A stretch of DNA of 57,354 nt. Source: Candidatus Dormiibacterota bacterium (GTDB taxonomy: Bacteria; Chloroflexota; Dormibacteria; DASZGP01). The translations under genes and the position numbers were made by a program. Positions 1 to 57,354 of the stretch are shown piece after piece. How positions within the stretch are numbered: position 1 is the first letter of the stretch; each line of letters starts with the position of its first letter. The stretch spans positions 4,711 through 62,064 of the forward strand of contig DAINSI010000003.1 of NCBI GenBank assembly GCA_036741395.1. Direction: 5' to 3'. Below the pieces are notes generated by a model, which was not told the origin of the DNA, made no database searches, and was given only the letters and a program-made list of their open reading frames with translations.

Positions 1-1070
1 GGGCCCTGCGCGCCGCGGTGGCGCATCTCGACCAGCCCCGGCGTGGGTACCGGCGCGTCTCGGTCCGCCTCCTGTCGATCTCCAGGCAGCGTCCCCTCGT
101 CCATGCCCTCGATGACAAAGCCGAGGTCCGCGATCATCTGACGATCGGCGCTCGCCGGCTGTCCCTCCGTGGTCAGGTAGTCGCCCGTGAAGATCGAGTT
201 GGCGATCATCAGACCCAGCGGCTGAAGGCTCCGCAGGTGCAGCTCTCGCCCCCCGGCGATCCGGACCTCCACCTGCGGGAAATGGAAGCGAAACAGCGCC
301 AGGATTCGAAGGCAACGCTGGGGCGTGAGTTCCCAGGTCCCCTTCAGCGGCGTGCCGTCGATGGGGATGAGGAAATTGACAGGTACCGAGTCTGGCCGCA
401 GTCGCCGCAGGTCTCGGGCGACGTCGACGATGTCTTCGTCACTCTCACCCATCCCGAACAGGCCCCCCGAGCAGGGCGACAGTCCTTCGGCCTGCGCCCG
501 GCTCACGGTGGCCTGGCGATCGGCGTAGGTGTGGGTGCCGCAGACACTGTCGTAGTGCTTCTCGCTGGTGTTGAGATTGTGGTTGTAGGCATGTACCCCG
601 GACGCGCGAAGGCGCCCCGCCTGCCCATCGTCGAGCAGCCCCAGACAGGCGCAGATTTCCAGACCGGGGTAGGCGTTCTTCACCGCGCGCACGTTGCCGG
701 CGACCTGCTCCAGCTCATGCTCGGCCGGGCCGCGGCCGCTGGCCACCATGCACAGGCGTTTGGCTCCCGCGCGAACCGCGCGGGCCGCCGCCTCCACCGA
801 GGCTTCAGCATCCAGCATGGGGTACTTGAGGATGTCGGCCTGCGAGCCACGCCGCTGGGAGCAATAGTGGCAGTCCTCGGGACAGAGGCCGCTCTTGAGG
901 TTGAGCAGGAAGTTCAGCTTGACCCGATTGCCGAAGAAGGTGCGCCGGACCTCGTAGGCTGCGGCCACGACATCCTGGAGGTCATGGTCGGAGCTGCCCA
1001 GGAGCGCCAGGGCATCAGCGCGCGCAGGTTCCGCCCCGCTCATCGCCGATTCCAGCATGCGGGCGAGCAC
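1..1070 (-). CDS. bioB: Biotin synthase (radical SAM), 3' end runs off the window
   Basis: Absent from the ORF track (no in-window stop). Manual minus-strand translation gives [16 protein letters not shown] (CxxxCxxC), [56 protein letters not shown] at 1070 follows GGAGG; alternative ATGs at 1091 and 1058. Confidence 0.95.
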
Positions 1071-1089
1071 GTCCCTAACCCCTCCTGCC

Positions 1090-3432
1090 ATGAATTGGAA
1101 TGCTATCCAACCGCGGTCGTCGTCGCCGAATGTGCCGAATCTGTCTCGACAGCGGGTCACCGGCGTCTCAGTGGCGATTATTGGTGTTGTCATGATGCTG
1201 CTTGCCCTGCGGGAACTGGCGTCTCGGTTCCGGACGAGCCGACTCTCAACCAGGATCCTCATTCTGTCCACGCTCATCAGCGTGGTCCCGATGGTCCTGC
1301 TGACCAGCTTGATCGGGCAGTCCAACACCGACGCCAACCACCAGGCCGGGCAACACATGCTCCAGGGTGAGGCGGTCACCCAGGCCGCCGAGATCGGGGC
1401 GCAGGTCGGTACCTGGAAGACCATCGCCAGGCGTCTCAGCCAGGACCCGGCCGTCACCGCGGCCGCGCAGGGCGGCAGCTCGCCAGCGGGCGACACCGCT
1501 CGCGACGCGCTGGTCCGCGAGCAACGGCTGGTCCCCGGAGCCCAGGTCCTCGCCGTCGCTGACCGCGGTGGCCACGTCATCATCACCACGGATCCAGCAC
1601 TGCTTGGCAACCCCGACTTCAGCCACTCCAGCGAGTTCCTGCAGGCCCGCAACGGCAAGGTGGTGATATCGAACGTGACCGTCGGCCGCGGGCTATCCAC
1701 CCCCCGAATCCATGTCGCGGCCCCCATCGCCGCTCCCGATGGGGGGTTTGTCGGGGCGGTCATCGTCAGGGTTGACGACGCCGCGGTGGTTGGCTTCCAG
1801 AACCCGACCCGGCTCCCCGGCGAGCGCTTTGGGATGGTGGTGGACCGCAACAACGTGGTCGTGGGATACAACGGCCCATCTCCCGGCCGTGTCCTCTACC
1901 GCGCCCTGGGACGAACCACCCCAGCGCAACTCCTGAAGCTGCAGCGGACGGGCCTGTACGGCAGTCAGCCGGTCCAGGCGATCGGCATGGACGAGCTCTC
2001 GCGGCGCCTGATGGCGGGGGGTGCGGGCGCCGCACAGGTCCCGTTTCCGATCACCGGCCGCGCCGTGGAGGCCGGTTACGCACAGCTGGCGGGGCTGCCC
2101 TGGACGGTTGTCGTGATGGAGGACGAGGCCGCTTTTGCCGCGGCCCTGCCCTCTCCATTTCTGATCATCAGCCTCTCCTTCGTCTGCCTGGCGATCCTGA
2201 TCACGGTGGCCATCTACTTCGTGACCCGGATGCTGGAGAACACGGAGTCCCAGGCCCTGAACGACGACCTCACCGGGCTGCCCAACCGGCGCTACTTCGC
2301 GGCCCTGATGACTCGCGAGATGGAACGGTCGAGGCGCAATCTTCGACCCCTCTCGGTGGTGATGGTCGACCTCGACCATTTCAAGCGGGTCAACGACCAG
2401 CATGGTCATCGAGCCGGCGACGAGGTTCTCAGGGTGTTCGCGGCCGCGCTGCTCGAGAACGTGCGCGCCACGGACGTCGCCGCGCGCTACGGCGGCGAGG
2501 AGTTCGTGATCCTCCTGCCCGACACCGAAAAGGAAGGCGCGCTGCTCCTCGTGGAGAAACTTCGGCAGGTCGTCGAGAGCCTCGACATCGACCTCGCCAG
2601 GATCAGCTTCGCGGGTCGAGGGGGGCCGCTGAAGATAACGCTCAGCGCGGGGGTTGCAACCCTGCCCGCTGACGCCGAGGACGAGGAAGCCGTGGTGCGG
2701 CGTGCCGACCAGGCGCTCTACCTGGCCAAGGCCATGGGCCGTAACCAGGTCATCGGTTTCGGCTCCGCCCTTCCGCTGGCCGACCTGGCGGAGGACCCGG
2801 AGAAGGTCAGCCTGCTGATTGGCAGCGCGAATCGGTCAACCGTCGAGGCCCTCGCGGCCGCGATCGACGCCCGGGACTCGGCGACCCGTGGCCACTCCAG
2901 GCGCGTCGCGGAATACGCCACGCTAATCGGCAGGGAACTCGGTCTGGGGCCGAGCGAGCTGGAGACCCTCAGCCTCGGCGCGTTACTCCACGACCTCGGC
3001 AAGATCGGCATCTCAGACGAGGTTCTCAATAAGGGCGGCACCCTGACGGACGACGAGTTCACCCGGGTCTCGGCTCACACCACGATCGGCCATCGGATGG
3101 TCGAGGGGGTGCCCTTCCTCCGGCAGGTGGCGCCGATCATCCTCCACCACCACGAGAACGTCGATGGTTCGGGATACCCCGCTGGCATGGCCGGCGGCGA
3201 CATCCCGCTGGCGGCGCGCATCGTCAAGGTCGCGGACTCCTTTGACGCGATGACCACCCAGCGCGCCTACCGCGGCGCAGCGCCGGTTGAATCGGCGCTC
3301 GGCGAGCTGGGAAGGCATGCTGGCAAACAGTTCGATGACGAGGTCGTCGCTGCGCTCGTTGCCGCACTGGACAGGAACAAGGTCAAGCAGGCGCCGGCGC
3401 CGGCGCAGGCGCCGGCGACCGCGACCGGCTAG
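1090..3432 (+). CDS. Membrane dCache sensor with GGDEF and HD-GYP domains (c-di-GMP synthesis/hydrolysis)
   Basis: Two TM segments flank a Cache-like region; [15 protein letters not shown]-site, RYGGEEF; then [30 protein letters not shown]. Start uncertain: the ORF-track start 1057 overlaps bioB. Confidence 0.88.
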
Positions 3433-3445
3433 GCTGGGCCCGGCA

Positions 3446-4510
3446 GTGGATGAACGGATGACGGTGGCGCGCGCGATCAGCCTCGGATGGGAGATGACTG
3501 ATGCGTACGGGGATTCCGTTGAGTCGGAGCCGCCCTCCGTGGGGCAGGCACCGGCCCTACTACCGGGCCTGGCAGAACTCGGTGGGGGCCGCCTGTTCAA
3601 CCATCGGGTGGGACGTATCAGGAGTGGGCTGGAGCAGGTCCTCGGCTCCCCCCGCCTCCAGGACCATGGTCCTGGTCAGCCTGGTGGTTCGCGGGAGGCC
3701 TTCCGGAGCGACCTGCTTGCCGCGCACCACGACCTTCTTGCGGCTCTGTCAGTGACGGATCCTCTCCTGGCCCAGGCCTATGAGCTCGGCGGACTTCTCG
3801 CCGGGATCGCCTTGGAGCCCTGGAGAGCCCCGCCACCGGAGCGCGCCCATCAGGTCAGGTCAGCCCTCAGCGGGCCCCGTGTCGAATCCGCCCGGGCCCT
3901 GCTCGACCAGCTGCAATTTGCGCTCCCCCGGCGCAGTGCCAGGGTCGTGGATCGATCTCTGACACGGTGGGCGGAGTGGATGGCATCGTCAGCGTCCGGG
4001 GTTGGCTGGGCAGGTTCCACGGGTGAGCGGGTGGTGCGCATGCTGCGCGACCAGGCCGAGTCGTGGCGGATGCTGTTGACCGGCGAGAAGCCGGGGGAGG
4101 ATGTTCTCGGGACGGCGGCGCGGGTCGCGGCGGCGAAACGCCTGGGGGTCCAGCTCGAGCGACTGGAGGTCGGCCATCTGCGCAGGTTTGCAACGTGGCG
4201 GGGCCTGGTCGGCGTCCTCGTCCTCGGCACCCTCGTGGGTGGGGCCGCGGTGGGCATGGGACCAATCGCCGCCAGCGCGGTCCTGGTGCTCGGCTGCCTT
4301 GGCGCGTACAGGGTGGTGACCGCGAGTCTCTCCGCCGTGAGAGTGCGGGCGACGAAGGCCCTGTGGGAAGCGGAGATGGGCGACGCGATCGTCGCAGCGG
4401 TCACCCGGACCCCTGGGCCTCCCGCCGAACCCGTACCGGTCGACGTGCCCTTCCGCCTCGATGCCACCGAGGGTTACGAACCCTCGTCCGAAGTGCCCGC
4501 AGAGGGATGA
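3446..4510 (+). CDS. Hypothetical membrane protein (two C-terminal TM helices)
   Basis: Long ORF with a hydrophobic hairpin (GLVGVLVLGTLVGGAAVG...AVLVLGCLG). Start chosen after the upstream stop (GTG 3446 or ATG 3458). Confidence 0.6.
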   Translation: MDERMTVARAISLGWEMTDAYGDSVESEPPSVGQAPALLPGLAELGGGRLFNHRVGRIRSGLEQVLGSPRLQDHGPGQPGGSREAFRSDLLAAHHDLLAALSVTDPLLAQAYELGGLLAGIALEPWRAPPPERAHQVRSALSGPRVESARALLDQLQFALPRRSARVVDRSLTRWAEWMASSASGVGWAGSTGERVVRMLRDQAESWRMLLTGEKPGEDVLGTAARVAAAKRLGVQLERLEVGHLRRFATWRGLVGVLVLGTLVGGAAVGMGPIAASAVLVLGCLGAYRVVTASLSAVRVRATKALWEAEMGDAIVAAVTRTPGPPAEPVPVDVPFRLDATEGYEPSSEVPAEG

Positions 4511-4516
4511 CGAACC
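4493..4516 (-). repeat. Degenerate copy of the tRNA-Lys 3' end (outer att-like direct repeat)
   Basis: GTGCCCGCAGAGGGAT at 4493-4508 is identical to 15384-15399 and 9032-9047; CGAACC resumes at 4511-4516 after a small indel. Confidence 0.75.
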
Positions 4517-4521
4517 TCGGG

Positions 4522-4974
4522 TCACGACCCCTGGGCAGTGAGGTCGAGGGCGACGACCTGGAGACCCTCGATACGCTCATAGTGCCCGAGGTTGGCGGTG
4601 CCGACTCGCCAGCCGCTCGCGATCGCCGTAGCGGCGACAAACCGGTCGTGGGCGCCGATGTCGATCCCGGCAGCTGCCAGTCTCGCCCACAGCCGAGCGT
4701 GCGCGCGCGCCGCCAGGAGGTCGAACGGCACCGGCGGGAAGGCCTGGATGACGGCCTCTACAAAGGCCTCGCGCCGCGACAGGTTCTTGGGGCTGGCGCG
4801 GTGCACTCCATGGAGGAGTTCTGATGCGGTGATGGCGGCGATCGCCACCTCCTCACGGTCGCCGAGCTCCCTCGTCAGCCGCGCGGCCACCTCCGTCATC
4901 GCGCCCTCCGCCGGCAGCGGCTTGAGCTGGCGCTCCAGTTGGATGAAGACGGTGGTGTCTAGGAGGGTTCCCAT
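4522..4974 (-). CDS. vapC: PIN-domain toxin (VapC family)
   Basis: LLDTTVF, ITASELLHG, GAHDRFVAATA, TANLGHY; overlaps the upstream small ORF. Confidence 0.88.
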   Translation of the reverse strand: MGTLLDTTVFIQLERQLKPLPAEGAMTEVAARLTRELGDREEVAIAAITASELLHGVHRASPKNLSRREAFVEAVIQAFPPVPFDLLAARAHARLWARLAAAGIDIGAHDRFVAATAIASGWRVGTANLGHYERIEGLQVVALDLTAQGS

Positions 4975-5246
4975 GGATCCGCGGCGATAGTACCGACGGC
5001 CGCGATTATCGCTTCCATGTCGCGTCCGAAGGCCTCGTCAGGCAGCGGTGCCGCCAGGAGATGGGCCAGCGCTTCACTGAGAGGTCGGCCACGTCTGGGA
5101 GGTTCCGACGCGCGGCTGTGGTCGTCGGGGTTGACGATGACCATGGTGGGCCGATCCCGGTTCAGGACGACAACCTCTTCGTGGTTGGCCACGGCCTCCC
5201 GGGCTCCCCTGGGGATGCGGACGTCGTCCGCGCGGATGGTCTTCAC
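4959..5246 (-). CDS. Antitoxin of the VapC module (Phd/YefM-like)
   Basis: 95 aa ORF overlapping vapC by 16 nt; EEVVVLNRDRPTMVIV matches the Phd-type strand motif; leaderless TAACGT-6nt-GTG. Confidence 0.75.
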   Translation of the reverse strand: MKTIRADDVRIPRGAREAVANHEEVVVLNRDRPTMVIVNPDDHSRASEPPRRGRPLSEALAHLLAAPLPDEAFGRDMEAIIAAVGTIAADPWEPS

Positions 5247-5468
5247 ATTCCAACGTTAGCAGGATTCGAGTGCGGAAGCGTACGGAAGCGGACGAATGCC
5301 TTGTGTGGGTAAACGGGCGGCGAGAGCCGCGCGGATGTCAGCCGCCTGGGTGAGCCCACACGCGGGCCGGAGAGGTGCGCAGATAGCTCGAAGGCATTAG
5401 AATATTCAAAAGTTCAAGACCTGCGCAATCGAGGGAGACAATCCCGCCCGTCAAGGAGTATCCGCCAG

Positions 5469-5828
5469 ATGAGCCAATCCCTGCAAGCCTTCAAGGCAGA
5501 CCTCTTCAAGGCTCTCGGCCATCCCACCAGGATTCGAATCCTGGAGACCCTGCGAGCCGGGGAGAAGAGTGTGGGTGAGATGCAGGCCGCGCTTGAGGCC
5601 GAGGGATCAACGATCTCGCAGCAACTGGCCATCCTGCGGATGAAGAATCTGGTCGACACCCGCAAAGACGGCAACCTCATCTACTACCGCCTGCGCGACC
5701 AGCACGTGAACGAGCTCCTCGACGTGGCGCGCCGCATCTTCGACACCCATGTGGTCCAGCTGAGGTCCATGACCGAGGAGCCCAAGGTCCTGACCAGGCG
5801 CCGCCAACCGGTGGCTAGCGCGCGCTAG
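5469..5828 (+). CDS. ArsR/SmtB family transcriptional regulator
   Basis: FKALGHPTRIRILETL, SVGEM, ISQQLAILR, RKDGNLIYYRL; AAGGAG upstream. Confidence 0.92.
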   Translation: MSQSLQAFKADLFKALGHPTRIRILETLRAGEKSVGEMQAALEAEGSTISQQLAILRMKNLVDTRKDGNLIYYRLRDQHVNELLDVARRIFDTHVVQLRSMTEEPKVLTRRRQPVASAR

Positions 5829-5839
5829 CAGGTCGGTTC

Positions 5840-6370
5840 TCAGGCCTTGACGCTGGCTGTCCGCAACTGCGGCTTCAGCCGCCTGGGCGAGGCGACAGGC
5901 CCTGGCTGGGGCGAGGCCTGCGGGCCCGCCAAGCGTTCCAGCTGAGCGGCGATGCTATCAACGATCTGGCGCGCATAGCGGTTACCAACTTCCACGATTT
6001 CGCTGGCGTTCGCGGAGCGGTCCGGGATCAAACGCCTCGCAGCACTGCCTTCCAGGGTGATCTTGGTGTTCGTGCTCCCCGCCACCTCGGTGAACCGGAC
6101 GGCCGCCCGCAGCTGCGGGCTTGATTCCTGCCCGGGTGCCTCGAGCTGTACGTTGCACGTCAGCACGTGGCCGGCGGTACGCGAGGTTCGATTCAGCATC
6201 GTCAGCCCGGTGATTCGCAGTACGCGCGCTTCGGGGTGACCGTCTGCCGGCACCACGTCCGTCCCCAGAGCGCCGACCGTCCAGAGACCGCCATGCTGGT
6301 GGAGAGCGGCGCCCACCGCCTGCAGACCAACAAAGACAGTGCTCCGCGCATGGACTCCCTGAATCATCAT
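5840..6370 (-). CDS. Hypothetical protein
   Basis: 176 aa ORF with a GGAG RBS; no recognisable motif. Confidence 0.5.
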   Translation of the reverse strand: MMIQGVHARSTVFVGLQAVGAALHQHGGLWTVGALGTDVVPADGHPEARVLRITGLTMLNRTSRTAGHVLTCNVQLEAPGQESSPQLRAAVRFTEVAGSTNTKITLEGSAARRLIPDRSANASEIVEVGNRYARQIVDSIAAQLERLAGPQASPQPGPVASPRRLKPQLRTASVKA

Positions 6371-6471
6371 CTATCTCCGTAACTTTGAATGTGCGGAAAT
6401 CGTATCACCCCCTCGCCCCGGGGAGAAGGGCTGGTATCCGAGCGTACAATATGGCCGCGACCGCTCGAGGA

Positions 6472-6654
6472 TCAGACGGCTGGGGGCAGAGCCTCGGGGC
6501 TATCGTCTTTGGGTACGATCCGGTCGCTGAAGATCATTCCCGTCAGGCTGAACGCAATCACCAGGCTGAGAATCGCGAAAAGCGGAATGAAGATCAGGTA
6601 GAAGGCATCCGGATGGGTGGCGACCACGGTCAGTCGCTCCCCGACAGGAAGCAC
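6472..6654 (-). CDS. Small single-TM hypothetical protein
   Basis: FYLIFIPLFAILSLVIAFSLTGMIF hydrophobic helix; start uncertain. Confidence 0.4.
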   Translation of the reverse strand: MLPVGERLTVVATHPDAFYLIFIPLFAILSLVIAFSLTGMIFSDRIVPKDDSPEALPPAV

Positions 6655-6851
6655 ACCGAGCCATCTTCGGGGTGCCAGCGGGCGGATGCGGCATCGACCC
6701 GTGGCACTGAAACCACGGGGAGGACAGGCAGCGGTGGAATGCAGCTCTCGCCCGCTGCACGCTCTGACGGGGCGGCGTGACGAAGCTGGATGCGGGTGGC
6801 GCCGGGAGGATGCGGCCTGTACCGAAGGGGCAACTGGTGGGCAATCTCCAC
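6630..6851 (-). CDS. Small hypothetical ORF
   Basis: AAGGAGG RBS (6859-6865) 7 nt before GTG 6851; no motif. Confidence 0.3.
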   Translation of the reverse strand: MEIAHQLPLRYRPHPPGATRIQLRHAAPSERAAGESCIPPLPVLPVVSVPRVDAASARWHPEDGSVCFLSGSD

Positions 6852-6918
6852 GGGCGTTCCTCCTTGGTTACTCGGTGTCTATACCCTCCAGAATATCAGA
6901 AGCTTTGCATATAGCCAA

Positions 6919-7449
6919 TTAGATGGGCGGCGGGACGCGCTTCGTCACCGGTAAACGTGCGAGCTCAAGCTCCACGTCGGCCGCGGCTGGGTCCGCGACC
7001 ACGAGCCGGAGGTCTCCCCCGATCGCCTTCACGTAGCGGCTGAGCGTTCCGACTCGGACATCCGCGCGAGCTTCGAGCTTCGACACCTCGGATTGGTTCA
7101 TGTTCAGAACGTTGCCCACTTCAGCCTGTGACCTGCCGTGGCGGCGTCGCAAATCGCCGAGGCTGAGGCGGCGGAGTACGCGCGGCCAGGACGCAGCGCT
7201 GACACCCAGGCAGGCAGCCCGGCTGGCCGCGACAAACGCCGGCCAGAGGGTGGACGTGCCATACATCCGATGATCGCGACACAGTTGGAGGACGGTGTTC
7301 GCAATCTCGCCCCAAGGCTCGGCTCGAATCGCGGCCGTAAGCGCCGCCCAATCATCAAGGTCCCCTCGATCGAGGAGATCGTCGATCGCTGCGCGGCCGA
7401 GCCGCTCGACAGGAGTATCCGGGGCATAGTCGAGGTGGCGGTGAATCAC
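6919..7449 (-). CDS. Putative antitoxin: unknown N-terminal domain plus C-terminal XRE HTH
   Basis: GTG 7449 overlaps the TGA of the upstream NTase (GTGA); C-terminal LGDLRRRHGRSQAEVGNVLNMNQSEVSKLE...GTLSRYVKAIGG is an XRE HTH. Confidence 0.8.
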   Translation of the reverse strand: MIHRHLDYAPDTPVERLGRAAIDDLLDRGDLDDWAALTAAIRAEPWGEIANTVLQLCRDHRMYGTSTLWPAFVAASRAACLGVSAASWPRVLRRLSLGDLRRRHGRSQAEVGNVLNMNQSEVSKLEARADVRVGTLSRYVKAIGGDLRLVVADPAAADVELELARLPVTKRVPPPI

Positions 7450-8138
7450 TTCTCGGCCTCGTCCCCCGTGTCGAGCGTGGCCACCGCCACGCGACGGCAC
7501 ACGCTGACGACCTCGCTCCAGTCCTGCCAGCGCTCGGCCAGACTCCGATAGTGAGCGAGGTCGATGTCGGAGAGGTCATATGGCGCCGGCTCCGCGAGTT
7601 GCTTGCACAACTGCGTCGCAACCCTGAGCCCATCGGGCCCCCGCTGGTCGGCGTAGTAACGGTCCATCCCCCGGACCAGTGCAGGAGCCCGCGCCCCGAG
7701 CTGGTCGGCGAGCGCCGCAAAGTCGAGGTAGTCGCGGGTCGCGTTCCGGCGGAGAATCATCCAGCCCTTGACGCGCGCCATCTCGGCCAGCGTCGGCACG
7801 CGGATCGTACCGTCCGGCGTCTGGAGCGCCTCCACCTCCAGTGGCCGCCGGCGGATCAGGTTGCGGATCCCGGTCTCCACCCCGTCGAGGCTGCCGAGGA
7901 CCATGAACGGGCGGTTCACGCGGGCCGTGACCCAACCGTCGGTTTCCTCGAGTTCCGCCAACAGGTCGTCGAAGCGATTAGCCAGGTCTCGAACGACGTG
8001 GTCATCGTCGAACGAGACGCGGTGTTGCACCCGCAGCGCGGCGCCACTCCCCCCGACCAGGACGGCGTCTGGCACCAGTTCCTGGAGCCTAGCCGCGGCG
8101 GCCAGTACGCGGTGCCAGCTCGGTGCATCGGAGGGCAT
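7446..8138 (-). CDS. Nucleotidyltransferase toxin, AbiEii/AbiGii (MenT-like) family
   Basis: VLVGGSGAAL...HRVSFDDD (GG...RxSxDxD), conserved K, RNATRDYLD (RDxxD); leaderless TAGAAT-6nt-ATG. Confidence 0.8.
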   Translation of the reverse strand: MPSDAPSWHRVLAAAARLQELVPDAVLVGGSGAALRVQHRVSFDDDHVVRDLANRFDDLLAELEETDGWVTARVNRPFMVLGSLDGVETGIRNLIRRRPLEVEALQTPDGTIRVPTLAEMARVKGWMILRRNATRDYLDFAALADQLGARAPALVRGMDRYYADQRGPDGLRVATQLCKQLAEPAPYDLSDIDLAHYRSLAERWQDWSEVVSVCRRVAVATLDTGDEAEK

Positions 8139-8316
8139 GTATTCATTCTACTGAATGCGAGGCCCCTGTAGCGCGGCGACCCGAGATCAGACGGCTGGAT
8201 CCGTCCTACGTGCCGGCGACCGATGTTGCCCCGCGCTGGGCACCTGACGAGGTCAGTTCAGCGACAGCTCCTGGCGCAGGGTGGTGGTGTCGATCCGATG
8301 TCCCATCCTGCCCAGC

Positions 8317-8417
8317 TCATAATCCGCGGTGGGCAGCGCCTCCAACGATCTCCTGGATCGACACGAGCCGAACTCGCTGCCGTGCCGCCTCGTCGCGGAG
8401 CCCCCGCGTAAACCCGG
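8317..8417 (-). pseudogene. 3' stub of an ATPase/DUF234 gene paralogous to 13712-15154
   Basis: Translates GFTRGLRDEAARQRVRLVSIQEIVGGAAHRGL*, versus GFTRGLADEAARTHVRLVSVEEVVGLAAAE* at the end of the intact paralog; the DNA also aligns. Confidence 0.85.
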
Positions 8418-8908
8418 TGGTCGTCAATCCCGGTCAGCGCCTTGGCCGCGGTGCCGTCCGCCAGCAGGAAGCCGCCGACGGTGTCCATCTGCCATAGCTC
8501 CATCGGCTCACTGCGCTCCCAGCGCTTCCACGTGTCCTTGCGCCGGTGCCGCTTCACCGGGTCAATCGCCGCCGCCCGGACCAGGCACCGGTATACCGCC
8601 GACTCCGACGGCGCCGGGTCCACCCCTTTGCGCACCAGCGCCAGGGCCAGCCGACGCGGACCCCAGTAGCGGTGGCCTCGACGCAACTCCAGTACCAGCG
8701 CCTCCACCTCAGCCGGCATCTGGTGCGGGCAGCTCTCCGGTCGGTGCGACCGCTCTGTCAGCCCCTCCAGGCCTCCTCCCTCGTACCGGGCCAGCCAGCG
8801 ATGCACCGTTCGCCGGTCGACCTTCCACTGGTCGGCCACCTCGGCCACCGTCCTGCCGTCCGCAATTACTGCCAGGATCGCTTGGTACTTGGTCTCAGCC
8901 ACGCTCAT
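8418..8908 (-). pseudogene. Truncated IS481-family transposase
   Basis: HTH regions and the first catalytic Asp region are present; the rest of the rve domain is missing. Confidence 0.85.
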
Positions 8909-8926
8909 TTGCCTCATGTGGGCGAG

Positions 8927-9016
8927 TGTGACCAATCAACCGAAGTAGCTGGGACAGATCAGCCGAAAGGGTGCGACACCATCAGCCGAACCCCTTCTGG
9001 GACACGTCAGCGGAAC
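8927..9016. repeat. Four imperfect repeats at 23-25 bp period (transposase-binding sites of the IS end)
   Basis: ATCAACCGAA 8935, ATCAGCCGAA 8958, ATCAGCCGAA 8981, GTCAGCGGAA 9006; each is preceded by TGNGAC. Confidence 0.75.
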
Positions 9017-9029
9017 TTATACACGCATG

Positions 9030-9074
9030 TGGTGCCCGCAGAGGGATTCGAACCCCCGGCCAATTGATTAAGAG
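9030..9074 (-). repeat. 45-bp direct repeat of the tRNA-Lys 3' half (att site)
   Basis: 44/45 identical to 15382-15426; runs from CCA to exactly the 5' edge of the anticodon loop. Confidence 0.95.
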
Positions 9075-9172
9075 GCTGCTGCTCTGCTGAGACGGCGGGG
9101 CCCTGCTGCCGACACGAATTGTATTCAGGATCCGCCTCAAGTGGCCATGGTCGGCGCCTTGGGGCTCTACAC

Positions 9173-9192
9173 TGACATCCTTTCTGACATCC
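9173..9192 (+). promoter_or_regulatory. Putative integrase arm-type site pair
   Basis: TGACATCCTTTCTGACATCC (12-bp period), 19/20 identical to 15201-15220. Confidence 0.65.
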
Positions 9193-9238
9193 ATTCCAGA
9201 CGCACCTCGCCAGAGACCCACTGTCTCGCGTATCATGG

Positions 9239-9259
9239 TGTTCCGTAAAGTGCGGAACA
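9239..9259. promoter_or_regulatory. Inverted-repeat operator upstream of the AbiEi-like antitoxin
   Basis: TGTTCCG-taaagtg-CGGAACA lies between a TATCAT -10 box (9231-9236) and ATG 9262. Confidence 0.6.
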
Positions 9260-9261
9260 TC

Positions 9262-10326
9262 ATGACTTCTGAAACAGAGACCTTTAGATCGATCATCACC
9301 CAGCTCGACTCGGTCCTGCCCGCAGGATGGGAGGCGGAGCTGGAACGCCGGCGATCGCGTAACGGCCCTGACGCGATCTTCAAGGTCAGGTCGCCGGACG
9401 GAGAGAATCTGGTCGTTGCGGTCGAGTTCAGGACCTCCGTTCAACCCCGCCAGGTCCCCGACATTCTCGCCCAACTGAAGTCGTATTCCGAGGCGTCCGC
9501 ATACATGGTGGCCACGCCGTTCCTTGCCCCCCGTACCCGCCAGGTCCTGGCCGAAGCCGGCGCCGGGTATGCGGATGCGACGGGCAACCTGCGACTGGCA
9601 ACCGCCCGACCCGCGCTGCTCCTGCTGCTGGAGGGGGCAGATCGCAACCCAGCCCCTGAAGCCGATGAACCCCTCCGATCGCTGAAGGGAAGCACGGCCG
9701 GTCGGGTCGTCCGGGCGGTCTGTGACTTCCGACCACCTTACGGAGTGCGCGAGCTGGCAGAGCGATCGGGAACCGCGGTTGCGTCGGTTTGGCGCGTCCT
9801 GTCGGTGCTCGAGCGGGAGGCTCTCGTCTCCAGGGGCCCGGCCAGGGACAAGCGTCGAGGTGGACCGATAGTGTCGGCGGACTGGGCGAATCTGATCCAA
9901 CGCTGGACGCAGGATTACGGACTCACCCGGTCGAACAAGACGGAGCTGGTTCTTGCGCCCCGGGGCTTCGATGACATGCTTGAGCGGCTCCGTCTTGGTG
10001 ACCTGCGATATGCCGTGACGGGCTCGCTGGCCGCGACTCATCTGGCCCCTGTGGCGCCGCCAAGGCTTGCAGCTGTGTATGTGGACGACATCCTGACGGC
10101 CTCGGAGCAATTCGGCTTCCGGCCTGCCAGCGCAGGCGGGAACGTCATCTTCGCCGAACCCTTCGATGACGTCGTCTTCGAGAGGACCTGGGATCGTGAC
10201 GGGTTGATCTACGCGGCGCCGTCACAGGTTGCCGCCGACCTGATCACTGGGCCCGGGCGCGCGCCGTCGGAGGCCGCAGCGCTCCTGACGTGGATGGCTG
10301 AGAACGAGAGTGCCTGGCGCTCCTGA
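9262..10326 (+). CDS. Type IV TA antitoxin, AbiEi_2/DUF2186 (MenA2/Rv0837c-like architecture)
   Basis: PFLAPRTRQVL...GYADATGNLRL, central HTH (VRELAERSGTAVASVWRVL), C-terminal APSQVAADL. The ORF-track start 9235 lies inside the promoter/operator. Confidence 0.75.
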   Translation: MTSETETFRSIITQLDSVLPAGWEAELERRRSRNGPDAIFKVRSPDGENLVVAVEFRTSVQPRQVPDILAQLKSYSEASAYMVATPFLAPRTRQVLAEAGAGYADATGNLRLATARPALLLLLEGADRNPAPEADEPLRSLKGSTAGRVVRAVCDFRPPYGVRELAERSGTAVASVWRVLSVLEREALVSRGPARDKRRGGPIVSADWANLIQRWTQDYGLTRSNKTELVLAPRGFDDMLERLRLGDLRYAVTGSLAATHLAPVAPPRLAAVYVDDILTASEQFGFRPASAGGNVIFAEPFDDVVFERTWDRDGLIYAAPSQVAADLITGPGRAPSEAAALLTWMAENESAWRS

Positions 10327-11119
10327 GGCCCTCTACGTCGACGCACGTCGCGCTCTGCTCGACGCGCTGGACGCGCTCCAGCCACATCATGCTGCCATCG
10401 TCCTTGTCGGCGCGCAGGCTGTGTACGTTCACGCGGGAGACATCGAGAGTCCCGTCGCACCCTATACAACCGATGGCGATCTCGGCCTGGATCCAGCGCT
10501 TCTCGCGCCGCTGCCAACCCTGGATGCGGCGATGCGTGGGGCCGGCTTTGTCCTGACCGACCAGCCGGGCATCTGGCTACAGGCGGGCGGGTCGCTAACG
10601 GTGGACCTGCTGGTGCCGGAGGGCATCGCTGCCCCTGGAGGCAGACGCGGCGTCCGCATCGAAGGTCACGGCAGGCTGGCGGCACGCAAGGTGAAGGGCC
10701 TGGAGGGATGCCTCGTCGACCTGGATAGAGTCGCCTTCGGGTCCCTGGAGGTGGGCGATCGTCGCACGTTCCAGATTCGGGTCGCGGGTCCGGCGGGTCT
10801 GCTCGTATCCAAGCTGCACAAGCTCCATGAGCGCCTGCAGTCAGGTCGCCAAGTCGAGAGCAAGAACGCCTACGACATATACCGCCTACTGAGAGCGACG
10901 AGCACCGCCGACATGGCGGCGCGGTACCGCCACCTTCTTGAAGACAGCAGGTCGGAGGACGTCGCTGGCAATGCGGTCGCGATGCTCCGTGACCTCTTCT
11001 CCGGCTCCGACGCGCCGGGATCGCAGCTGGCCGCAAGCTACGTGGAGTTCTTCGGGGACGCTCCCACTGTTGCTGCGGCCTGTGTCGCCCTTGCTACTGA
11101 CCTGCTTGCGGCGTTGTGA
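10310..11119 (+). CDS. Nucleotidyltransferase-fold toxin (GSU2403/MenT2-like)
   Basis: VLVGAQAVY, TTDGD, VDLLVP, GPAGLLVSKLHK, KNAYDIYRLL; overlaps the antitoxin stop by 17 nt. Confidence 0.75.
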   Translation: MPGAPEALYVDARRALLDALDALQPHHAAIVLVGAQAVYVHAGDIESPVAPYTTDGDLGLDPALLAPLPTLDAAMRGAGFVLTDQPGIWLQAGGSLTVDLLVPEGIAAPGGRRGVRIEGHGRLAARKVKGLEGCLVDLDRVAFGSLEVGDRRTFQIRVAGPAGLLVSKLHKLHERLQSGRQVESKNAYDIYRLLRATSTADMAARYRHLLEDSRSEDVAGNAVAMLRDLFSGSDAPGSQLAASYVEFFGDAPTVAAACVALATDLLAAL

Positions 11120-11269
11120 TGGCTGATCCCGTGGAGTCCGGATCGATGTGAGATATCCACACGGAACTGGATTAGCCTGCATCAAAGGTGGGCCGTGACG
11201 ATGCCAATCTGGTAGAGGCACCCATCCCGATCGATGATCGCCGCGATCCCCGGGTCTCACAATCTCCGA

Positions 11270-13678
11270 ATGACAAAGCGCTACGAAGGTGTCAGGGGCC
11301 TCGAGCTACGCCTCGACGAGGCACTCGCCACTATCCGTGAGCTGGAAGCGGAGAACCAGCGCCTCAAGGCCAGCGGACCGAGCGCGATTGCTCCGACGAA
11401 CACCCAGCCAGGCCCCGCGGTTGACGCCGGATCAACGATCAACCGAGTCTCTTCAGAAGCCGAAAAGGTCGCGCTGTTCCGGTCCCTCTTCCGGGGCCGC
11501 GAAGACGTCTACGCCTACCGATGGGATGGTCGCGATGGCCGCAGCGGTTACTCGCCCGCGCTGCGTCCCGGGGCCACCCACCGCAAAGGTGAGCGACAGG
11601 ATCCCTCAACGCTGCTACGTCTCGACGACCACGTCATCCAGAGCCATCTCCGCGGTCAACGGATCGTCGGTGTGTATCCGCTGTTGGAGGACGAAACCTG
11701 TCGATTCCTGGCGATCGACTTTGACAAGTCGACTTGGCAGGACGACATTCGTGAGCTCATAGCCGCTTGCAACGAACTTGCCATCCCAGCCTCGGTGGAG
11801 CGCTCCCGGTCGGGGCGGGGGGGACACGTATGGATCTTCTTCGACGCGCCGGTCGCGGCCGTCACCGCCCGCAATCTCGGTTGCGCCCTCCTGACCCGCG
11901 CCCTCGATCACCGCGACCAGCTCCGATTCGACTCGTACGACCGGTTGTTCCCGAGCCAGGACACCATGCCGAAGGGTGGGTTTGGAAATCTGATCGCCTT
12001 GCCGCTGCAAGGGGTGGCCCGCCGCGGCGGCAATACCCTCTTCCTCGATCGGGACCTTCAGCCGCACGACGATCAATGGCACTTCCTGGCGTCGGTGCAG
12101 AGACTGGCCGCGACTGAGTGCGAGCGCATTGTCCGCGAGGCTTCCCGCCGCGGGAGGATCATGGGCATCGACGCATCGTGGTTCGAGTCGCCAGCGGAAG
12201 CCCAGGAGCCCTGGCGTCTCCGACCATCGCGCAGACCCCCCGACTCGCCCGTCTCGGGTCCCCTTCCAGCCAAGGTGGACTTGGTCCTCGCGAATCGCGT
12301 GTTCATCCCTCGAGCGGGCCTTCCGTCTGCTCTGATCATCAGGCTCAAGCGTCTCGCGGCATTCCGGAACCCCGAGTTCCACCGGCGCCAGGCGATGCGG
12401 CTGTGGACCGGCGACGAACCGCGGGTGATCGACTGCTCGGAGGACTTCCCTGAGCACGTCGCTCTGCCTCGTGGCTCGCTTGGAGAGGTAATCACCCTCT
12501 TCGAGCACCACGGCGTCTGGGTCGACATCCGCGACGAACGTCAACCCGGCACCAGCATCGACATGACATTCCACGGCGAGCTGACGCCGGCTCAACTGGT
12601 GGCAGCAGAGGCGCTGCTGGCTCATGATATTGGCGTTCTGGCTGCGCCGACCGCGTTCGGCAAGACCGTGATAGGGGCTTGGCTCATCGCCAGGCGCCAG
12701 GTCAACACACTGGTCCTTGTTCACCGGCAGCAGCTGGCTGACCAGTGGCGCGAGCGACTTGCCGCATTTCTTGAGATCGAGCCACGGTCGATCGGACAGT
12801 TCGGGGCCGGACGGAATAAGGGTCGCGGCACAATCGACATCGGCATGCTGCAGAGCCTCAGCGTCCGGGGAGAGGTCAAGGATCTCGTTGGGGAGTACGG
12901 CCATGTTCTGGTGGACGAGTGCCATCACGTCTCCGCCGTCAGCTTCGACGCCGTGCTTCGCGAGGTGCGCGCGAAATACATCACCGGGCTCACCGCCACC
13001 GTCGCCCGCAAGGACGGCCGCGAACCGATCGTCGTAATGCAATGCGGTCCGATTCGGCACCGGATCGACGCGAGGAAGGAGGCCGAGGCCCGGCCGTTTG
13101 AACACCTCGTGGTGCCGCGGGCTACGAAGTTCACGCTGGCGGCAGAGCCGTCAGAGCCCGGTATCCAGGCGCTCTACTCCTGCCTCGTCGCTGATCAGGC
13201 TCGGACGGAGATGATCGTGAAGGACGTTCTGGAGTCGGTCGGTGGCGGCGGATCGCCCCTTGTCCTGACAGAGCGGACGGCACACCTGGCGCAAATTGGA
13301 GAGCTCCTGAGGCCGCACGTCGAGCACCTCGTGGTCCTCCAGGGAGGGATGGGCGTTGGCGAGCGCAGGGCGGTCACAGCGAGTCTGAAGGCGATCCCCG
13401 ACGATGCCCCCCGCGTGCTTCTCGCGACCGGACGCTACATTGGCGAGGGCTTCGATGACGCTCGTTTGGACACCCTCTTTCTGGCGATGCCCGTGTCATG
13501 GCGCGGCACCATCCAGCAGTACGCCGGCCGTCTTCACAGACTCCATGCCCGGAAACGGAAGGTGACCGTCGTCGACTACGTGGACGTGCATATACCAATG
13601 CTGGCGCGGATGTATCAGAAGCGGCTAAAAGGCTACGAAGCGATCGGCTACACCGTCGTCTCATTATCGAATCGCTGA
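11270..13678 (+). CDS. AEP-type primase domain (TOTE-associated type) fused to an SF2 DEAD/DEAH (ResIII-like) helicase
   Basis: FLAIDFD, SRSGRGGHVWIFF, GNLIALPLQG; APTAFGKT, VDECHH, GLTAT, GEGFD, QYAGRLHR. Start 11270 (CACAAT-6nt-ATG) or 11234. Confidence 0.85.
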   Translation: MTKRYEGVRGLELRLDEALATIRELEAENQRLKASGPSAIAPTNTQPGPAVDAGSTINRVSSEAEKVALFRSLFRGREDVYAYRWDGRDGRSGYSPALRPGATHRKGERQDPSTLLRLDDHVIQSHLRGQRIVGVYPLLEDETCRFLAIDFDKSTWQDDIRELIAACNELAIPASVERSRSGRGGHVWIFFDAPVAAVTARNLGCALLTRALDHRDQLRFDSYDRLFPSQDTMPKGGFGNLIALPLQGVARRGGNTLFLDRDLQPHDDQWHFLASVQRLAATECERIVREASRRGRIMGIDASWFESPAEAQEPWRLRPSRRPPDSPVSGPLPAKVDLVLANRVFIPRAGLPSALIIRLKRLAAFRNPEFHRRQAMRLWTGDEPRVIDCSEDFPEHVALPRGSLGEVITLFEHHGVWVDIRDERQPGTSIDMTFHGELTPAQLVAAEALLAHDIGVLAAPTAFGKTVIGAWLIARRQVNTLVLVHRQQLADQWRERLAAFLEIEPRSIGQFGAGRNKGRGTIDIGMLQSLSVRGEVKDLVGEYGHVLVDECHHVSAVSFDAVLREVRAKYITGLTATVARKDGREPIVVMQCGPIRHRIDARKEAEARPFEHLVVPRATKFTLAAEPSEPGIQALYSCLVADQARTEMIVKDVLESVGGGGSPLVLTERTAHLAQIGELLRPHVEHLVVLQGGMGVGERRAVTASLKAIPDDAPRVLLATGRYIGEGFDDARLDTLFLAMPVSWRGTIQQYAGRLHRLHARKRKVTVVDYVDVHIPMLARMYQKRLKGYEAIGYTVVSLSNR

Positions 13679-13711
13679 CGGCGGCTGTCGATGACAGCGT
13701 CCGACGACGGC

Positions 13712-15154
13712 CTACTCAGCTGCAGCTAGCCCGACGACCTCCTCGACCGACACCAGTCGGACGTGCGTCCGTGCCGCCTCGTCGGCCAGCCCCCGCGTAA
13801 ACCCGGACTTCGAGATCAGGATGATCTCAGTCTTCGACACATCGACCTTTGCCTGCTCGAGGGCAGGGATCTTGTATCTGCGGAGGTCATCGAGGACCGA
13901 AATCGGCATCGCTGCGTTGGTCCATTTGACCTCGGCGATCACGGTTGCGGACGAATTGTGCACACCGACGAGGTCGATCTCCTCGCTGGTCCGAGTGCCG
14001 TCCAATCGGAGTCGGTTGACGGCATTGCCCCACCAGGCAGCGACGTAGTCGGTGTTGTGCTGGTACTCCCGCGCAGCCCAGGAGCGGCAGACGTCCTCGA
14101 ATGTGACCGAGACGTGCTCGCTCAGGTAGGGCTTTACATTGCGGTCGTAGTGGGCATCGGCGCTGAGATCGGAGTTGATGGCCTCCTGGAAAGGGAACAC
14201 GAACCGAAACCAGAACCTTGTGAGCTGGTCCTTGACTCGGTAGCGGTGGCGGCGGCCGTGACCCGGCGTGGTGAAGGCGGGCGCCGTCCGCTCAACTATT
14301 CCGAGGTCCTGAAGCACGCTCATGTACTTCGACGCGTTCCCGGAATCGACCCCCGACCCGTTGACCAGGTCACCCCATTCCATCTCCTTCTTGGTTGCGA
14401 GCCGTTCGAGTAGGGAGAAGTAGATCCCGGTCTCGGTGAGCTCCATGTCCAGCACCGTTCGGGGCTCCTCGAACAGGGTGCCGTTGGGGCTCAGAAGGAG
14501 GTTGCAGACCAGAGGCTTGAGCGCCTGCGCGCGGTTCAAGAGGTTCAGGTACCGGGGCATCCCGCCGGCGACGGCATATCGCTCGAGGGTGTCGACCGGA
14601 GTGCGGGGACTCAGAAAGGCCTTGGCTTGCTGGAATGCGAAGGGCTGCAGTTGCAGCGGTCGAGCCCGCCCGTGTAGAGGAGCACGGGAGGTCAGGGTGC
14701 TCTTCATGGTGCCAATCTGAGAGCCGCAGAGCAGCATCTTGGTCATGGTCTTGCCGGAGAACTCCTCAAGCACCGCCATGAGCTCCGAGTCCGGATGCTT
14801 GCGAGGGCCGAACAGTTCCGGGAACTCGTCCAGCACGACCAGGCGCTTACCGTCCAGCCCGTACACGACCCGGTAGAGGTCCGTCATGCTCCGAAGTGCC
14901 GGGCGGAATTTCAGGATCGGCTCAAGGGTTTCGGCGAATTTGCCGATCTGCGCGCCCTCACTCCGGCGGTCACAGACCAGGATGATCGCGTCCTTGCCGT
15001 GGGCGAAGCGCCGGAATAGCCAGCTCTTCCCCGCTCGACGCCGGCCGTAGACCACCATCACAGGATGGTCGTCATCCTGAGACCACCACTCCTCGAGCGC
15101 GGCGCGTTCGGTCTCTCGATCGCGAAAGTCTGCGACGTGGGGAAATTCGTACAT
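13712..15154 (-). CDS. Archaeal-type ATPase with wHTH and C-terminal DUF234/PD-(D/E)XK nuclease-like domain
   Basis: YGRRRAGKS, LDEFPEL, LCGS, GGMPRYL, RFWFRFV, EEIDLVG...AEVKW. Confidence 0.88.
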   Translation of the reverse strand: MYEFPHVADFRDRETERAALEEWWSQDDDHPVMVVYGRRRAGKSWLFRRFAHGKDAIILVCDRRSEGAQIGKFAETLEPILKFRPALRSMTDLYRVVYGLDGKRLVVLDEFPELFGPRKHPDSELMAVLEEFSGKTMTKMLLCGSQIGTMKSTLTSRAPLHGRARPLQLQPFAFQQAKAFLSPRTPVDTLERYAVAGGMPRYLNLLNRAQALKPLVCNLLLSPNGTLFEEPRTVLDMELTETGIYFSLLERLATKKEMEWGDLVNGSGVDSGNASKYMSVLQDLGIVERTAPAFTTPGHGRRHRYRVKDQLTRFWFRFVFPFQEAINSDLSADAHYDRNVKPYLSEHVSVTFEDVCRSWAAREYQHNTDYVAAWWGNAVNRLRLDGTRTSEEIDLVGVHNSSATVIAEVKWTNAAMPISVLDDLRRYKIPALEQAKVDVSKTEIILISKSGFTRGLADEAARTHVRLVSVEEVVGLAAAE

Positions 15155-15200
15155 AAGCTGTCGCGAAGTATACTACTCGCTTGCAGCTAAGCCCTCAACT

Positions 15201-15220
15201 TGACATCCTTTTTGACATCC
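15201..15220 (+). promoter_or_regulatory. Putative integrase arm-type site pair
   Basis: TGACATCCTTTTTGACATCC, same orientation as 9173-9192. Confidence 0.65.
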
Positions 15221-15381
15221 TTTGAACGGCCGACGAGGGCGCCACGCGGCCACGATTGCGTCGAAACCGGGCCGATTCGTATTCGAGGACCAGTCCGATC
15301 ACCCCCTGGGGCCAATTGACTGTTGTCAACTGCTCATCTGACGAGTCAGAGGCAGTTCTGAAGCCAAATTTGTATTCGGAA

Positions 15382-15456
15382 TGGTGCCCGCAGAGGGATT
15401 CGAACCCCCGACCAATTGATTAAGAGTCAACTGCTCTACCGCTGAGCTATGCGGGC
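15382..15456 (-). tRNA. tRNA-Lys(CTT)
   Basis: GCCCGCA-TA-GCTC AGCGGTA GAGC-A-GTTGA CTCTTAA TCAAT-TGGTC-GGGGG TTCGAAT CCCTC-TGCGGGC-A-CCA, 75 nt; -10 TAAAAT at 15468-15473. Confidence 0.98.
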
Positions 15457-15510
15457 ACGCGCCCCGGATTTTACGCGCAGGGCCCTGACGCCGGGGGCGC
15501 GCCAGCCCCC

Positions 15511-16002
15511 TCAGTGAACCGAGAGGCGGCCCTTGGCGACGCGCAGGTCGAGGAGGCGTTTCGCCGCCTCTCCACCCTGGTGGATGAGCCGTGAGGCCGC
15601 CCGCCCGTCGACCTTGAGCTCGTGGGTGACCGCGGCTGACGGCACCTCCTCGGTGACCAGGTCGAGGATGCGTTCGGCCTGCTCCAGGGTGTCGACCACC
15701 GCGGTGACACTGTGGTGTCCCAGACCCGGGAACTCCTGCGCGATCTCGGGCGGGTACTCGTAGCCCGCGGCCTCCAGGCCCAGCCTCCCTGCCGGCGTGA
15801 TTATCGGCCCACCGTCCCGGACGGCGTCGGTGAGGCGGCGACGCACGCGGTAGAGCCAGCTCGAGAGCTCCCGGAGCTCGCCCTGGTGCGCCGCCCAGTA
15901 GGCGGCCAGCTCGTCGACCGATGCGGTTTCCGGCGGTCTGTCGTCGAGGGGCTCGTCCGGTTGGATGGCGTACAGCTGTTCGATACCAGGATCATCGCGC
16001 AA
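15511..16002 (-). CDS. Hypothetical protein
   Basis: 163 aa with GC-biased codon use and a protein-like composition; no motif. Confidence 0.6.
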   Translation of the reverse strand: MRDDPGIEQLYAIQPDEPLDDRPPETASVDELAAYWAAHQGELRELSSWLYRVRRRLTDAVRDGGPIITPAGRLGLEAAGYEYPPEIAQEFPGLGHHSVTAVVDTLEQAERILDLVTEEVPSAAVTHELKVDGRAASRLIHQGGEAAKRLLDLRVAKGRLSVH

Positions 16003-16132
16003 CCGGCCGGCCGGCGCAAGCGAAAAGGGAGCAAGAGTTGGCCGTCTCCGACGTTACAGATGCAGATCAGCCGCCACCCGGGACGGTGCGCGGCCACGAA
16101 CGGACTCTTCGGGAGGTTCCCCGCCAATCACC

Positions 16133-16966
16133 ATGGATTTGCTTCGGCGCCGTCTACACCTGGTTCTACTCGCGGCCGCGCTGGGCGTCGCCCTACCGCT
16201 GGGAACCTCGATGGCGATGGCCTCGGCCGCGCACCACGGCTCCGCTCCGCACCAGGCCTCGGTCTCGCTGGCACCACCCGCGCTCGCGGACCTGGCGCCT
16301 TCGCCCGGCTCCTCGGGCCTGGCCGGTGGTGCCGCCAGCGGATCAATGGCTCCAGGCTCCACGGTGCGGTTTCCGATGTTCGGCGGCCAGGACTCCGCGG
16401 GGCCGCCACCGGCGGCCCGCCCCGGCTCGCGGCTGACGGTGCCATCGGCGGCCCTCGAGGTCGCCGTCGTGGACTACGGCGACTGCGCTGGGAACACCCC
16501 GATGACGCGGGTCAGCGCGGTTCATTTCCTCTGCACCCCGTCCGCCGTCACCGCCTTTGTGGGACACAACCCCGGGGTGTTCACGCCGCTCCTGAAGACG
16601 CATGCGGGGGACCACGTCTACTACCAGCACGACGGCGTCCAGGATGAATACATCCTCGGGGCCGCCCGCCGCGTGTCGCCCCAGGACGCCGCGGCGGCCA
16701 GCCAGGACAGCTCCTTCACCCACGCCGTGTTCGCCACCTGCGCGGAGCCCGACTCCTCCGCCTACTGGATCTTCATCGCCACGCCGTTGCAGGTTGGGGG
16801 AGGCCCCGCGCGGCCCTCATCCGGGTCGGCGCCCCAGCAGCCGGCGCCGAACCGTCCCCAACCTGCCCCATCGCCCAGCCCCAGCCCGGGCGGCACGCCT
16901 GGCGGAGCCGGCGGCGGCGGCGGACTCCCCGGCCCGGTTCAGGTCCCGTCGCCTCCGCCCCTCTGA
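16133..16966 (+). CDS. Sortase-like protein (class F-like) lacking the usual catalytic Arg
   Basis: Signal/anchor helix; RLTVPSAALEVAVV, FVGHNPGVFTPL...GD, VFATC; Pro/Gly-rich tail. Confidence 0.65.
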   Translation: MDLLRRRLHLVLLAAALGVALPLGTSMAMASAAHHGSAPHQASVSLAPPALADLAPSPGSSGLAGGAASGSMAPGSTVRFPMFGGQDSAGPPPAARPGSRLTVPSAALEVAVVDYGDCAGNTPMTRVSAVHFLCTPSAVTAFVGHNPGVFTPLLKTHAGDHVYYQHDGVQDEYILGAARRVSPQDAAAASQDSSFTHAVFATCAEPDSSAYWIFIATPLQVGGGPARPSSGSAPQQPAPNRPQPAPSPSPSPGGTPGGAGGGGGLPGPVQVPSPPPL

Positions 16967-17012
16967 CGCGATTGCGGCCCCCCGTCCGGTCTGCCATGCT
17001 GCGTCGGCAGTA

Positions 17013-17819
17013 ATGAGTGAAGCCTCCGCGCCCCTCCGCCGCCGCGACTCGGACCGCCCCAAGGCAACCCGCGACGTTGACCGCATGCAGCTCTACGCGA
17101 TGCCGCCCGGGGACAACCTGCAGCGCCTGCGCAGCGACTTCGTGGCCCTGGAGAAGATGCTCGGGACGATGGAGACTGACGGCTTCACCGGCTACCTGCG
17201 GGTTCATTCTCCCGAGCTCAACGGGGTGGTGCTGCTGGTCGAGGGCGGGGTCGTCGAGACCCTGTTCGACATTCCCCCGGTGGTGGTCACCGGCCAGCGG
17301 GCGCTGGGCATGGTTGCGAGCGCGGTCGCCCAGGGCGAGGGCGACCTGGACATAGTCGCGCTGGACGCCGACATCGTGATGGGCCTGTACCAGCTGCTCA
17401 CCGCACCGAGCCTCTATGAGAACCTCTATGCGCAATTCGTGGACGTGCCTGCGCTCCTGGAATACCTCAGCGAGACCGCCACCAGCGGCAGCGTCATCGT
17501 CACCAACGGCGAGGAGCAGGGCGTGATCCTGATGCGCGACGGGACGCTCTTGACGGCCTACACCAGCCTCTCCAAGAACCCCGAGTCGGCGCCCGAGATG
17601 CTGATCAAGCTCTGCCAGTCGCCGACGACCGAGATCGAGGTTCGTTCCGGCGCCGTCCCGCAGGAGCCGCCGCGGTTGCAGCTCGGCTCAGCCGTGGGCC
17701 TGGCCGGCGGTGGCGACCTGCGCGCCCAGGTGGAGGAGATCGCCGCCGCGCAGTCGGCGTCCGGCATCCCCCGCCGCCTCAGCGACGCCGACTTCGAGGC
17801 CTCCTCCGCCCGAAGGTAA
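17013..17819 (+). CDS. Hypothetical protein with two tandem DUF4388/DUF2226-like repeats
   Basis: FTGYLRV...GVVLLVEGGVV and SGSVIV...GVILMRDGTLL are two similar halves. Confidence 0.6.
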   Translation: MSEASAPLRRRDSDRPKATRDVDRMQLYAMPPGDNLQRLRSDFVALEKMLGTMETDGFTGYLRVHSPELNGVVLLVEGGVVETLFDIPPVVVTGQRALGMVASAVAQGEGDLDIVALDADIVMGLYQLLTAPSLYENLYAQFVDVPALLEYLSETATSGSVIVTNGEEQGVILMRDGTLLTAYTSLSKNPESAPEMLIKLCQSPTTEIEVRSGAVPQEPPRLQLGSAVGLAGGGDLRAQVEEIAAAQSASGIPRRLSDADFEASSARR

Positions 17820-17840
17820 CTGCGGCGGCGCCGGTGGGCC

Positions 17841-18275
17841 CTAAGCGCGCTCCAGGTAGCGCTTGAGGCGCTTCAGGTCGCCGTCGATCTGGCGCTCGAC
17901 GAAGAAGCCCAGGATGGGCTCGCCGATGGCGAAGAGACGGGGCGCCTGGGCCCGGCCCCAGCCCTCGAGGATGGTCGCGCCGCCCTCGCTGTGGAGCCGG
18001 AACCCTGCCTCGAAGAAGAACCGACCTCCAACCGACCGCGCCGCAAACGTCCTCGGCCGCGCGTGCTCATAACACTCCGCGCGCTGGATGAAGGTGATGC
18101 CCAGGAAATGCACGTCCACGGTGACTCGCGTGCCGACATCGAGGATCGGCGTGGACATGCTGTGAAAGCGCTGGATGGGACCGATGTACTCGGCCACGTG
18201 GTCGAGGTTGGCGAGGTAGTCGTAGACCTCGGGCCGCGGGCGCGCGATCTGCAGACGCCGCTCCATTTCGATCAC
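17841..18275 (-). CDS. SRPBCC family protein
   Basis: IARPRPEVYDYLANL, DVGTRV, IDGDLKRLKRYLE; leaderless TAATGT-6nt-GTG. Confidence 0.8.
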   Translation of the reverse strand: MIEMERRLQIARPRPEVYDYLANLDHVAEYIGPIQRFHSMSTPILDVGTRVTVDVHFLGITFIQRAECYEHARPRTFAARSVGGRFFFEAGFRLHSEGGATILEGWGRAQAPRLFAIGEPILGFFVERQIDGDLKRLKRYLERA

Positions 18276-18382
18276 CGCCGAACATTAGCGGGGATTCCTG
18301 GGCCCCACACGTCACCGGATTGAGACCTGAATGACCCCCCGGCTCCGCGAGCCTGGCGGATGAAAGGCGTAGGTTAGTGGTC

Positions 18383-19090
18383 ATGCGACCCACCCGGCTT
18401 CTCCTCGCCCTCGGCCTGGCTGCTGTCGTCCTCGCCGCCGGGGTGTTTTCCGTTTTCGCCACGCCCGCGTTCCACCACGCCCCCCCGGCGCCCGCGCCGA
18501 AGGTCGCCGCCAGGCCCGCCGCTGCCAAGGCCCAGAAGTACTGCAACGCGTTCTTGAGGGACTTTGCCGACCGGCTCCACGTCCACCAGGACCAGGTCCT
18601 TCCCGCGCTGAAGGGGTCGGCGGACGACAGCATCGCCAGCGCCGTCACCGCCGGCGACCTCACCGCCGCCCAGGCCGCCAAGCTGAAGCAGAGGGTCGAC
18701 GCGCTCAAGGGCTGCGACCAGCTGGCATCGCTCAGCTCCCTGGCGCCGAAGGCCGGCGCCGGGTCGCACGCGGGCCCCAACCCGCTCAAGCTGGTCACCA
18801 CCGCCGCCGCCGCCGCCCTCCAGGTCTCGCCCGCAGATCTCCAGAAGGACGTCCTCGCCGGCCAGACGTTGGCCGAGATCGGCAAGACCTCGGGGGTCGC
18901 CCGGGCCGACTTCGACCCCGCGTTCCGGGCCGCCCTGACCGCCCAGCTGGATGCGCAGGTCGCCGCCAACAAGCTGACCAAGGCGCAGGAGACCCAGGCC
19001 GTCGACGAGGCGGTGACGATGGCCGACAAGCTCTGGGACAAGAGCCCCAAGGACCTCGGGTCCTCATTCCTGACCGGCCCCGCGGGCTGA
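18383..19090 (+). CDS. Secreted/anchored helical hypothetical protein
   Basis: Signal peptide, repeated G/K-LT-x-AQ motif, two Cys; TAGGTT-7nt-ATG. Confidence 0.7.
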   Translation: MRPTRLLLALGLAAVVLAAGVFSVFATPAFHHAPPAPAPKVAARPAAAKAQKYCNAFLRDFADRLHVHQDQVLPALKGSADDSIASAVTAGDLTAAQAAKLKQRVDALKGCDQLASLSSLAPKAGAGSHAGPNPLKLVTTAAAAALQVSPADLQKDVLAGQTLAEIGKTSGVARADFDPAFRAALTAQLDAQVAANKLTKAQETQAVDEAVTMADKLWDKSPKDLGSSFLTGPAG

Positions 19091-19326
19091 CGCCCGGCCG
19101 CATCCTGGTCTACAGCACCCCCTGGTGCTCCGACTGCTTCATCGCCAAGCGCGTCCTCAATCAGCAGGGCATCGAGTACGACGAGATCGACATCGACAAG
19201 CACCCGGAGGCCGTCGCCGAGGTGCTGCGGCTGAACAACGGCATGCGCAGCGTCCCCACCATCGTCTTCCCGGACGGGTCGGTCCTGGTCGAGCCGACCC
19301 GCCGCGAGCTGCTGGCCAGGTTTTAG
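19087..19326 (+). CDS. Glutaredoxin/mycoredoxin-like protein, apparent CTG start
   Basis: Absent from the ORF track. LTPGRILVYSTPWCSDCFIAKRVL...NNGMRSVPTIVFPDGSVLVEP; CxxC and cis-Pro VPT motifs; CTG overlaps the upstream TGA. Confidence 0.85.
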   Translation: MTPGRILVYSTPWCSDCFIAKRVLNQQGIEYDEIDIDKHPEAVAEVLRLNNGMRSVPTIVFPDGSVLVEPTRRELLARF

Positions 19327-19341
19327 TGGTCCACTAGGCCG

Positions 19342-20154
19342 ATGCGACTGGCCATTCCCGGCAACCGCACCGAGCTGGGTCGGGCGCTCGCCCGGGCCGC
19401 CACCGAGCTGGGTCATGACCTGGCCGATTCCGGCGCGGTCGACGCCTATGTCGACGTTCAGCACCAGGTGCCCAACTCCCTGCTCCACGACGGCCACGCC
19501 TGGAAGGGCTACGTGGACCGCGCCGTCGGCCGCACCCAGCGTCGCCTCCACGAGGCCCGGTCGCGGGGCGCCGGGACCTATGTCTATGCGAGCTACAGCT
19601 TCCTCCGCGGGGTCGACCAGCCGGAGCGTCTGAAGGACCCGCTGAGGGCGATCGCGCACACCTCCCTGGCCATCGAGGAGATGGTGCTGGCGGCCCCTGG
19701 ACGCAGCTGTGTCGTCCGCCTCGGCTATCTCTACGGCCCGTCGATGAATGACCTGCGCAAGTACCGGACCGCATTCAGGCTGGGACGCCCGTACTGGCCG
19801 GGGCCGCGCCGGGCGGCGCAGGACAACCTGCACCAGGTCGATGCCGCGACCGCGCTGCTGGCGGCCGCCGGCACCCGTAGTCGCGGGCGTCTCTTCTACG
19901 CCACCGACGGCCGCCCGGTGCCGTTCATGGAGTGGATGGACCATTTTGCCAGGCTGGTCGGCAACCCCCTGCCGCTGCACATGAGCGGAATCTTCAAGCT
20001 GTCGGCGCAGCTCATCATCCGCGAGGAGCACATGCAGCTGGTCAAGCTCCCCATGCCCACCGACCCGCCGTCACCGATGGTGCCGGGCTGGAAGCCGAGG
20101 TACCCCGACTACCGCATCGCGCTGGACGAAACGATCGCGGAGTGGAAGCGCTAG
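19342..20154 (+). CDS. Atypical NAD(P)-dependent epimerase/dehydratase-like protein
   Basis: VVRLGYLYGP, LHQVDAATA, GWKPRYPDY; the N-terminal GxxGxxG motif is degenerate. Confidence 0.65.
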   Translation: MRLAIPGNRTELGRALARAATELGHDLADSGAVDAYVDVQHQVPNSLLHDGHAWKGYVDRAVGRTQRRLHEARSRGAGTYVYASYSFLRGVDQPERLKDPLRAIAHTSLAIEEMVLAAPGRSCVVRLGYLYGPSMNDLRKYRTAFRLGRPYWPGPRRAAQDNLHQVDAATALLAAAGTRSRGRLFYATDGRPVPFMEWMDHFARLVGNPLPLHMSGIFKLSAQLIIREEHMQLVKLPMPTDPPSPMVPGWKPRYPDYRIALDETIAEWKR

Positions 20155-23051
20155 CTGCCTGAAGGATGGCTGGCCGGGCGCCGGCGTCGCGGCAACAGGG
20201 CCGCCAGGAGCGCGACCAGGAGCGCGGCAATGGTGAGGGGCCAGCCGTAATTGGCCGTCGACGTCCCCGGCGTGCCCCCGGTGCCGATGCTCGCGGTCCC
20301 CGGCCCGGGCAGCTGTGGCGGGCAGGCCAGCGAAAGGGGCGCGGGCGCCGCCGGGGTCAGGGTGTGCACCACCGGCCCGACCGCGGCGGCCATCCCGGGC
20401 ATCCCCAGCTTGACCTCGCTGACGTGGAGCAGGTGCGCCAGCAGGGCCTGGGACATGTCCTGGTCGACCCCGGGGGTGACCTGCGCCAGCATCTCGTGCG
20501 CCTGTAAAAGCTCCGGCGGCGAGCCGGCAGTCATCACGGGGATGGCGGCGTTGGGGACCTGTCGCGGCTGCAGGGGATACGCCGGCGTCAGGTTGTCGGG
20601 GTTGGAGGTGAAGTAATCGGCCATGCTGGTCGCCGCCAGTTCCTGCACCGAGCTCGGCGACGCGCCCAGCATCAGGTCCATCGTCTTGACCATCGAGTAG
20701 GTGCTGTGGTGCACGTGCGAGATGTAGTTCCTCTTGGCGTAGGGCCCGGCCACCAGCACCAGCGAACGGTTGGCGTCAAGGTGGTCCTCGCCGCCCTGGG
20801 TGTCGTCCTCGACCACGAACACCGCGGTGTCGTGCCACACGGCTGACTTGCTCAGGCCCTCGATGATGCGGCCCAGGGCGTGGTCGTTGGTGGCGACATA
20901 GCTCTCGTCGGTGAGGCTGCCCCCGGTGTGGTCGTTGGGCAGGAGCAGGAAGGAGAACTGCGGCATCGTGAGGTCGGTCCGGGTGCTCAGCTCGTTGACG
21001 TAGTAGTTGGCGCGTTGCTCGTCGGAGAAGGTGGTGGGGCTGGGGATCTGAGTCGGGTAGCCCACGACCGGGTCGATGGGCGCCAGGAAGCTGTTGTACT
21101 GGACCCCGTACGTGGGCGCGCGGACATCGGGCTCGGACGGGTCCGGCGTGACCAGCGCCGGAGTCACAGGCCCGCCCCCGGTGAGGTAGAGGGCCTCGCC
21201 GTAGACCCGCGTCGAGATCCCGGCGCGGAAGTAGTTGGTCCAGATGAAGCCGTTCTGTGGAACGCTCTCCGGCGCGGTGCCCATCAGCTGGGCGCTGCCG
21301 CCGAGGTTGCCGTTCTTGAACGTGGGGTCCAGCTTGAAGTCCCACTCGTTGTCCTGGCCGGTTCCGACCACCCAGTGTCCGCCGACGCTGTCGATAACAA
21401 AGTCATAGAAGTTGTCGCCGGTGCCGTAGCGGCGGGCGATGGCGTGGTGGTTGGGGGTGACCGCGCCCCCGAAGTCGGCCAGGGAGGGATCGCGCTCGGC
21501 CCCGGGCAGATCGCCGAGGATCTGGTCGAAGGTCCGGTTCTCCTTCTCGATGAAGACGACGTGCTTGATCTTCTGCGACGGGCCCTGGCCGAAGGCCGCC
21601 GGCACCACCGAGGTGTCGCCCGTCGCCGCGCCCGCGACCAGGCCGTCGTCATGGGCCACGACCGCGGTGGTGGCCTGGAGGTCGACGCATCCCAGGGGCA
21701 CGTCCTGCAGTGTCCCGCGCTGCAGGTTGGCCGCCACCCGAGCCTCGCTCCCGGGCGGCCCCAGGGTGACCCCGCTGCCCGAGCCATAACCCTTGGCGCT
21801 GGCGATGTAGAGGTGTTGGCCATCGCTGCTGACCTGCACCGCCGAGGGGTACCAGGTGGTGGGGATGTGGCCGTAGATCACCCCGCTGGCGACGTCCACC
21901 GCCGCCACCGCGTTGAGGCCGCCCTCGGCAACGTAGAGGGTGGTGCCGTCGGGAGCCCAGGCCAGGGCGTTGGGCTGCACCCCGGTGGGTCCCTCCTTGG
22001 GTGCGCCCGGGTAGAGCCGCATGTCGATGTTGCGCAACAGCGCGCCGGTGCCGGCGTCAAGCAGGGCCACCAGCTGGTCGTTGGAGCTGGTCACCGCCAG
22101 CGTCTTGCCGTCCGGCGAGAGCGCGATCGATGAGGGCAGGCTGCCGCTGAGGATGCGGAAGCCGTCCAGGTCGCGCCCGATCCGGGTCTTGGCGATCACC
22201 GCGGGGCTGCCGGGGTTGCTCAGGTCGTAGGTCCACACCGAGGACGACTGCGGCGTGTTGTACCCGGTGGGCGGCGGCACATCGACCGGCGGATTGGGGA
22301 TCTGGGTGCCGGGGTTGTCGTTGCCCTGCGGGTTGAACATCCCCCAGTTGGTCACGTAGGCCCGCGTGCCGTCGGGCGAGAGCATGACCCCGTAGGGCCA
22401 TTCGCCGGTGGGCACGCTGGCGACCTGCAATTTCGTGGAGGTGTCGACGACGTCCAGGGTGTCCGAGCGCAGGCCGGCGGCGTAGAGGTAGCGCCCGGCG
22501 GGGTGCAGGGCCAGCCCCCACGGGTAATCCTTCGCGCCCAGGCTGATCTTGCCCGTCCGCGCCAGCGAGCCGGTGTCGAAGATCCCAATCGAGCCCGTGC
22601 CTCCCTCGCTCACGTACAGGCTGCGGCCGTCCAGGGAGTCGACCAGGCCGTAGTTGAGGGCGTCGTCGCGGACGCGGCGCAGCGCCAGCGTGGTCGGGTC
22701 GACGATGGAGAGGTAGCGCTCCCGGGCCTTGTTGTCGGCGAGGTTGTCGTTGACCCCCTCAGACGACAGGAAGAGGTGCCGGTGATCGTGCGACCAGGCC
22801 AGGTTGAGCGGCATCAGGTCGGTGCGCACGGTGTGACCCGCCGGCGTCACGAAGCGGCCGTCGGGGAGGACCGCGGTGCCCTCGCTGCCGATGTGCGCGG
22901 GCAGGTTGCCGGCGGGCGAGGTCATGACCGCGCCGATCGGTGGGGCCAGCGTCACGGCAAGGCGGGCACGCGCGCCGGGCGCGGCCTGGACCGGCGCGAC
23001 CACCAGCGCGAGCCCCAGCGCAATCCCCATCAACAGGTGGCGCAGTTTCAC
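20151..23051 (-). CDS. Secreted YVTN/YncE beta-propeller plus phosphoesterase (alkaline phosphatase fold), C-terminal sorting signal
   Basis: Signal peptide; repeats such as PWGLALHP and PYGVMLSPDG..YVTN; KHVVFIEKENRTFD, DDTQGGEDHLD; GTPGTS-TM-RRRR. Confidence 0.88.
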   Translation of the reverse strand: MKLRHLLMGIALGLALVVAPVQAAPGARARLAVTLAPPIGAVMTSPAGNLPAHIGSEGTAVLPDGRFVTPAGHTVRTDLMPLNLAWSHDHRHLFLSSEGVNDNLADNKARERYLSIVDPTTLALRRVRDDALNYGLVDSLDGRSLYVSEGGTGSIGIFDTGSLARTGKISLGAKDYPWGLALHPAGRYLYAAGLRSDTLDVVDTSTKLQVASVPTGEWPYGVMLSPDGTRAYVTNWGMFNPQGNDNPGTQIPNPPVDVPPPTGYNTPQSSSVWTYDLSNPGSPAVIAKTRIGRDLDGFRILSGSLPSSIALSPDGKTLAVTSSNDQLVALLDAGTGALLRNIDMRLYPGAPKEGPTGVQPNALAWAPDGTTLYVAEGGLNAVAAVDVASGVIYGHIPTTWYPSAVQVSSDGQHLYIASAKGYGSGSGVTLGPPGSEARVAANLQRGTLQDVPLGCVDLQATTAVVAHDDGLVAGAATGDTSVVPAAFGQGPSQKIKHVVFIEKENRTFDQILGDLPGAERDPSLADFGGAVTPNHHAIARRYGTGDNFYDFVIDSVGGHWVVGTGQDNEWDFKLDPTFKNGNLGGSAQLMGTAPESVPQNGFIWTNYFRAGISTRVYGEALYLTGGGPVTPALVTPDPSEPDVRAPTYGVQYNSFLAPIDPVVGYPTQIPSPTTFSDEQRANYYVNELSTRTDLTMPQFSFLLLPNDHTGGSLTDESYVATNDHALGRIIEGLSKSAVWHDTAVFVVEDDTQGGEDHLDANRSLVLVAGPYAKRNYISHVHHSTYSMVKTMDLMLGASPSSVQELAATSMADYFTSNPDNLTPAYPLQPRQVPNAAIPVMTAGSPPELLQAHEMLAQVTPGVDQDMSQALLAHLLHVSEVKLGMPGMAAAVGPVVHTLTPAAPAPLSLACPPQLPGPGTASIGTGGTPGTSTANYGWPLTIAALLVALLAALLPRRRRPASHPSGS

Positions 23052-24226
23052 CCGGCGAGTTCTCGCAGGACCTGCGCCAGGGCGGGCACGAATTGCGCCG
23101 CGTTGTCCCAGTAATCATGTGCCGCAAGGCCGCCTGCCGGGCTGTTGGCCACGTTGTCGATGGGGCGGTCGGCCACGTGGGCCTGGTCCAGGAAGCCGCC
23201 GCCGCGGCGCAGCCGAAACAGGCCTCCCTCGCCGGGTGGGACGGTCGCGTCGGTCAGTGGTCGCCACTCCATTGGGGGCGCGAGGGGGTCGGCAACGGGG
23301 TCGAGCCGGTCCCAGAAGTTGAGCCAGGGCACCTCGCCCACCCCCGCCAGGTCGCGGGTCTGGCCGAAGAAGTCAACGTACTTGCGCAGTGGGCTGCCCG
23401 CGGTGACAAAGGCGCCGATGCGCTGCAGCTGCTGCGTCGATAGCGACTGCAGGGTGTCGAAGCAGACCACGGTGCCGTGGCTGTGGCCGTTGACCACGAC
23501 CGCCGTGACGTCGTCGCGCGCCAGCAGGCGCTGCAGCACCTCGGCGACAAAGTCCAGGACCCGGTCGTGGAGGCGGTGGTCGTAGACGTACGAGGCCACG
23601 TCGTCCTCGAGCTGGACCAGGGTGTCGCCGGCGGTCGCGCCGGGCGGCACGTTCTTGCGGTTCTTGAGGGGGTGGGGGAGCATGCGGCGGTGGGGGATGT
23701 CCTCGCGGATGCGGTTCCCCGGTCCGGGGTCGGCGGCGCTCGGCTTGATCGCGCGCAGGTCCTGGCGCAGCAGCCGCCAGACCGTCAGCGGCGACGCGTA
23801 GTGGCCGAGGTGCAGGAGCGCGGAGAAGAGGGCGCGCAACCCCAGCCAGAGCCGGGGGCGGGTCGACTCCAGGCCCGCGTAGACCACAGCGACGTGCCCG
23901 ATGGCGCTCCCCGGTGCCGCCAGCGGCCGGTCGCTCCAGTCCAGCGAGCCGTCCGGCAGGCGCGCCGCGATGCGGTCCAGGCCCAACTCAATGTCGCCGC
24001 TGCGGGGCGGCCACTCGCTGGATACATACACCGCGCCGGCCTCGCCCGGCGCGTTGCGCTCCCGGCGGGGGTCGTCGCCGAAGAGTGGGCCCAGCACCTT
24101 TCGAAGGTGAAGGTGGAGCGCGTCGGCATACCCGGGCACGTCCGGCTCGTGCGGTGGCTGCTGGAAACCGATGCCGTGCACTGTGAGCAGGCAGACCAGA
24201 CCAGGCTTCGAAGGTGACCCAGGCAT
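23048..24226 (-). CDS. Alpha/beta-hydrolase-like protein
   Basis: VHGIG, GHSHG, FVTAGSPL, NFWDRLDPVA, HDYW; coupled (GTGA) to the phosphoesterase. Confidence 0.7.
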   Translation of the reverse strand: MPGSPSKPGLVCLLTVHGIGFQQPPHEPDVPGYADALHLHLRKVLGPLFGDDPRRERNAPGEAGAVYVSSEWPPRSGDIELGLDRIAARLPDGSLDWSDRPLAAPGSAIGHVAVVYAGLESTRPRLWLGLRALFSALLHLGHYASPLTVWRLLRQDLRAIKPSAADPGPGNRIREDIPHRRMLPHPLKNRKNVPPGATAGDTLVQLEDDVASYVYDHRLHDRVLDFVAEVLQRLLARDDVTAVVVNGHSHGTVVCFDTLQSLSTQQLQRIGAFVTAGSPLRKYVDFFGQTRDLAGVGEVPWLNFWDRLDPVADPLAPPMEWRPLTDATVPPGEGGLFRLRRGGGFLDQAHVADRPIDNVANSPAGGLAAHDYWDNAAQFVPALAQVLRELAG

Positions 24227-24318
24227 GAGCGCGCATTATCCCGCGCCGGGTTCCCAATATGGACGTGCGCCTATACAATGGCGCCGCCGGTCGACTTCGA
24301 CCGGCACCGGAGGAGCAC

Positions 24319-26040
24319 GTGGCACGCGCATCGCAGATTCCCTCCGGCTCGGCATCTCCGCGCAGGGCACCGGGGGACGGTCGCCGGCGGAGTCCCGCGC
24401 CTGCCGAGCACCTGCGGGCGGTGCTCGAGAACGCCCCCCTGGTGCTCTTCGCGCTAGGCCCGGACGGCATCGTGACGATCTGCCAGGGCAGCGGCCTGCT
24501 CGGGATCAGCCCGGAGACCGCCGGCGCGGTCGTGGGGCAGTCGGTCTACGAGGTCTTCGCCAACGTGCCCCAGGTCCAGCGGTTGGTGCGCAGCGCCCTC
24601 GAGGGCCACGAGGAGGCGATGGTGATCGAGGTCGAGGGGCGCCACTTCGACACTCGCGTCGTGCCCGTGCTCGACTCGCGCGGTACCGTGGTTGAGGTCA
24701 TCGCGGTCGGCACCGACATCACCGAGCGGCGCCGCAGCGAGGAGGCGCTGCTGCACCAGGCCATGCATGACACCCTGACCGGCTTCGCCAACCGCAGCAA
24801 GTTCGAGCTCGGTCTCAACGAGGGCATCGCCCGCGCCGAGATGGAGCGATCGATGGTCGGGGCCCTGCTCATCGACCTCGTCGACTTTCGCCACGTCAAC
24901 AATTGCTACGGCCACGCCGTCGGTGACGACCTCCTGCGCCAGGTCGCCGGCCGGATGGCGGAGGTGGTACCGGGCACGGCCCTTCCCGCGCGCTTCGGCG
25001 GGGATGACTTTGCGGTGCTGATGCCCGACCTCAAGCAGAAGGACGAGCCGATTGTGCTGGCGAGGAAGCTGGTCGACGCCATCCAGGAGCCGTTCAGCAT
25101 CGACGGCAACGTCGTCAGCCTGATGTGCAGCGTCGGCGTGGCCACCTTCCCCCGGCACGCCGCCAACGCCGACACCCTGCTGCGCCGCGCCGAGGCGGCC
25201 CTGGAGACCGCCAACCGCACCGCCCTGGGGGTCGCGGTCTACTCCCGCGAGGACGACGAGTTCAACCCCCGCCGGCTGACCCTGCTGGGGCAGCTGCGCC
25301 GGGCGATCGCCGACGGCGCCCTCATCCTCCACTACCAACCCAAGCTCTCGGTGCGCACGGGCAGGATCGAGAGCGTGGAGGCGCTGGTGCGCTGGCCGCA
25401 TCCCGACCATGGCCTGATCCCGCCCGGCGAGTTCATCGGCCTCGCCGAGCAGACCGGGCTGATCCGGCCGCTCACGGTCTGGGCCATCGGCGAGGCGCTG
25501 CGCCAGGCCCAGCGTTTCGTGGATCGTGGCGAGCAGATCCGCATCGCCCTCAACCTGTCGGCGCGGGACCTCCAGGATCCTCGGCTCCCGCTGGCAATAG
25601 AAAAGGAGGTCGGCGACTGCGGCCTGGGCTGCTCCAGCCTGGAGTTCGAGCTCACCGAGAGCGCGGTGATGGCCGACCCGGCGCGCGCCATGGACACCCT
25701 GCAGCGGCTCAGCGAGATGGGCTTCGCGCTCTCGATCGACGACTTCGGCACCGGTTACTCGTCGCTGAGCTACCTGCAGCGGCTCCCGGCCGACGAGGTC
25801 AAGATCGACCAGTCCTTCGTCAAGGACATGGTCCATGACGAGTACGACCGCGCCATCGTCCGCGCCACCATCGAGCTGGGCCACAAGCTGCACATGTCGG
25901 TGGTTGCCGAGGGCGTGGAGGACCAGGCTACGCACGAGCTTCTCGCCGGCATGGGATGCGACGTCCTGCAGGGCTACCAGGTGTGCCGGCCGCTCCCCTC
26001 GGAGGAGCTGGGCGCGTGGCTGGCGGAGCGCCAGAACTGA
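24319..26040 (+). CDS. PAS-GGDEF-EAL protein, probably a c-di-GMP phosphodiesterase
   Basis: PAS ending DITERR; GGDDF; EAL, NLS, ELTE, DDFGTGYSSL, KID, EGVE, QG. GTG 24319 follows GGAGG; the ORF-track start is 24259. Confidence 0.92.
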   Translation: MARASQIPSGSASPRRAPGDGRRRSPAPAEHLRAVLENAPLVLFALGPDGIVTICQGSGLLGISPETAGAVVGQSVYEVFANVPQVQRLVRSALEGHEEAMVIEVEGRHFDTRVVPVLDSRGTVVEVIAVGTDITERRRSEEALLHQAMHDTLTGFANRSKFELGLNEGIARAEMERSMVGALLIDLVDFRHVNNCYGHAVGDDLLRQVAGRMAEVVPGTALPARFGGDDFAVLMPDLKQKDEPIVLARKLVDAIQEPFSIDGNVVSLMCSVGVATFPRHAANADTLLRRAEAALETANRTALGVAVYSREDDEFNPRRLTLLGQLRRAIADGALILHYQPKLSVRTGRIESVEALVRWPHPDHGLIPPGEFIGLAEQTGLIRPLTVWAIGEALRQAQRFVDRGEQIRIALNLSARDLQDPRLPLAIEKEVGDCGLGCSSLEFELTESAVMADPARAMDTLQRLSEMGFALSIDDFGTGYSSLSYLQRLPADEVKIDQSFVKDMVHDEYDRAIVRATIELGHKLHMSVVAEGVEDQATHELLAGMGCDVLQGYQVCRPLPSEELGAWLAERQN

Positions 26041-26070
26041 CCTAGCCGGCGCGGGTACGCTTACCGCCCC

Positions 26071-27267
26071 ATGGAACAGGTCAAGTCATACGTCGATCTG
26101 ACCGGCCTGCGAGAGACCGTGTCGCACCTCGCCGCGATTCACCGGCCCTCCGCGTCGCTGGGTGAGCGCGAGGCCGCGGAGTGGATCGCCGCCCGGCTGC
26201 GCGATCTGGGTTGCACCGCCGAGGTCGAGAAGGAGATGGCCCACGGGGGGTACTGGTGGCCGGTCGGCCTCCTGAGCGCCGCCGGCGCCCTCGCGGGCAT
26301 CGGCTCGCTGCTGGGATCGCGTCGCTTCGGGTTCTTGATCGGCGCCCTCGCGGCGCTGGGGATCGCCGACGACATCGACTCCGGCCCGCAGGTCCTGCGC
26401 CACGCCGCGCTGCCCTACCGACCCACCTGGAACGTCCTCGCGGAGAGCGGCGACACGACCGGCGACCGCACCCTGGTGATCCTCGCCCACCATGACGCCG
26501 CTCACTCGGGGCTGGTCTTCCACCCCGGACCGGCCGCCGCCCTGCACGCCCGCTTCCCAGAGTACGTCGAGGGCGCCAAGGAGGGAATTCCCTTCTGGTT
26601 CCCGGTCTTCGGCGGCCCCCTGCTGGTGGCCCTGGGTTCCCTGCTGCACCTCAAGTTCCTGGTGCGCACCGGGACCTTCCTGGCCATCGGCAGCACCGCC
26701 GCAATGATCGACATCGGGCTTCGCGAGGTGGTCCCGGGAGGGAACGACAACCTCTCTGCGGTCGCCGTCCAGCTGGAGGTGGCGCGGGCGCTGCGGGACC
26801 GGCCGGTCAAGGGCCTGCGCGTCCTGCTGGTCTCGGCAGGGTCGGAGGAGTCACTGCAGGAGGGCATCCTGGCGTTCTCCCGCCGCCACTTCCGTGAGCT
26901 TCCGAAAGACCGAACCTGGTTCCTCAACCTGGACACCGTGGGCTCGCCCATCCTCTACCTCGTCGAGGGCGAGGGGGTGCTGAAGATGCGCCGCTACGAC
27001 CACGACTTCAAGGAGCTGGTGGCCGCGGCGGCGGTCGACGCCGGCGTGACCATGAAGCGCGGCGTGCGCGCCCGCGCCAGCACCGACACGGTGGTCCCGG
27101 TCAAGGCCGGGTATCCCTCCGCGCTGCTGGTCTCGCTGACGAAATCGAAGGCCCTGGCCAACTACCACTGGCCCACCGACACCGCGGCCAACGTCGACTA
27201 CGAGACCGTTGCGGACGCCGCCCGGGTGACCGAGGCGGTGGTCCGCAGGCTGGCCACCCAGGGCTAG
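26071..27267 (+). CDS. M28 family metallopeptidase with membrane segments
   Basis: AHHD, GNDNLSA, GSEE, NLDTVG, YHWPTD. Confidence 0.82.
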   Translation: MEQVKSYVDLTGLRETVSHLAAIHRPSASLGEREAAEWIAARLRDLGCTAEVEKEMAHGGYWWPVGLLSAAGALAGIGSLLGSRRFGFLIGALAALGIADDIDSGPQVLRHAALPYRPTWNVLAESGDTTGDRTLVILAHHDAAHSGLVFHPGPAAALHARFPEYVEGAKEGIPFWFPVFGGPLLVALGSLLHLKFLVRTGTFLAIGSTAAMIDIGLREVVPGGNDNLSAVAVQLEVARALRDRPVKGLRVLLVSAGSEESLQEGILAFSRRHFRELPKDRTWFLNLDTVGSPILYLVEGEGVLKMRRYDHDFKELVAAAAVDAGVTMKRGVRARASTDTVVPVKAGYPSALLVSLTKSKALANYHWPTDTAANVDYETVADAARVTEAVVRRLATQG

Positions 27268-27271
27268 CGGC

Positions 27272-28870
27272 CTACTGGGGGAAGCGCGCCCTCAGGACCT
27301 TCTTGTCGAACTTGCCCACGGTGGTGCGCGGAACCGCCTCGATGATCTCGACGCGGTCCGGCAGCTGCCACTTGGCGAAGCCCGACTTCTCGAGGTGATC
27401 GCGGACCTGGTCGAGGGTGATCTCGGTGCCGTTGCGGGGGACGACACAGGCCAGCGGCCGCTCCGACCACTTGTCGTCGGGGATCGAGATCACCGCCGCC
27501 TCGGCGACCTCGGGCATGGCCATGATGGCGCCCTCCATGTCGACCGAGGAGATCCACTCGCCGCCGGACTTGATCAGGTCCTTGGTGCGGTCGGAGATCA
27601 CGAAATAGCCGGTTGGTGAGCCCACCGCGACATCGCCGGTGCGGAACCAGCCGTCGTCGGTGAACTGCTCCCGGCCATCGCCGTTGAGGTAGCTGTCGAC
27701 CACCCAGGGGCCGCGCACCAGCAGGTTGCCCAGGCTCTCGCCGTCCCAGGGAACGTCCTTGCCCTCCTCGTCGCGCAGCGCCACCTCGACGCCGGTCAGC
27801 GGGATCCCGGCCTGGCAGCGCACCTGGCTGGTGAGCTGGTCGGCGGGCAGGTCGAGCATCGTGTGCTTGGGCCACGCCATGGTTGCCAGCGGGGAGGTCT
27901 CGGTCATCCCCCACGCCTGGATCAGGTTGACGCCCACCTCCAGCATCCCCTCGATCAGCGCGCGCGGGGGCTGCGAGCCGCCGCAGGCCACGTGGCGCAG
28001 CTTGGGCAGACGCTTGCCCGTCTTCTTCATCTCCTCGAGTACGCCGAGCCAGATCGTGGGCACCCCGCCGCTGACGGTCACACCCTCGGACTCCATCAGG
28101 TCGACCACGCTGGGTCCGTCCATCTGCGAGCCGGTGAAGACCAGCTTGGAGCCGCAGGCCACGCCGGCATGGGCCATGCCCCAGGCATTGGCGTGGAACA
28201 TGGGGACGATGGGGAGGATGCTGTCCTGGGGCCCGATGCCCAGCCCGGACATCGTCTGCACCCCCATCGAGTGCAGGAAGGTCGAGCGGTGGGTGTAAAC
28301 CGCGCCCTTGGGGCGGCCGGTGGTCCCGGAGGTGTAGCAGAGGCCGAAGGGGGTTTTCTCGGGGATGTCGACGGGGTCGTAGTGGTCGGGTTCGGCGCCG
28401 ATCAACTCCTCGTAGTCCAGGACATTGGGCAGCGACGTCTCACCGTGCTCGCCCATGACGACGATGTGCTTGATGCCTGAGAGGCCGTCGCCGATCTTCT
28501 CCAGGATCGGCAGCAGGTCCGCCTCCACAAAGATGGCGCGGTCCTTCGCGTGGCCGATGATGTACGTCAGGTCCTCGGTCGAGAGGCGCAGGTTGAGGGT
28601 GTGCAGGACGCGGCCGGTGCAGGGGATCGCAAAATACAGCTCGAGGTGGCGGTAGCCGTTCCAGGCCATCGTCGCCACGGCCTCGCCGCGGTCGATGCCG
28701 AGCCTGTCGAGGGCGTGCATCAGCTGCTGGGTACGCCGCGAATACTCGGCATAGGTGTAGCGGTGCTTCTTCCCCGGCGCCACCTGGGACACGATCTCGG
28801 TGTCCGCGTGGTGGCGGCCGGCATTGCCGAAAAGCAGCCAGGAATTGAGCTGGGTATCCATCATTGCCAT
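27272..28870 (-). CDS. Long/medium-chain fatty-acid--CoA ligase (AlkK/DmdB-like)
   Basis: YTSGTTGRPKG, HANAWG, QAWGMTE, DRTKDLIKSGGEWISS, GKFDK. Confidence 0.93.
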   Translation of the reverse strand: MAMMDTQLNSWLLFGNAGRHHADTEIVSQVAPGKKHRYTYAEYSRRTQQLMHALDRLGIDRGEAVATMAWNGYRHLELYFAIPCTGRVLHTLNLRLSTEDLTYIIGHAKDRAIFVEADLLPILEKIGDGLSGIKHIVVMGEHGETSLPNVLDYEELIGAEPDHYDPVDIPEKTPFGLCYTSGTTGRPKGAVYTHRSTFLHSMGVQTMSGLGIGPQDSILPIVPMFHANAWGMAHAGVACGSKLVFTGSQMDGPSVVDLMESEGVTVSGGVPTIWLGVLEEMKKTGKRLPKLRHVACGGSQPPRALIEGMLEVGVNLIQAWGMTETSPLATMAWPKHTMLDLPADQLTSQVRCQAGIPLTGVEVALRDEEGKDVPWDGESLGNLLVRGPWVVDSYLNGDGREQFTDDGWFRTGDVAVGSPTGYFVISDRTKDLIKSGGEWISSVDMEGAIMAMPEVAEAAVISIPDDKWSERPLACVVPRNGTEITLDQVRDHLEKSGFAKWQLPDRVEIIEAVPRTTVGKFDKKVLRARFPQ

Positions 28871-28974
28871 TGGTCACACACCCCGTTGACCCTGCGCGGC
28901 AGGGGTCGGCTTCGATCGGCCTCATTATCGCGCTGTCCACGCAACGTCTCGACGCGGGGCCGAGAATTGGCGCC

Positions 28975-30921
28975 GTGCCCGACCCCGCCGCCGCCATCTT
29001 CGAAGGCCTCAACCCCGAGCAGGCCGACGCCGTCGCGCGGGTCCGCGGCCCGGTTGTGATCCTGGCCGGGGCGGGCAGTGGCAAGACCACCACCGTCACT
29101 CGTCGCATCGCCAACCAGGTCCTCACCGGTACCTTCCGCCCCGCCGAGATCCTCGCCGTCACGTTCACCCAGCGGGCGGCGCGGGAGATGGGCGAGCGCC
29201 TTGACCGGTTGGGCGTCACCGGGGTGCGGGCGCGCACCTTTCACTCCGCCGCGCTGGCGCTGTTCCGCCAGTACCTCGGCGATGAGCGGGAGATCCTGCC
29301 CAGCAAGGCCCGGATCCTGGCGCCGCTGGCGTCGCGGCTACCGCCTCCCCACAAGTTCGTCCCCGTCAGCGACATCGCCGGCGAGATCGAGCGCGCCAAG
29401 AATCAACGGGTCACACCGGAGCGCTACATCGATACGTTGGGTGACCACCAGCCGGTGATCGCCCCCCACCTGATGGCCCGTGTCTACGCGGACTACGAGA
29501 AGCAGCGGCAGCGGATGGGGATGATCGACTTCGAGGACCTGCTGGCGGAGACCGCGAGGCTCTTCCGGGAGTCCCCCGATCAACTGGCGCGCTTCCAGGA
29601 ACGGGTGCGCGCCTTCACCGTCGATGAGTACCAGGACGTGAACCTCCTGCAGCAGGAGCTGCTCGACACCTGGCTGGGCGAGCGCGACGACGTCTGCGTG
29701 GTCGGCGACGACTACCAGTCGATCTACAGCTTCACCGGCGCGTCGCCGGGCTACCTGCTGGACTTCCACAAGCGCCACCGCGCAGTCGCCGTTGTGACGC
29801 TGGTGCGCAACTACCGGTCGTCCCCGCAGGTCATCGACCTCGCCAACCGCCTGACCCCCGACCTGGGCGGGACCGACAAGCAGCTGATCCCCACCCGCGA
29901 TGCCGGTCCGGCGGTGGTGATGCAGCGGCTGATGACCCCCGGCGGTGAGGTCGACTGGATCCTGCAGCAGGTGCGCCGCCTGGTCTCAGAGGGCGTGGCG
30001 GAGGAGGAGATCGCGGTCCTGTACCGCCTCAACGCGATGTCCGAGGAGCTGGAGGAGGAGCTCTCGGCCGGGCACATCCCCTACCAGGTCAAGGGCGGCG
30101 CCTTCCTCCGTCGCGCCGCGGCGAGGGACCTGCTGGCGCGGTTGCGCCGGCCTCGCAGTGATGAGGTGGCCGCGGCCGTGGAGGTGGCCGCGCGGGAGGT
30201 GGGCTGGAACCCCCGCGGCGCCGCCGGTGCGGACAGCGAGGAGGCCACCCGCCAGCAGGACCTGGCGCGTTTGGTCCGTCTGGCGCAGGACCACAGGGGG
30301 GACGGCGGCGTCCGCGAGTTCGTGGAGGACCTACAGCGCCGCTTCTCCGCTGACGACGCCGGGCACGGCGTGCAGCTGCTGACGTACCACCGGGCCAAGG
30401 GTCTCGAATTCGACGCCGTCTTCCTGCCGCGCCTGAACAGCGGCGAGATGCCCGATCGCCGGGCCAAGTCCCCGGAGGCGATCACCGAGGAGCGCAGGCT
30501 GTTCTACGTCGGCCTGACCCGGGCCCGCAGCCACCTCTTCCTGAGCTGGGCTCCCAAGAACTCGCGCGTGCGGCGGTCGATCTTCCTCGACGAGGTGGGC
30601 GCGGGCAGCGCTGCGGTCACCGGGACGCGAGCCGCCGCGGCGTTCGGCCGCCCCCCGGGCGGCAGCCTCTCCGCGGACGCGGCGGAGCTGGTCACGCAAC
30701 TGCGGGCCTGGAGGCTGGAGCGCTCGCGCTCGGACGTACTGCCCGCCTATGTGATCCTCCACGACTCCGCGCTGGAGGCCATCGCCCGCGCCATGCCCCA
30801 GAGCGAGGGTGACCTCCTCGACGTCCCGGGCGTCGGCCCGCGGAAATACGAGCGCTATGGCGCCGACATCCTGGCGATCGTGGCGTCGGCCGCCGCGTCG
30901 GGCGGGCGTTCCCGGCTCTAG
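28975..30921 (+). CDS. uvrD2: ATP-dependent DNA helicase, UvrD2-like with C-terminal HRDC domain
   Basis: AGAGSGKT, VDEYQD, VGDDYQSIY, RNYRS, HRAKGLEF, EERRLFYVGLTRA; HRDC (PAYVILHD...VPGVGPRKYERYG). GTG 28975 is the likely start. Confidence 0.88.
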   Translation: MPDPAAAIFEGLNPEQADAVARVRGPVVILAGAGSGKTTTVTRRIANQVLTGTFRPAEILAVTFTQRAAREMGERLDRLGVTGVRARTFHSAALALFRQYLGDEREILPSKARILAPLASRLPPPHKFVPVSDIAGEIERAKNQRVTPERYIDTLGDHQPVIAPHLMARVYADYEKQRQRMGMIDFEDLLAETARLFRESPDQLARFQERVRAFTVDEYQDVNLLQQELLDTWLGERDDVCVVGDDYQSIYSFTGASPGYLLDFHKRHRAVAVVTLVRNYRSSPQVIDLANRLTPDLGGTDKQLIPTRDAGPAVVMQRLMTPGGEVDWILQQVRRLVSEGVAEEEIAVLYRLNAMSEELEEELSAGHIPYQVKGGAFLRRAAARDLLARLRRPRSDEVAAAVEVAAREVGWNPRGAAGADSEEATRQQDLARLVRLAQDHRGDGGVREFVEDLQRRFSADDAGHGVQLLTYHRAKGLEFDAVFLPRLNSGEMPDRRAKSPEAITEERRLFYVGLTRARSHLFLSWAPKNSRVRRSIFLDEVGAGSAAVTGTRAAAAFGRPPGGSLSADAAELVTQLRAWRLERSRSDVLPAYVILHDSALEAIARAMPQSEGDLLDVPGVGPRKYERYGADILAIVASAAASGGRSRL

Positions 30922-31049
30922 GGCTCCCGCGACTTGCTGTTGGGCGGCGGAGGCGGGCTGAAGCGTTCCCGCGGCGTGTTGTCCTTGGCGATCACCGCTT
31001 TCTTGGTCTTCTTCTTCTTGGTCTCCTTGGGCCGGTCCTTGCTTCCCAT
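30918..31049 (-). CDS. Small Lys-rich basic protein (43 aa)
   Basis: MGSKDRPKETKKKKTKKAVIAKDNTPRERFSPPPPPNSKSREP; GGAGG RBS within the last codons of the upstream gene. Confidence 0.6.
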   Translation of the reverse strand: MGSKDRPKETKKKKTKKAVIAKDNTPRERFSPPPPPNSKSREP

Positions 31050-31054
31050 GGGCA

Positions 31055-33403
31055 TTACCTCCGCTTGCTGTCCAGACCCCGGGAGCATACGACGGCGATG
31101 AGCGTGGCGAGGGCAGCGACCCAGGTCCACGACCCCCGCACCCGCCCGGTGTTGGGGGTGCCGCCTCCCCCACCGGGGGTGGAGGCAGCGCAGACCCCGC
31201 TACCGACGGTTTGGATGCTCGTGCCTGCCGGCGCGGACACGGACTCTCGGCCCAGGTTGATGGCCAGCGCGTGGTCGGAGTTGACGTGCAGGGTCAGGGT
31301 GCAGTCGTCGCGCAGGCCCATCCTCGCCAGGTCGAGGCTCAGCGCCGAGTCGTTTGTGGTGTTGATGTTGGCCGCGTTGCTCACCCCCACCGCGGGCCCG
31401 AATGCCGGCACCGTTTGAAACAGCTCGCGCAGGGTCCGCGGCAGCATCGTCGGTCCGCCCTCGTCACCGATAACGTCGGTGTGGGCGGCCGACGTCGGGG
31501 TCAGGTTGGCGTGCGCCAGGCCCAGTGACTCGACCACGGTGTCGGCGCGCTTGGCGACATCGGCGGACCGCAGCCCCGATACCCAGTACGCGTGGTCGTA
31601 GACCAGCCCGATCGACGGCACATCGTCGCCGGGGAGCCGGGAATAGATCACCACGGCGGGGTTGGGATTGCGGCGGTGGGCGCCAAAAAAATCGAAGATC
31701 CGCGGCAGCGTGTCGTAGATCGATGAGTACTCGTGGATCTTGGCCTTGTAGTCGACCAGGGTGGCGTCGTAGCCATCCGCGCTGAGGTTGCCGTAGAGCT
31801 TCTTGGCCTGCGCGCCCCCCGTGTCGAGGTCCTCCTCGGCGGTCATCTCCAGCCAGCCCACGTTGCGCAGGTTCTGGTGCAGGTCGATGGAGTCGGTGCC
31901 CTCCGCCGGGGCCACCGCCGCGAAGAGGTCGGGGTTGTGGATGGCGACGTTGTTGCTGCCGTAGCCGCCCATCGAGTGACCCATCAGGTAGACCCGGTTG
32001 GGGTCGACGTCGTAGTGCTTCTCGACGTCGGCGATGACCTCCTTGACGTCGATGTCGCCGGGGCCCTTGTAGCTGTAATCACCGCGCCCCAGCGCGCTCG
32101 CCAGCAGGTACCCGTGCTGGTCGGCGGTGGTGACCAGCCCGATGGGGTTGTAGAAGGGCTCATCGGGCAGGCCCGTGAACCCGTGCAGGTAGACGATCAG
32201 CGGCATCGGCGCGGAGCGCGCCGCGTAGGCCGCGGAAACGTGCATGTAGTACGGCTGAAGCCTGCCGGTGTAGTGGTAGGTGACGTCGAAGTCGGCCAGC
32301 GGCGCCAGGCCCAGGGGTGTGGGTGGCGCGCTTGGTGGCGCGAAGGGCACCAGCCCGGCGCTGCGGTCGATGCCGTCAGCAGCGCCGATGGCGCTGGTGA
32401 AGAAGCGCGACAGGTCGCCGGTGCGCAGCGGGGCGGCCTGGGTCGCGCGCGCCAGCAGCACCGTGGGGTCGACCTGCTGGCTGTCGGTGCTGACGTCGCC
32501 CGCCCGCAGATCGTCGGCCTGCTTCAGCTCGTCGAAGGTCCAGGTGGTGTCGCGGCTGAAAAGCAGGTCCCAGACGTTGGCGCCGGGTGCCAGGGGGGCA
32601 CCGCTTCCTGGTTGGCTGGCGCTCGCATTCCCGGCCGGCACGGCCCAGTACTGGCCCGGCGTGGCCGGGTCGTCGAGGCCGCTGCCCCCGGTCAGCGACC
32701 AGCGTCCGGCGGGCAGGCGGGCAAGCGGGATGCGCGCCTCTAAGGCATGCTCGGCGAGGAGGAACCGGGACGCCCCTCCCGCCGCCTGCAGGGACTGCGA
32801 GCCTGTGCCGGAATCCAGCTGCGCCCCCGTCCCCCAGATGGTCAGGGCGGTCGTCCACGGGCTGCTGATTCCTGCATTGCGCGGCCACGCGCGCGCCGCG
32901 CCCGGCGCCGACGCGGGGGCGAAGGCCAGGGTCGCGACCTGGGCGTCCGACCGTGGCAACGAGGTGAAGCGCATCCGCACAAAGAGGTCGCTGCCCTCGG
33001 TCGCCAGGCGCACCTCGGCGAGGTCGCCGGTGAAGTCGGGCCATCGGGTTTTGTCGGTGGGGAGCTGGTAGTCGCCATTGTGGGTTGATCGGTGGGCGCC
33101 GAAGAAGTCGTAGGTGAGCGCGTTGTAGAGGTCGTTCGGCGGCGAGTAGGTCGGAGCCGACTCGCCAAAGGCGGCGTAGTAATCGCGGCGGTGGAGGCTG
33201 TCGGCATTGGCGCCCAGTGACTGGAAGATCCCGTTGCTGTAGATGAACTCGCCGCGTTCGTAGGTGGCGTCGCGGTACACTCCGGTGGCGGTCCCCGTCC
33301 ACTGGTGCCAGCCTGGAGCCGCGGCCAGGGTCACCGCTGTCCCCAGCGGCCCCAGCGCCAGGCCCATCACCGCCGGCAGCAATATTCGGCGGGCACCCAG
33401 CAC
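31055..33403 (-). CDS. Secreted alpha/beta hydrolase (esterase/depolymerase-like) with N-terminal DOMON-like region and sorting signal
   Basis: Signal peptide, VYLHG, RVYLMGHSMGGYG, D...HEY; GTPNTG-TM-KRR; leaderless TAGGCT-6nt-GTG. Confidence 0.82.
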   Translation of the reverse strand: MLGARRILLPAVMGLALGPLGTAVTLAAAPGWHQWTGTATGVYRDATYERGEFIYSNGIFQSLGANADSLHRRDYYAAFGESAPTYSPPNDLYNALTYDFFGAHRSTHNGDYQLPTDKTRWPDFTGDLAEVRLATEGSDLFVRMRFTSLPRSDAQVATLAFAPASAPGAARAWPRNAGISSPWTTALTIWGTGAQLDSGTGSQSLQAAGGASRFLLAEHALEARIPLARLPAGRWSLTGGSGLDDPATPGQYWAVPAGNASASQPGSGAPLAPGANVWDLLFSRDTTWTFDELKQADDLRAGDVSTDSQQVDPTVLLARATQAAPLRTGDLSRFFTSAIGAADGIDRSAGLVPFAPPSAPPTPLGLAPLADFDVTYHYTGRLQPYYMHVSAAYAARSAPMPLIVYLHGFTGLPDEPFYNPIGLVTTADQHGYLLASALGRGDYSYKGPGDIDVKEVIADVEKHYDVDPNRVYLMGHSMGGYGSNNVAIHNPDLFAAVAPAEGTDSIDLHQNLRNVGWLEMTAEEDLDTGGAQAKKLYGNLSADGYDATLVDYKAKIHEYSSIYDTLPRIFDFFGAHRRNPNPAVVIYSRLPGDDVPSIGLVYDHAYWVSGLRSADVAKRADTVVESLGLAHANLTPTSAAHTDVIGDEGGPTMLPRTLRELFQTVPAFGPAVGVSNAANINTTNDSALSLDLARMGLRDDCTLTLHVNSDHALAINLGRESVSAPAGTSIQTVGSGVCAASTPGGGGGTPNTGRVRGSWTWVAALATLIAVVCSRGLDSKRR

Positions 33404-33499
33404 GTCCAGAGCCTACCCGGGCTTGGTCCCGTCACGCCGGCGCTGTCATCCAGCCGCCCCTGGGTGGGGACCAGCGGATGCGGTGGCACGGCCTGGCTA

Positions 33500-33544
33500 A
33501 AGCAGGCCCGGTTGAAACAGGCCCGGTTGAAACAGGCCCGGTTT
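33500..33544 (+). repeat. 3 x 15-bp tandem repeat overlapping a sigma70-type -35 box
   Basis: AAGCAGGCCCGGTTG / AAACAGGCCCGGTTG / AAACAGGCCCGGTTT; TTGACG(33543)-17bp-TACTCT(33566). Confidence 0.85.
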
Positions 33545-33580
33545 GACGCCGGCCGGACCGCGAGTTACTCTCGGCGGACC

Positions 33581-36500
33581 TTGCATCGTACGCAGGAGGG
33601 GGCAGGGAGACGAGCCGTGGTGGCGGCGTTGCTTGGCTGTGCCGCCGCGCTGGTTTCCCCGCTGGCCACCCTGGCCGATGCGCCGTGGCCCTCGTCCTCC
33701 GGGCAGCCCGACAAATACGCATACCAGGACTACCTGCGCGCCACGCCACCCATCGACTGCAGCGCCGCCATCACCCACGCGCCCAACGACTTCGACTGCG
33801 ACGACTGGCACGTCAGCAGCAAGGTCGACCCCCAGGCGGGCCTACCGCCAATGTCCGCCCAGGAGCTGGGCGGCGTGATGGGCGGCAGCGTCGACAAGTC
33901 CTTCAACGTCAGCACCGGCCGGCCCGACATCCACATCGCGGTCCTGGACTCCGGGATCATCTGGAACGACCAGGGCAAGATGAACGACCTGCGCAACAAG
34001 GTGTGGCTGAACTGGGCCGAGCTGCCGCCGCCGGAGCGTGCCGATCGCAGCCTCTTCCCCGGCTGCGACCCGGCCCTGCTGCCGCCCCGCAACCAGAAGC
34101 TGGCGTCACCGGGATTCCCCACCGCCGCGCGGGGCTTCACCGACTGCTACGACGTCGACCACAGCGGGATGTTCAACGTCAGCGACTACTCGCAGGACCC
34201 GCGGGTCAACCTGCCCGCCCACGGCCACTTCTGCTGCGGCAGCACCACCCCCGCCAACAACCTGCTCACCCCTGAGGACCTGATCGAGGTCTTCTCCTGC
34301 TACGACGCGACGCTGCCCGCCGGCCAGCAGGTGGGGCGCTTCACCGGCGTCGACAGCCAGGGCCGGCGGGTGTGCAGCAACAGCACCGACAACGTCGACA
34401 ACGACGGCAACGGGTTCCCTCACGACATCGCCGGTTGGAACTTCATGGAGCGCACCAACGACCCCTATGACGAGCCCCACTACGGCCACGGCAGCGGCGA
34501 GGCGCGCGACTCCAACGCCGAGGCCAACAACGGGGGCGACATCGGCACCTGTCCCAGCTGCATGGTCCTGCCGCTGAAGGTCGGTGACTCCTTCATCGCC
34601 GACGTCAACGAGTTCAACCAGGCCGTGATGTACGGCGTCGACAACCAGGTCAACATCATCCAGTCGGCGCTGGGCACGCTGAACAGCGCCGATCTCACGC
34701 AGGCGTCGATCGACTACGCGTACCGCAACGGCGTCACGTTTGTCGCCAGCGCGGCCGACGAGGCGGCCGGTCACCACAACCAGCCAGGCGCCACCGAGAA
34801 CCACGCAATCGTCGTCAACTCGGTGCGCAAGAACGAGGTCGACAGCTCCCAGGTGCCCCTGAACAACAGCTTCCCGGGTCCCAACAACGTGGGCCGCACC
34901 TATCTGCTGCTCAACGGCTGCACCAACTACGGCGCGCACATCATCGCCGCGGTGGAGAGCTCGTCATGCAGCTCGGAGGCGGTGGGCAAGGAGTCGGGGT
35001 CGGTCGGGCTGATCTACTCGGTCGCTCGCAACCTCGTCAAGAAGGGCCTGCTGCAGCAGTACGCGCCGCCCACAGCGCTGCACCCGGACGGCGTCGACAT
35101 CTCGCCGGAGGAGGTCAAGCAGGTGGTCCTGGCGTCCGCCGACAACATCGACTTCGAGGACCCCAGGCCGCCCGTGGGACGCGGTGACAGTCCTGCCGAC
35201 GCCACCTCGCCCTGCACTGAGGTCACCACGGACCCCGCCGGGCTCCCCAACAACTACGGCACCACCAACGCGGGCGAGCGATACCGCTCGATCGGCGGGT
35301 GGAGCCAGTACTTCGGTTACGGCCGCGCCAACGCCAACTGCCAGCTGCGTACCGTCCTCAGCGGGCGCATCCCACCCGAGGCGACGATCGAGACGCCGGC
35401 CTGGTTCGAGAACCTCGACACGACCGAGCCGAGCTTTAGCGTCACCGGCCGGGTGGCGGCGTCGCGGGTCCCCGGCGGGCGCTACCGGTACGCGGTCCAG
35501 GTGGCCTACGGCGTGCAGCCCCACGAGGCCGACTTCCACGCCATCGACATCCCCGCGACGCACCCCGGCGTCCAGACCGGGCCGATCAGCGGAACGCTGG
35601 CGACGCTGACCAGGGCCCAGCTCGACCAGGCCTTCGCGAACTACAACCCGGTGACCTACCCGCACCCACTGGCCAATCCCAACGGCGACCAGACCGACTG
35701 GTCCAACCCGGCGAGCCCCTACAGCGCCGCGCCGGGCAAGAACCAATGGGACCAGTACACCTTCACCCTGCGGCTGCAGGTGACCGCGGTGGATGCGCAG
35801 GGCAAGGCGATCCCGGGCCTGCACATCGGCGAGGACCGCAAGTCGTTGCAGCACCACCACGACGACAGCGTCGGCGCCAATGGCACCGCCGTCCCCGGCT
35901 TCCCCAAGAAGTACAACAGCGACGGTGGCAGCGAGCCGGTGCTGGCGGACCTCTTGGGTGACAACCAGAACGAGCTGATCTTCGGCAGCTCAACGGGCCT
36001 GATCCACGCGCTGCGGTCGGACGGCACCGAGCTGCCGGGCTGGCCGGTGCACACCACGCCCCTGTGCAGCAGCGCGCTTCCTGACAGCACCACCTGTCCG
36101 TCCCGAGAACGCGAGCCGGCGTTCAGGGACCCGATCCTGGGCCCGGTGGCGGCCAATAGCTACGCCGCCGTCCTGCGCACCGTGGCGGTCGGTGACCTCG
36201 ATCGCACCGGCCGGCTGCAGGTGGTCGCGTCGGACAACGCCGGCTACGTGTATGTCTACGAGGTGTCGGCGGCATACTGCGCCGGCATCGGCAAGACCGC
36301 CCCGTGCGTTCGGCCCAACTTCCCCGTGCACGTCGACTTCAGGTACTCGCGCCAGGGCGTCCCGGGGGCCTTCAACCGCGACGTGGACAACCGGGTCCAG
36401 TTCGGGTTCTTCGCGTCGCCCACCATCGCCGACCTGAACGGCGACGGCAAGCTGGAGATCGTTGTCGGGTCGCTGGACCGCCACGTCTACGTGTGGCGTC

Positions 36501-38281
36501 CCGACGGGTCGCGGCAGCCGGGCTTCCCGTTGCTGCTGGCCTCGCCGGAGAAGGTCGCCAGCATTGACGCCGGGACGCACCGGGTCCACCTGAAGCCGAA
36601 CTCCGGCGCCTTCTACGGCAGCAAGATCGTCAGCTCGCCGTCGGTGGGGGACCTCCTCGGGGATGGCCACAGGGAGATCGTGCTGGGGCGCAACGAGGAG
36701 TACAGCCTGGCGTCGGACGGCGGCTACAACGCCTCGGCGGACAGCGGCGGCCTGCTCTCGCCGGTGCTGTCGCAGGTCGCCAACGAGGCCAACGGCCGGG
36801 CGTACGCGGTGTTCAGCGACGGCTACTGCCACGCCAGGACCAGCTGCCCGACCGAGCCGCCCGACCTCGTCGCCACCAACGCCTACGTCCCGGGCTGGCC
36901 GGTCAAGGTGGGTATCTTCCAGGCCGAGATCCTGCCCACAGTCGGGTCGGGCGTCGACACCCCGCCGGCGCTGATCTCGATGACCTGCCCGCAGAACAGC
37001 AGCAACGGCCTCAAGGTGGGCCTCGCGGCCAGCAACGGCCCGGCGTATGTGTTCGGCAGCGACGGCAAGTCCTGCTACGGCCAGGGGCTGGGAGTGGACG
37101 GCAAGATGCACGACCGCACCATGGGCGGCAACGGGCAGATCGGCGGCAACACCACCGACCCGCTGGCCGCGGCGGCGTTCGGCCAGGTGGTCTTCGGCGA
37201 CCTGACCGGCAACGGCGACCTGGTGCTGGTCACCGCGACGGTGGGGGCGGTGAAGGCGGTCGATGTGATCGTGGCCGCCCACCAGCTGGGCGCCCAGAAC
37301 CACATCACCGCGTGGAGCCTGAGCAGCGTCCCGCCGGCGTGCGCGGGCGCGGCCTGCGCGCCGCCGCTGCACGTGGGCTACCCGCATTACATGAACGACC
37401 TCCAGTTCCTCTCCGGACCGGCGATCGCGGACATCACCGGTGACGGCACCCAGGCGATCCTCCAGGGCAGCGCCACCACCGACCTGCGGGGGATCGACCA
37501 CAACGGCAACGAGGTCCCGGGGTGGAACAAGAACACTGGCGACTGGACCGTCGACGTGCCGGTCGTGGGGACGTTCGGGACGGCGATGAACAAGCGCGTG
37601 GCGTCCCTGACGCGCAATGGCAAGCTCTTCGTCTGGAACACCACCGCGGGTGCGTGCGCACCGGCGTCGTGGCCCAAGGCGCGGCACGACAACTGGAACA
37701 GTGGCGAGTACGAGACCAAAGCCGGCCGGCCCTCGACGGTGTCGGACCTGGGCGGGACGCGCCACGGGGGCTCGGTCCAGCTGACCTTCACCGCGCCCCA
37801 CGGTGACCTCTTCTGTGGCAATGCCCAGGGTTACGAATTCCGCTACTCGACCACGGGGCCGATCACCGATGCCAACTGGAGCCAGGCCAGCCTGGTCGGG
37901 GGCTCGTCGGTGACCCTGTCAGGGGTCGCGGGCAGCGCGGGCGCCGGCACGGCCTGCAAGGCGCAGGTGGCGGCGTTTGACGGCATCCCGGCCAACGGCC
38001 CGGTCTGGGTCGCGGTGCAGGGCGTCAACGACGCGACCCGCAAGGGTGGCAACCTGGGCGCGATCAGCAACGTCGCCTACTTCCCCGCCCCCCGCAGCAC
38101 CGCCACCGTGCCTGGCGCAACCGCGGTCAACGACGCCTGTCTGCGTTCGGGAGGGATGCCCAACACCTCGCGGGCGGGATATGTTCTCGACCTGACGGCG
38201 ATGCTGGTCCCGGTCGCCCTGGCGGCCGCCCTGCGCAGGAGGGGAAGGACCAGACCGCCAGGGGTTAGCCGGCGCGTCTGA
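33581..38281 (+). CDS. Large secreted S8 (subtilisin-like) peptidase with FG-GAP-like repeats and sorting signal
   Basis: IAVLDSG, GHGSGEA, atypical SCSSEA serine region, DNVDNDGNG, DLNGDGKLEIVVG-type repeats, GMPNTS-TM-RRR. Start TTG 33581 or GTG 33617; ORF-track start 33305 overlaps the divergent gene. Confidence 0.85.
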   Translation: MHRTQEGAGRRAVVAALLGCAAALVSPLATLADAPWPSSSGQPDKYAYQDYLRATPPIDCSAAITHAPNDFDCDDWHVSSKVDPQAGLPPMSAQELGGVMGGSVDKSFNVSTGRPDIHIAVLDSGIIWNDQGKMNDLRNKVWLNWAELPPPERADRSLFPGCDPALLPPRNQKLASPGFPTAARGFTDCYDVDHSGMFNVSDYSQDPRVNLPAHGHFCCGSTTPANNLLTPEDLIEVFSCYDATLPAGQQVGRFTGVDSQGRRVCSNSTDNVDNDGNGFPHDIAGWNFMERTNDPYDEPHYGHGSGEARDSNAEANNGGDIGTCPSCMVLPLKVGDSFIADVNEFNQAVMYGVDNQVNIIQSALGTLNSADLTQASIDYAYRNGVTFVASAADEAAGHHNQPGATENHAIVVNSVRKNEVDSSQVPLNNSFPGPNNVGRTYLLLNGCTNYGAHIIAAVESSSCSSEAVGKESGSVGLIYSVARNLVKKGLLQQYAPPTALHPDGVDISPEEVKQVVLASADNIDFEDPRPPVGRGDSPADATSPCTEVTTDPAGLPNNYGTTNAGERYRSIGGWSQYFGYGRANANCQLRTVLSGRIPPEATIETPAWFENLDTTEPSFSVTGRVAASRVPGGRYRYAVQVAYGVQPHEADFHAIDIPATHPGVQTGPISGTLATLTRAQLDQAFANYNPVTYPHPLANPNGDQTDWSNPASPYSAAPGKNQWDQYTFTLRLQVTAVDAQGKAIPGLHIGEDRKSLQHHHDDSVGANGTAVPGFPKKYNSDGGSEPVLADLLGDNQNELIFGSSTGLIHALRSDGTELPGWPVHTTPLCSSALPDSTTCPSREREPAFRDPILGPVAANSYAAVLRTVAVGDLDRTGRLQVVASDNAGYVYVYEVSAAYCAGIGKTAPCVRPNFPVHVDFRYSRQGVPGAFNRDVDNRVQFGFFASPTIADLNGDGKLEIVVGSLDRHVYVWRPDGSRQPGFPLLLASPEKVASIDAGTHRVHLKPNSGAFYGSKIVSSPSVGDLLGDGHREIVLGRNEEYSLASDGGYNASADSGGLLSPVLSQVANEANGRAYAVFSDGYCHARTSCPTEPPDLVATNAYVPGWPVKVGIFQAEILPTVGSGVDTPPALISMTCPQNSSNGLKVGLAASNGPAYVFGSDGKSCYGQGLGVDGKMHDRTMGGNGQIGGNTTDPLAAAAFGQVVFGDLTGNGDLVLVTATVGAVKAVDVIVAAHQLGAQNHITAWSLSSVPPACAGAACAPPLHVGYPHYMNDLQFLSGPAIADITGDGTQAILQGSATTDLRGIDHNGNEVPGWNKNTGDWTVDVPVVGTFGTAMNKRVASLTRNGKLFVWNTTAGACAPASWPKARHDNWNSGEYETKAGRPSTVSDLGGTRHGGSVQLTFTAPHGDLFCGNAQGYEFRYSTTGPITDANWSQASLVGGSSVTLSGVAGSAGAGTACKAQVAAFDGIPANGPVWVAVQGVNDATRKGGNLGAISNVAYFPAPRSTATVPGATAVNDACLRSGGMPNTSRAGYVLDLTAMLVPVALAAALRRRGRTRPPGVSRRV

Positions 38282-38345
38282 CCTTCGCGGTGCGGCTCCT
38301 CTCGGCTCAGCCGGGATCCACCGGATCCGGGCTTACCATCTGGGC

Positions 38346-38903
38346 GTGCGGGGAGCGCGGCTGGTCACCGGGGCGGCGTTGCTGCTGACCGTCGGCGCCT
38401 GCGCTGACAACGGTCCCCAGGGCGGATCGTCGCCGTCGTCATCCGTGGTGGCCTCGGATGGCGCGGCCACGCCGTCGGCGCTGTCAACCGCGGCGGCAAT
38501 GGCGCCGGCTCCCGCCAGGCACTGCGGCGACCCCACCGCGCACGTCTACCATCCCTACCGGCTCCAGCTGCTGGACCGTTGCCGGACCGTCAGCGGGGTC
38601 ATCGCCGCCATCCGGTCGGAGCCCGATGGCGACTACCATGTCCTGCTCCAGGTCGACCCTCCCTTCGCGTCGATGCTGCGCCCGGCCAACACCACCGGGG
38701 AGCACGGCGACCTCGTGCTGGAACCGATCTGCCAGCACGAAGTGACCCAGAGCGACGCCATCGCTCCCTGCGGCGGCGGCGTGCCGCTGATCCCCATTCC
38801 ACCGATCGGCACCCACGTGTCGGCAACGGGGACCTACGTCCTCGACAACGACCACGGCGGTTGGGCAGAGCTACACCCGCTGTTCGAGATTCACGCCGGC
38901 TGA
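38346..38903 (+). CDS. Putative lipoprotein, hypothetical
   Basis: Lipobox-like VGAC, Ser/Ala linker, EPDGDYHVLL, WAELHP; leaderless TACCAT-6nt-GTG. Confidence 0.7.
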   Translation: MRGARLVTGAALLLTVGACADNGPQGGSSPSSSVVASDGAATPSALSTAAAMAPAPARHCGDPTAHVYHPYRLQLLDRCRTVSGVIAAIRSEPDGDYHVLLQVDPPFASMLRPANTTGEHGDLVLEPICQHEVTQSDAIAPCGGGVPLIPIPPIGTHVSATGTYVLDNDHGGWAELHPLFEIHAG

Positions 38904-39673
38904 GGACGGCGACTGGGCTGCCGGCCCCGCCTGCGGAAGCGTCAACGTGAACTCGCTGCCCTGCCCCAACGCCGAGCTGACCGTGATGTCACCACCGTGC
39001 ATGCGCGCGATCTCACGAGAGAGGTAGAGCCCCAGCCCGGTCCCCGGGATGTGGCTGTTCTCTGCGGTGACCAGGCGCCCGAACCGGGTGAAGAGACGGG
39101 GCAGGTCCGCCTCGGCGATACCGATCCCCTGGTCACGCACCCGCAAGGTCGCCGACGCGTCTTCGGTTGCCACCGCCAGCCGCACCGCGCCTCCCGGGGG
39201 CGAGTACTTGAGCGCGTTGTCAATGAGGTTGACGACGATGGTCTCGAGCCGCCCGGCATCGGCGACCAGGAGCACATCGCGGCCGGGGTGCTCCAGCAGG
39301 AGCGACTGACCGGGCGCGGTCAGCGAGCCCATGGTGTCCGCCACCTGGCGCACCAGTTGGTGCAGGTCGACGGGCTCCAACTTGAGCTGTAGCTGGCTGT
39401 CCTCCAGCCGCGCCGCGTCCAGCATCTGCGATATCAGCAGGGCCATCTGGGCGGCTTTGGCGTTGAGAACGGGGAGCACCCCGCGGACCCGCGGCGGCAG
39501 TTCGCCGAGCGAGCCGTCGGTGAGCATGGCAAGGTAGCCAAGCAACACGGAAAGGGGGCCGCGCAGCTCGTGCGAGGTAGGTCCTGGAGGGTCCGCAGCA
39601 GGAACTGCAGCCCCTCGTCCGAGGTGACGAAGTTGCGAAACAGCTCGATGAACGGGGAGGTGCTGCCGGCCAC
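38871..39673 (-). pseudogene. Histidine kinase (HisKA + HATPase) with a 1-nt frameshift just before the H-box
   Basis: GTG 39673 gives MAGSTSPFIELFRNFVTSDEGLQFLLRTLQDL; the frame shifts at about 39579 into TSHELRGP...NLIDNALKYS...DQGIGI...GTGLGL. Confidence 0.75.
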
Positions 39674-39675
39674 CT

Positions 39676-41628
39676 CTACGTTTCCTCTTTCTCGGACGCT
39701 CCGATCTGCAGGGCGTCGACCACGCTGGGGTCGGCGAGGGTGGTGGTGTCGCCGAGCGCGCGCTGCTCCGCCACGTCGCGCAGCAACCGCCGCATGATCT
39801 TGCCCGAACGGGTCTTGGGCAGGTCGGGGGTGAAGTGGACGAACTTCGGTCTCGCAATCGGTGAGATGACTTTGCCGACGTGCTCGCGCACCTCGGCGCC
39901 GCGCTCCGGGGTGGGTTCCATGCCGTCGCGCAGGATTACGTACGCCACGATCGCCTGGCCGGTGGTCTCGTCGTTCATCCCCACCACCGCGGCCTCGGCC
40001 ACCGCAGGGTGGTCCACCAGCGCCGACTCGATCTCGATGGTCGAGAGGCGATGCCCACTGACATTCATGACGTCGTCGACGCGGCCCAGGAGCCAGTAAT
40101 CGCCATCGGCGTCGATGCGGGCGCCATCGCCGACGAAATACCGGCCTGGGTATCGCGACCAGTAGGTCTCCATATAGCGGTCGTGGTCGCCGTAGATCCC
40201 GCGCAGCATCGAGGGCCACGGCTGGTCGATCGTCAGGTAACCGCCGGAACCCGGTTGGACCTCGTTGCCCTCGGCGTCGACCACCGCCCCCGACACCCCC
40301 GGCAGGGGCCGGTTGGCCGAGCCCGGTTTCAGCGTCGAGACGCCGGGCAGGGGGCTGATCATGATCGCGCCGGTTTCCGTCTGCCACCACGTGTCGACCA
40401 CGGGCGCGCGGTCACCGCCGATGTGTTTGCGGTACCACAGCCACGCCTCGGGGTTGATGGGCTCGCCGACCGAGCCCAGCAGCCGGACCGATGACAGGTC
40501 ATGCCGCTGCGGCCACTGCTCGCCCCATTTCATGAAGGTGCGGATCGCGGTCGGCGCACAGTAGAGGATGCTGACCCTGTAGCGCTCGATGATCTCCCAC
40601 CAGCGATCCCTGCCGGGGGTGTCGGGGGTGCCCTCGTACATCACGCTGGTGGCGCCGTTGCAGAGCGGCCCGTAGACGATGTAGCTGTGCCCGGTGACCC
40701 AGCCGATGTCCGCGGCGCACCAGTAGACGTCGGACTCGGCCTTGAGGTCGAAGACATACCGGTGGGTGGCGCTGACGCCGGTGAGGTAACCGCCGGTGGT
40801 GTGCATGATGCCCTTGGGCTTGGCGGTGGTCCCCGACGTGTAGAGGATGTAGAGCAGGTCCTCCGCGTCCATCTCCTCGCAGGGGCACTCCGCCGCCTGC
40901 CCCGGCACGACGTCCTCCCACCATACGTCGCGACCGTCCTGCATCGCCGTCTCCAGCTCCGTCCGGCGGGCCACCAGGACGTGGGTCACCGAGGGGCAGC
41001 TCTGCAGCGCTTCGTCGACCGCGGGCTTGAGCGCTGCCGGCTGGCCCCGGCGGTTGCCACCGTCGGCGGTGATCACCACCTTCGCCTCGGCGTCCTGGAC
41101 TCGGCCGCGCAGGGCCTCCGCGGAGAAGCCCCCGAAGACCACGGTGTGTGCGGCGCCGATGCGGGCGCAGGCCAGCATCGCCACCGGCAGCTCGGGGATC
41201 ATCGGCATGTAGATCGCCACCCGGTCCCCGCGCGCGACCCCCAGCTGCTTGAGGGCGTTCGCCGTTCGGCAGACCTCCCCCAGCAACTCGCGGTAGGTGA
41301 TCGTCCGGCGGTCCCCCGGCTCGCCCTCCCAGTGGTACGCAACGCGTTCGCCCAGCCCGGCCGCGACGTGGCGGTCGAGGCAGTTGTAAGAGACATTCAG
41401 GCGGCCACCGACAAACCATTTCGCGTCCGGTGGATCCCAATCCAGCGTTCGTTCCCAGGGCTTGAACCAGGTCAGCCGGCGGGCCTCGGTCTCCCAGTAC
41501 TCGATGTGGTCCAGGTCATACAGCGCGGCCGTGGCGTTGGCAGAGGCGGCGAAACCGGGGTCGGCCGGGAAGACGCGACCGCCGCCGTAGAGGATCTCTA
41601 TCCCGCTCTCGGGTGTGGCCTCGTCCAC
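39676..41628 (-). CDS. acs: Acetyl-CoA synthetase (AMP-forming)
   Basis: [53 protein letters not shown]. Confidence 0.97.
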
Positions 41629-42120
41629 CTAGTGGCCCCTGAGGTGGCGCAGGCGGGCCTGGGTCACCTCCTTCTCGGCGCGGGCGCGCCCCGACCAGCC
41701 CTCGACATGGCTGAACTTGTCGGGATCGAGGTCCTTGTAGATCGAGAAGAAGTGCTCGATCTCGTTGAGCAGCTCCCTGGGGACTGCGGTGATGTCGTCC
41801 CAGTCCCGGGGGTCGAAGGTGGGGATCGCCAGCACCTTGGCGTCCAGGCCCTTCTGGTCGTGGGTGCGCAACACGCCGATGGCGCGGCAGCGGATCCGAC
41901 AGCCGGGGAAGGTGGGCTCGTCGACCAGCACCAGCACGTCCAGGGGGTCGCCGTCGCCGCCGAGCGTCTCAGGTACGAATCCATAGTCGGCCGGATAGCG
42001 AACCGAGCTGTACAGGGGGCGATCCAACCTGATGTGCCCGGTGGCGAGGTCCATCTCGTACTTATTGCGGCTCCCCTTGGGTACCTCCACCACGACATCG
42101 AACTCCAGCGTATCGGCCAT
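41629..42120 (-). CDS. ppa: Inorganic pyrophosphatase (family I)
   Basis: EVPKGSRNKYE, YPADYGF, DGDPLD, EIEHFFSIYKDL. Confidence 0.95.
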   Translation of the reverse strand: MADTLEFDVVVEVPKGSRNKYEMDLATGHIRLDRPLYSSVRYPADYGFVPETLGGDGDPLDVLVLVDEPTFPGCRIRCRAIGVLRTHDQKGLDAKVLAIPTFDPRDWDDITAVPRELLNEIEHFFSIYKDLDPDKFSHVEGWSGRARAEKEVTQARLRHLRGH

Positions 42121-42172
42121 CCCGCCATGTTCTCAGATGAACGGTATGCTGGGCGATCGTTCAGGAGGCCGC

Positions 42173-42547
42173 ATGACAACGTATTCCGACTTCAACTCAC
42201 AGCAGCCGCGTCAGATCTGGGACGGCATCCAGGGCCGGGTGATCACCGGCGAGCGGATGACCATGGCGCTGGTGGACCTGGAGCCGAACATCCAGCTGCA
42301 AGAGCACCATCACACAAACGAGCAGATGGGCTTTTTGATCCAGGGGCAGATGACCTTCACCATCGGCGGCGAGACCCGCCAGCTGAACCCGGGCGACACC
42401 TACAACATCCCGTCCAACGTCCCCCACCATGCGAGCACCGGTCCAAAGGGGTGCGTGGTGATCGACGTCTTCTCGCCGGTGCGTGAGGACTGGGAGAAGC
42501 TGCAGCGCAAGGATCCCAGCCCGAGCAACTGGCATATGGGCGGCTGA
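42173..42547 (+). CDS. Cupin domain protein
   Basis: EHHHTNEQMG...G, IPSNVPHHA, DVFSPVRED; AGGAGG RBS and TATGCT -10. Confidence 0.88.
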   Translation: MTTYSDFNSQQPRQIWDGIQGRVITGERMTMALVDLEPNIQLQEHHHTNEQMGFLIQGQMTFTIGGETRQLNPGDTYNIPSNVPHHASTGPKGCVVIDVFSPVREDWEKLQRKDPSPSNWHMGG

Positions 42548-42650
42548 TCCAGCCGGCGCGCCGAGGCGAACTGGAATCAGGACCACCTGGTGGGGGTTTA
42601 ATGATCATGGCAGCGCCGCGGTGGCGGCACCAGGCACAGTGAGAGGACAC

Positions 42651-43178
42651 ATGAGCGAGAAGGCCACGTTTGCGGCAGGTTGTTTCTGGGGCGTGGAGGC
42701 GGAGTTCCGCCAGATGCCCGGCGTCGTCGGCACCCGGGTCGGGTACATCGGCGGTGCTGGCGACAACCCCACCTACGGCGACGTCTGCAGCCACACCACG
42801 GGTCACGCCGAGGCCGTCGAGGTGGAGTTCAACCAGGGCGAGACCACCTATGAGGACCTCACCCGCAAGTTCTTCAGCCTCCACGACCCCACCCAGCTCA
42901 ACCGCCAGGGCCCCGACGTCGGCGACCAGTACCGATCCGGGGTCTTCTACCACTCGCCGGAGCAGAAGGCGGTGGCGGAGAGGATCAAGGCCGAGGAAGC
43001 GCCCCGGCACCGCAAGCCGGTGGTCACCGAGGTGACGGAGGCGGCGCGGTTCTGGGAGGCCGAGGACTACCACCAGCGCTACCTGGAGAAGCGTGGCCTC
43101 TCCAGCTGCAGCATCCCCGGCCAGGAGGTCGCCCCCGCGATGCCCGGCTGGATCCGCAAGGCATTGGGCGGCCACTAG
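42651..43178 (+). CDS. msrA: Peptide-methionine (S)-S-oxide reductase
   Basis: FAAGCFWGVE, GHAEAV, HDPTQLNRQGPDVGDQYRS, AEDYHQRY. Confidence 0.96.
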   Translation: MSEKATFAAGCFWGVEAEFRQMPGVVGTRVGYIGGAGDNPTYGDVCSHTTGHAEAVEVEFNQGETTYEDLTRKFFSLHDPTQLNRQGPDVGDQYRSGVFYHSPEQKAVAERIKAEEAPRHRKPVVTEVTEAARFWEAEDYHQRYLEKRGLSSCSIPGQEVAPAMPGWIRKALGGH

Positions 43179-43225
43179 CCTCTCACCCGGCCCCGGGGCG
43201 GGGTGCCCCCCGTACCATTGATCCC

Positions 43226-44542
43226 ATGAGCGAGGCGACGGGGGCCAGGCAAGCTCCCGCACGCACGGTGCGCTGGGAGTCCGTGCCCCAGCCCATCCGT
43301 GTCCTCGTCTACCTGCTGATCGCCCTGGTCTCCCTGCAGGTCTATCACCAGGAGCAGCTGATCTTCTCGCACATCTTCAGCGTGGCGCTGCTGTTCGTGT
43401 TTGCGGCGATCATCGCGCTGCTGCTGACCCCCCTCATCGACCGTCTCGAGCACACCGGGCTGATGCACGGTCGTCGAGGACTCTCCGTCCTGGTCGTCAA
43501 CCTCGGCCTGGTGCTGGTGATCGGCGGCGGGATCGCGCTGCTGGTGCCGCTGGTCGGTCAGCAGCTCAGCGATTTCAGGGACGAGGGACCGCGTCTCTAC
43601 GGTCGGGTGACCGCGTTCCTCAGCACCTTCCAGACCGACTTTCAGCGCTTCGGGATCAACCTGGACCTGCGCGGTGGGGGCACCTCGGCGATCGGCAGCC
43701 AGCTCTTCAACAACGCCTTCCACGCCCTGCAGAGCGCGATCAGCGCCGTCATCAACATCCTCCTGATCGCGGTGATCTCGATCTACCTCGAATCGCAGGG
43801 CCGGGAGCTGGTGGCCGCGGTCCGCCGCCTCTTCCACGCTCACCAGGAGCAGGTCGACTTCTTCTTCGTGGCCACCGGCAGCACGGTGCTGGCCTATGTG
43901 CGAGGCCAGCTGATCATGGCGCTGGTGATGGGGATCTACACCGGGCTGGCGCTCACGGTGATCGGTGTGCACTACGCCTTCGTGATCGGCATCGCGGTCT
44001 TCTTCCTGGAGTTCCTGCCGCTGATCGGGGCCCCCGTGGGGATGGCGCTGGGGGTCATCTTCGCCCTCATCCAGAGCCCTTTCCTCGGCCTCCTGGCGGC
44101 GGTGATCGGGGTCGGCGGCCACGCCATCGAGGCCTACATCATCGGCCCCCGGGTTACCGGCAACGCCACCCGCCTGCACCCCCTCGCCGCGATGGCGGCG
44201 CTGCTCATCGGCGCCGATGTCGGCGGCGTCCTGGGCGCGCTCTTCGCGGTTCCGATCGCGGGTGTCGTCAATGTCTACCTGGGTGCGCTCTACAAGTCCA
44301 GTCGCGGCCACGAGGACGCATTCGCCCTGCCCGAGCACCGCGATGCGACCATCGAGGACCTGCCCCGGCTGGGTGAGGAGATCTCCGAGGTCAAGGAGGA
44401 GGGCATGGAGGCCGAGCCGATTCCGCGGGCGCTCGCCGACCACGAGCCGCGCCGTCGAACCTCGGCCAAGCCTGGGGCGAAGCAGAGGACCGCCAAGACG
44501 GGTGCCGCCGGGACAGCCGCTCGGACCTCAAAATCGAGCTAG
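43226..44542 (+). CDS. AI-2E (PerM/UPF0118) family transporter
   Basis: Multi-TM; YVRGQL, EFLPLIG, EAYIIGPRV, LHPL, GALFAVP. Confidence 0.9.
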   Translation: MSEATGARQAPARTVRWESVPQPIRVLVYLLIALVSLQVYHQEQLIFSHIFSVALLFVFAAIIALLLTPLIDRLEHTGLMHGRRGLSVLVVNLGLVLVIGGGIALLVPLVGQQLSDFRDEGPRLYGRVTAFLSTFQTDFQRFGINLDLRGGGTSAIGSQLFNNAFHALQSAISAVINILLIAVISIYLESQGRELVAAVRRLFHAHQEQVDFFFVATGSTVLAYVRGQLIMALVMGIYTGLALTVIGVHYAFVIGIAVFFLEFLPLIGAPVGMALGVIFALIQSPFLGLLAAVIGVGGHAIEAYIIGPRVTGNATRLHPLAAMAALLIGADVGGVLGALFAVPIAGVVNVYLGALYKSSRGHEDAFALPEHRDATIEDLPRLGEEISEVKEEGMEAEPIPRALADHEPRRRTSAKPGAKQRTAKTGAAGTAARTSKSS

Positions 44543-44567
44543 CGACGCAGTGCGGTAGTCTCCCCCG

Positions 44568-47228
44568 ATGGCGGGGTTCGGGAGGGGGGACGATCCGAGT
44601 CGGCAGCCCGGTGGGCCGAGGCTGAGCGGCCGCGCCCGACGCCTGTCGCTGGCGCTGGCGTTTGCGGCGCTGGTGGCGACGCTCCTGCCTGCCACGGCCG
44701 TGCCGGCGCTGGGTTCCAGCCCCCTCAGCGCGACCATCCGCTGGACCTCGCACGGGATCCCGCACATCCTCGCCAAGGACTTCGCCGGCCTGGGCTACGG
44801 CTACGGTTATGCCTTCGCGTCGCAGGACATCTGCGTCATCGCCGACCAGTACGTCACCGTCGACGGCCAGCGGTCGCGGTACTTCGGGCCGACCGGGTCC
44901 TGGGTTTTTGAGGGCAACGGCTTCAGCGCCAACAACCTCAACAGCGACTTCTTCTTTCAGCAGATCGTCGATGACGGACGCATTGAGAAACTGATCGCCG
45001 TGCCGCCCCCCCTGGGGCCGCGCCAGGAGATCAAGGACGGCGTCCGTGGGTATGCCGCCGGTTACAACCGCTACCTCGCCGACACCGGCGTCGGGGGTAT
45101 CACCGACCCCGCCTGCTCGGGCAAGCCGTGGGTCCACCCCATCACCGAGATCGAGGTCTATCGACGCTTCTACGAGCTGGCGCTGCTGGCCAGCTCGGCC
45201 GTGGCGATCGACGGCATCGGCAGTGGGGCGCCGTCGTGCCCCGGGACGGCGGTGGTACCCAGCGTGTTCGCGGCGCAGATGAAGAGCAAGTTTGACCTCG
45301 GGATCGGCAGCAACGCCGTCGCCCTGGGCAGCGACGCCACCCAGAACGGGCATGGCATGCTGCTGGGCAACCCCCATTTCCCGTGGCACGGCTCGGAGCG
45401 CTTCTTCCAGGCGCAGATGACCATTCCCGGGGTGGTCAACGTCAGCGGCGGCAGCCTCTTCGGGGTGCCGATCGTGCTCATCGGGCATACCGACTCGATG
45501 GCCTGGAGCCACACCGTCTCGACCGCGTACCGGTTCACGCCGTACCAGTTGGCGGTGGCGCCGGGCGAGACCTCCTACTTCGTTGACGGTGGGGTTGAAG
45601 CCATGACCAAGCGCACCATGACCGTCCAGGTGCAGCAGCCGGACGGGTCCCTGCAGCCGCAGTCGCGCACGCTCTACCGCACCCGCTGGGGACCCATGCT
45701 CACCAGCCTGGTTGGCCTTCCGCTGCCCTGGTGCCACGGCGTCGGCTTCGCCATGGCAGATGCCAACGAGGGGAACTTCCGCTACGTCAACCATTTCCTC
45801 GAGACCGACCTCGCCCACTCCAGCCAGGAGGAGCTGCAGGTGCTCGAGCGCAACCAGGGCGTCCCCTGGGTCAACACCCTGGTCTCCGACAACACCGGGC
45901 AGGCGCTCTACGCGGACATCTCGGTGGTGCCCAATGTCCCGGATTCGATGACCGCCGAGAGCGTCTGCGGCACGCCGCTGGGGACGGCCACGATCCAACT
46001 CCTGGGCTTACCCGTGCTGGATGGCTCGAAGTCCGCCTGTGCCTGGCGCACCGACCCCGACGCCGTCGCCCCCGGGATATTCGGACCATCGCACCTGCCC
46101 CATCTCTTCCGCACCGACTACACCGAGAACTCCAACGACAGCTACTGGCTGGCCAACCCCCGACAACGGCTGGAGGGGTTCGCCCGCATCATCGGCGACC
46201 AGCGCACCGCCCGGGCGCTTCGAACCCGCCTGGGACTGACCATGCTGGAGGAGTTCATCTACGGCCACAATGGCAAACCCATATCCAAGTTCACGCCACA
46301 GCAGTTGATGGACATGGTCTTCAACGACCGCCAGTACGGCGGTGAGCTGGCGCAGACGGCCGCGGCCGATATGTGCGATGCCTTCGGTGGGACGGCGCCA
46401 ACGGCGAGTGGGACCGTGGCGGTGGACAACGCCTGCACCGTGATCCGGAATTGGGACCGCACCGAGAACCTCAACAGCAAGGGCGCCGTGCTCTGGCGCG
46501 AATTCTGGACCGCCGCCCTCAAGGTCAACGGGGGGGCCTGGTCGACCCCGTTCAACGATGGAGACCCGGCGCACACGCCCAACAACCCTGCTCAGCCGCT
46601 GGCGCCGGTCGATACCCCCAACACCCTCGACACCTCCAACGACCCGATGGGCACGCAGGTCAAGAAGGCGTTCGGTGACGCCGTCAAGCGACTCAAGGAC
46701 GACCAGATTCCCCTCGACGCGACGCTGGGGTCCAACCCGGTCATAGGGCCGCTACAGTTCGCGCAGCGCGGCGCCACCCGCATCCCCATTCACGGCGGCC
46801 CCGGCACCCCCGGCACCTTCAACGCCATCAACGAGCGCGGTGGCCTGCTGGGCAAGGCCAACGGCTACGGCGACGTCCCCCACGGTTCCAGCTTCGTCCA
46901 GGTGGTCTCGTTCAACGGCACCCCATGCCCCGATACCCACACCATCCTGACCTACTCGCAGTCCACCAATCCGAACTCGCCGTACTACGCGGACCAGACC
47001 CAGATGTTCAGCAACAAGCAGTGGGTTACCGACGAGTTCTGCGAGAGCCAGATCCTCGCCGATCCCAACCTCACCGTGACCTCCATCAGCGATGCCGCCC
47101 CGGCGGTGACCGCGGTGCCGGCCGGGATGCCCAACACCGCCGCCTCGCTGCCGGCCGCAGCCCTGTTCGCGTTGGCACTTGTCGCCGTCGCCGGCCTGTC
47201 GGTGGTCGCCCGGCGCAGTCGCGCTTAG
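44568..47228 (+). CDS. Penicillin acylase family Ntn-hydrolase (AHL/aculeacin acylase-like) with sorting signal
   Basis: WTSHGIPHI, GYGYA, G|SNAVA nucleophile site, LLGNPHFPW, NSNDSYWL, LTYSQS; GMPNTA-TM-RR; leaderless TAGTCT-6nt-ATG. Confidence 0.9.
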   Translation: MAGFGRGDDPSRQPGGPRLSGRARRLSLALAFAALVATLLPATAVPALGSSPLSATIRWTSHGIPHILAKDFAGLGYGYGYAFASQDICVIADQYVTVDGQRSRYFGPTGSWVFEGNGFSANNLNSDFFFQQIVDDGRIEKLIAVPPPLGPRQEIKDGVRGYAAGYNRYLADTGVGGITDPACSGKPWVHPITEIEVYRRFYELALLASSAVAIDGIGSGAPSCPGTAVVPSVFAAQMKSKFDLGIGSNAVALGSDATQNGHGMLLGNPHFPWHGSERFFQAQMTIPGVVNVSGGSLFGVPIVLIGHTDSMAWSHTVSTAYRFTPYQLAVAPGETSYFVDGGVEAMTKRTMTVQVQQPDGSLQPQSRTLYRTRWGPMLTSLVGLPLPWCHGVGFAMADANEGNFRYVNHFLETDLAHSSQEELQVLERNQGVPWVNTLVSDNTGQALYADISVVPNVPDSMTAESVCGTPLGTATIQLLGLPVLDGSKSACAWRTDPDAVAPGIFGPSHLPHLFRTDYTENSNDSYWLANPRQRLEGFARIIGDQRTARALRTRLGLTMLEEFIYGHNGKPISKFTPQQLMDMVFNDRQYGGELAQTAAADMCDAFGGTAPTASGTVAVDNACTVIRNWDRTENLNSKGAVLWREFWTAALKVNGGAWSTPFNDGDPAHTPNNPAQPLAPVDTPNTLDTSNDPMGTQVKKAFGDAVKRLKDDQIPLDATLGSNPVIGPLQFAQRGATRIPIHGGPGTPGTFNAINERGGLLGKANGYGDVPHGSSFVQVVSFNGTPCPDTHTILTYSQSTNPNSPYYADQTQMFSNKQWVTDEFCESQILADPNLTVTSISDAAPAVTAVPAGMPNTAASLPAAALFALALVAVAGLSVVARRSRA

Positions 47229-48421
47229 GCGGTTTCTGCCGCGAAGGCGATGGCGCCCGCAACCATGGTGCGCGTGCCGACACGCAGGCACTCCTCGTCG
47301 ATGGCGAAGTCGGGTGCATGGTGCATCGCCGGCATCGAAGACCCGGGTCGCGCCCCCACCAGGTAGTAGACGCCGGGGATGCGATTGAGGAACTCGCTGA
47401 CGTCGTCGCTGGGCTGCACCGGGGGCGCCTCGAAGATGTTGGCCGGCCCGATGGCGACGCCCGCCGCGGCCTGGAAGACCGCCGTCGCGGCGCTGTCGTT
47501 GATGACCTCGGGGATCACCGGTGCGAGGTCCAGGCCGGCCCGAACCGTGAACTCCGCCTCGATCGCCGCGCAGACGTCGCGCAGGCGCGCCGACGCCGTC
47601 TCGTACTGCTCGCTGTTGAAGGTGCGGAAGGTGCCCTCGAGGAAGGCCTGGCGCGGCACCACGTTGGAGGCCGTGCCGGCGCGAATGACGCCCGCGCTGC
47701 AGGCGCAGCTGACGTACTCGTACTCGAGGTCGGCGACGACACCCGACAGCCGCGTGCTCAGACTCGACACCGCCAGTACCACGTTTCCGTCGGAGCCGGC
47801 CATGGCGGCGTGAGCCCCGGTGCCGGAGAGCGTGATCTTGAAAGCCTGGGCCCGGCTGTACTGCACGCCCGGCCGCACACCCACCAGCCCGGCGGGCAGC
47901 GGGGCCGCAACGTGGAGACCGAGCACCCGGTCGGCATGGAAGCCGTCGAGCACGCCTCCCTCGATCATCCTCAACGCCCCGTATCCGAATTCCTCTCCAG
48001 GCTGGAACAGGAACACATAGCTCCCGGGAAGGGATTCCGCGCGTGCCGCCAGGACGCCCGCCGTCGCCAGCAGGATGGCGACGTGGGCATCGTGGCCACA
48101 GGCATGCATCCGCCCGTCGGCGCCTGAGCGAAAGGGCACATCCACCTCCTCATTGACGGGGAGGGCATCGATGTCGGCGCGCAGCAGCACCGTCTTGCCG
48201 GGTCCGCCCCCGCCGTCGAGGCGGAACACCGCACCGGTGTCGGTGGGGCACGGCAGCGCGGTGAGGCCGAGGCCTGCGAGCCGCTCCCGGATCAAGCTGG
48301 TGGTGTCGCGCTCCTCGAAGGCCAGCTCGGGGTTGGCGTGCACCGCCCGCCGGGTGTCGACCGCCTCGTCGTAGCCGGCGTCCACGAGGTCGAGGGCGTC
48401 GGTGGTCACGTCGGCGGTCAT
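47225..48421 (-). CDS. M20 family amidohydrolase
   Basis: HANPELAFEE, LRADIDALP, MHACGHDAH, FQPGEE, HHAPDFAIDE. Confidence 0.92.
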   Translation of the reverse strand: MTADVTTDALDLVDAGYDEAVDTRRAVHANPELAFEERDTTSLIRERLAGLGLTALPCPTDTGAVFRLDGGGGPGKTVLLRADIDALPVNEEVDVPFRSGADGRMHACGHDAHVAILLATAGVLAARAESLPGSYVFLFQPGEEFGYGALRMIEGGVLDGFHADRVLGLHVAAPLPAGLVGVRPGVQYSRAQAFKITLSGTGAHAAMAGSDGNVVLAVSSLSTRLSGVVADLEYEYVSCACSAGVIRAGTASNVVPRQAFLEGTFRTFNSEQYETASARLRDVCAAIEAEFTVRAGLDLAPVIPEVINDSAATAVFQAAAGVAIGPANIFEAPPVQPSDDVSEFLNRIPGVYYLVGARPGSSMPAMHHAPDFAIDEECLRVGTRTMVAGAIAFAAETA

Positions 48422-49344
48422 CAGTAGAGCTTCAGGACCACTTTGCCGCGGGTGTGCCCTCCGGCCACCCGCTCGAGGGCCTCGCGGGCCTGGTCGAGGG
48501 GCAGCTCGGCGGCCAGCTCGACCCGCAGTTTGTCCTCGTCCGCCATCCGCGCGATGGCCTCCAGCCGCGCGGTACCCGAGGCCGCCGCGAACCGCTCGAA
48601 GCTGATCCCGCGCGGGCCGGCGTCGGGTCCGCCCCAGACGATGCCGACCGCGCGGCCGCCGTCCCGGACCGCGTCAAAGGCGCGCTCCAGCGTTCGCCCG
48701 CCGGCGCAGTCGAAGAGCGTGTCGGCACCCCCGGGTACCGCCACCCGTACCCGGGTGGGCCAGTCGTCGTGGTGGTAATCGACGACGTCATCCGCGCCGA
48801 GGGCGCGGACGTAGTCGTGGTTGGCCGCGCTGGCGACCGCCACGACCCGCGCGCCCAGGCTGTGCGCCAGCTGTACCGCGATGGTGCCGACACCCCCTGA
48901 GGCGGCGGTGATCACCACCGTCTCACCCTTGGTCAGCCCGAGGCGCTCGACCAGGCCCTCCAGGGAGGTCGTGCCCGCGACGGGCAGCGCGACGGCCTCT
49001 TCGAACGTCATCCCCGCGGGCTTGCGGGCCGTGTCCGAGGGGGCGCAGATGCGGTACTCGGCGAAGCTTCCGGCCCGCCGGTCGGTGCCGTAGATCTCGT
49101 CCCCGACGGCGAAGTCGGTCACTCCCTGGCCGACCTGGTCGACCACCCCGGCGAACTCGTACCCGATCCTGAACGGTAGCCTGAGGTTGCCCATGCGACC
49201 AGCCATCTTCTTGAGGTCCCAGGGGCCGATGCCCGCCGCCCTGACCTCCAACCGGAGCTCGCCCGGGCCGGCCGCGGGCTCGGGCACGTCTCCGAGGATC
49301 AGCTTGTCGGGCGTGCCCGCCTCTTCAATCCAGGCTGCGCGCAA
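48421..49344 (-). CDS. NADPH-dependent oxidoreductase (MDR/quinone reductase-like)
   Basis: GYEFAGVV, AASGGVG, GHTRGKVVL. Confidence 0.9.
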   Translation of the reverse strand: MRAAWIEEAGTPDKLILGDVPEPAAGPGELRLEVRAAGIGPWDLKKMAGRMGNLRLPFRIGYEFAGVVDQVGQGVTDFAVGDEIYGTDRRAGSFAEYRICAPSDTARKPAGMTFEEAVALPVAGTTSLEGLVERLGLTKGETVVITAASGGVGTIAVQLAHSLGARVVAVASAANHDYVRALGADDVVDYHHDDWPTRVRVAVPGGADTLFDCAGGRTLERAFDAVRDGGRAVGIVWGGPDAGPRGISFERFAAASGTARLEAIARMADEDKLRVELAAELPLDQAREALERVAGGHTRGKVVLKLY

Positions 49345-49347
49345 GAC

Positions 49348-49800
49348 CTAAGAGGCTTTCTTGGGGCGGCCCCGGGACGGCGACGACGCGCGCTTCGCGG
49401 CCGGTTTCGCCGCGCGCTTGATTGCGGGCTTGGCCGCGGGGCTCGCCCCCGCCACCCTCGCCGCCGCCCGCGTGGAAGAAACCCGCTTCCGCGAGTTGTT
49501 GGCGGGGGTCCGGGGGGGCCGAACCAACGCGGTGGCGGCGGATAGCAGGTTGACCTCGGACGACGTCGACTCGTTGGCCGCGTCGGCGGCATACATCACC
49601 CGGTTCTCGACCTCGGCGGCCGCCGCGTGGAGGGCCTTCTCGACCCGTGCTTCCGCGCGGCGCAGTTTCTCCTGGGCGCGGTGGAAGCGCTCCCGGGCCT
49701 TGTCGAGGCCGCCGTGGGCACGCTCCACGCGCGCCTGCGATTTCCTGGACTTCTTTTTGTCGGCCTTGTTCTTGGCAGTCATCGTTTTCTTAGGAGCCAT
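49348..49800 (-). CDS. Basic coiled-coil protein with histone-H1-like AKP repeats and a terminal RGRP motif
   Basis: MAPKK..., AKPAIKRAAKPAAKR, SRGRPKK. Confidence 0.65.
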   Translation of the reverse strand: MAPKKTMTAKNKADKKKSRKSQARVERAHGGLDKARERFHRAQEKLRRAEARVEKALHAAAAEVENRVMYAADAANESTSSEVNLLSAATALVRPPRTPANNSRKRVSSTRAAARVAGASPAAKPAIKRAAKPAAKRASSPSRGRPKKAS

Positions 49801-49845
49801 CGGACTCATTCTGACAGCGCGCCCGGTTGCATGTCGCGCCGCGGG

Positions 49846-50109
49846 TCAGGCGGAGCGACCCTCCCGGACCATCACGTCCTCCTGGTGGGTGGCGGGGTTG
49901 ACCATCACCACCGTGAAGAGGTCCTCGAAGTCGCAGTCGAAGAGGTCCATGAGCTTCTGCCGCAGGTCCGGCCCGGGATTGCGGTTGCCCAGCTCCAACG
50001 CCGGGATGTAGTTCTGCGTGACGCCCAGGCGCTTGGCCAGCTCCCGCTGCGTCCACCCCCTGGCGTCGCGGCGTGCGCGCAGACCGGTGGCTCGCACCTC
50101 TACCCTCAT
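49846..50109 (-). CDS. XRE/Cro-family HTH transcriptional regulator
   Basis: LRARRDARGWTQRELAKRLGVTQNYIPALELGNRNP; ATG 50109 follows GAGG. The ORF-track start 50412 overlaps folB. Confidence 0.88.
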   Translation of the reverse strand: MRVEVRATGLRARRDARGWTQRELAKRLGVTQNYIPALELGNRNPGPDLRQKLMDLFDCDFEDLFTVVMVNPATHQEDVMVREGRSA

Positions 50110-50205
50110 GCCCTCAGTCTCCCACCGGCCAGTGTGTTTGTCAAAGCAACAGCCACGCTCGGAAGCCGTGGGGTGGAGGTCGCCCGACCGTAGACTTGCA
50201 GCCCC

Positions 50206-50571
50206 ATGGATCGCCTCCTGCTGCGTGCGATGAGCTTCTACGGCTACCACGGTGACGTGGCGGCGGAGCGCGAGCTGGGCGGGCGCTACACCGTCGATGT
50301 CGAGATCGGCGTGGACCTTGTCGAGGCCGCCCGCAGCGACAGCCTGGAGGCCGCCGTCGACTATGTCCACGTCTACCAGCTGGTGCGCGAGGTGGTGGAG
50401 GAGCAGCAGCACCGCCTCCTGGAGTCGATGGCCGAGGCCATCGCCGGGCGCATCCTGCCGCTGCCCCGCGTCCGCGAGGTCAGGGTGCGCGTGGGCAAGG
50501 TGCCGCCGGTCGCGGGGAGCTTCGGCGAGTTCGCCGTCGAGATCGTGCGGCCCGCTCCCGGCACCCCTTGA
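50206..50571 (+). CDS. folB: Dihydroneopterin aldolase
   Basis: FYGYHG..AERELG, VDY, LLESMAE, VGKVPP. Confidence 0.92.
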   Translation: MDRLLLRAMSFYGYHGDVAAERELGGRYTVDVEIGVDLVEAARSDSLEAAVDYVHVYQLVREVVEEQQHRLLESMAEAIAGRILPLPRVREVRVRVGKVPPVAGSFGEFAVEIVRPAPGTP

Positions 50572-51791
50572 GGGTCGCCTACTTCGACTGCCTCTCCGGA
50601 GCCTCCGGGAACATGCTCCTGGGCGCCTTTTTGGACGCCGGCGCGCGGCTTGAGACCCTGACCGCCTGCCTCGACGCCCTCGGCCTCGCCGAGGCCGCCG
50701 AGGTCGTTGCCAGCCAGCGCATGAAGGGCAACCTGCGGGCCACGCACGTCGAGATCGAGGTCAAGCAGCCCAAGCCCTGGCGCCACATCGGGGAGATCGA
50801 CCGACTGATCGCCGGGGCGACGATCGGCGACGGTGTCAAGGAGCGTTCGCGCCTGGCCTTCCGTCTCCTCGGCCAGGCCGAGGCCAAGGCCCATGGCGTC
50901 GACCTGGCCAGCGTCCGCCTCCACGAGGCGGGGGCCATCGACGCGGTCATCGACGTGGTGGGCACGTTCGCGCTCGCCGATGAGCTCGGCGTCGAGGCCT
51001 TCTACAGCTCGGCGCTGCCGCTCAGCAAGGGCGAGATCGACTCCGCCCATGGCCGCATCCCGCTGCCGGCGCCCGCGACCGTGAACATCCTCGAGTCGGT
51101 TGGCGCGCCGACCTACGAGAAGGAGGGCGACGCCGAGCTGGTCACGCCCACGGGCGCGGCCATCCTGGCTGCCTGCTGCCGCTTCGAGTCGCCGCGCGTC
51201 GACTCCCAGCTCGAGGGCTACGGCGCCGGGACCGCCGACCTGGACTGGCCCAACGTCCTCCGGGTGGTGGTCGGTGAGCTCGATGAGGCGCCGGTCGAAG
51301 CCGCCCTGGCCCCGGCCCCTGGCGGCCCCGGCATCGAGGAGGACACGGTCACGGTGCTGGAGACCAACATCGACGACATGGCCGCCAACCTGCTCAGTGA
51401 CGTCGTCGCGTCGATGCTGGCGGGCGGCGCGTTGGATGCCTTCCTGACGCCGGTGGTGATGAAGAAGGGCCGTTCCGCTCACCTCCTCACCGTGGTCTGC
51501 GAGCCCGCCGCGGCGGCGCCACTGGCCGAGCGACTGATTCGCGAGACCTCGACGCTGGGTGTGCGCATGCGGGAGCAGCGGCGCTTCGTCGCCGACCGCC
51601 GCATGGAGGTGTTCAAGAGCTCGATCGGCGGTGTGGGCGTCAAGCTCAAGCTGGTCGACGGCGAGGTCGTGGACGCCGTGCCGGAGCACGACGAGGTCCT
51701 GGAGCGCGCCGCCGGCGCCGGCATCCCCATCGCCGAGGCCCATCGACGGGTCACCGAGGAGGCGCGGCGGAAATTCGTGGGCAAACCGTGA
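50568..51791 (+). CDS. larC: Nickel pincer cofactor biosynthesis protein LarC (fused form)
   Basis: [54 protein letters not shown]. Confidence 0.9.
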
Positions 51792-52660
51792 CCGCGCGGC
51801 TGATCGACGGCGCGGCGATGGCGGCCGCCATCCGCGCGGAGATCGCCGCGGAGGTCGCGACGCTGGTCGCCGCCGGGGATAGGCGTCCCGGCCTGGGCGT
51901 GGTGCTGGTGGGCGACGACCCGGCGTCCGCGGTCTACGTCGGTGCCAAGCACGCCGCGGCGGAGAAGATCGGCTTTCACTCGGCGCAGGTGAGCCTCCCC
52001 GCCAGCTCCACCCAGGACGAGGTCCTCGACGCCGTCCGCCGCCTCAATGCCGACCCCGCCATCGACGGCTTCCTGGTGCAGTTCCCGCTCCCCCAGCAGG
52101 TCGATCCCGATGTCGTGGTGCGCGCCATGGACCCGGCCAAGGATGTTGACTGCCAGCATCCCGAAAACATCGCCCGGCTGGCGATGGGCGCGCCGCGGGT
52201 GCTGCCCTGCACCCCCGCGGGGATCATGGAGATGCTGCGCCGGGAGTCCGTCGAAACCCGCGGCCGGGAGGCCGTGGTGGTGGGCCGGAGCAACATCGTG
52301 GGGCGGCCGATGGCCAGCCTGCTGCTACTGGCGGACGCGACGGTGACGGTCGCTCACAGCCGCACCCGCGACCTCGGCGAGGTGACGCGTCGCGCTGACA
52401 TCCTGGTGGTGGCGATCGGCCGGCCCGGGATGGTGACCGCGGAGATGGTCAAGCCTGGCGCCACGGTCATCGACGTCGGCATAAACCGCACGCTTAGCGC
52501 TGTGCCCGGCGGCAAGGACCGCCTCACCGGCGATGTCGACCCCGGGGTCGCGGAGGTCGCCGGCCTGCTCACGCCGGTACCCCGGGGCGTGGGCCCGATG
52601 ACCGTGGCGATGCTGCTGCGCAACACCCTGGAGGCCGCCCGGAGGTCCCCGGCGGCCTGA
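51788..52660 (+). CDS. folD: Bifunctional methylenetetrahydrofolate dehydrogenase/cyclohydrolase
   Basis: [43 protein letters not shown]. Confidence 0.96.
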
Positions 52661-52667
52661 GCGCACG

Positions 52668-53978
52668 GTGCTCGACTACGAGGGCGCGCTGCGCTACGTC
52701 ACCTCCACTGGGAGGTTCGGGATCAAGCTCGGCCTGGAGCGTACCCGCGCCCTGCTCGAAGAGGTCGGCGCCCCGGACCGCGGCATGCGCGGGGTGCTTG
52801 TCGGCGGGACCAACGGCAAAGGCTCGACGTGCAACTTCATCGGCGCGGTGTTGCGTCAGGCCGGGCTCCGCGTGGCGGCGATGCCCAAACCTCACCTGGC
52901 CTCCTACACCGAGCGTGTCCTCCTCGACGGCAACCCCATCAGCGCGGCGGATTTCGCCGCCGCCGTCTCTGCCCTGGTGCCGGCGATCGAGCGGGTCACG
53001 CCGTCCCACGGCGCACCCACGGAGTTCGAGATCCTCACCGCGCTCGCGCTCGGCTTCGCTCGGGACCGCGGCGCCGACCTCCTGGTCTGCGAGGTGGGCC
53101 TTGGCGGCCGCCTCGACGCCACCAACGTGACCGACCTGGGGGTCAAGGTGATCACCGGCGTCGACCTCGACCACCAGCGCTACCTGGGCGACACCATCGC
53201 GGAGATTGCCGCCGAGAAGGCGGGGATCATCAGGCAGGGTGACCTGCTGGTCTGCGGACGCCTGGCACCGGAGGCCCTCGCGGTGGTGCGGGCCCGCGCT
53301 GAGGCGATGGGCGTCGAGATGTGGCTCGCCGGCCGGGACTTCGAGGAGCACGTCGGGCGCGCCGGGTGGGGTGGCGTGGACTTCGATCTCCGCGGCGCCG
53401 AGGTGGTGCGCGACGTTGACGGGCTGCACACAGCGCTGCTGGGGAAACACCAGGCAGCAAACGCCGCCGTGGCCGTCGCGGCACTGCAGGCCATGAGCGC
53501 GCGCCACGGCCTGGATCTCAGCGACGAAATGATCCGCGAGGGCATCGCCGCGGCGCGCTGGCCGGGGCGCCTCGAGCTCTTCGCGGGGACGCCCCGGGTC
53601 CTCGTGGACGGCGGTCACAACCCCGCGGCGATCACCGCCGCCGTCGCTGCCGTGACCCGCCTGGTCACCGACGACAGCCGGGTCTCGGTGGTGTTCGGTG
53701 CCATGTCAGACAAGGACACGCGGGGCATGCTCGCGGGCCTGCCGACGCGGTGGCCGGCGATCTTCACCAACGTCGCCGAGGAGCGGGCCCTGCCGGCGAT
53801 GGAGCTGCTGGCGCTGGCGCGCGAGCAGGGTCGTGCGGGCGACGTCGTCGAGCCGGCGGTCGAGGGCGCGCTGAGGCTGGCGTCGGGCCAGGTCGGGGCG
53901 CGCGGGCTGGTGCTGGTGCTGGGATCCCTGTACCTCGCGGGCGAGGCCCGTGAGCTCCTCCTCCGCAGCCGTGGCTGA
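52668..53978 (+). CDS. folC: Folylpolyglutamate synthase/dihydrofolate synthase
   Basis: GTNGKGST, TEFE, EVGLGGRLDATN, EKAGII, WPGRLE, DGGHN, GSLYLAG. Confidence 0.95.
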   Translation: MLDYEGALRYVTSTGRFGIKLGLERTRALLEEVGAPDRGMRGVLVGGTNGKGSTCNFIGAVLRQAGLRVAAMPKPHLASYTERVLLDGNPISAADFAAAVSALVPAIERVTPSHGAPTEFEILTALALGFARDRGADLLVCEVGLGGRLDATNVTDLGVKVITGVDLDHQRYLGDTIAEIAAEKAGIIRQGDLLVCGRLAPEALAVVRARAEAMGVEMWLAGRDFEEHVGRAGWGGVDFDLRGAEVVRDVDGLHTALLGKHQAANAAVAVAALQAMSARHGLDLSDEMIREGIAAARWPGRLELFAGTPRVLVDGGHNPAAITAAVAAVTRLVTDDSRVSVVFGAMSDKDTRGMLAGLPTRWPAIFTNVAEERALPAMELLALAREQGRAGDVVEPAVEGALRLASGQVGARGLVLVLGSLYLAGEARELLLRSRG

Positions 53979-54639
53979 CCTAAGCCCCCCCGTGGTCGCA
54001 CCCCTCGGTGAGGCCGCCCTGACGCTCAGCTGGTCGCTCGGCGACGACGTTGTGGCGACCGCCGCGACGGTCGGCCAGGCCTGGCGCAGTCTCGCCGCGG
54101 CCGGTCTCAGAGGGGTCGTCGACATCGTCCCCGCGCCCGCCAGCCTGCTGGTGCGCTTCGACCCCCTGCGCGTCGAGCGGGGCGCGCTGACGGCGCAGGT
54201 GGCGGCGACGCTGGCGAGGCCGGCGCCGTCGCCCGCCCCGGCCGAACCCAGGGCGCGGAGAATGCGCGTGCGCTATGGCGGCGCGGACGGCCCCGACCTG
54301 CGCCAGGCGGCCGCGCGCCTGGGCCTCGATCCCGCGCAGCTGGTGCGACTCCACAGCGGCGCGACGTACACCGTGCTGGCGACCGGCTTCAGCCCGGGCT
54401 TCGTCTACCTGGGCCCACTCGACCGCCGCCTCGTCCTGCCGCGCCGGGACCGCCCGCGGACGTCGGTCCCCGCTGGCAGCGTGGCCATTGCCGCCAGACA
54501 GACTGGGGTGTACGGCCTCAGCAGCGCCGGCGGATGGTGGATCATCGGGCGGACCACCGCGCGCACCTTCGACCCCCGGAAGGACCCGCCGGCACTCCTG
54601 GCGCAGGGTGACCGCGTCCGGTTCGTGGTCGCGCGGTGA
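53950..54639 (+). CDS. pxpB: 5-oxoprolinase subunit B
   Basis: DIVPAPASLL, YGGADGPDL, GFSPGF.YL, PAGSVAIA, SAGGWWIIG. Start may be GTG 53971. Confidence 0.88.
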   Translation: MSSSSAAVADLSPPVVAPLGEAALTLSWSLGDDVVATAATVGQAWRSLAAAGLRGVVDIVPAPASLLVRFDPLRVERGALTAQVAATLARPAPSPAPAEPRARRMRVRYGGADGPDLRQAAARLGLDPAQLVRLHSGATYTVLATGFSPGFVYLGPLDRRLVLPRRDRPRTSVPAGSVAIAARQTGVYGLSSAGGWWIIGRTTARTFDPRKDPPALLAQGDRVRFVVAR

Positions 54640-55502
54640 CCTTCGAGGTCTTGGCGCCGGGCCCGCTGACGACGGTCCAGGACCTGGGGCGTCCCGGCTG
54701 GGGCGCCTATGGCATTCCCGAAGGTGGCGCCATGGACCGCGCGACCCTGCGCGCGGCCAACCGGCTCGCCGGCAACCCGCCGGGGAGCGCAGCCCTGGAG
54801 TACACGCTCCGCGGCCCCCGCCTGCGCTGGCGCGGCCGTCGCCCCGTCGAGGTCGCGGTCGCCGGCGACACCATGACCCGGCGAACGCTGGACCCCGGTG
54901 ACATCCTGGACTGCGGCGCGCTGGGGGAGCGGGCGCGGGGTTACGTCGCGGTCCAGCAGGGGTTCGCCGCGGTGTCGGTGCTGGGCAGTCACGCCACCTG
55001 CCTGGCCGGCGGGTTCGGCGGCTTCGAGGGTCGGCCTCTCCGCGCGGGCGACCGCCTCCGTGTCAACGCGGCGACGCGCGCAGTCCGCACGTCGACCGCA
55101 GGCCCGGACGACATCACGTCGCCGCGCGTGCTCGCGGCGTTGCGCATCATCTCCGCTGGACGCACCGGCGCCGCGGCGCTGAGGGGCCTGGTCGACGAGT
55201 CATGGACCGTGGCCGAGGCCGACCGCGCCGGCATCCGCCTCGCCGGACCGTCAATCAGCGCGCGACCGCTGCAGGCCTCGCGCCCGGTCTGCGCCGGCGC
55301 CGTCCAGGTGACCGGCGAGGGTCAGCCGATAGTTCTCCTCCGCGACCACCCGACCGTGGGCGGCTACCCGCTGGCCGGCCTGGTCATCGGTGCGGACCTC
55401 GACCACTGTGCGCAGCTCCGTCCCGGCGCCGAGGTGCGATTCCGGCGCGTCACCGAGGCGGTCGCGCTGCGCGCGCTCAGAGCCGAGGCGCCGGACCCAT
55501 GA
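54636..55502 (+). CDS. pxpC: 5-oxoprolinase subunit C
   Basis: TTVQDLGRPG, GAMD, ANRLAGN, GGFEGRPLRAGD, DRAGIRL, GAVQV...GQPIVLL.DHPTVGGYP. Confidence 0.88.
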   Translation: MTFEVLAPGPLTTVQDLGRPGWGAYGIPEGGAMDRATLRAANRLAGNPPGSAALEYTLRGPRLRWRGRRPVEVAVAGDTMTRRTLDPGDILDCGALGERARGYVAVQQGFAAVSVLGSHATCLAGGFGGFEGRPLRAGDRLRVNAATRAVRTSTAGPDDITSPRVLAALRIISAGRTGAAALRGLVDESWTVAEADRAGIRLAGPSISARPLQASRPVCAGAVQVTGEGQPIVLLRDHPTVGGYPLAGLVIGADLDHCAQLRPGAEVRFRRVTEAVALRALRAEAPDP

Positions 55503-56221
55503 GCCCCGGCGCGCGCCCCATCGACATCAACGCGGACGTCGGCGAGGGGCTCGACGATACGGCGTTTTTCCCGCTCGTGACCTCCGTCAGCATCGCCTGC
55601 GGCGGCCACGCGGGCGACAGCGCCACCATGGGCGCGACGGTCGCGATGGCGATGCGCGCCGGCCTGCTGCTGGGTGCCCATCCCGCATACCCCGACCGCG
55701 ACGGTTTCGGTAGACGCGTTCTCGACATTTCCCTGGTGGAACTCCGCGACAGCCTGTTGCAGCAGCTCGGCGACCTGGGCGCCATTGTCGAGCGAGCCGG
55801 TGGCCGGCTGACCCATGTCAAAGTCCACGGCGCCCTCTACAACCGTGCCTGGAACGACCTCGATACTGCATCGCTGGTCGTCGACTGCGCGCGTGTCGCC
55901 ACGCCCGGCGCCGCCATCTTCGGTCCGCCCGGGTCGGCGCTGCTCCAGGCGGCTGAGGCAGCGAGTGTGGCGGGCGTGGCGGAGGCGTTCCTGGACCGGG
56001 CCTATGGGTCCGACGGCACCCTGCGGTCGCGCGACGTCGGCGGCGCGGTCATCGGGGGCGAGGATGGCCTGCAGAGACAGCTTGCATATCTTCGGGGCAT
56101 GGCGTTCCGCACCGTCTGCGTCCACAGCGACAACCCGGCAGGGGTCGAGCTGCTGGTGGGACTCCGCGCCGCGCTGCGCCGCGAGGGCATGCGGGTCGCG
56201 CCCTACCTCGAGTCGCGGTGA
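55499..56221 (+). CDS. pxpA: 5-oxoprolinase subunit A (LamB/YcsF family)
   Basis: DINADVGEG, IACGGHAG, GAHP.YPDR.GFGRR, KVHGALYN, EAFLDRAY, VCVHSD; ATG 55499 overlaps the pxpC TGA. Confidence 0.9.
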   Translation: MSPGARPIDINADVGEGLDDTAFFPLVTSVSIACGGHAGDSATMGATVAMAMRAGLLLGAHPAYPDRDGFGRRVLDISLVELRDSLLQQLGDLGAIVERAGGRLTHVKVHGALYNRAWNDLDTASLVVDCARVATPGAAIFGPPGSALLQAAEAASVAGVAEAFLDRAYGSDGTLRSRDVGGAVIGGEDGLQRQLAYLRGMAFRTVCVHSDNPAGVELLVGLRAALRREGMRVAPYLESR

Positions 56222-57204
56222 GACGCAGCCTCGACATGTCCGCCGTCGTCTTCATCGCGGCGATGCTGATGTTGGGGGTGGCCGCCGCCGTGGTGGTGCT
56301 GCGCCATCCATTCGGCGGCGCCAGCGCCGGGGCGCGGCACCACTACCTCGACTCGCCTTACCAGTCGCTGCTCTTCTACAGGGGGCAGCTCCACGTCCAG
56401 TCCGGCCGGGCCATCGGCCACGCCCTTCCGCGTGACCTCTCGCGAGCCTACGAGCGCAAGGGTTACCAGTGGGTCTCGATCACCGACCTCAACACGCTGA
56501 CCCTGACCAACGCCTTCGACACCCCCAACATCGTGGCGGTTCCGGGAACGGAGGCGCAGTACCCGTTCGGCCGGCTGCTGGAGTACGGCGTGGAGGAGAT
56601 CGCCCCCGCGACCTCACTGCAGGACGCCATTGACAACGTTCACACCCTGGCCGGCGCGGTCATCCTGTCGCGCCCCAAGGATCCACCCCGGGTCAGCGTC
56701 GACCAGGCGATGTCCCTAAGGCGGCTTGACGCGGTCGAGATCTACGATGCCCGCCTCCACCACGAGAACCCGCCGGTCTCTGACGCCACCGACATGTGGG
56801 ACCAGATGCTGACCCGCGGGCGTCACACCTGGGCGGTGATTGGCGACGACACCCTCGACATCGAGGGCCCCAATTCGACCCTGGGACAGACCTCCGTCGA
56901 CGTCCAGGTCGCGGAGCTCAACCCGCCCCTGATCTACGACGCCATCCGCCATGGCGCCTTTGTCGACAGCACCGGGGTGCGCGTCCTCGGCGTGGACACC
57001 ACCACCAGGACCGACAGCATCCGTGTGATCACGTCAGACGCGACCACCATCAAGTGGTACGGCAGGGGCGGTACTCTCCTCGCCACAACCAACGGCGCCG
57101 ACGGCACCTACAGGGTCAAATGGAACGAGATGTACGTGCGTGCCGTCGCGTCCCGCGCCGATGGCGCGCAGGCCTGGACTCAGCCGATTTTCGTCATCCC
57201 CTAA
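56218..57204 (+). CDS. Membrane-anchored PHP-fold (CehA/McbA-like) protein with degenerate metal site
   Basis: N-terminal TM; YRGQLHVQ, ITDLN, GTE, EIYD, WDQML.RG, IGDDTLD, YVRAV...AWTQPIF. Confidence 0.7.
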   Translation: MRRSLDMSAVVFIAAMLMLGVAAAVVVLRHPFGGASAGARHHYLDSPYQSLLFYRGQLHVQSGRAIGHALPRDLSRAYERKGYQWVSITDLNTLTLTNAFDTPNIVAVPGTEAQYPFGRLLEYGVEEIAPATSLQDAIDNVHTLAGAVILSRPKDPPRVSVDQAMSLRRLDAVEIYDARLHHENPPVSDATDMWDQMLTRGRHTWAVIGDDTLDIEGPNSTLGQTSVDVQVAELNPPLIYDAIRHGAFVDSTGVRVLGVDTTTRTDSIRVITSDATTIKWYGRGGTLLATTNGADGTYRVKWNEMYVRAVASRADGAQAWTQPIFVIP

Positions 57205-57329
57205 GGCGGGATCTGACCCCGGAGCCGCTCGCGGTCCGCTGCGGATGCCGCCCGCGCAGTCGTCCCACAGGCGCCACCCCTCCGAGTGACATCACACTGG
57301 CCTGTGCCAGTATGTGCTAATGTATCTAG

Positions 57330-57354
57330 ATGGCCCGAAGCGCTGCGATCTATG
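57330..57354 (+). CDS. Start of a probable serine recombinase (truncated by the window edge)
   Basis: TAATGT-6nt-ATG, then MARSAAIY[V/A/D/E/G], resembling the AIYxRxS serine-recombinase N-terminus; only 8 codons are visible. Confidence 0.4.

Follow-up and report, generated by a model that had tools for sequence, protein, structure and literature searches.

Four predicted secreted hydrolases and their C-terminal tails

The window analysed here, a stretch of 57,354 nucleotides from a Candidatus Dormiibacterota genome, encodes four predicted secreted hydrolases and a membrane-anchored sortase-fold protein. The hydrolases are a phosphoesterase with an N-terminal beta-propeller (966 aa; 20151..23051, minus strand; PF04185), an esterase- or PHA-depolymerase-like alpha/beta hydrolase (782 aa; 31055..33403, minus strand), a large subtilisin-like (S8-like) protein with FG-GAP repeats (33581..38281, plus strand), and an Ntn-hydrolase acylase of the penicillin amidase/PvdQ/AHL-acylase family (886 aa; 44568..47228, plus strand; E 3e-114). 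These enzyme labels, given in the first-pass annotation, all hold, the S8 label being weak: phmmer against PDB subtilisins gave E 5e-6, and the Pfam search gave no S8 match to this protein. The S8-like reading frame opens at 33305, and its likely start is TTG 33581 or GTG 33617. By eye, all four proteins have signal-peptide-like N-termini, with basic residues, a hydrophobic run, and an Ala-rich end.

Translation of the window placed a short motif near the C-terminus of each protein, within a predicted sorting signal. The phosphoesterase carries GG-TPGTS (20259-20273, minus strand), continued by TANYG, WPLTIAALLVALLAALL, and PRRRRPASHPSGS; the alpha/beta hydrolase carries GGGGG-TPNTG (31145-31159, minus strand), continued by RVRGSWT, WVAALATLIAVVC, and SRGLDSKRR; the S8-like protein carries SGG-MPNTS (38156-38170, plus strand), continued by RAGYVLDLTAMLVPVALAAAL and RRRGRTRPPGVSRRV; and the acylase carries AG-MPNTA (47127-47141, plus strand), continued by ASLPAAALFALALVAVAGLSVV and ARRSRA. 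Each motif comes directly after Gly; 3-8 residues separate it from a hydrophobic stretch, about 17-20 residues long, which leads into a basic end (PRRRR.., SRGLDSKRR, RRRGRTR.., and ARRSRA, respectively). The motifs and their preceding Gly were thus found where they had first been reported, and so was the proposed LPXTG-like tripartite architecture on unrelated secreted hydrolases. As in LPXTG-type signals, all four tails have an x-P-x-T-x pentapeptide 17-45 residues from the C-terminus and a hydrophobic segment with a positively charged end. A strict filter on Kyte-Doolittle hydropathy and the basic tail was passed by three of the four; the S8-like tail, which has one Asp in its helix, was picked up by a looser filter. 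The canonical Leu at P1 together with Gly at P5 is not found, the window residues being T, T, M, M at P1 and S, G, S, A at P5.

Across all six reading frames of the window, exactly four matches to G[TM]P[NG]T[SGA] occur, and in each case the stop codon of a high-GC3 gene follows after 28-36 residues. The mean over second-order Markov shuffles was 0.12 matches, with a maximum of 2. This pattern was defined after the four copies had already been seen, and the independent test is a tail HMM trained on 39 tails, all of them from other genomes, with the window proteins left out. Among 4,951 ORF tails, this HMM scored the acylase at 29.0, the alpha/beta hydrolase at 25.1, the phosphoesterase at 24.0, and the S8-like protein at 21.4 bits, and every other window ORF at 6 bits or less. 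On the shuffles and the HMM together, a chance origin of the four motifs was rejected.

The sortase-fold protein

The gene at 16133..16966 (plus strand) encodes a protein of 277 aa whose catalytic core (about residues 95-220) lies between a hydrophobic anchor at the N-terminus and a Pro-rich tail at the C-terminus. Pfam Sortase (PF04203) matches it at 28.6 bits against a cut-off of 26.6. An AF2 model gives the core a pLDDT of about 90; when it is compared with the PDB by Foldseek, the first 50 matches listed are all sortases, with probability 1.0 and TM-target up to 0.68; from this model, the predicted product has a true sortase fold. His145, in VGHNPGVF, and Cys203, in ATCAEPDSSAYWIF, are invariant in the 19 sequences of the family alignment, and both align to the SrtA His and Cys. 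Sortases have an Arg 7-13 residues after the Cys; here, the segment ATC-AEPDSSAYWIFIA has none, and in the PDB profile alignment the catalytic Arg of SrtA faces Tyr211, the site being occupied by Tyr-Trp. The earlier reading of this gene as sortase-like and Arg-less is therefore upheld by the Pfam score and the alignment.

Within the wider 'GHNPGVF' family, the equivalent site has Arg in 52/109 members and neither Arg nor Lys in 57/109. Across representatives of the family, the catalytic-Arg site switches between Arg and Trp. No NCBIfam sortase-class model (classes A-F) gave a class match to the window sortase at E up to 10, and the only NCBIfam sortase trace was TIGR01076 at 11.9 bits (cut-off 39.35). 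A literature search on Dormibacteria with sortases, MPNT motifs, or Arg-less sortases found nothing relevant.

Tails in relatives and a probable Dormibacteria form of the signal

Relatives were sought with joined C-terminal pieces of 250 residues; the first such search gave only alpha/beta-hydrolase and phosphoesterase relatives. Tails at the same site (GGLPNTG, GGLPNTA, GGMPNTS, and GGTPNTG) were found in orthologues of three of the four proteins and in one C-terminal relative of the fourth. A phosphoesterase orthologue of 73% identity (P0022) has GGGMPNTS at the same place, and LPDTA also occurs among the tails of phosphoesterase orthologues. Sixteen Dormibacteria-type orthologues of the alpha/beta hydrolase have LPNTG, LPNTA, MPNTS, TPNTG, or LPGTT, which with their Gly context read GGGLPNTG, GGGLPNTA, GGGMPNTS, GGGTPNTG, and GLPGTT. 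Acylase orthologues in Dormibacteria carry LPNT[GSAT], TPNTS, TPNSS, MPNTS, or LPNSS, and among the matches listed most acylases from outside the Dormibacteria-type group lack such a tail. The relative of the S8 C-terminal domain (P0118) ends in GALPNTAG followed by a TM segment and RKR.

In a set of 46 tails curated by eye, for which Pro at P2 was required, the residues are L31/T8/M7 at P1, N34 at P3, T41/S5 at P4, and A15/S12/G12 at P5, the last position being relaxed (A/S/G/T, plus Y, R, and D once each). The variants coexist: one genome (JGI 2.14 Mb contig Ga0467048_0000001) encodes LPNTA, MPNTS, TPNTG, LPPTG, and LPKAG no further than about 45 kb from its sortase orthologue, with L, M, and T at P1 side by side. 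The first-pass annotation had described the motif as a shared non-canonical sorting signal. A distinct, separate signal is not borne out, since the motif position across orthologues reads LPNTG, LPNTA, LPNTS, MPNTS, TPNTG, or LPGTT. Because L, M, and T interchange at the same site, the window motifs represent the Thr/Met extreme of a degenerate signal of LPXTG type that runs through the lineage and can be written [L>T~M]-P-N-[T>S]-[A~S~G]. Judged from the tails compared, the predicted Dormibacteria form of the signal is Gly-Gly followed by [Leu/Thr/Met]-Pro-Asn-Thr-[Ala/Ser/Gly]; after a short spacer come 15-20 hydrophobic residues and then an end rich in Arg.

More distant alpha/beta-hydrolase homologues, several of them from MAGs labelled Frankiales or Mycobacteriales, have LAATGG or LPATGG, and remote homologues of the S8 C-terminal domain have PEP-CTERM-like ends. 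From these distant tails and the tailless acylases, the signal is best read as a swappable module.

Profile models of known sorting signals

The window tails were found to be homologous to tails with canonical motifs, on the evidence of orthologues reading LPNTG or LPNTA and of the foreign-tail HMM. The LPXTG_anchor model TIGR01167 (cut-off 15.9 bits) scored two of the four window tails at 14.1 and 13.3 bits and did not match the other two, whereas tails that are orthologous or neighbouring pass it (P0036, 19.4; P0118, 20.7; L004, 20.2 bits). No NCBIfam sorting-domain model reached its curated cut-off on the four tails, and NCBIfam and Pfam searches with the bare tails gave sub-threshold matches only. 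The possibility had been raised that existing LPXTG models and a canonical sortase already cover the motif; this applies to some orthologue tails, but the four of the window are missed. No canonical sortase was found among the window ORFs or in genome contigs scanned by family-specific peptide patterns, a scan that would miss other sortase classes.

The GVDTG_CTERM model NF058571 (cut-off 29) gave 16.5 bits for the phosphoesterase tail, 7.7 for another, and none for the others, and this identity was rejected, the best score being far under the cut-off. PEP-CTERM and GlyGly-CTERM models did not match the window tails at E up to 10, and the scanned window ORFs include no exosortase, rhombosortase, or archaeosortase gene; identity with the PEP-CTERM/exosortase and GlyGly-CTERM/rhombosortase systems was rejected, as neither a model match nor a cognate enzyme was found in the window. 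Faint MYXO-CTERM and VPLPA-CTERM traces were seen on the window tails (E 0.8-5).

Genomic context of the Arg-less sortase type

In the flanks of 18 genome loci, simple tail rules found few tails, and the HMM proved the more sensitive method. Around the Arg-less sortase type there are 6.2 tails per 100 kb, against 0.41 around the paralogous type, a difference of about 15-fold. Few tails were found near Arg-type loci. In three contigs (L004/L027, L024, and L025), the Arg-less type adjoins, tail to tail, a gene for an LPNTG-tailed GH3 glycosidase, and at a further locus (L003) the distance from it to a TPNTG phosphoesterase is 3 kb. The whole region of about 45 kb is syntenic in one JGI relative. 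Since much of the clustering reflects conserved synteny, with housekeeping genes interspersed, these loci do not count as independent cases. A conserved island of hydrolases and sortase is borne out in part only, and we do not speak of an operon or island: housekeeping genes intervene, and at two loci with a sortase orthologue (L001 and L002) some of the hydrolases are missing and no gene with a tail occurs within 10 kb. In the contig scan, each MAG gave one type of the 'GHNPGVF' family; the MAG BP_627 has two loci, the second copy (L007) being of the same type and apparently frameshifted.

Proposed pathway and alternative explanations

We consider it likely that the four window tails are LPXTG-class cell-wall-sorting signals in a Candidatus Dormibacteria form, here in their Thr and Met versions. 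Each hydrolase would be exported via its N-terminal signal peptide, and the precursor would be held in the membrane by the hydrophobic segment and basic end. A membrane-anchored cysteine transpeptidase of the sortase fold would then presumably cut after the Thr and pass the enzyme to an acceptor in the cell envelope, most likely a peptidoglycan precursor. Dormibacteria may have a monoderm envelope with peptidoglycan; a literature search on their envelope type and peptidoglycan chemistry found nothing documented. In this way, exoenzymes cleaving phosphoester, ester, peptide, and amide bonds and, in relatives, glycosidic bonds would be kept on the cell and would not diffuse away. The most likely processing enzyme would be the divergent 'GHNPGVF'-family sortase at 16133-16966, which keeps His and Cys and has Tyr-Trp at the catalytic-Arg site. 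The first-pass annotation had paired the tails with this protein, and here the genomic context lends support, while the enzyme-substrate relationship itself is one that we infer. Without the triad Arg, this candidate might be inactive or otherwise employed. It is a tentative proposal that the Arg-less sortase is the sole active housekeeping sortase and itself processes [L/T/M]PNT[A/S/G]. If it is true, a natural His-Cys sortase works without the canonical Arg, and relaxed recognition at P1 and P5 is a possible consequence.

Of similar, rather low probability is the explanation that the signals are real and are processed by a canonical Arg-containing sortase encoded elsewhere in the genome, the Arg-less neighbour being a pseudo-enzyme or having another task. 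The loss of the catalytic Arg in this type is in line with it, as is the coverage of 57 kb of the source genome, and the 'GHNPGVF' members that keep Arg indicate that Arg-containing relatives exist in related organisms; it would also account for the two sortase orthologues with no nearby substrate. On the other hand, the finding of one family type in each MAG, within the reach of family-specific patterns, speaks against it, as does the position of the Arg-less type directly beside LPNTG-tailed GH3 genes. The Arg-less type is, moreover, strongly conserved, with invariant His and Cys, which fits poorly with a decaying pseudo-enzyme.

Plain C-terminal membrane anchors, never cleaved and with the pentapeptide as a relic, are an unlikely account of the tails. 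The scores under the LPXTG model cut-off, the very relaxed P5, and a few relatives with a tail and no motif (P0107 and P0119) would agree with such anchors. A relic should decay, however, and Pro-Asn-Thr persists in three protein families whose orthologues are 46-75% identical, even as the tail around it drifts; that the pentapeptide stays recognisable as its flanks vary argues for recognition by an enzyme over a plain anchor, and the motif-to-helix spacing and basic end match those of sortase substrates. A non-sortase sorting system, whether exosortase/PEP-CTERM, rhombosortase/GlyGly-CTERM, or the new GVDTG-CTERM class, seems very improbable: the Gly-Gly before the motif, the weak NF058571 match of one tail, and the PEP-CTERM-like ends of the remote S8 C-terminal-domain homologues point in that direction, but the GVDTG score is far too low, the other models and the cognate genes are absent from the window tails and scanned ORFs, and the tails of orthologues have the canonical LPNTG and score above the cut-off of the LPXTG model.

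With the tails read as sortase signals, GG-[LTM]-P-N-T-[ASG] followed by a helix and an Arg-rich end is a usable rule for finding surface-displayed proteins of Dormibacteria, many of whose tails, including all four of the window, are overlooked by current annotation models. Dormibacteria, which have not been cultured, abound in nutrient-poor soils. Scavenging exoenzymes (phosphoesterases, esterases, acylases, proteases, and glycosidases) appear to predominate in the cargo on their surface, in keeping with a strategy of retaining proteins that are costly to make on the cell in oligotrophic soil. Signals of this kind are known, and what stands out more is the nearby sortase without the usual catalytic Arg; its family gains concrete candidate substrates, and a direct test of Arg-free sortase action becomes possible.

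Comparison with known sorting systems

The LPXTG signal with its housekeeping sortase has S. aureus SrtA as its paradigm and TIGR01167 as its NCBIfam model. The window proteins share with it a signal-peptide-like N-terminus, as judged by eye, Pro at P2 and Thr at P4, a pentapeptide placed 28-36 residues from the C-terminus and followed by a hydrophobic segment with a basic end, proximity to a sortase-fold gene, and orthologous LPNTG tails that pass the model. They differ in Thr or Met at P1 (L31/T8/M7 in the lineage), in the dominance of Asn at P3, in scores below the cut-off, in a P5 that in Dormibacteria is Ala, Ser, or Gly about equally and not Gly, and in a candidate enzyme without the catalytic Arg.

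The class E sortase signal of Actinobacteria is LAXTG. A likeness to it is seen in the distant alpha/beta-hydrolase homologues, several from actinobacterial-labelled MAGs, which have LAATGG, LASTG, or LPATGG at the same position, indicating that the tail is exchanged to suit the sortase of the host. Class E has Ala at P2 and a strict Gly at P5, whereas Pro at P2 is invariant in the curated Dormibacteria tails, where it was also a selection criterion. GVDTG-CTERM tails (NF058571) resemble those described here in that a helix and basic end come after a motif of the G-x-x-T-G kind, but the motif residues differ and three of the four window tails are not above noise.

A P1 residue other than Leu is also known from C. 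difficile, whose housekeeping sortase SrtB recognises (S/P)PXTG signals on cargo that includes cell-wall hydrolases and a 5'-nucleotidase/phosphoesterase (PMC4155245). There, P1 is Ser or Pro and not Leu, Thr, or Met as in Dormibacteria, Gly is kept at P5, and the enzyme belongs to the established class B.

The resemblance of class D signals (LPNTA and LPDT[SA]) lies in P3 (Asn or Asp), P5 (Ala or Ser), and an enzyme cargo that includes nucleotide phosphoesterases. LPXTA carbohydrases are mentioned for B. cellulosilyticus in PMC3617157. The window system differs from class D in that its sortase has no class-model match, Leu at P1 is not kept, and the phylum is another one (Dormibacteria, next to Chloroflexota). 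B. subtilis SrtD (YhcS) anchors the phosphoesterases YhcR (LPDTS) and YfkN (LPDTA), and LPNTA is cited for B. anthracis SrtD (PMC3222306); in class D, too, a substrate gene adjoins the sortase gene (PMC3222306).

A common C-terminal tail on four secreted hydrolases

Genes were placed in the window (G+C about 69%) by combining GC3 bias with Pfam and NCBIfam scans; the encoded proteins are most closely related to those of metagenome-assembled genomes that carry the label Candidatus Dormibacteria, Dormibacteraeota or Chloroflexota. Translations and a six-frame pattern search located, at exactly the stated coordinates, the four pentapeptides that the first-pass annotation had reported on hydrolases. 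Domain scans identified their carriers as a phosphoesterase with PF04185 and a beta-propeller (TPGTS, 20259-20273), an esterase-type alpha/beta hydrolase (TPNTG, 31145-31159) and a PvdQ/penicillin-amidase-type acylase (MPNTA, 47127-47141), in agreement with the labels proposed earlier. The S8 protease label holds only distantly, by PDB comparison, for a large FG-GAP protein with a subtilisin-like N-terminal part (MPNTS, 38156-38170; E 5e-6 to PDB subtilisins). The pattern G[TM]P[NG]T[SGA] matched four times in the six frames, always 28-36 residues before the stop of a real gene, compared with a mean of 0.12 matches in Markov shuffles. As had been described, after each of the four motifs come a short spacer, a hydrophobic stretch and an end rich in Arg/Lys, and the N-terminus of each protein resembles a signal peptide. 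The observation of the four tails is confirmed, and their interpretation as a sorting system is partly supported.

The first 90-odd codons of the S8-like ORF are probably untranslated, with the likely start at 33581 or 33617. In the intergenic region between the divergently transcribed alpha/beta-hydrolase and S8-like genes, a 15-bp sequence (CAGGCCCGGTTGAAA) is repeated perfectly in tandem (2.7 copies, 33503-33543); translated as part of the spurious N-terminal extension, it gives LKQAR repeats. The LLGC in the signal-peptide-like start of the S8-like protein (33617-33650) may be a lipobox, and the protein might carry an N-terminal lipid modification besides its C-terminal sorting signal.

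The tails belong to a degenerate LPXTG-type signal

To collect relatives, the last 250 residues of the proteins were joined and used as queries, and the ends of the matches were inspected. Orthologues have a tail in the corresponding position, with a variable pentapeptide (positions P1 to P5): LPNTG, LPNTA, MPNTS, MPNTA, TPNTG, TPNTA, LPGTT and LPNTY in alpha/beta hydrolases; LPNTG, LPNTS, LPNTA, LPNTT, LPNTR, TPNTS, TPNSS, TPTTS, MPNTS, LPNSS, LPNSG, LPATG and LPPTG in acylases; MPNTS, LPDTA and LPFTA in phosphoesterases; and LPNTA in a relative of the S8 C-terminal domain. Among 46 curated tails, picked by eye with Pro required at P2 and with a few motif-less tailed relatives excluded (P0107, P0119), P1 was Leu in 31, Thr in 8 and Met in 7, P3 was Asn in 34 and Gly in 4, P4 was Thr in 41 and Ser in 5, and P5 was Ala (15), Ser (12), Gly (12) or Thr (4); Gly preceded the pentapeptide in 23. 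Because of this variation, the window motif, which had been proposed as a signal of its own, is the Thr/Met extreme of a degenerate LPXTG-type signal used throughout the lineage. One relative genome carries LPNTA, MPNTS, TPNTG, LPPTG and LPKAG together, and a single cell must therefore handle all of them.

Two more tails of the JGI relative lie in L023. A 577-aa protein without Pfam match (6164-7897, minus strand) has LPKAG, with Ala for Thr at P4, a normal helix and an RSRRS end, and an 807-aa esterase (10781-13204, plus strand) has LPDTS and a shortened tail without basic end.

The first-pass annotation had also raised the possibility that existing LPXTG models already capture these tails, which proved true of part of the family. 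TIGR01167 (cut-off 15.9 bits) missed all four bare window tails, giving 14.1 and 13.3 bits for two and no match for the other two, and passed 3 of 10 tails from relatives (19.4, 20.7 and 20.2 bits); the tail family is therefore continuous with LPXTG. The new GVDTG-CTERM model reached 16.5 bits at best on the bare window tails, against a cut-off of 29, and the window's members thus escape current models. Compared with strict LPXTG signals, the window tails differ in residues and model score and agree in architecture and tail homology. An HMM trained on 39 foreign tails and run on 4,951 ORF ends scored the four window tails at 21.4-29.0 bits, and none of the remaining window ORFs exceeded 6 bits.

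A sortase without the catalytic arginine

The ORF at 16133-16966 narrowly passes the Pfam Sortase cut-off (28.6 vs 26.6 bits) and matches none of the NCBIfam sortase-class models. Its AlphaFold model has a core pLDDT of about 90, and the first 50 Foldseek matches listed against the PDB are all sortases. His145 (VGHNPGVF) and Cys203 (ATCAEPDSSAYW) are invariant in an alignment of 19 family members. The catalytic Arg falls opposite Tyr211 when the ORF is aligned by profile with solved SrtA structures and opposite Trp212 when it is aligned with paralogues reading ..GSxDRILDA; under either alignment, no Arg occurs within 14 residues after Cys203, which bears out the earlier claim of an Arg-less sortase-like gene near the tails. 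The four tails are concrete candidate substrates for this enzyme, which is a more surprising lead than the tails themselves.

With 350 clusters at E <= 1e-3 in a set of 1.84 billion representatives, this 'GHNPGVF' family is small. Among the 109 representatives with readable motifs, Arg is nearby in 52 and absent from the region in 57, mostly replaced by Trp, and across the family Arg alternates with Trp or other residues at this position (window 16133-16966, loci L001-L103, proteins P0222-P0368). Two further cysteines, C118 (in YxDCxG) and C134, are also invariant, which suggests a disulfide. A DUF4388/PatA_N ORF (16602-17819) opens, in a different frame, within the Pro-rich C-terminal tail of the sortase ORF. 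This overlap (16602-16966) is seen again in L003 and L005, and the downstream gene probably begins later than its ORF.

Genomic association of sortase and tails

About 45 kb of the window is syntenic in a JGI contig of 2.14 Mb, in the order Tad pilus genes, sortase orthologue, MPNTS and LPNTA phosphoesterases, UvrD, TPNTG hydrolase, LPKAG protein and LPPTG acylase. Since some tailed hydrolases are missing from loci L001 and L002 and housekeeping genes intervene, this is shared synteny rather than an operon. In a sister subclade, the sortase gene and a GH3 beta-glycosidase gene ending in LPNTG are convergent with touching 3' ends on three contigs (L004 9695-13033, equivalent to L027; L024 1928-5117; L025 28-3164), and in L003 the distance between the sortase gene and a TPNTG phosphoesterase is 3 kb. 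The sister-subclade adjacency is stronger evidence for the enzyme-tail link than the synteny. The density of tail-bearing ORFs is 6.2 per 100 kb near the Arg-less type vs 0.41 per 100 kb near the paralogous type (binomial p about 1e-6, for non-independent loci and counts from the tail HMM, which may miss other dialects).

Exchange of tails and similarity to known systems

The tail behaves like an interchangeable module. More distant alpha/beta-hydrolase homologues, several from metagenome-assembled genomes with a Frankiales or Mycobacteriales label, have the class E-type endings LAATGG, LASTG or LPATGG, and most acylases outside the Dormibacteria-type group, among the matches listed, have no tail. 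Two remote homologues of the S8 C-terminal domain (P0127, P0130) have PEP-CTERM-like ends, with VPETP or VPEVA followed by a helix and RRRR; judging from these ends, other lineages couple this cargo domain to a different sorting system.

In function, the closest parallels are the signals LPNTA and LPDT[SA] of class D sortases, by which phosphoesterases are anchored in Bacillus (PMC3222306), and C. difficile SrtB, whose (S/P)PXTG signals lack the Leu and are carried by hydrolases and by a phosphoesterase (PMC4155245). Dormibacteria are placed next to Chloroflexota among Terrabacteria in the papers found, and our literature search found no paper meaningfully linking them with sortases.

A lower-GC stretch of the window (0.64, 5800-15200) resembles a mobile or defence island, containing an IS481-like HTH fragment (8258-8935), an AbiEi-like regulator (9235-10326), a TOTE-system AEP primase-helicase (11234-13678) and a DUF234 ATPase (13712-15154). 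Tad pilus genes occupy this position upstream of the sortase in the JGI relative (L019).
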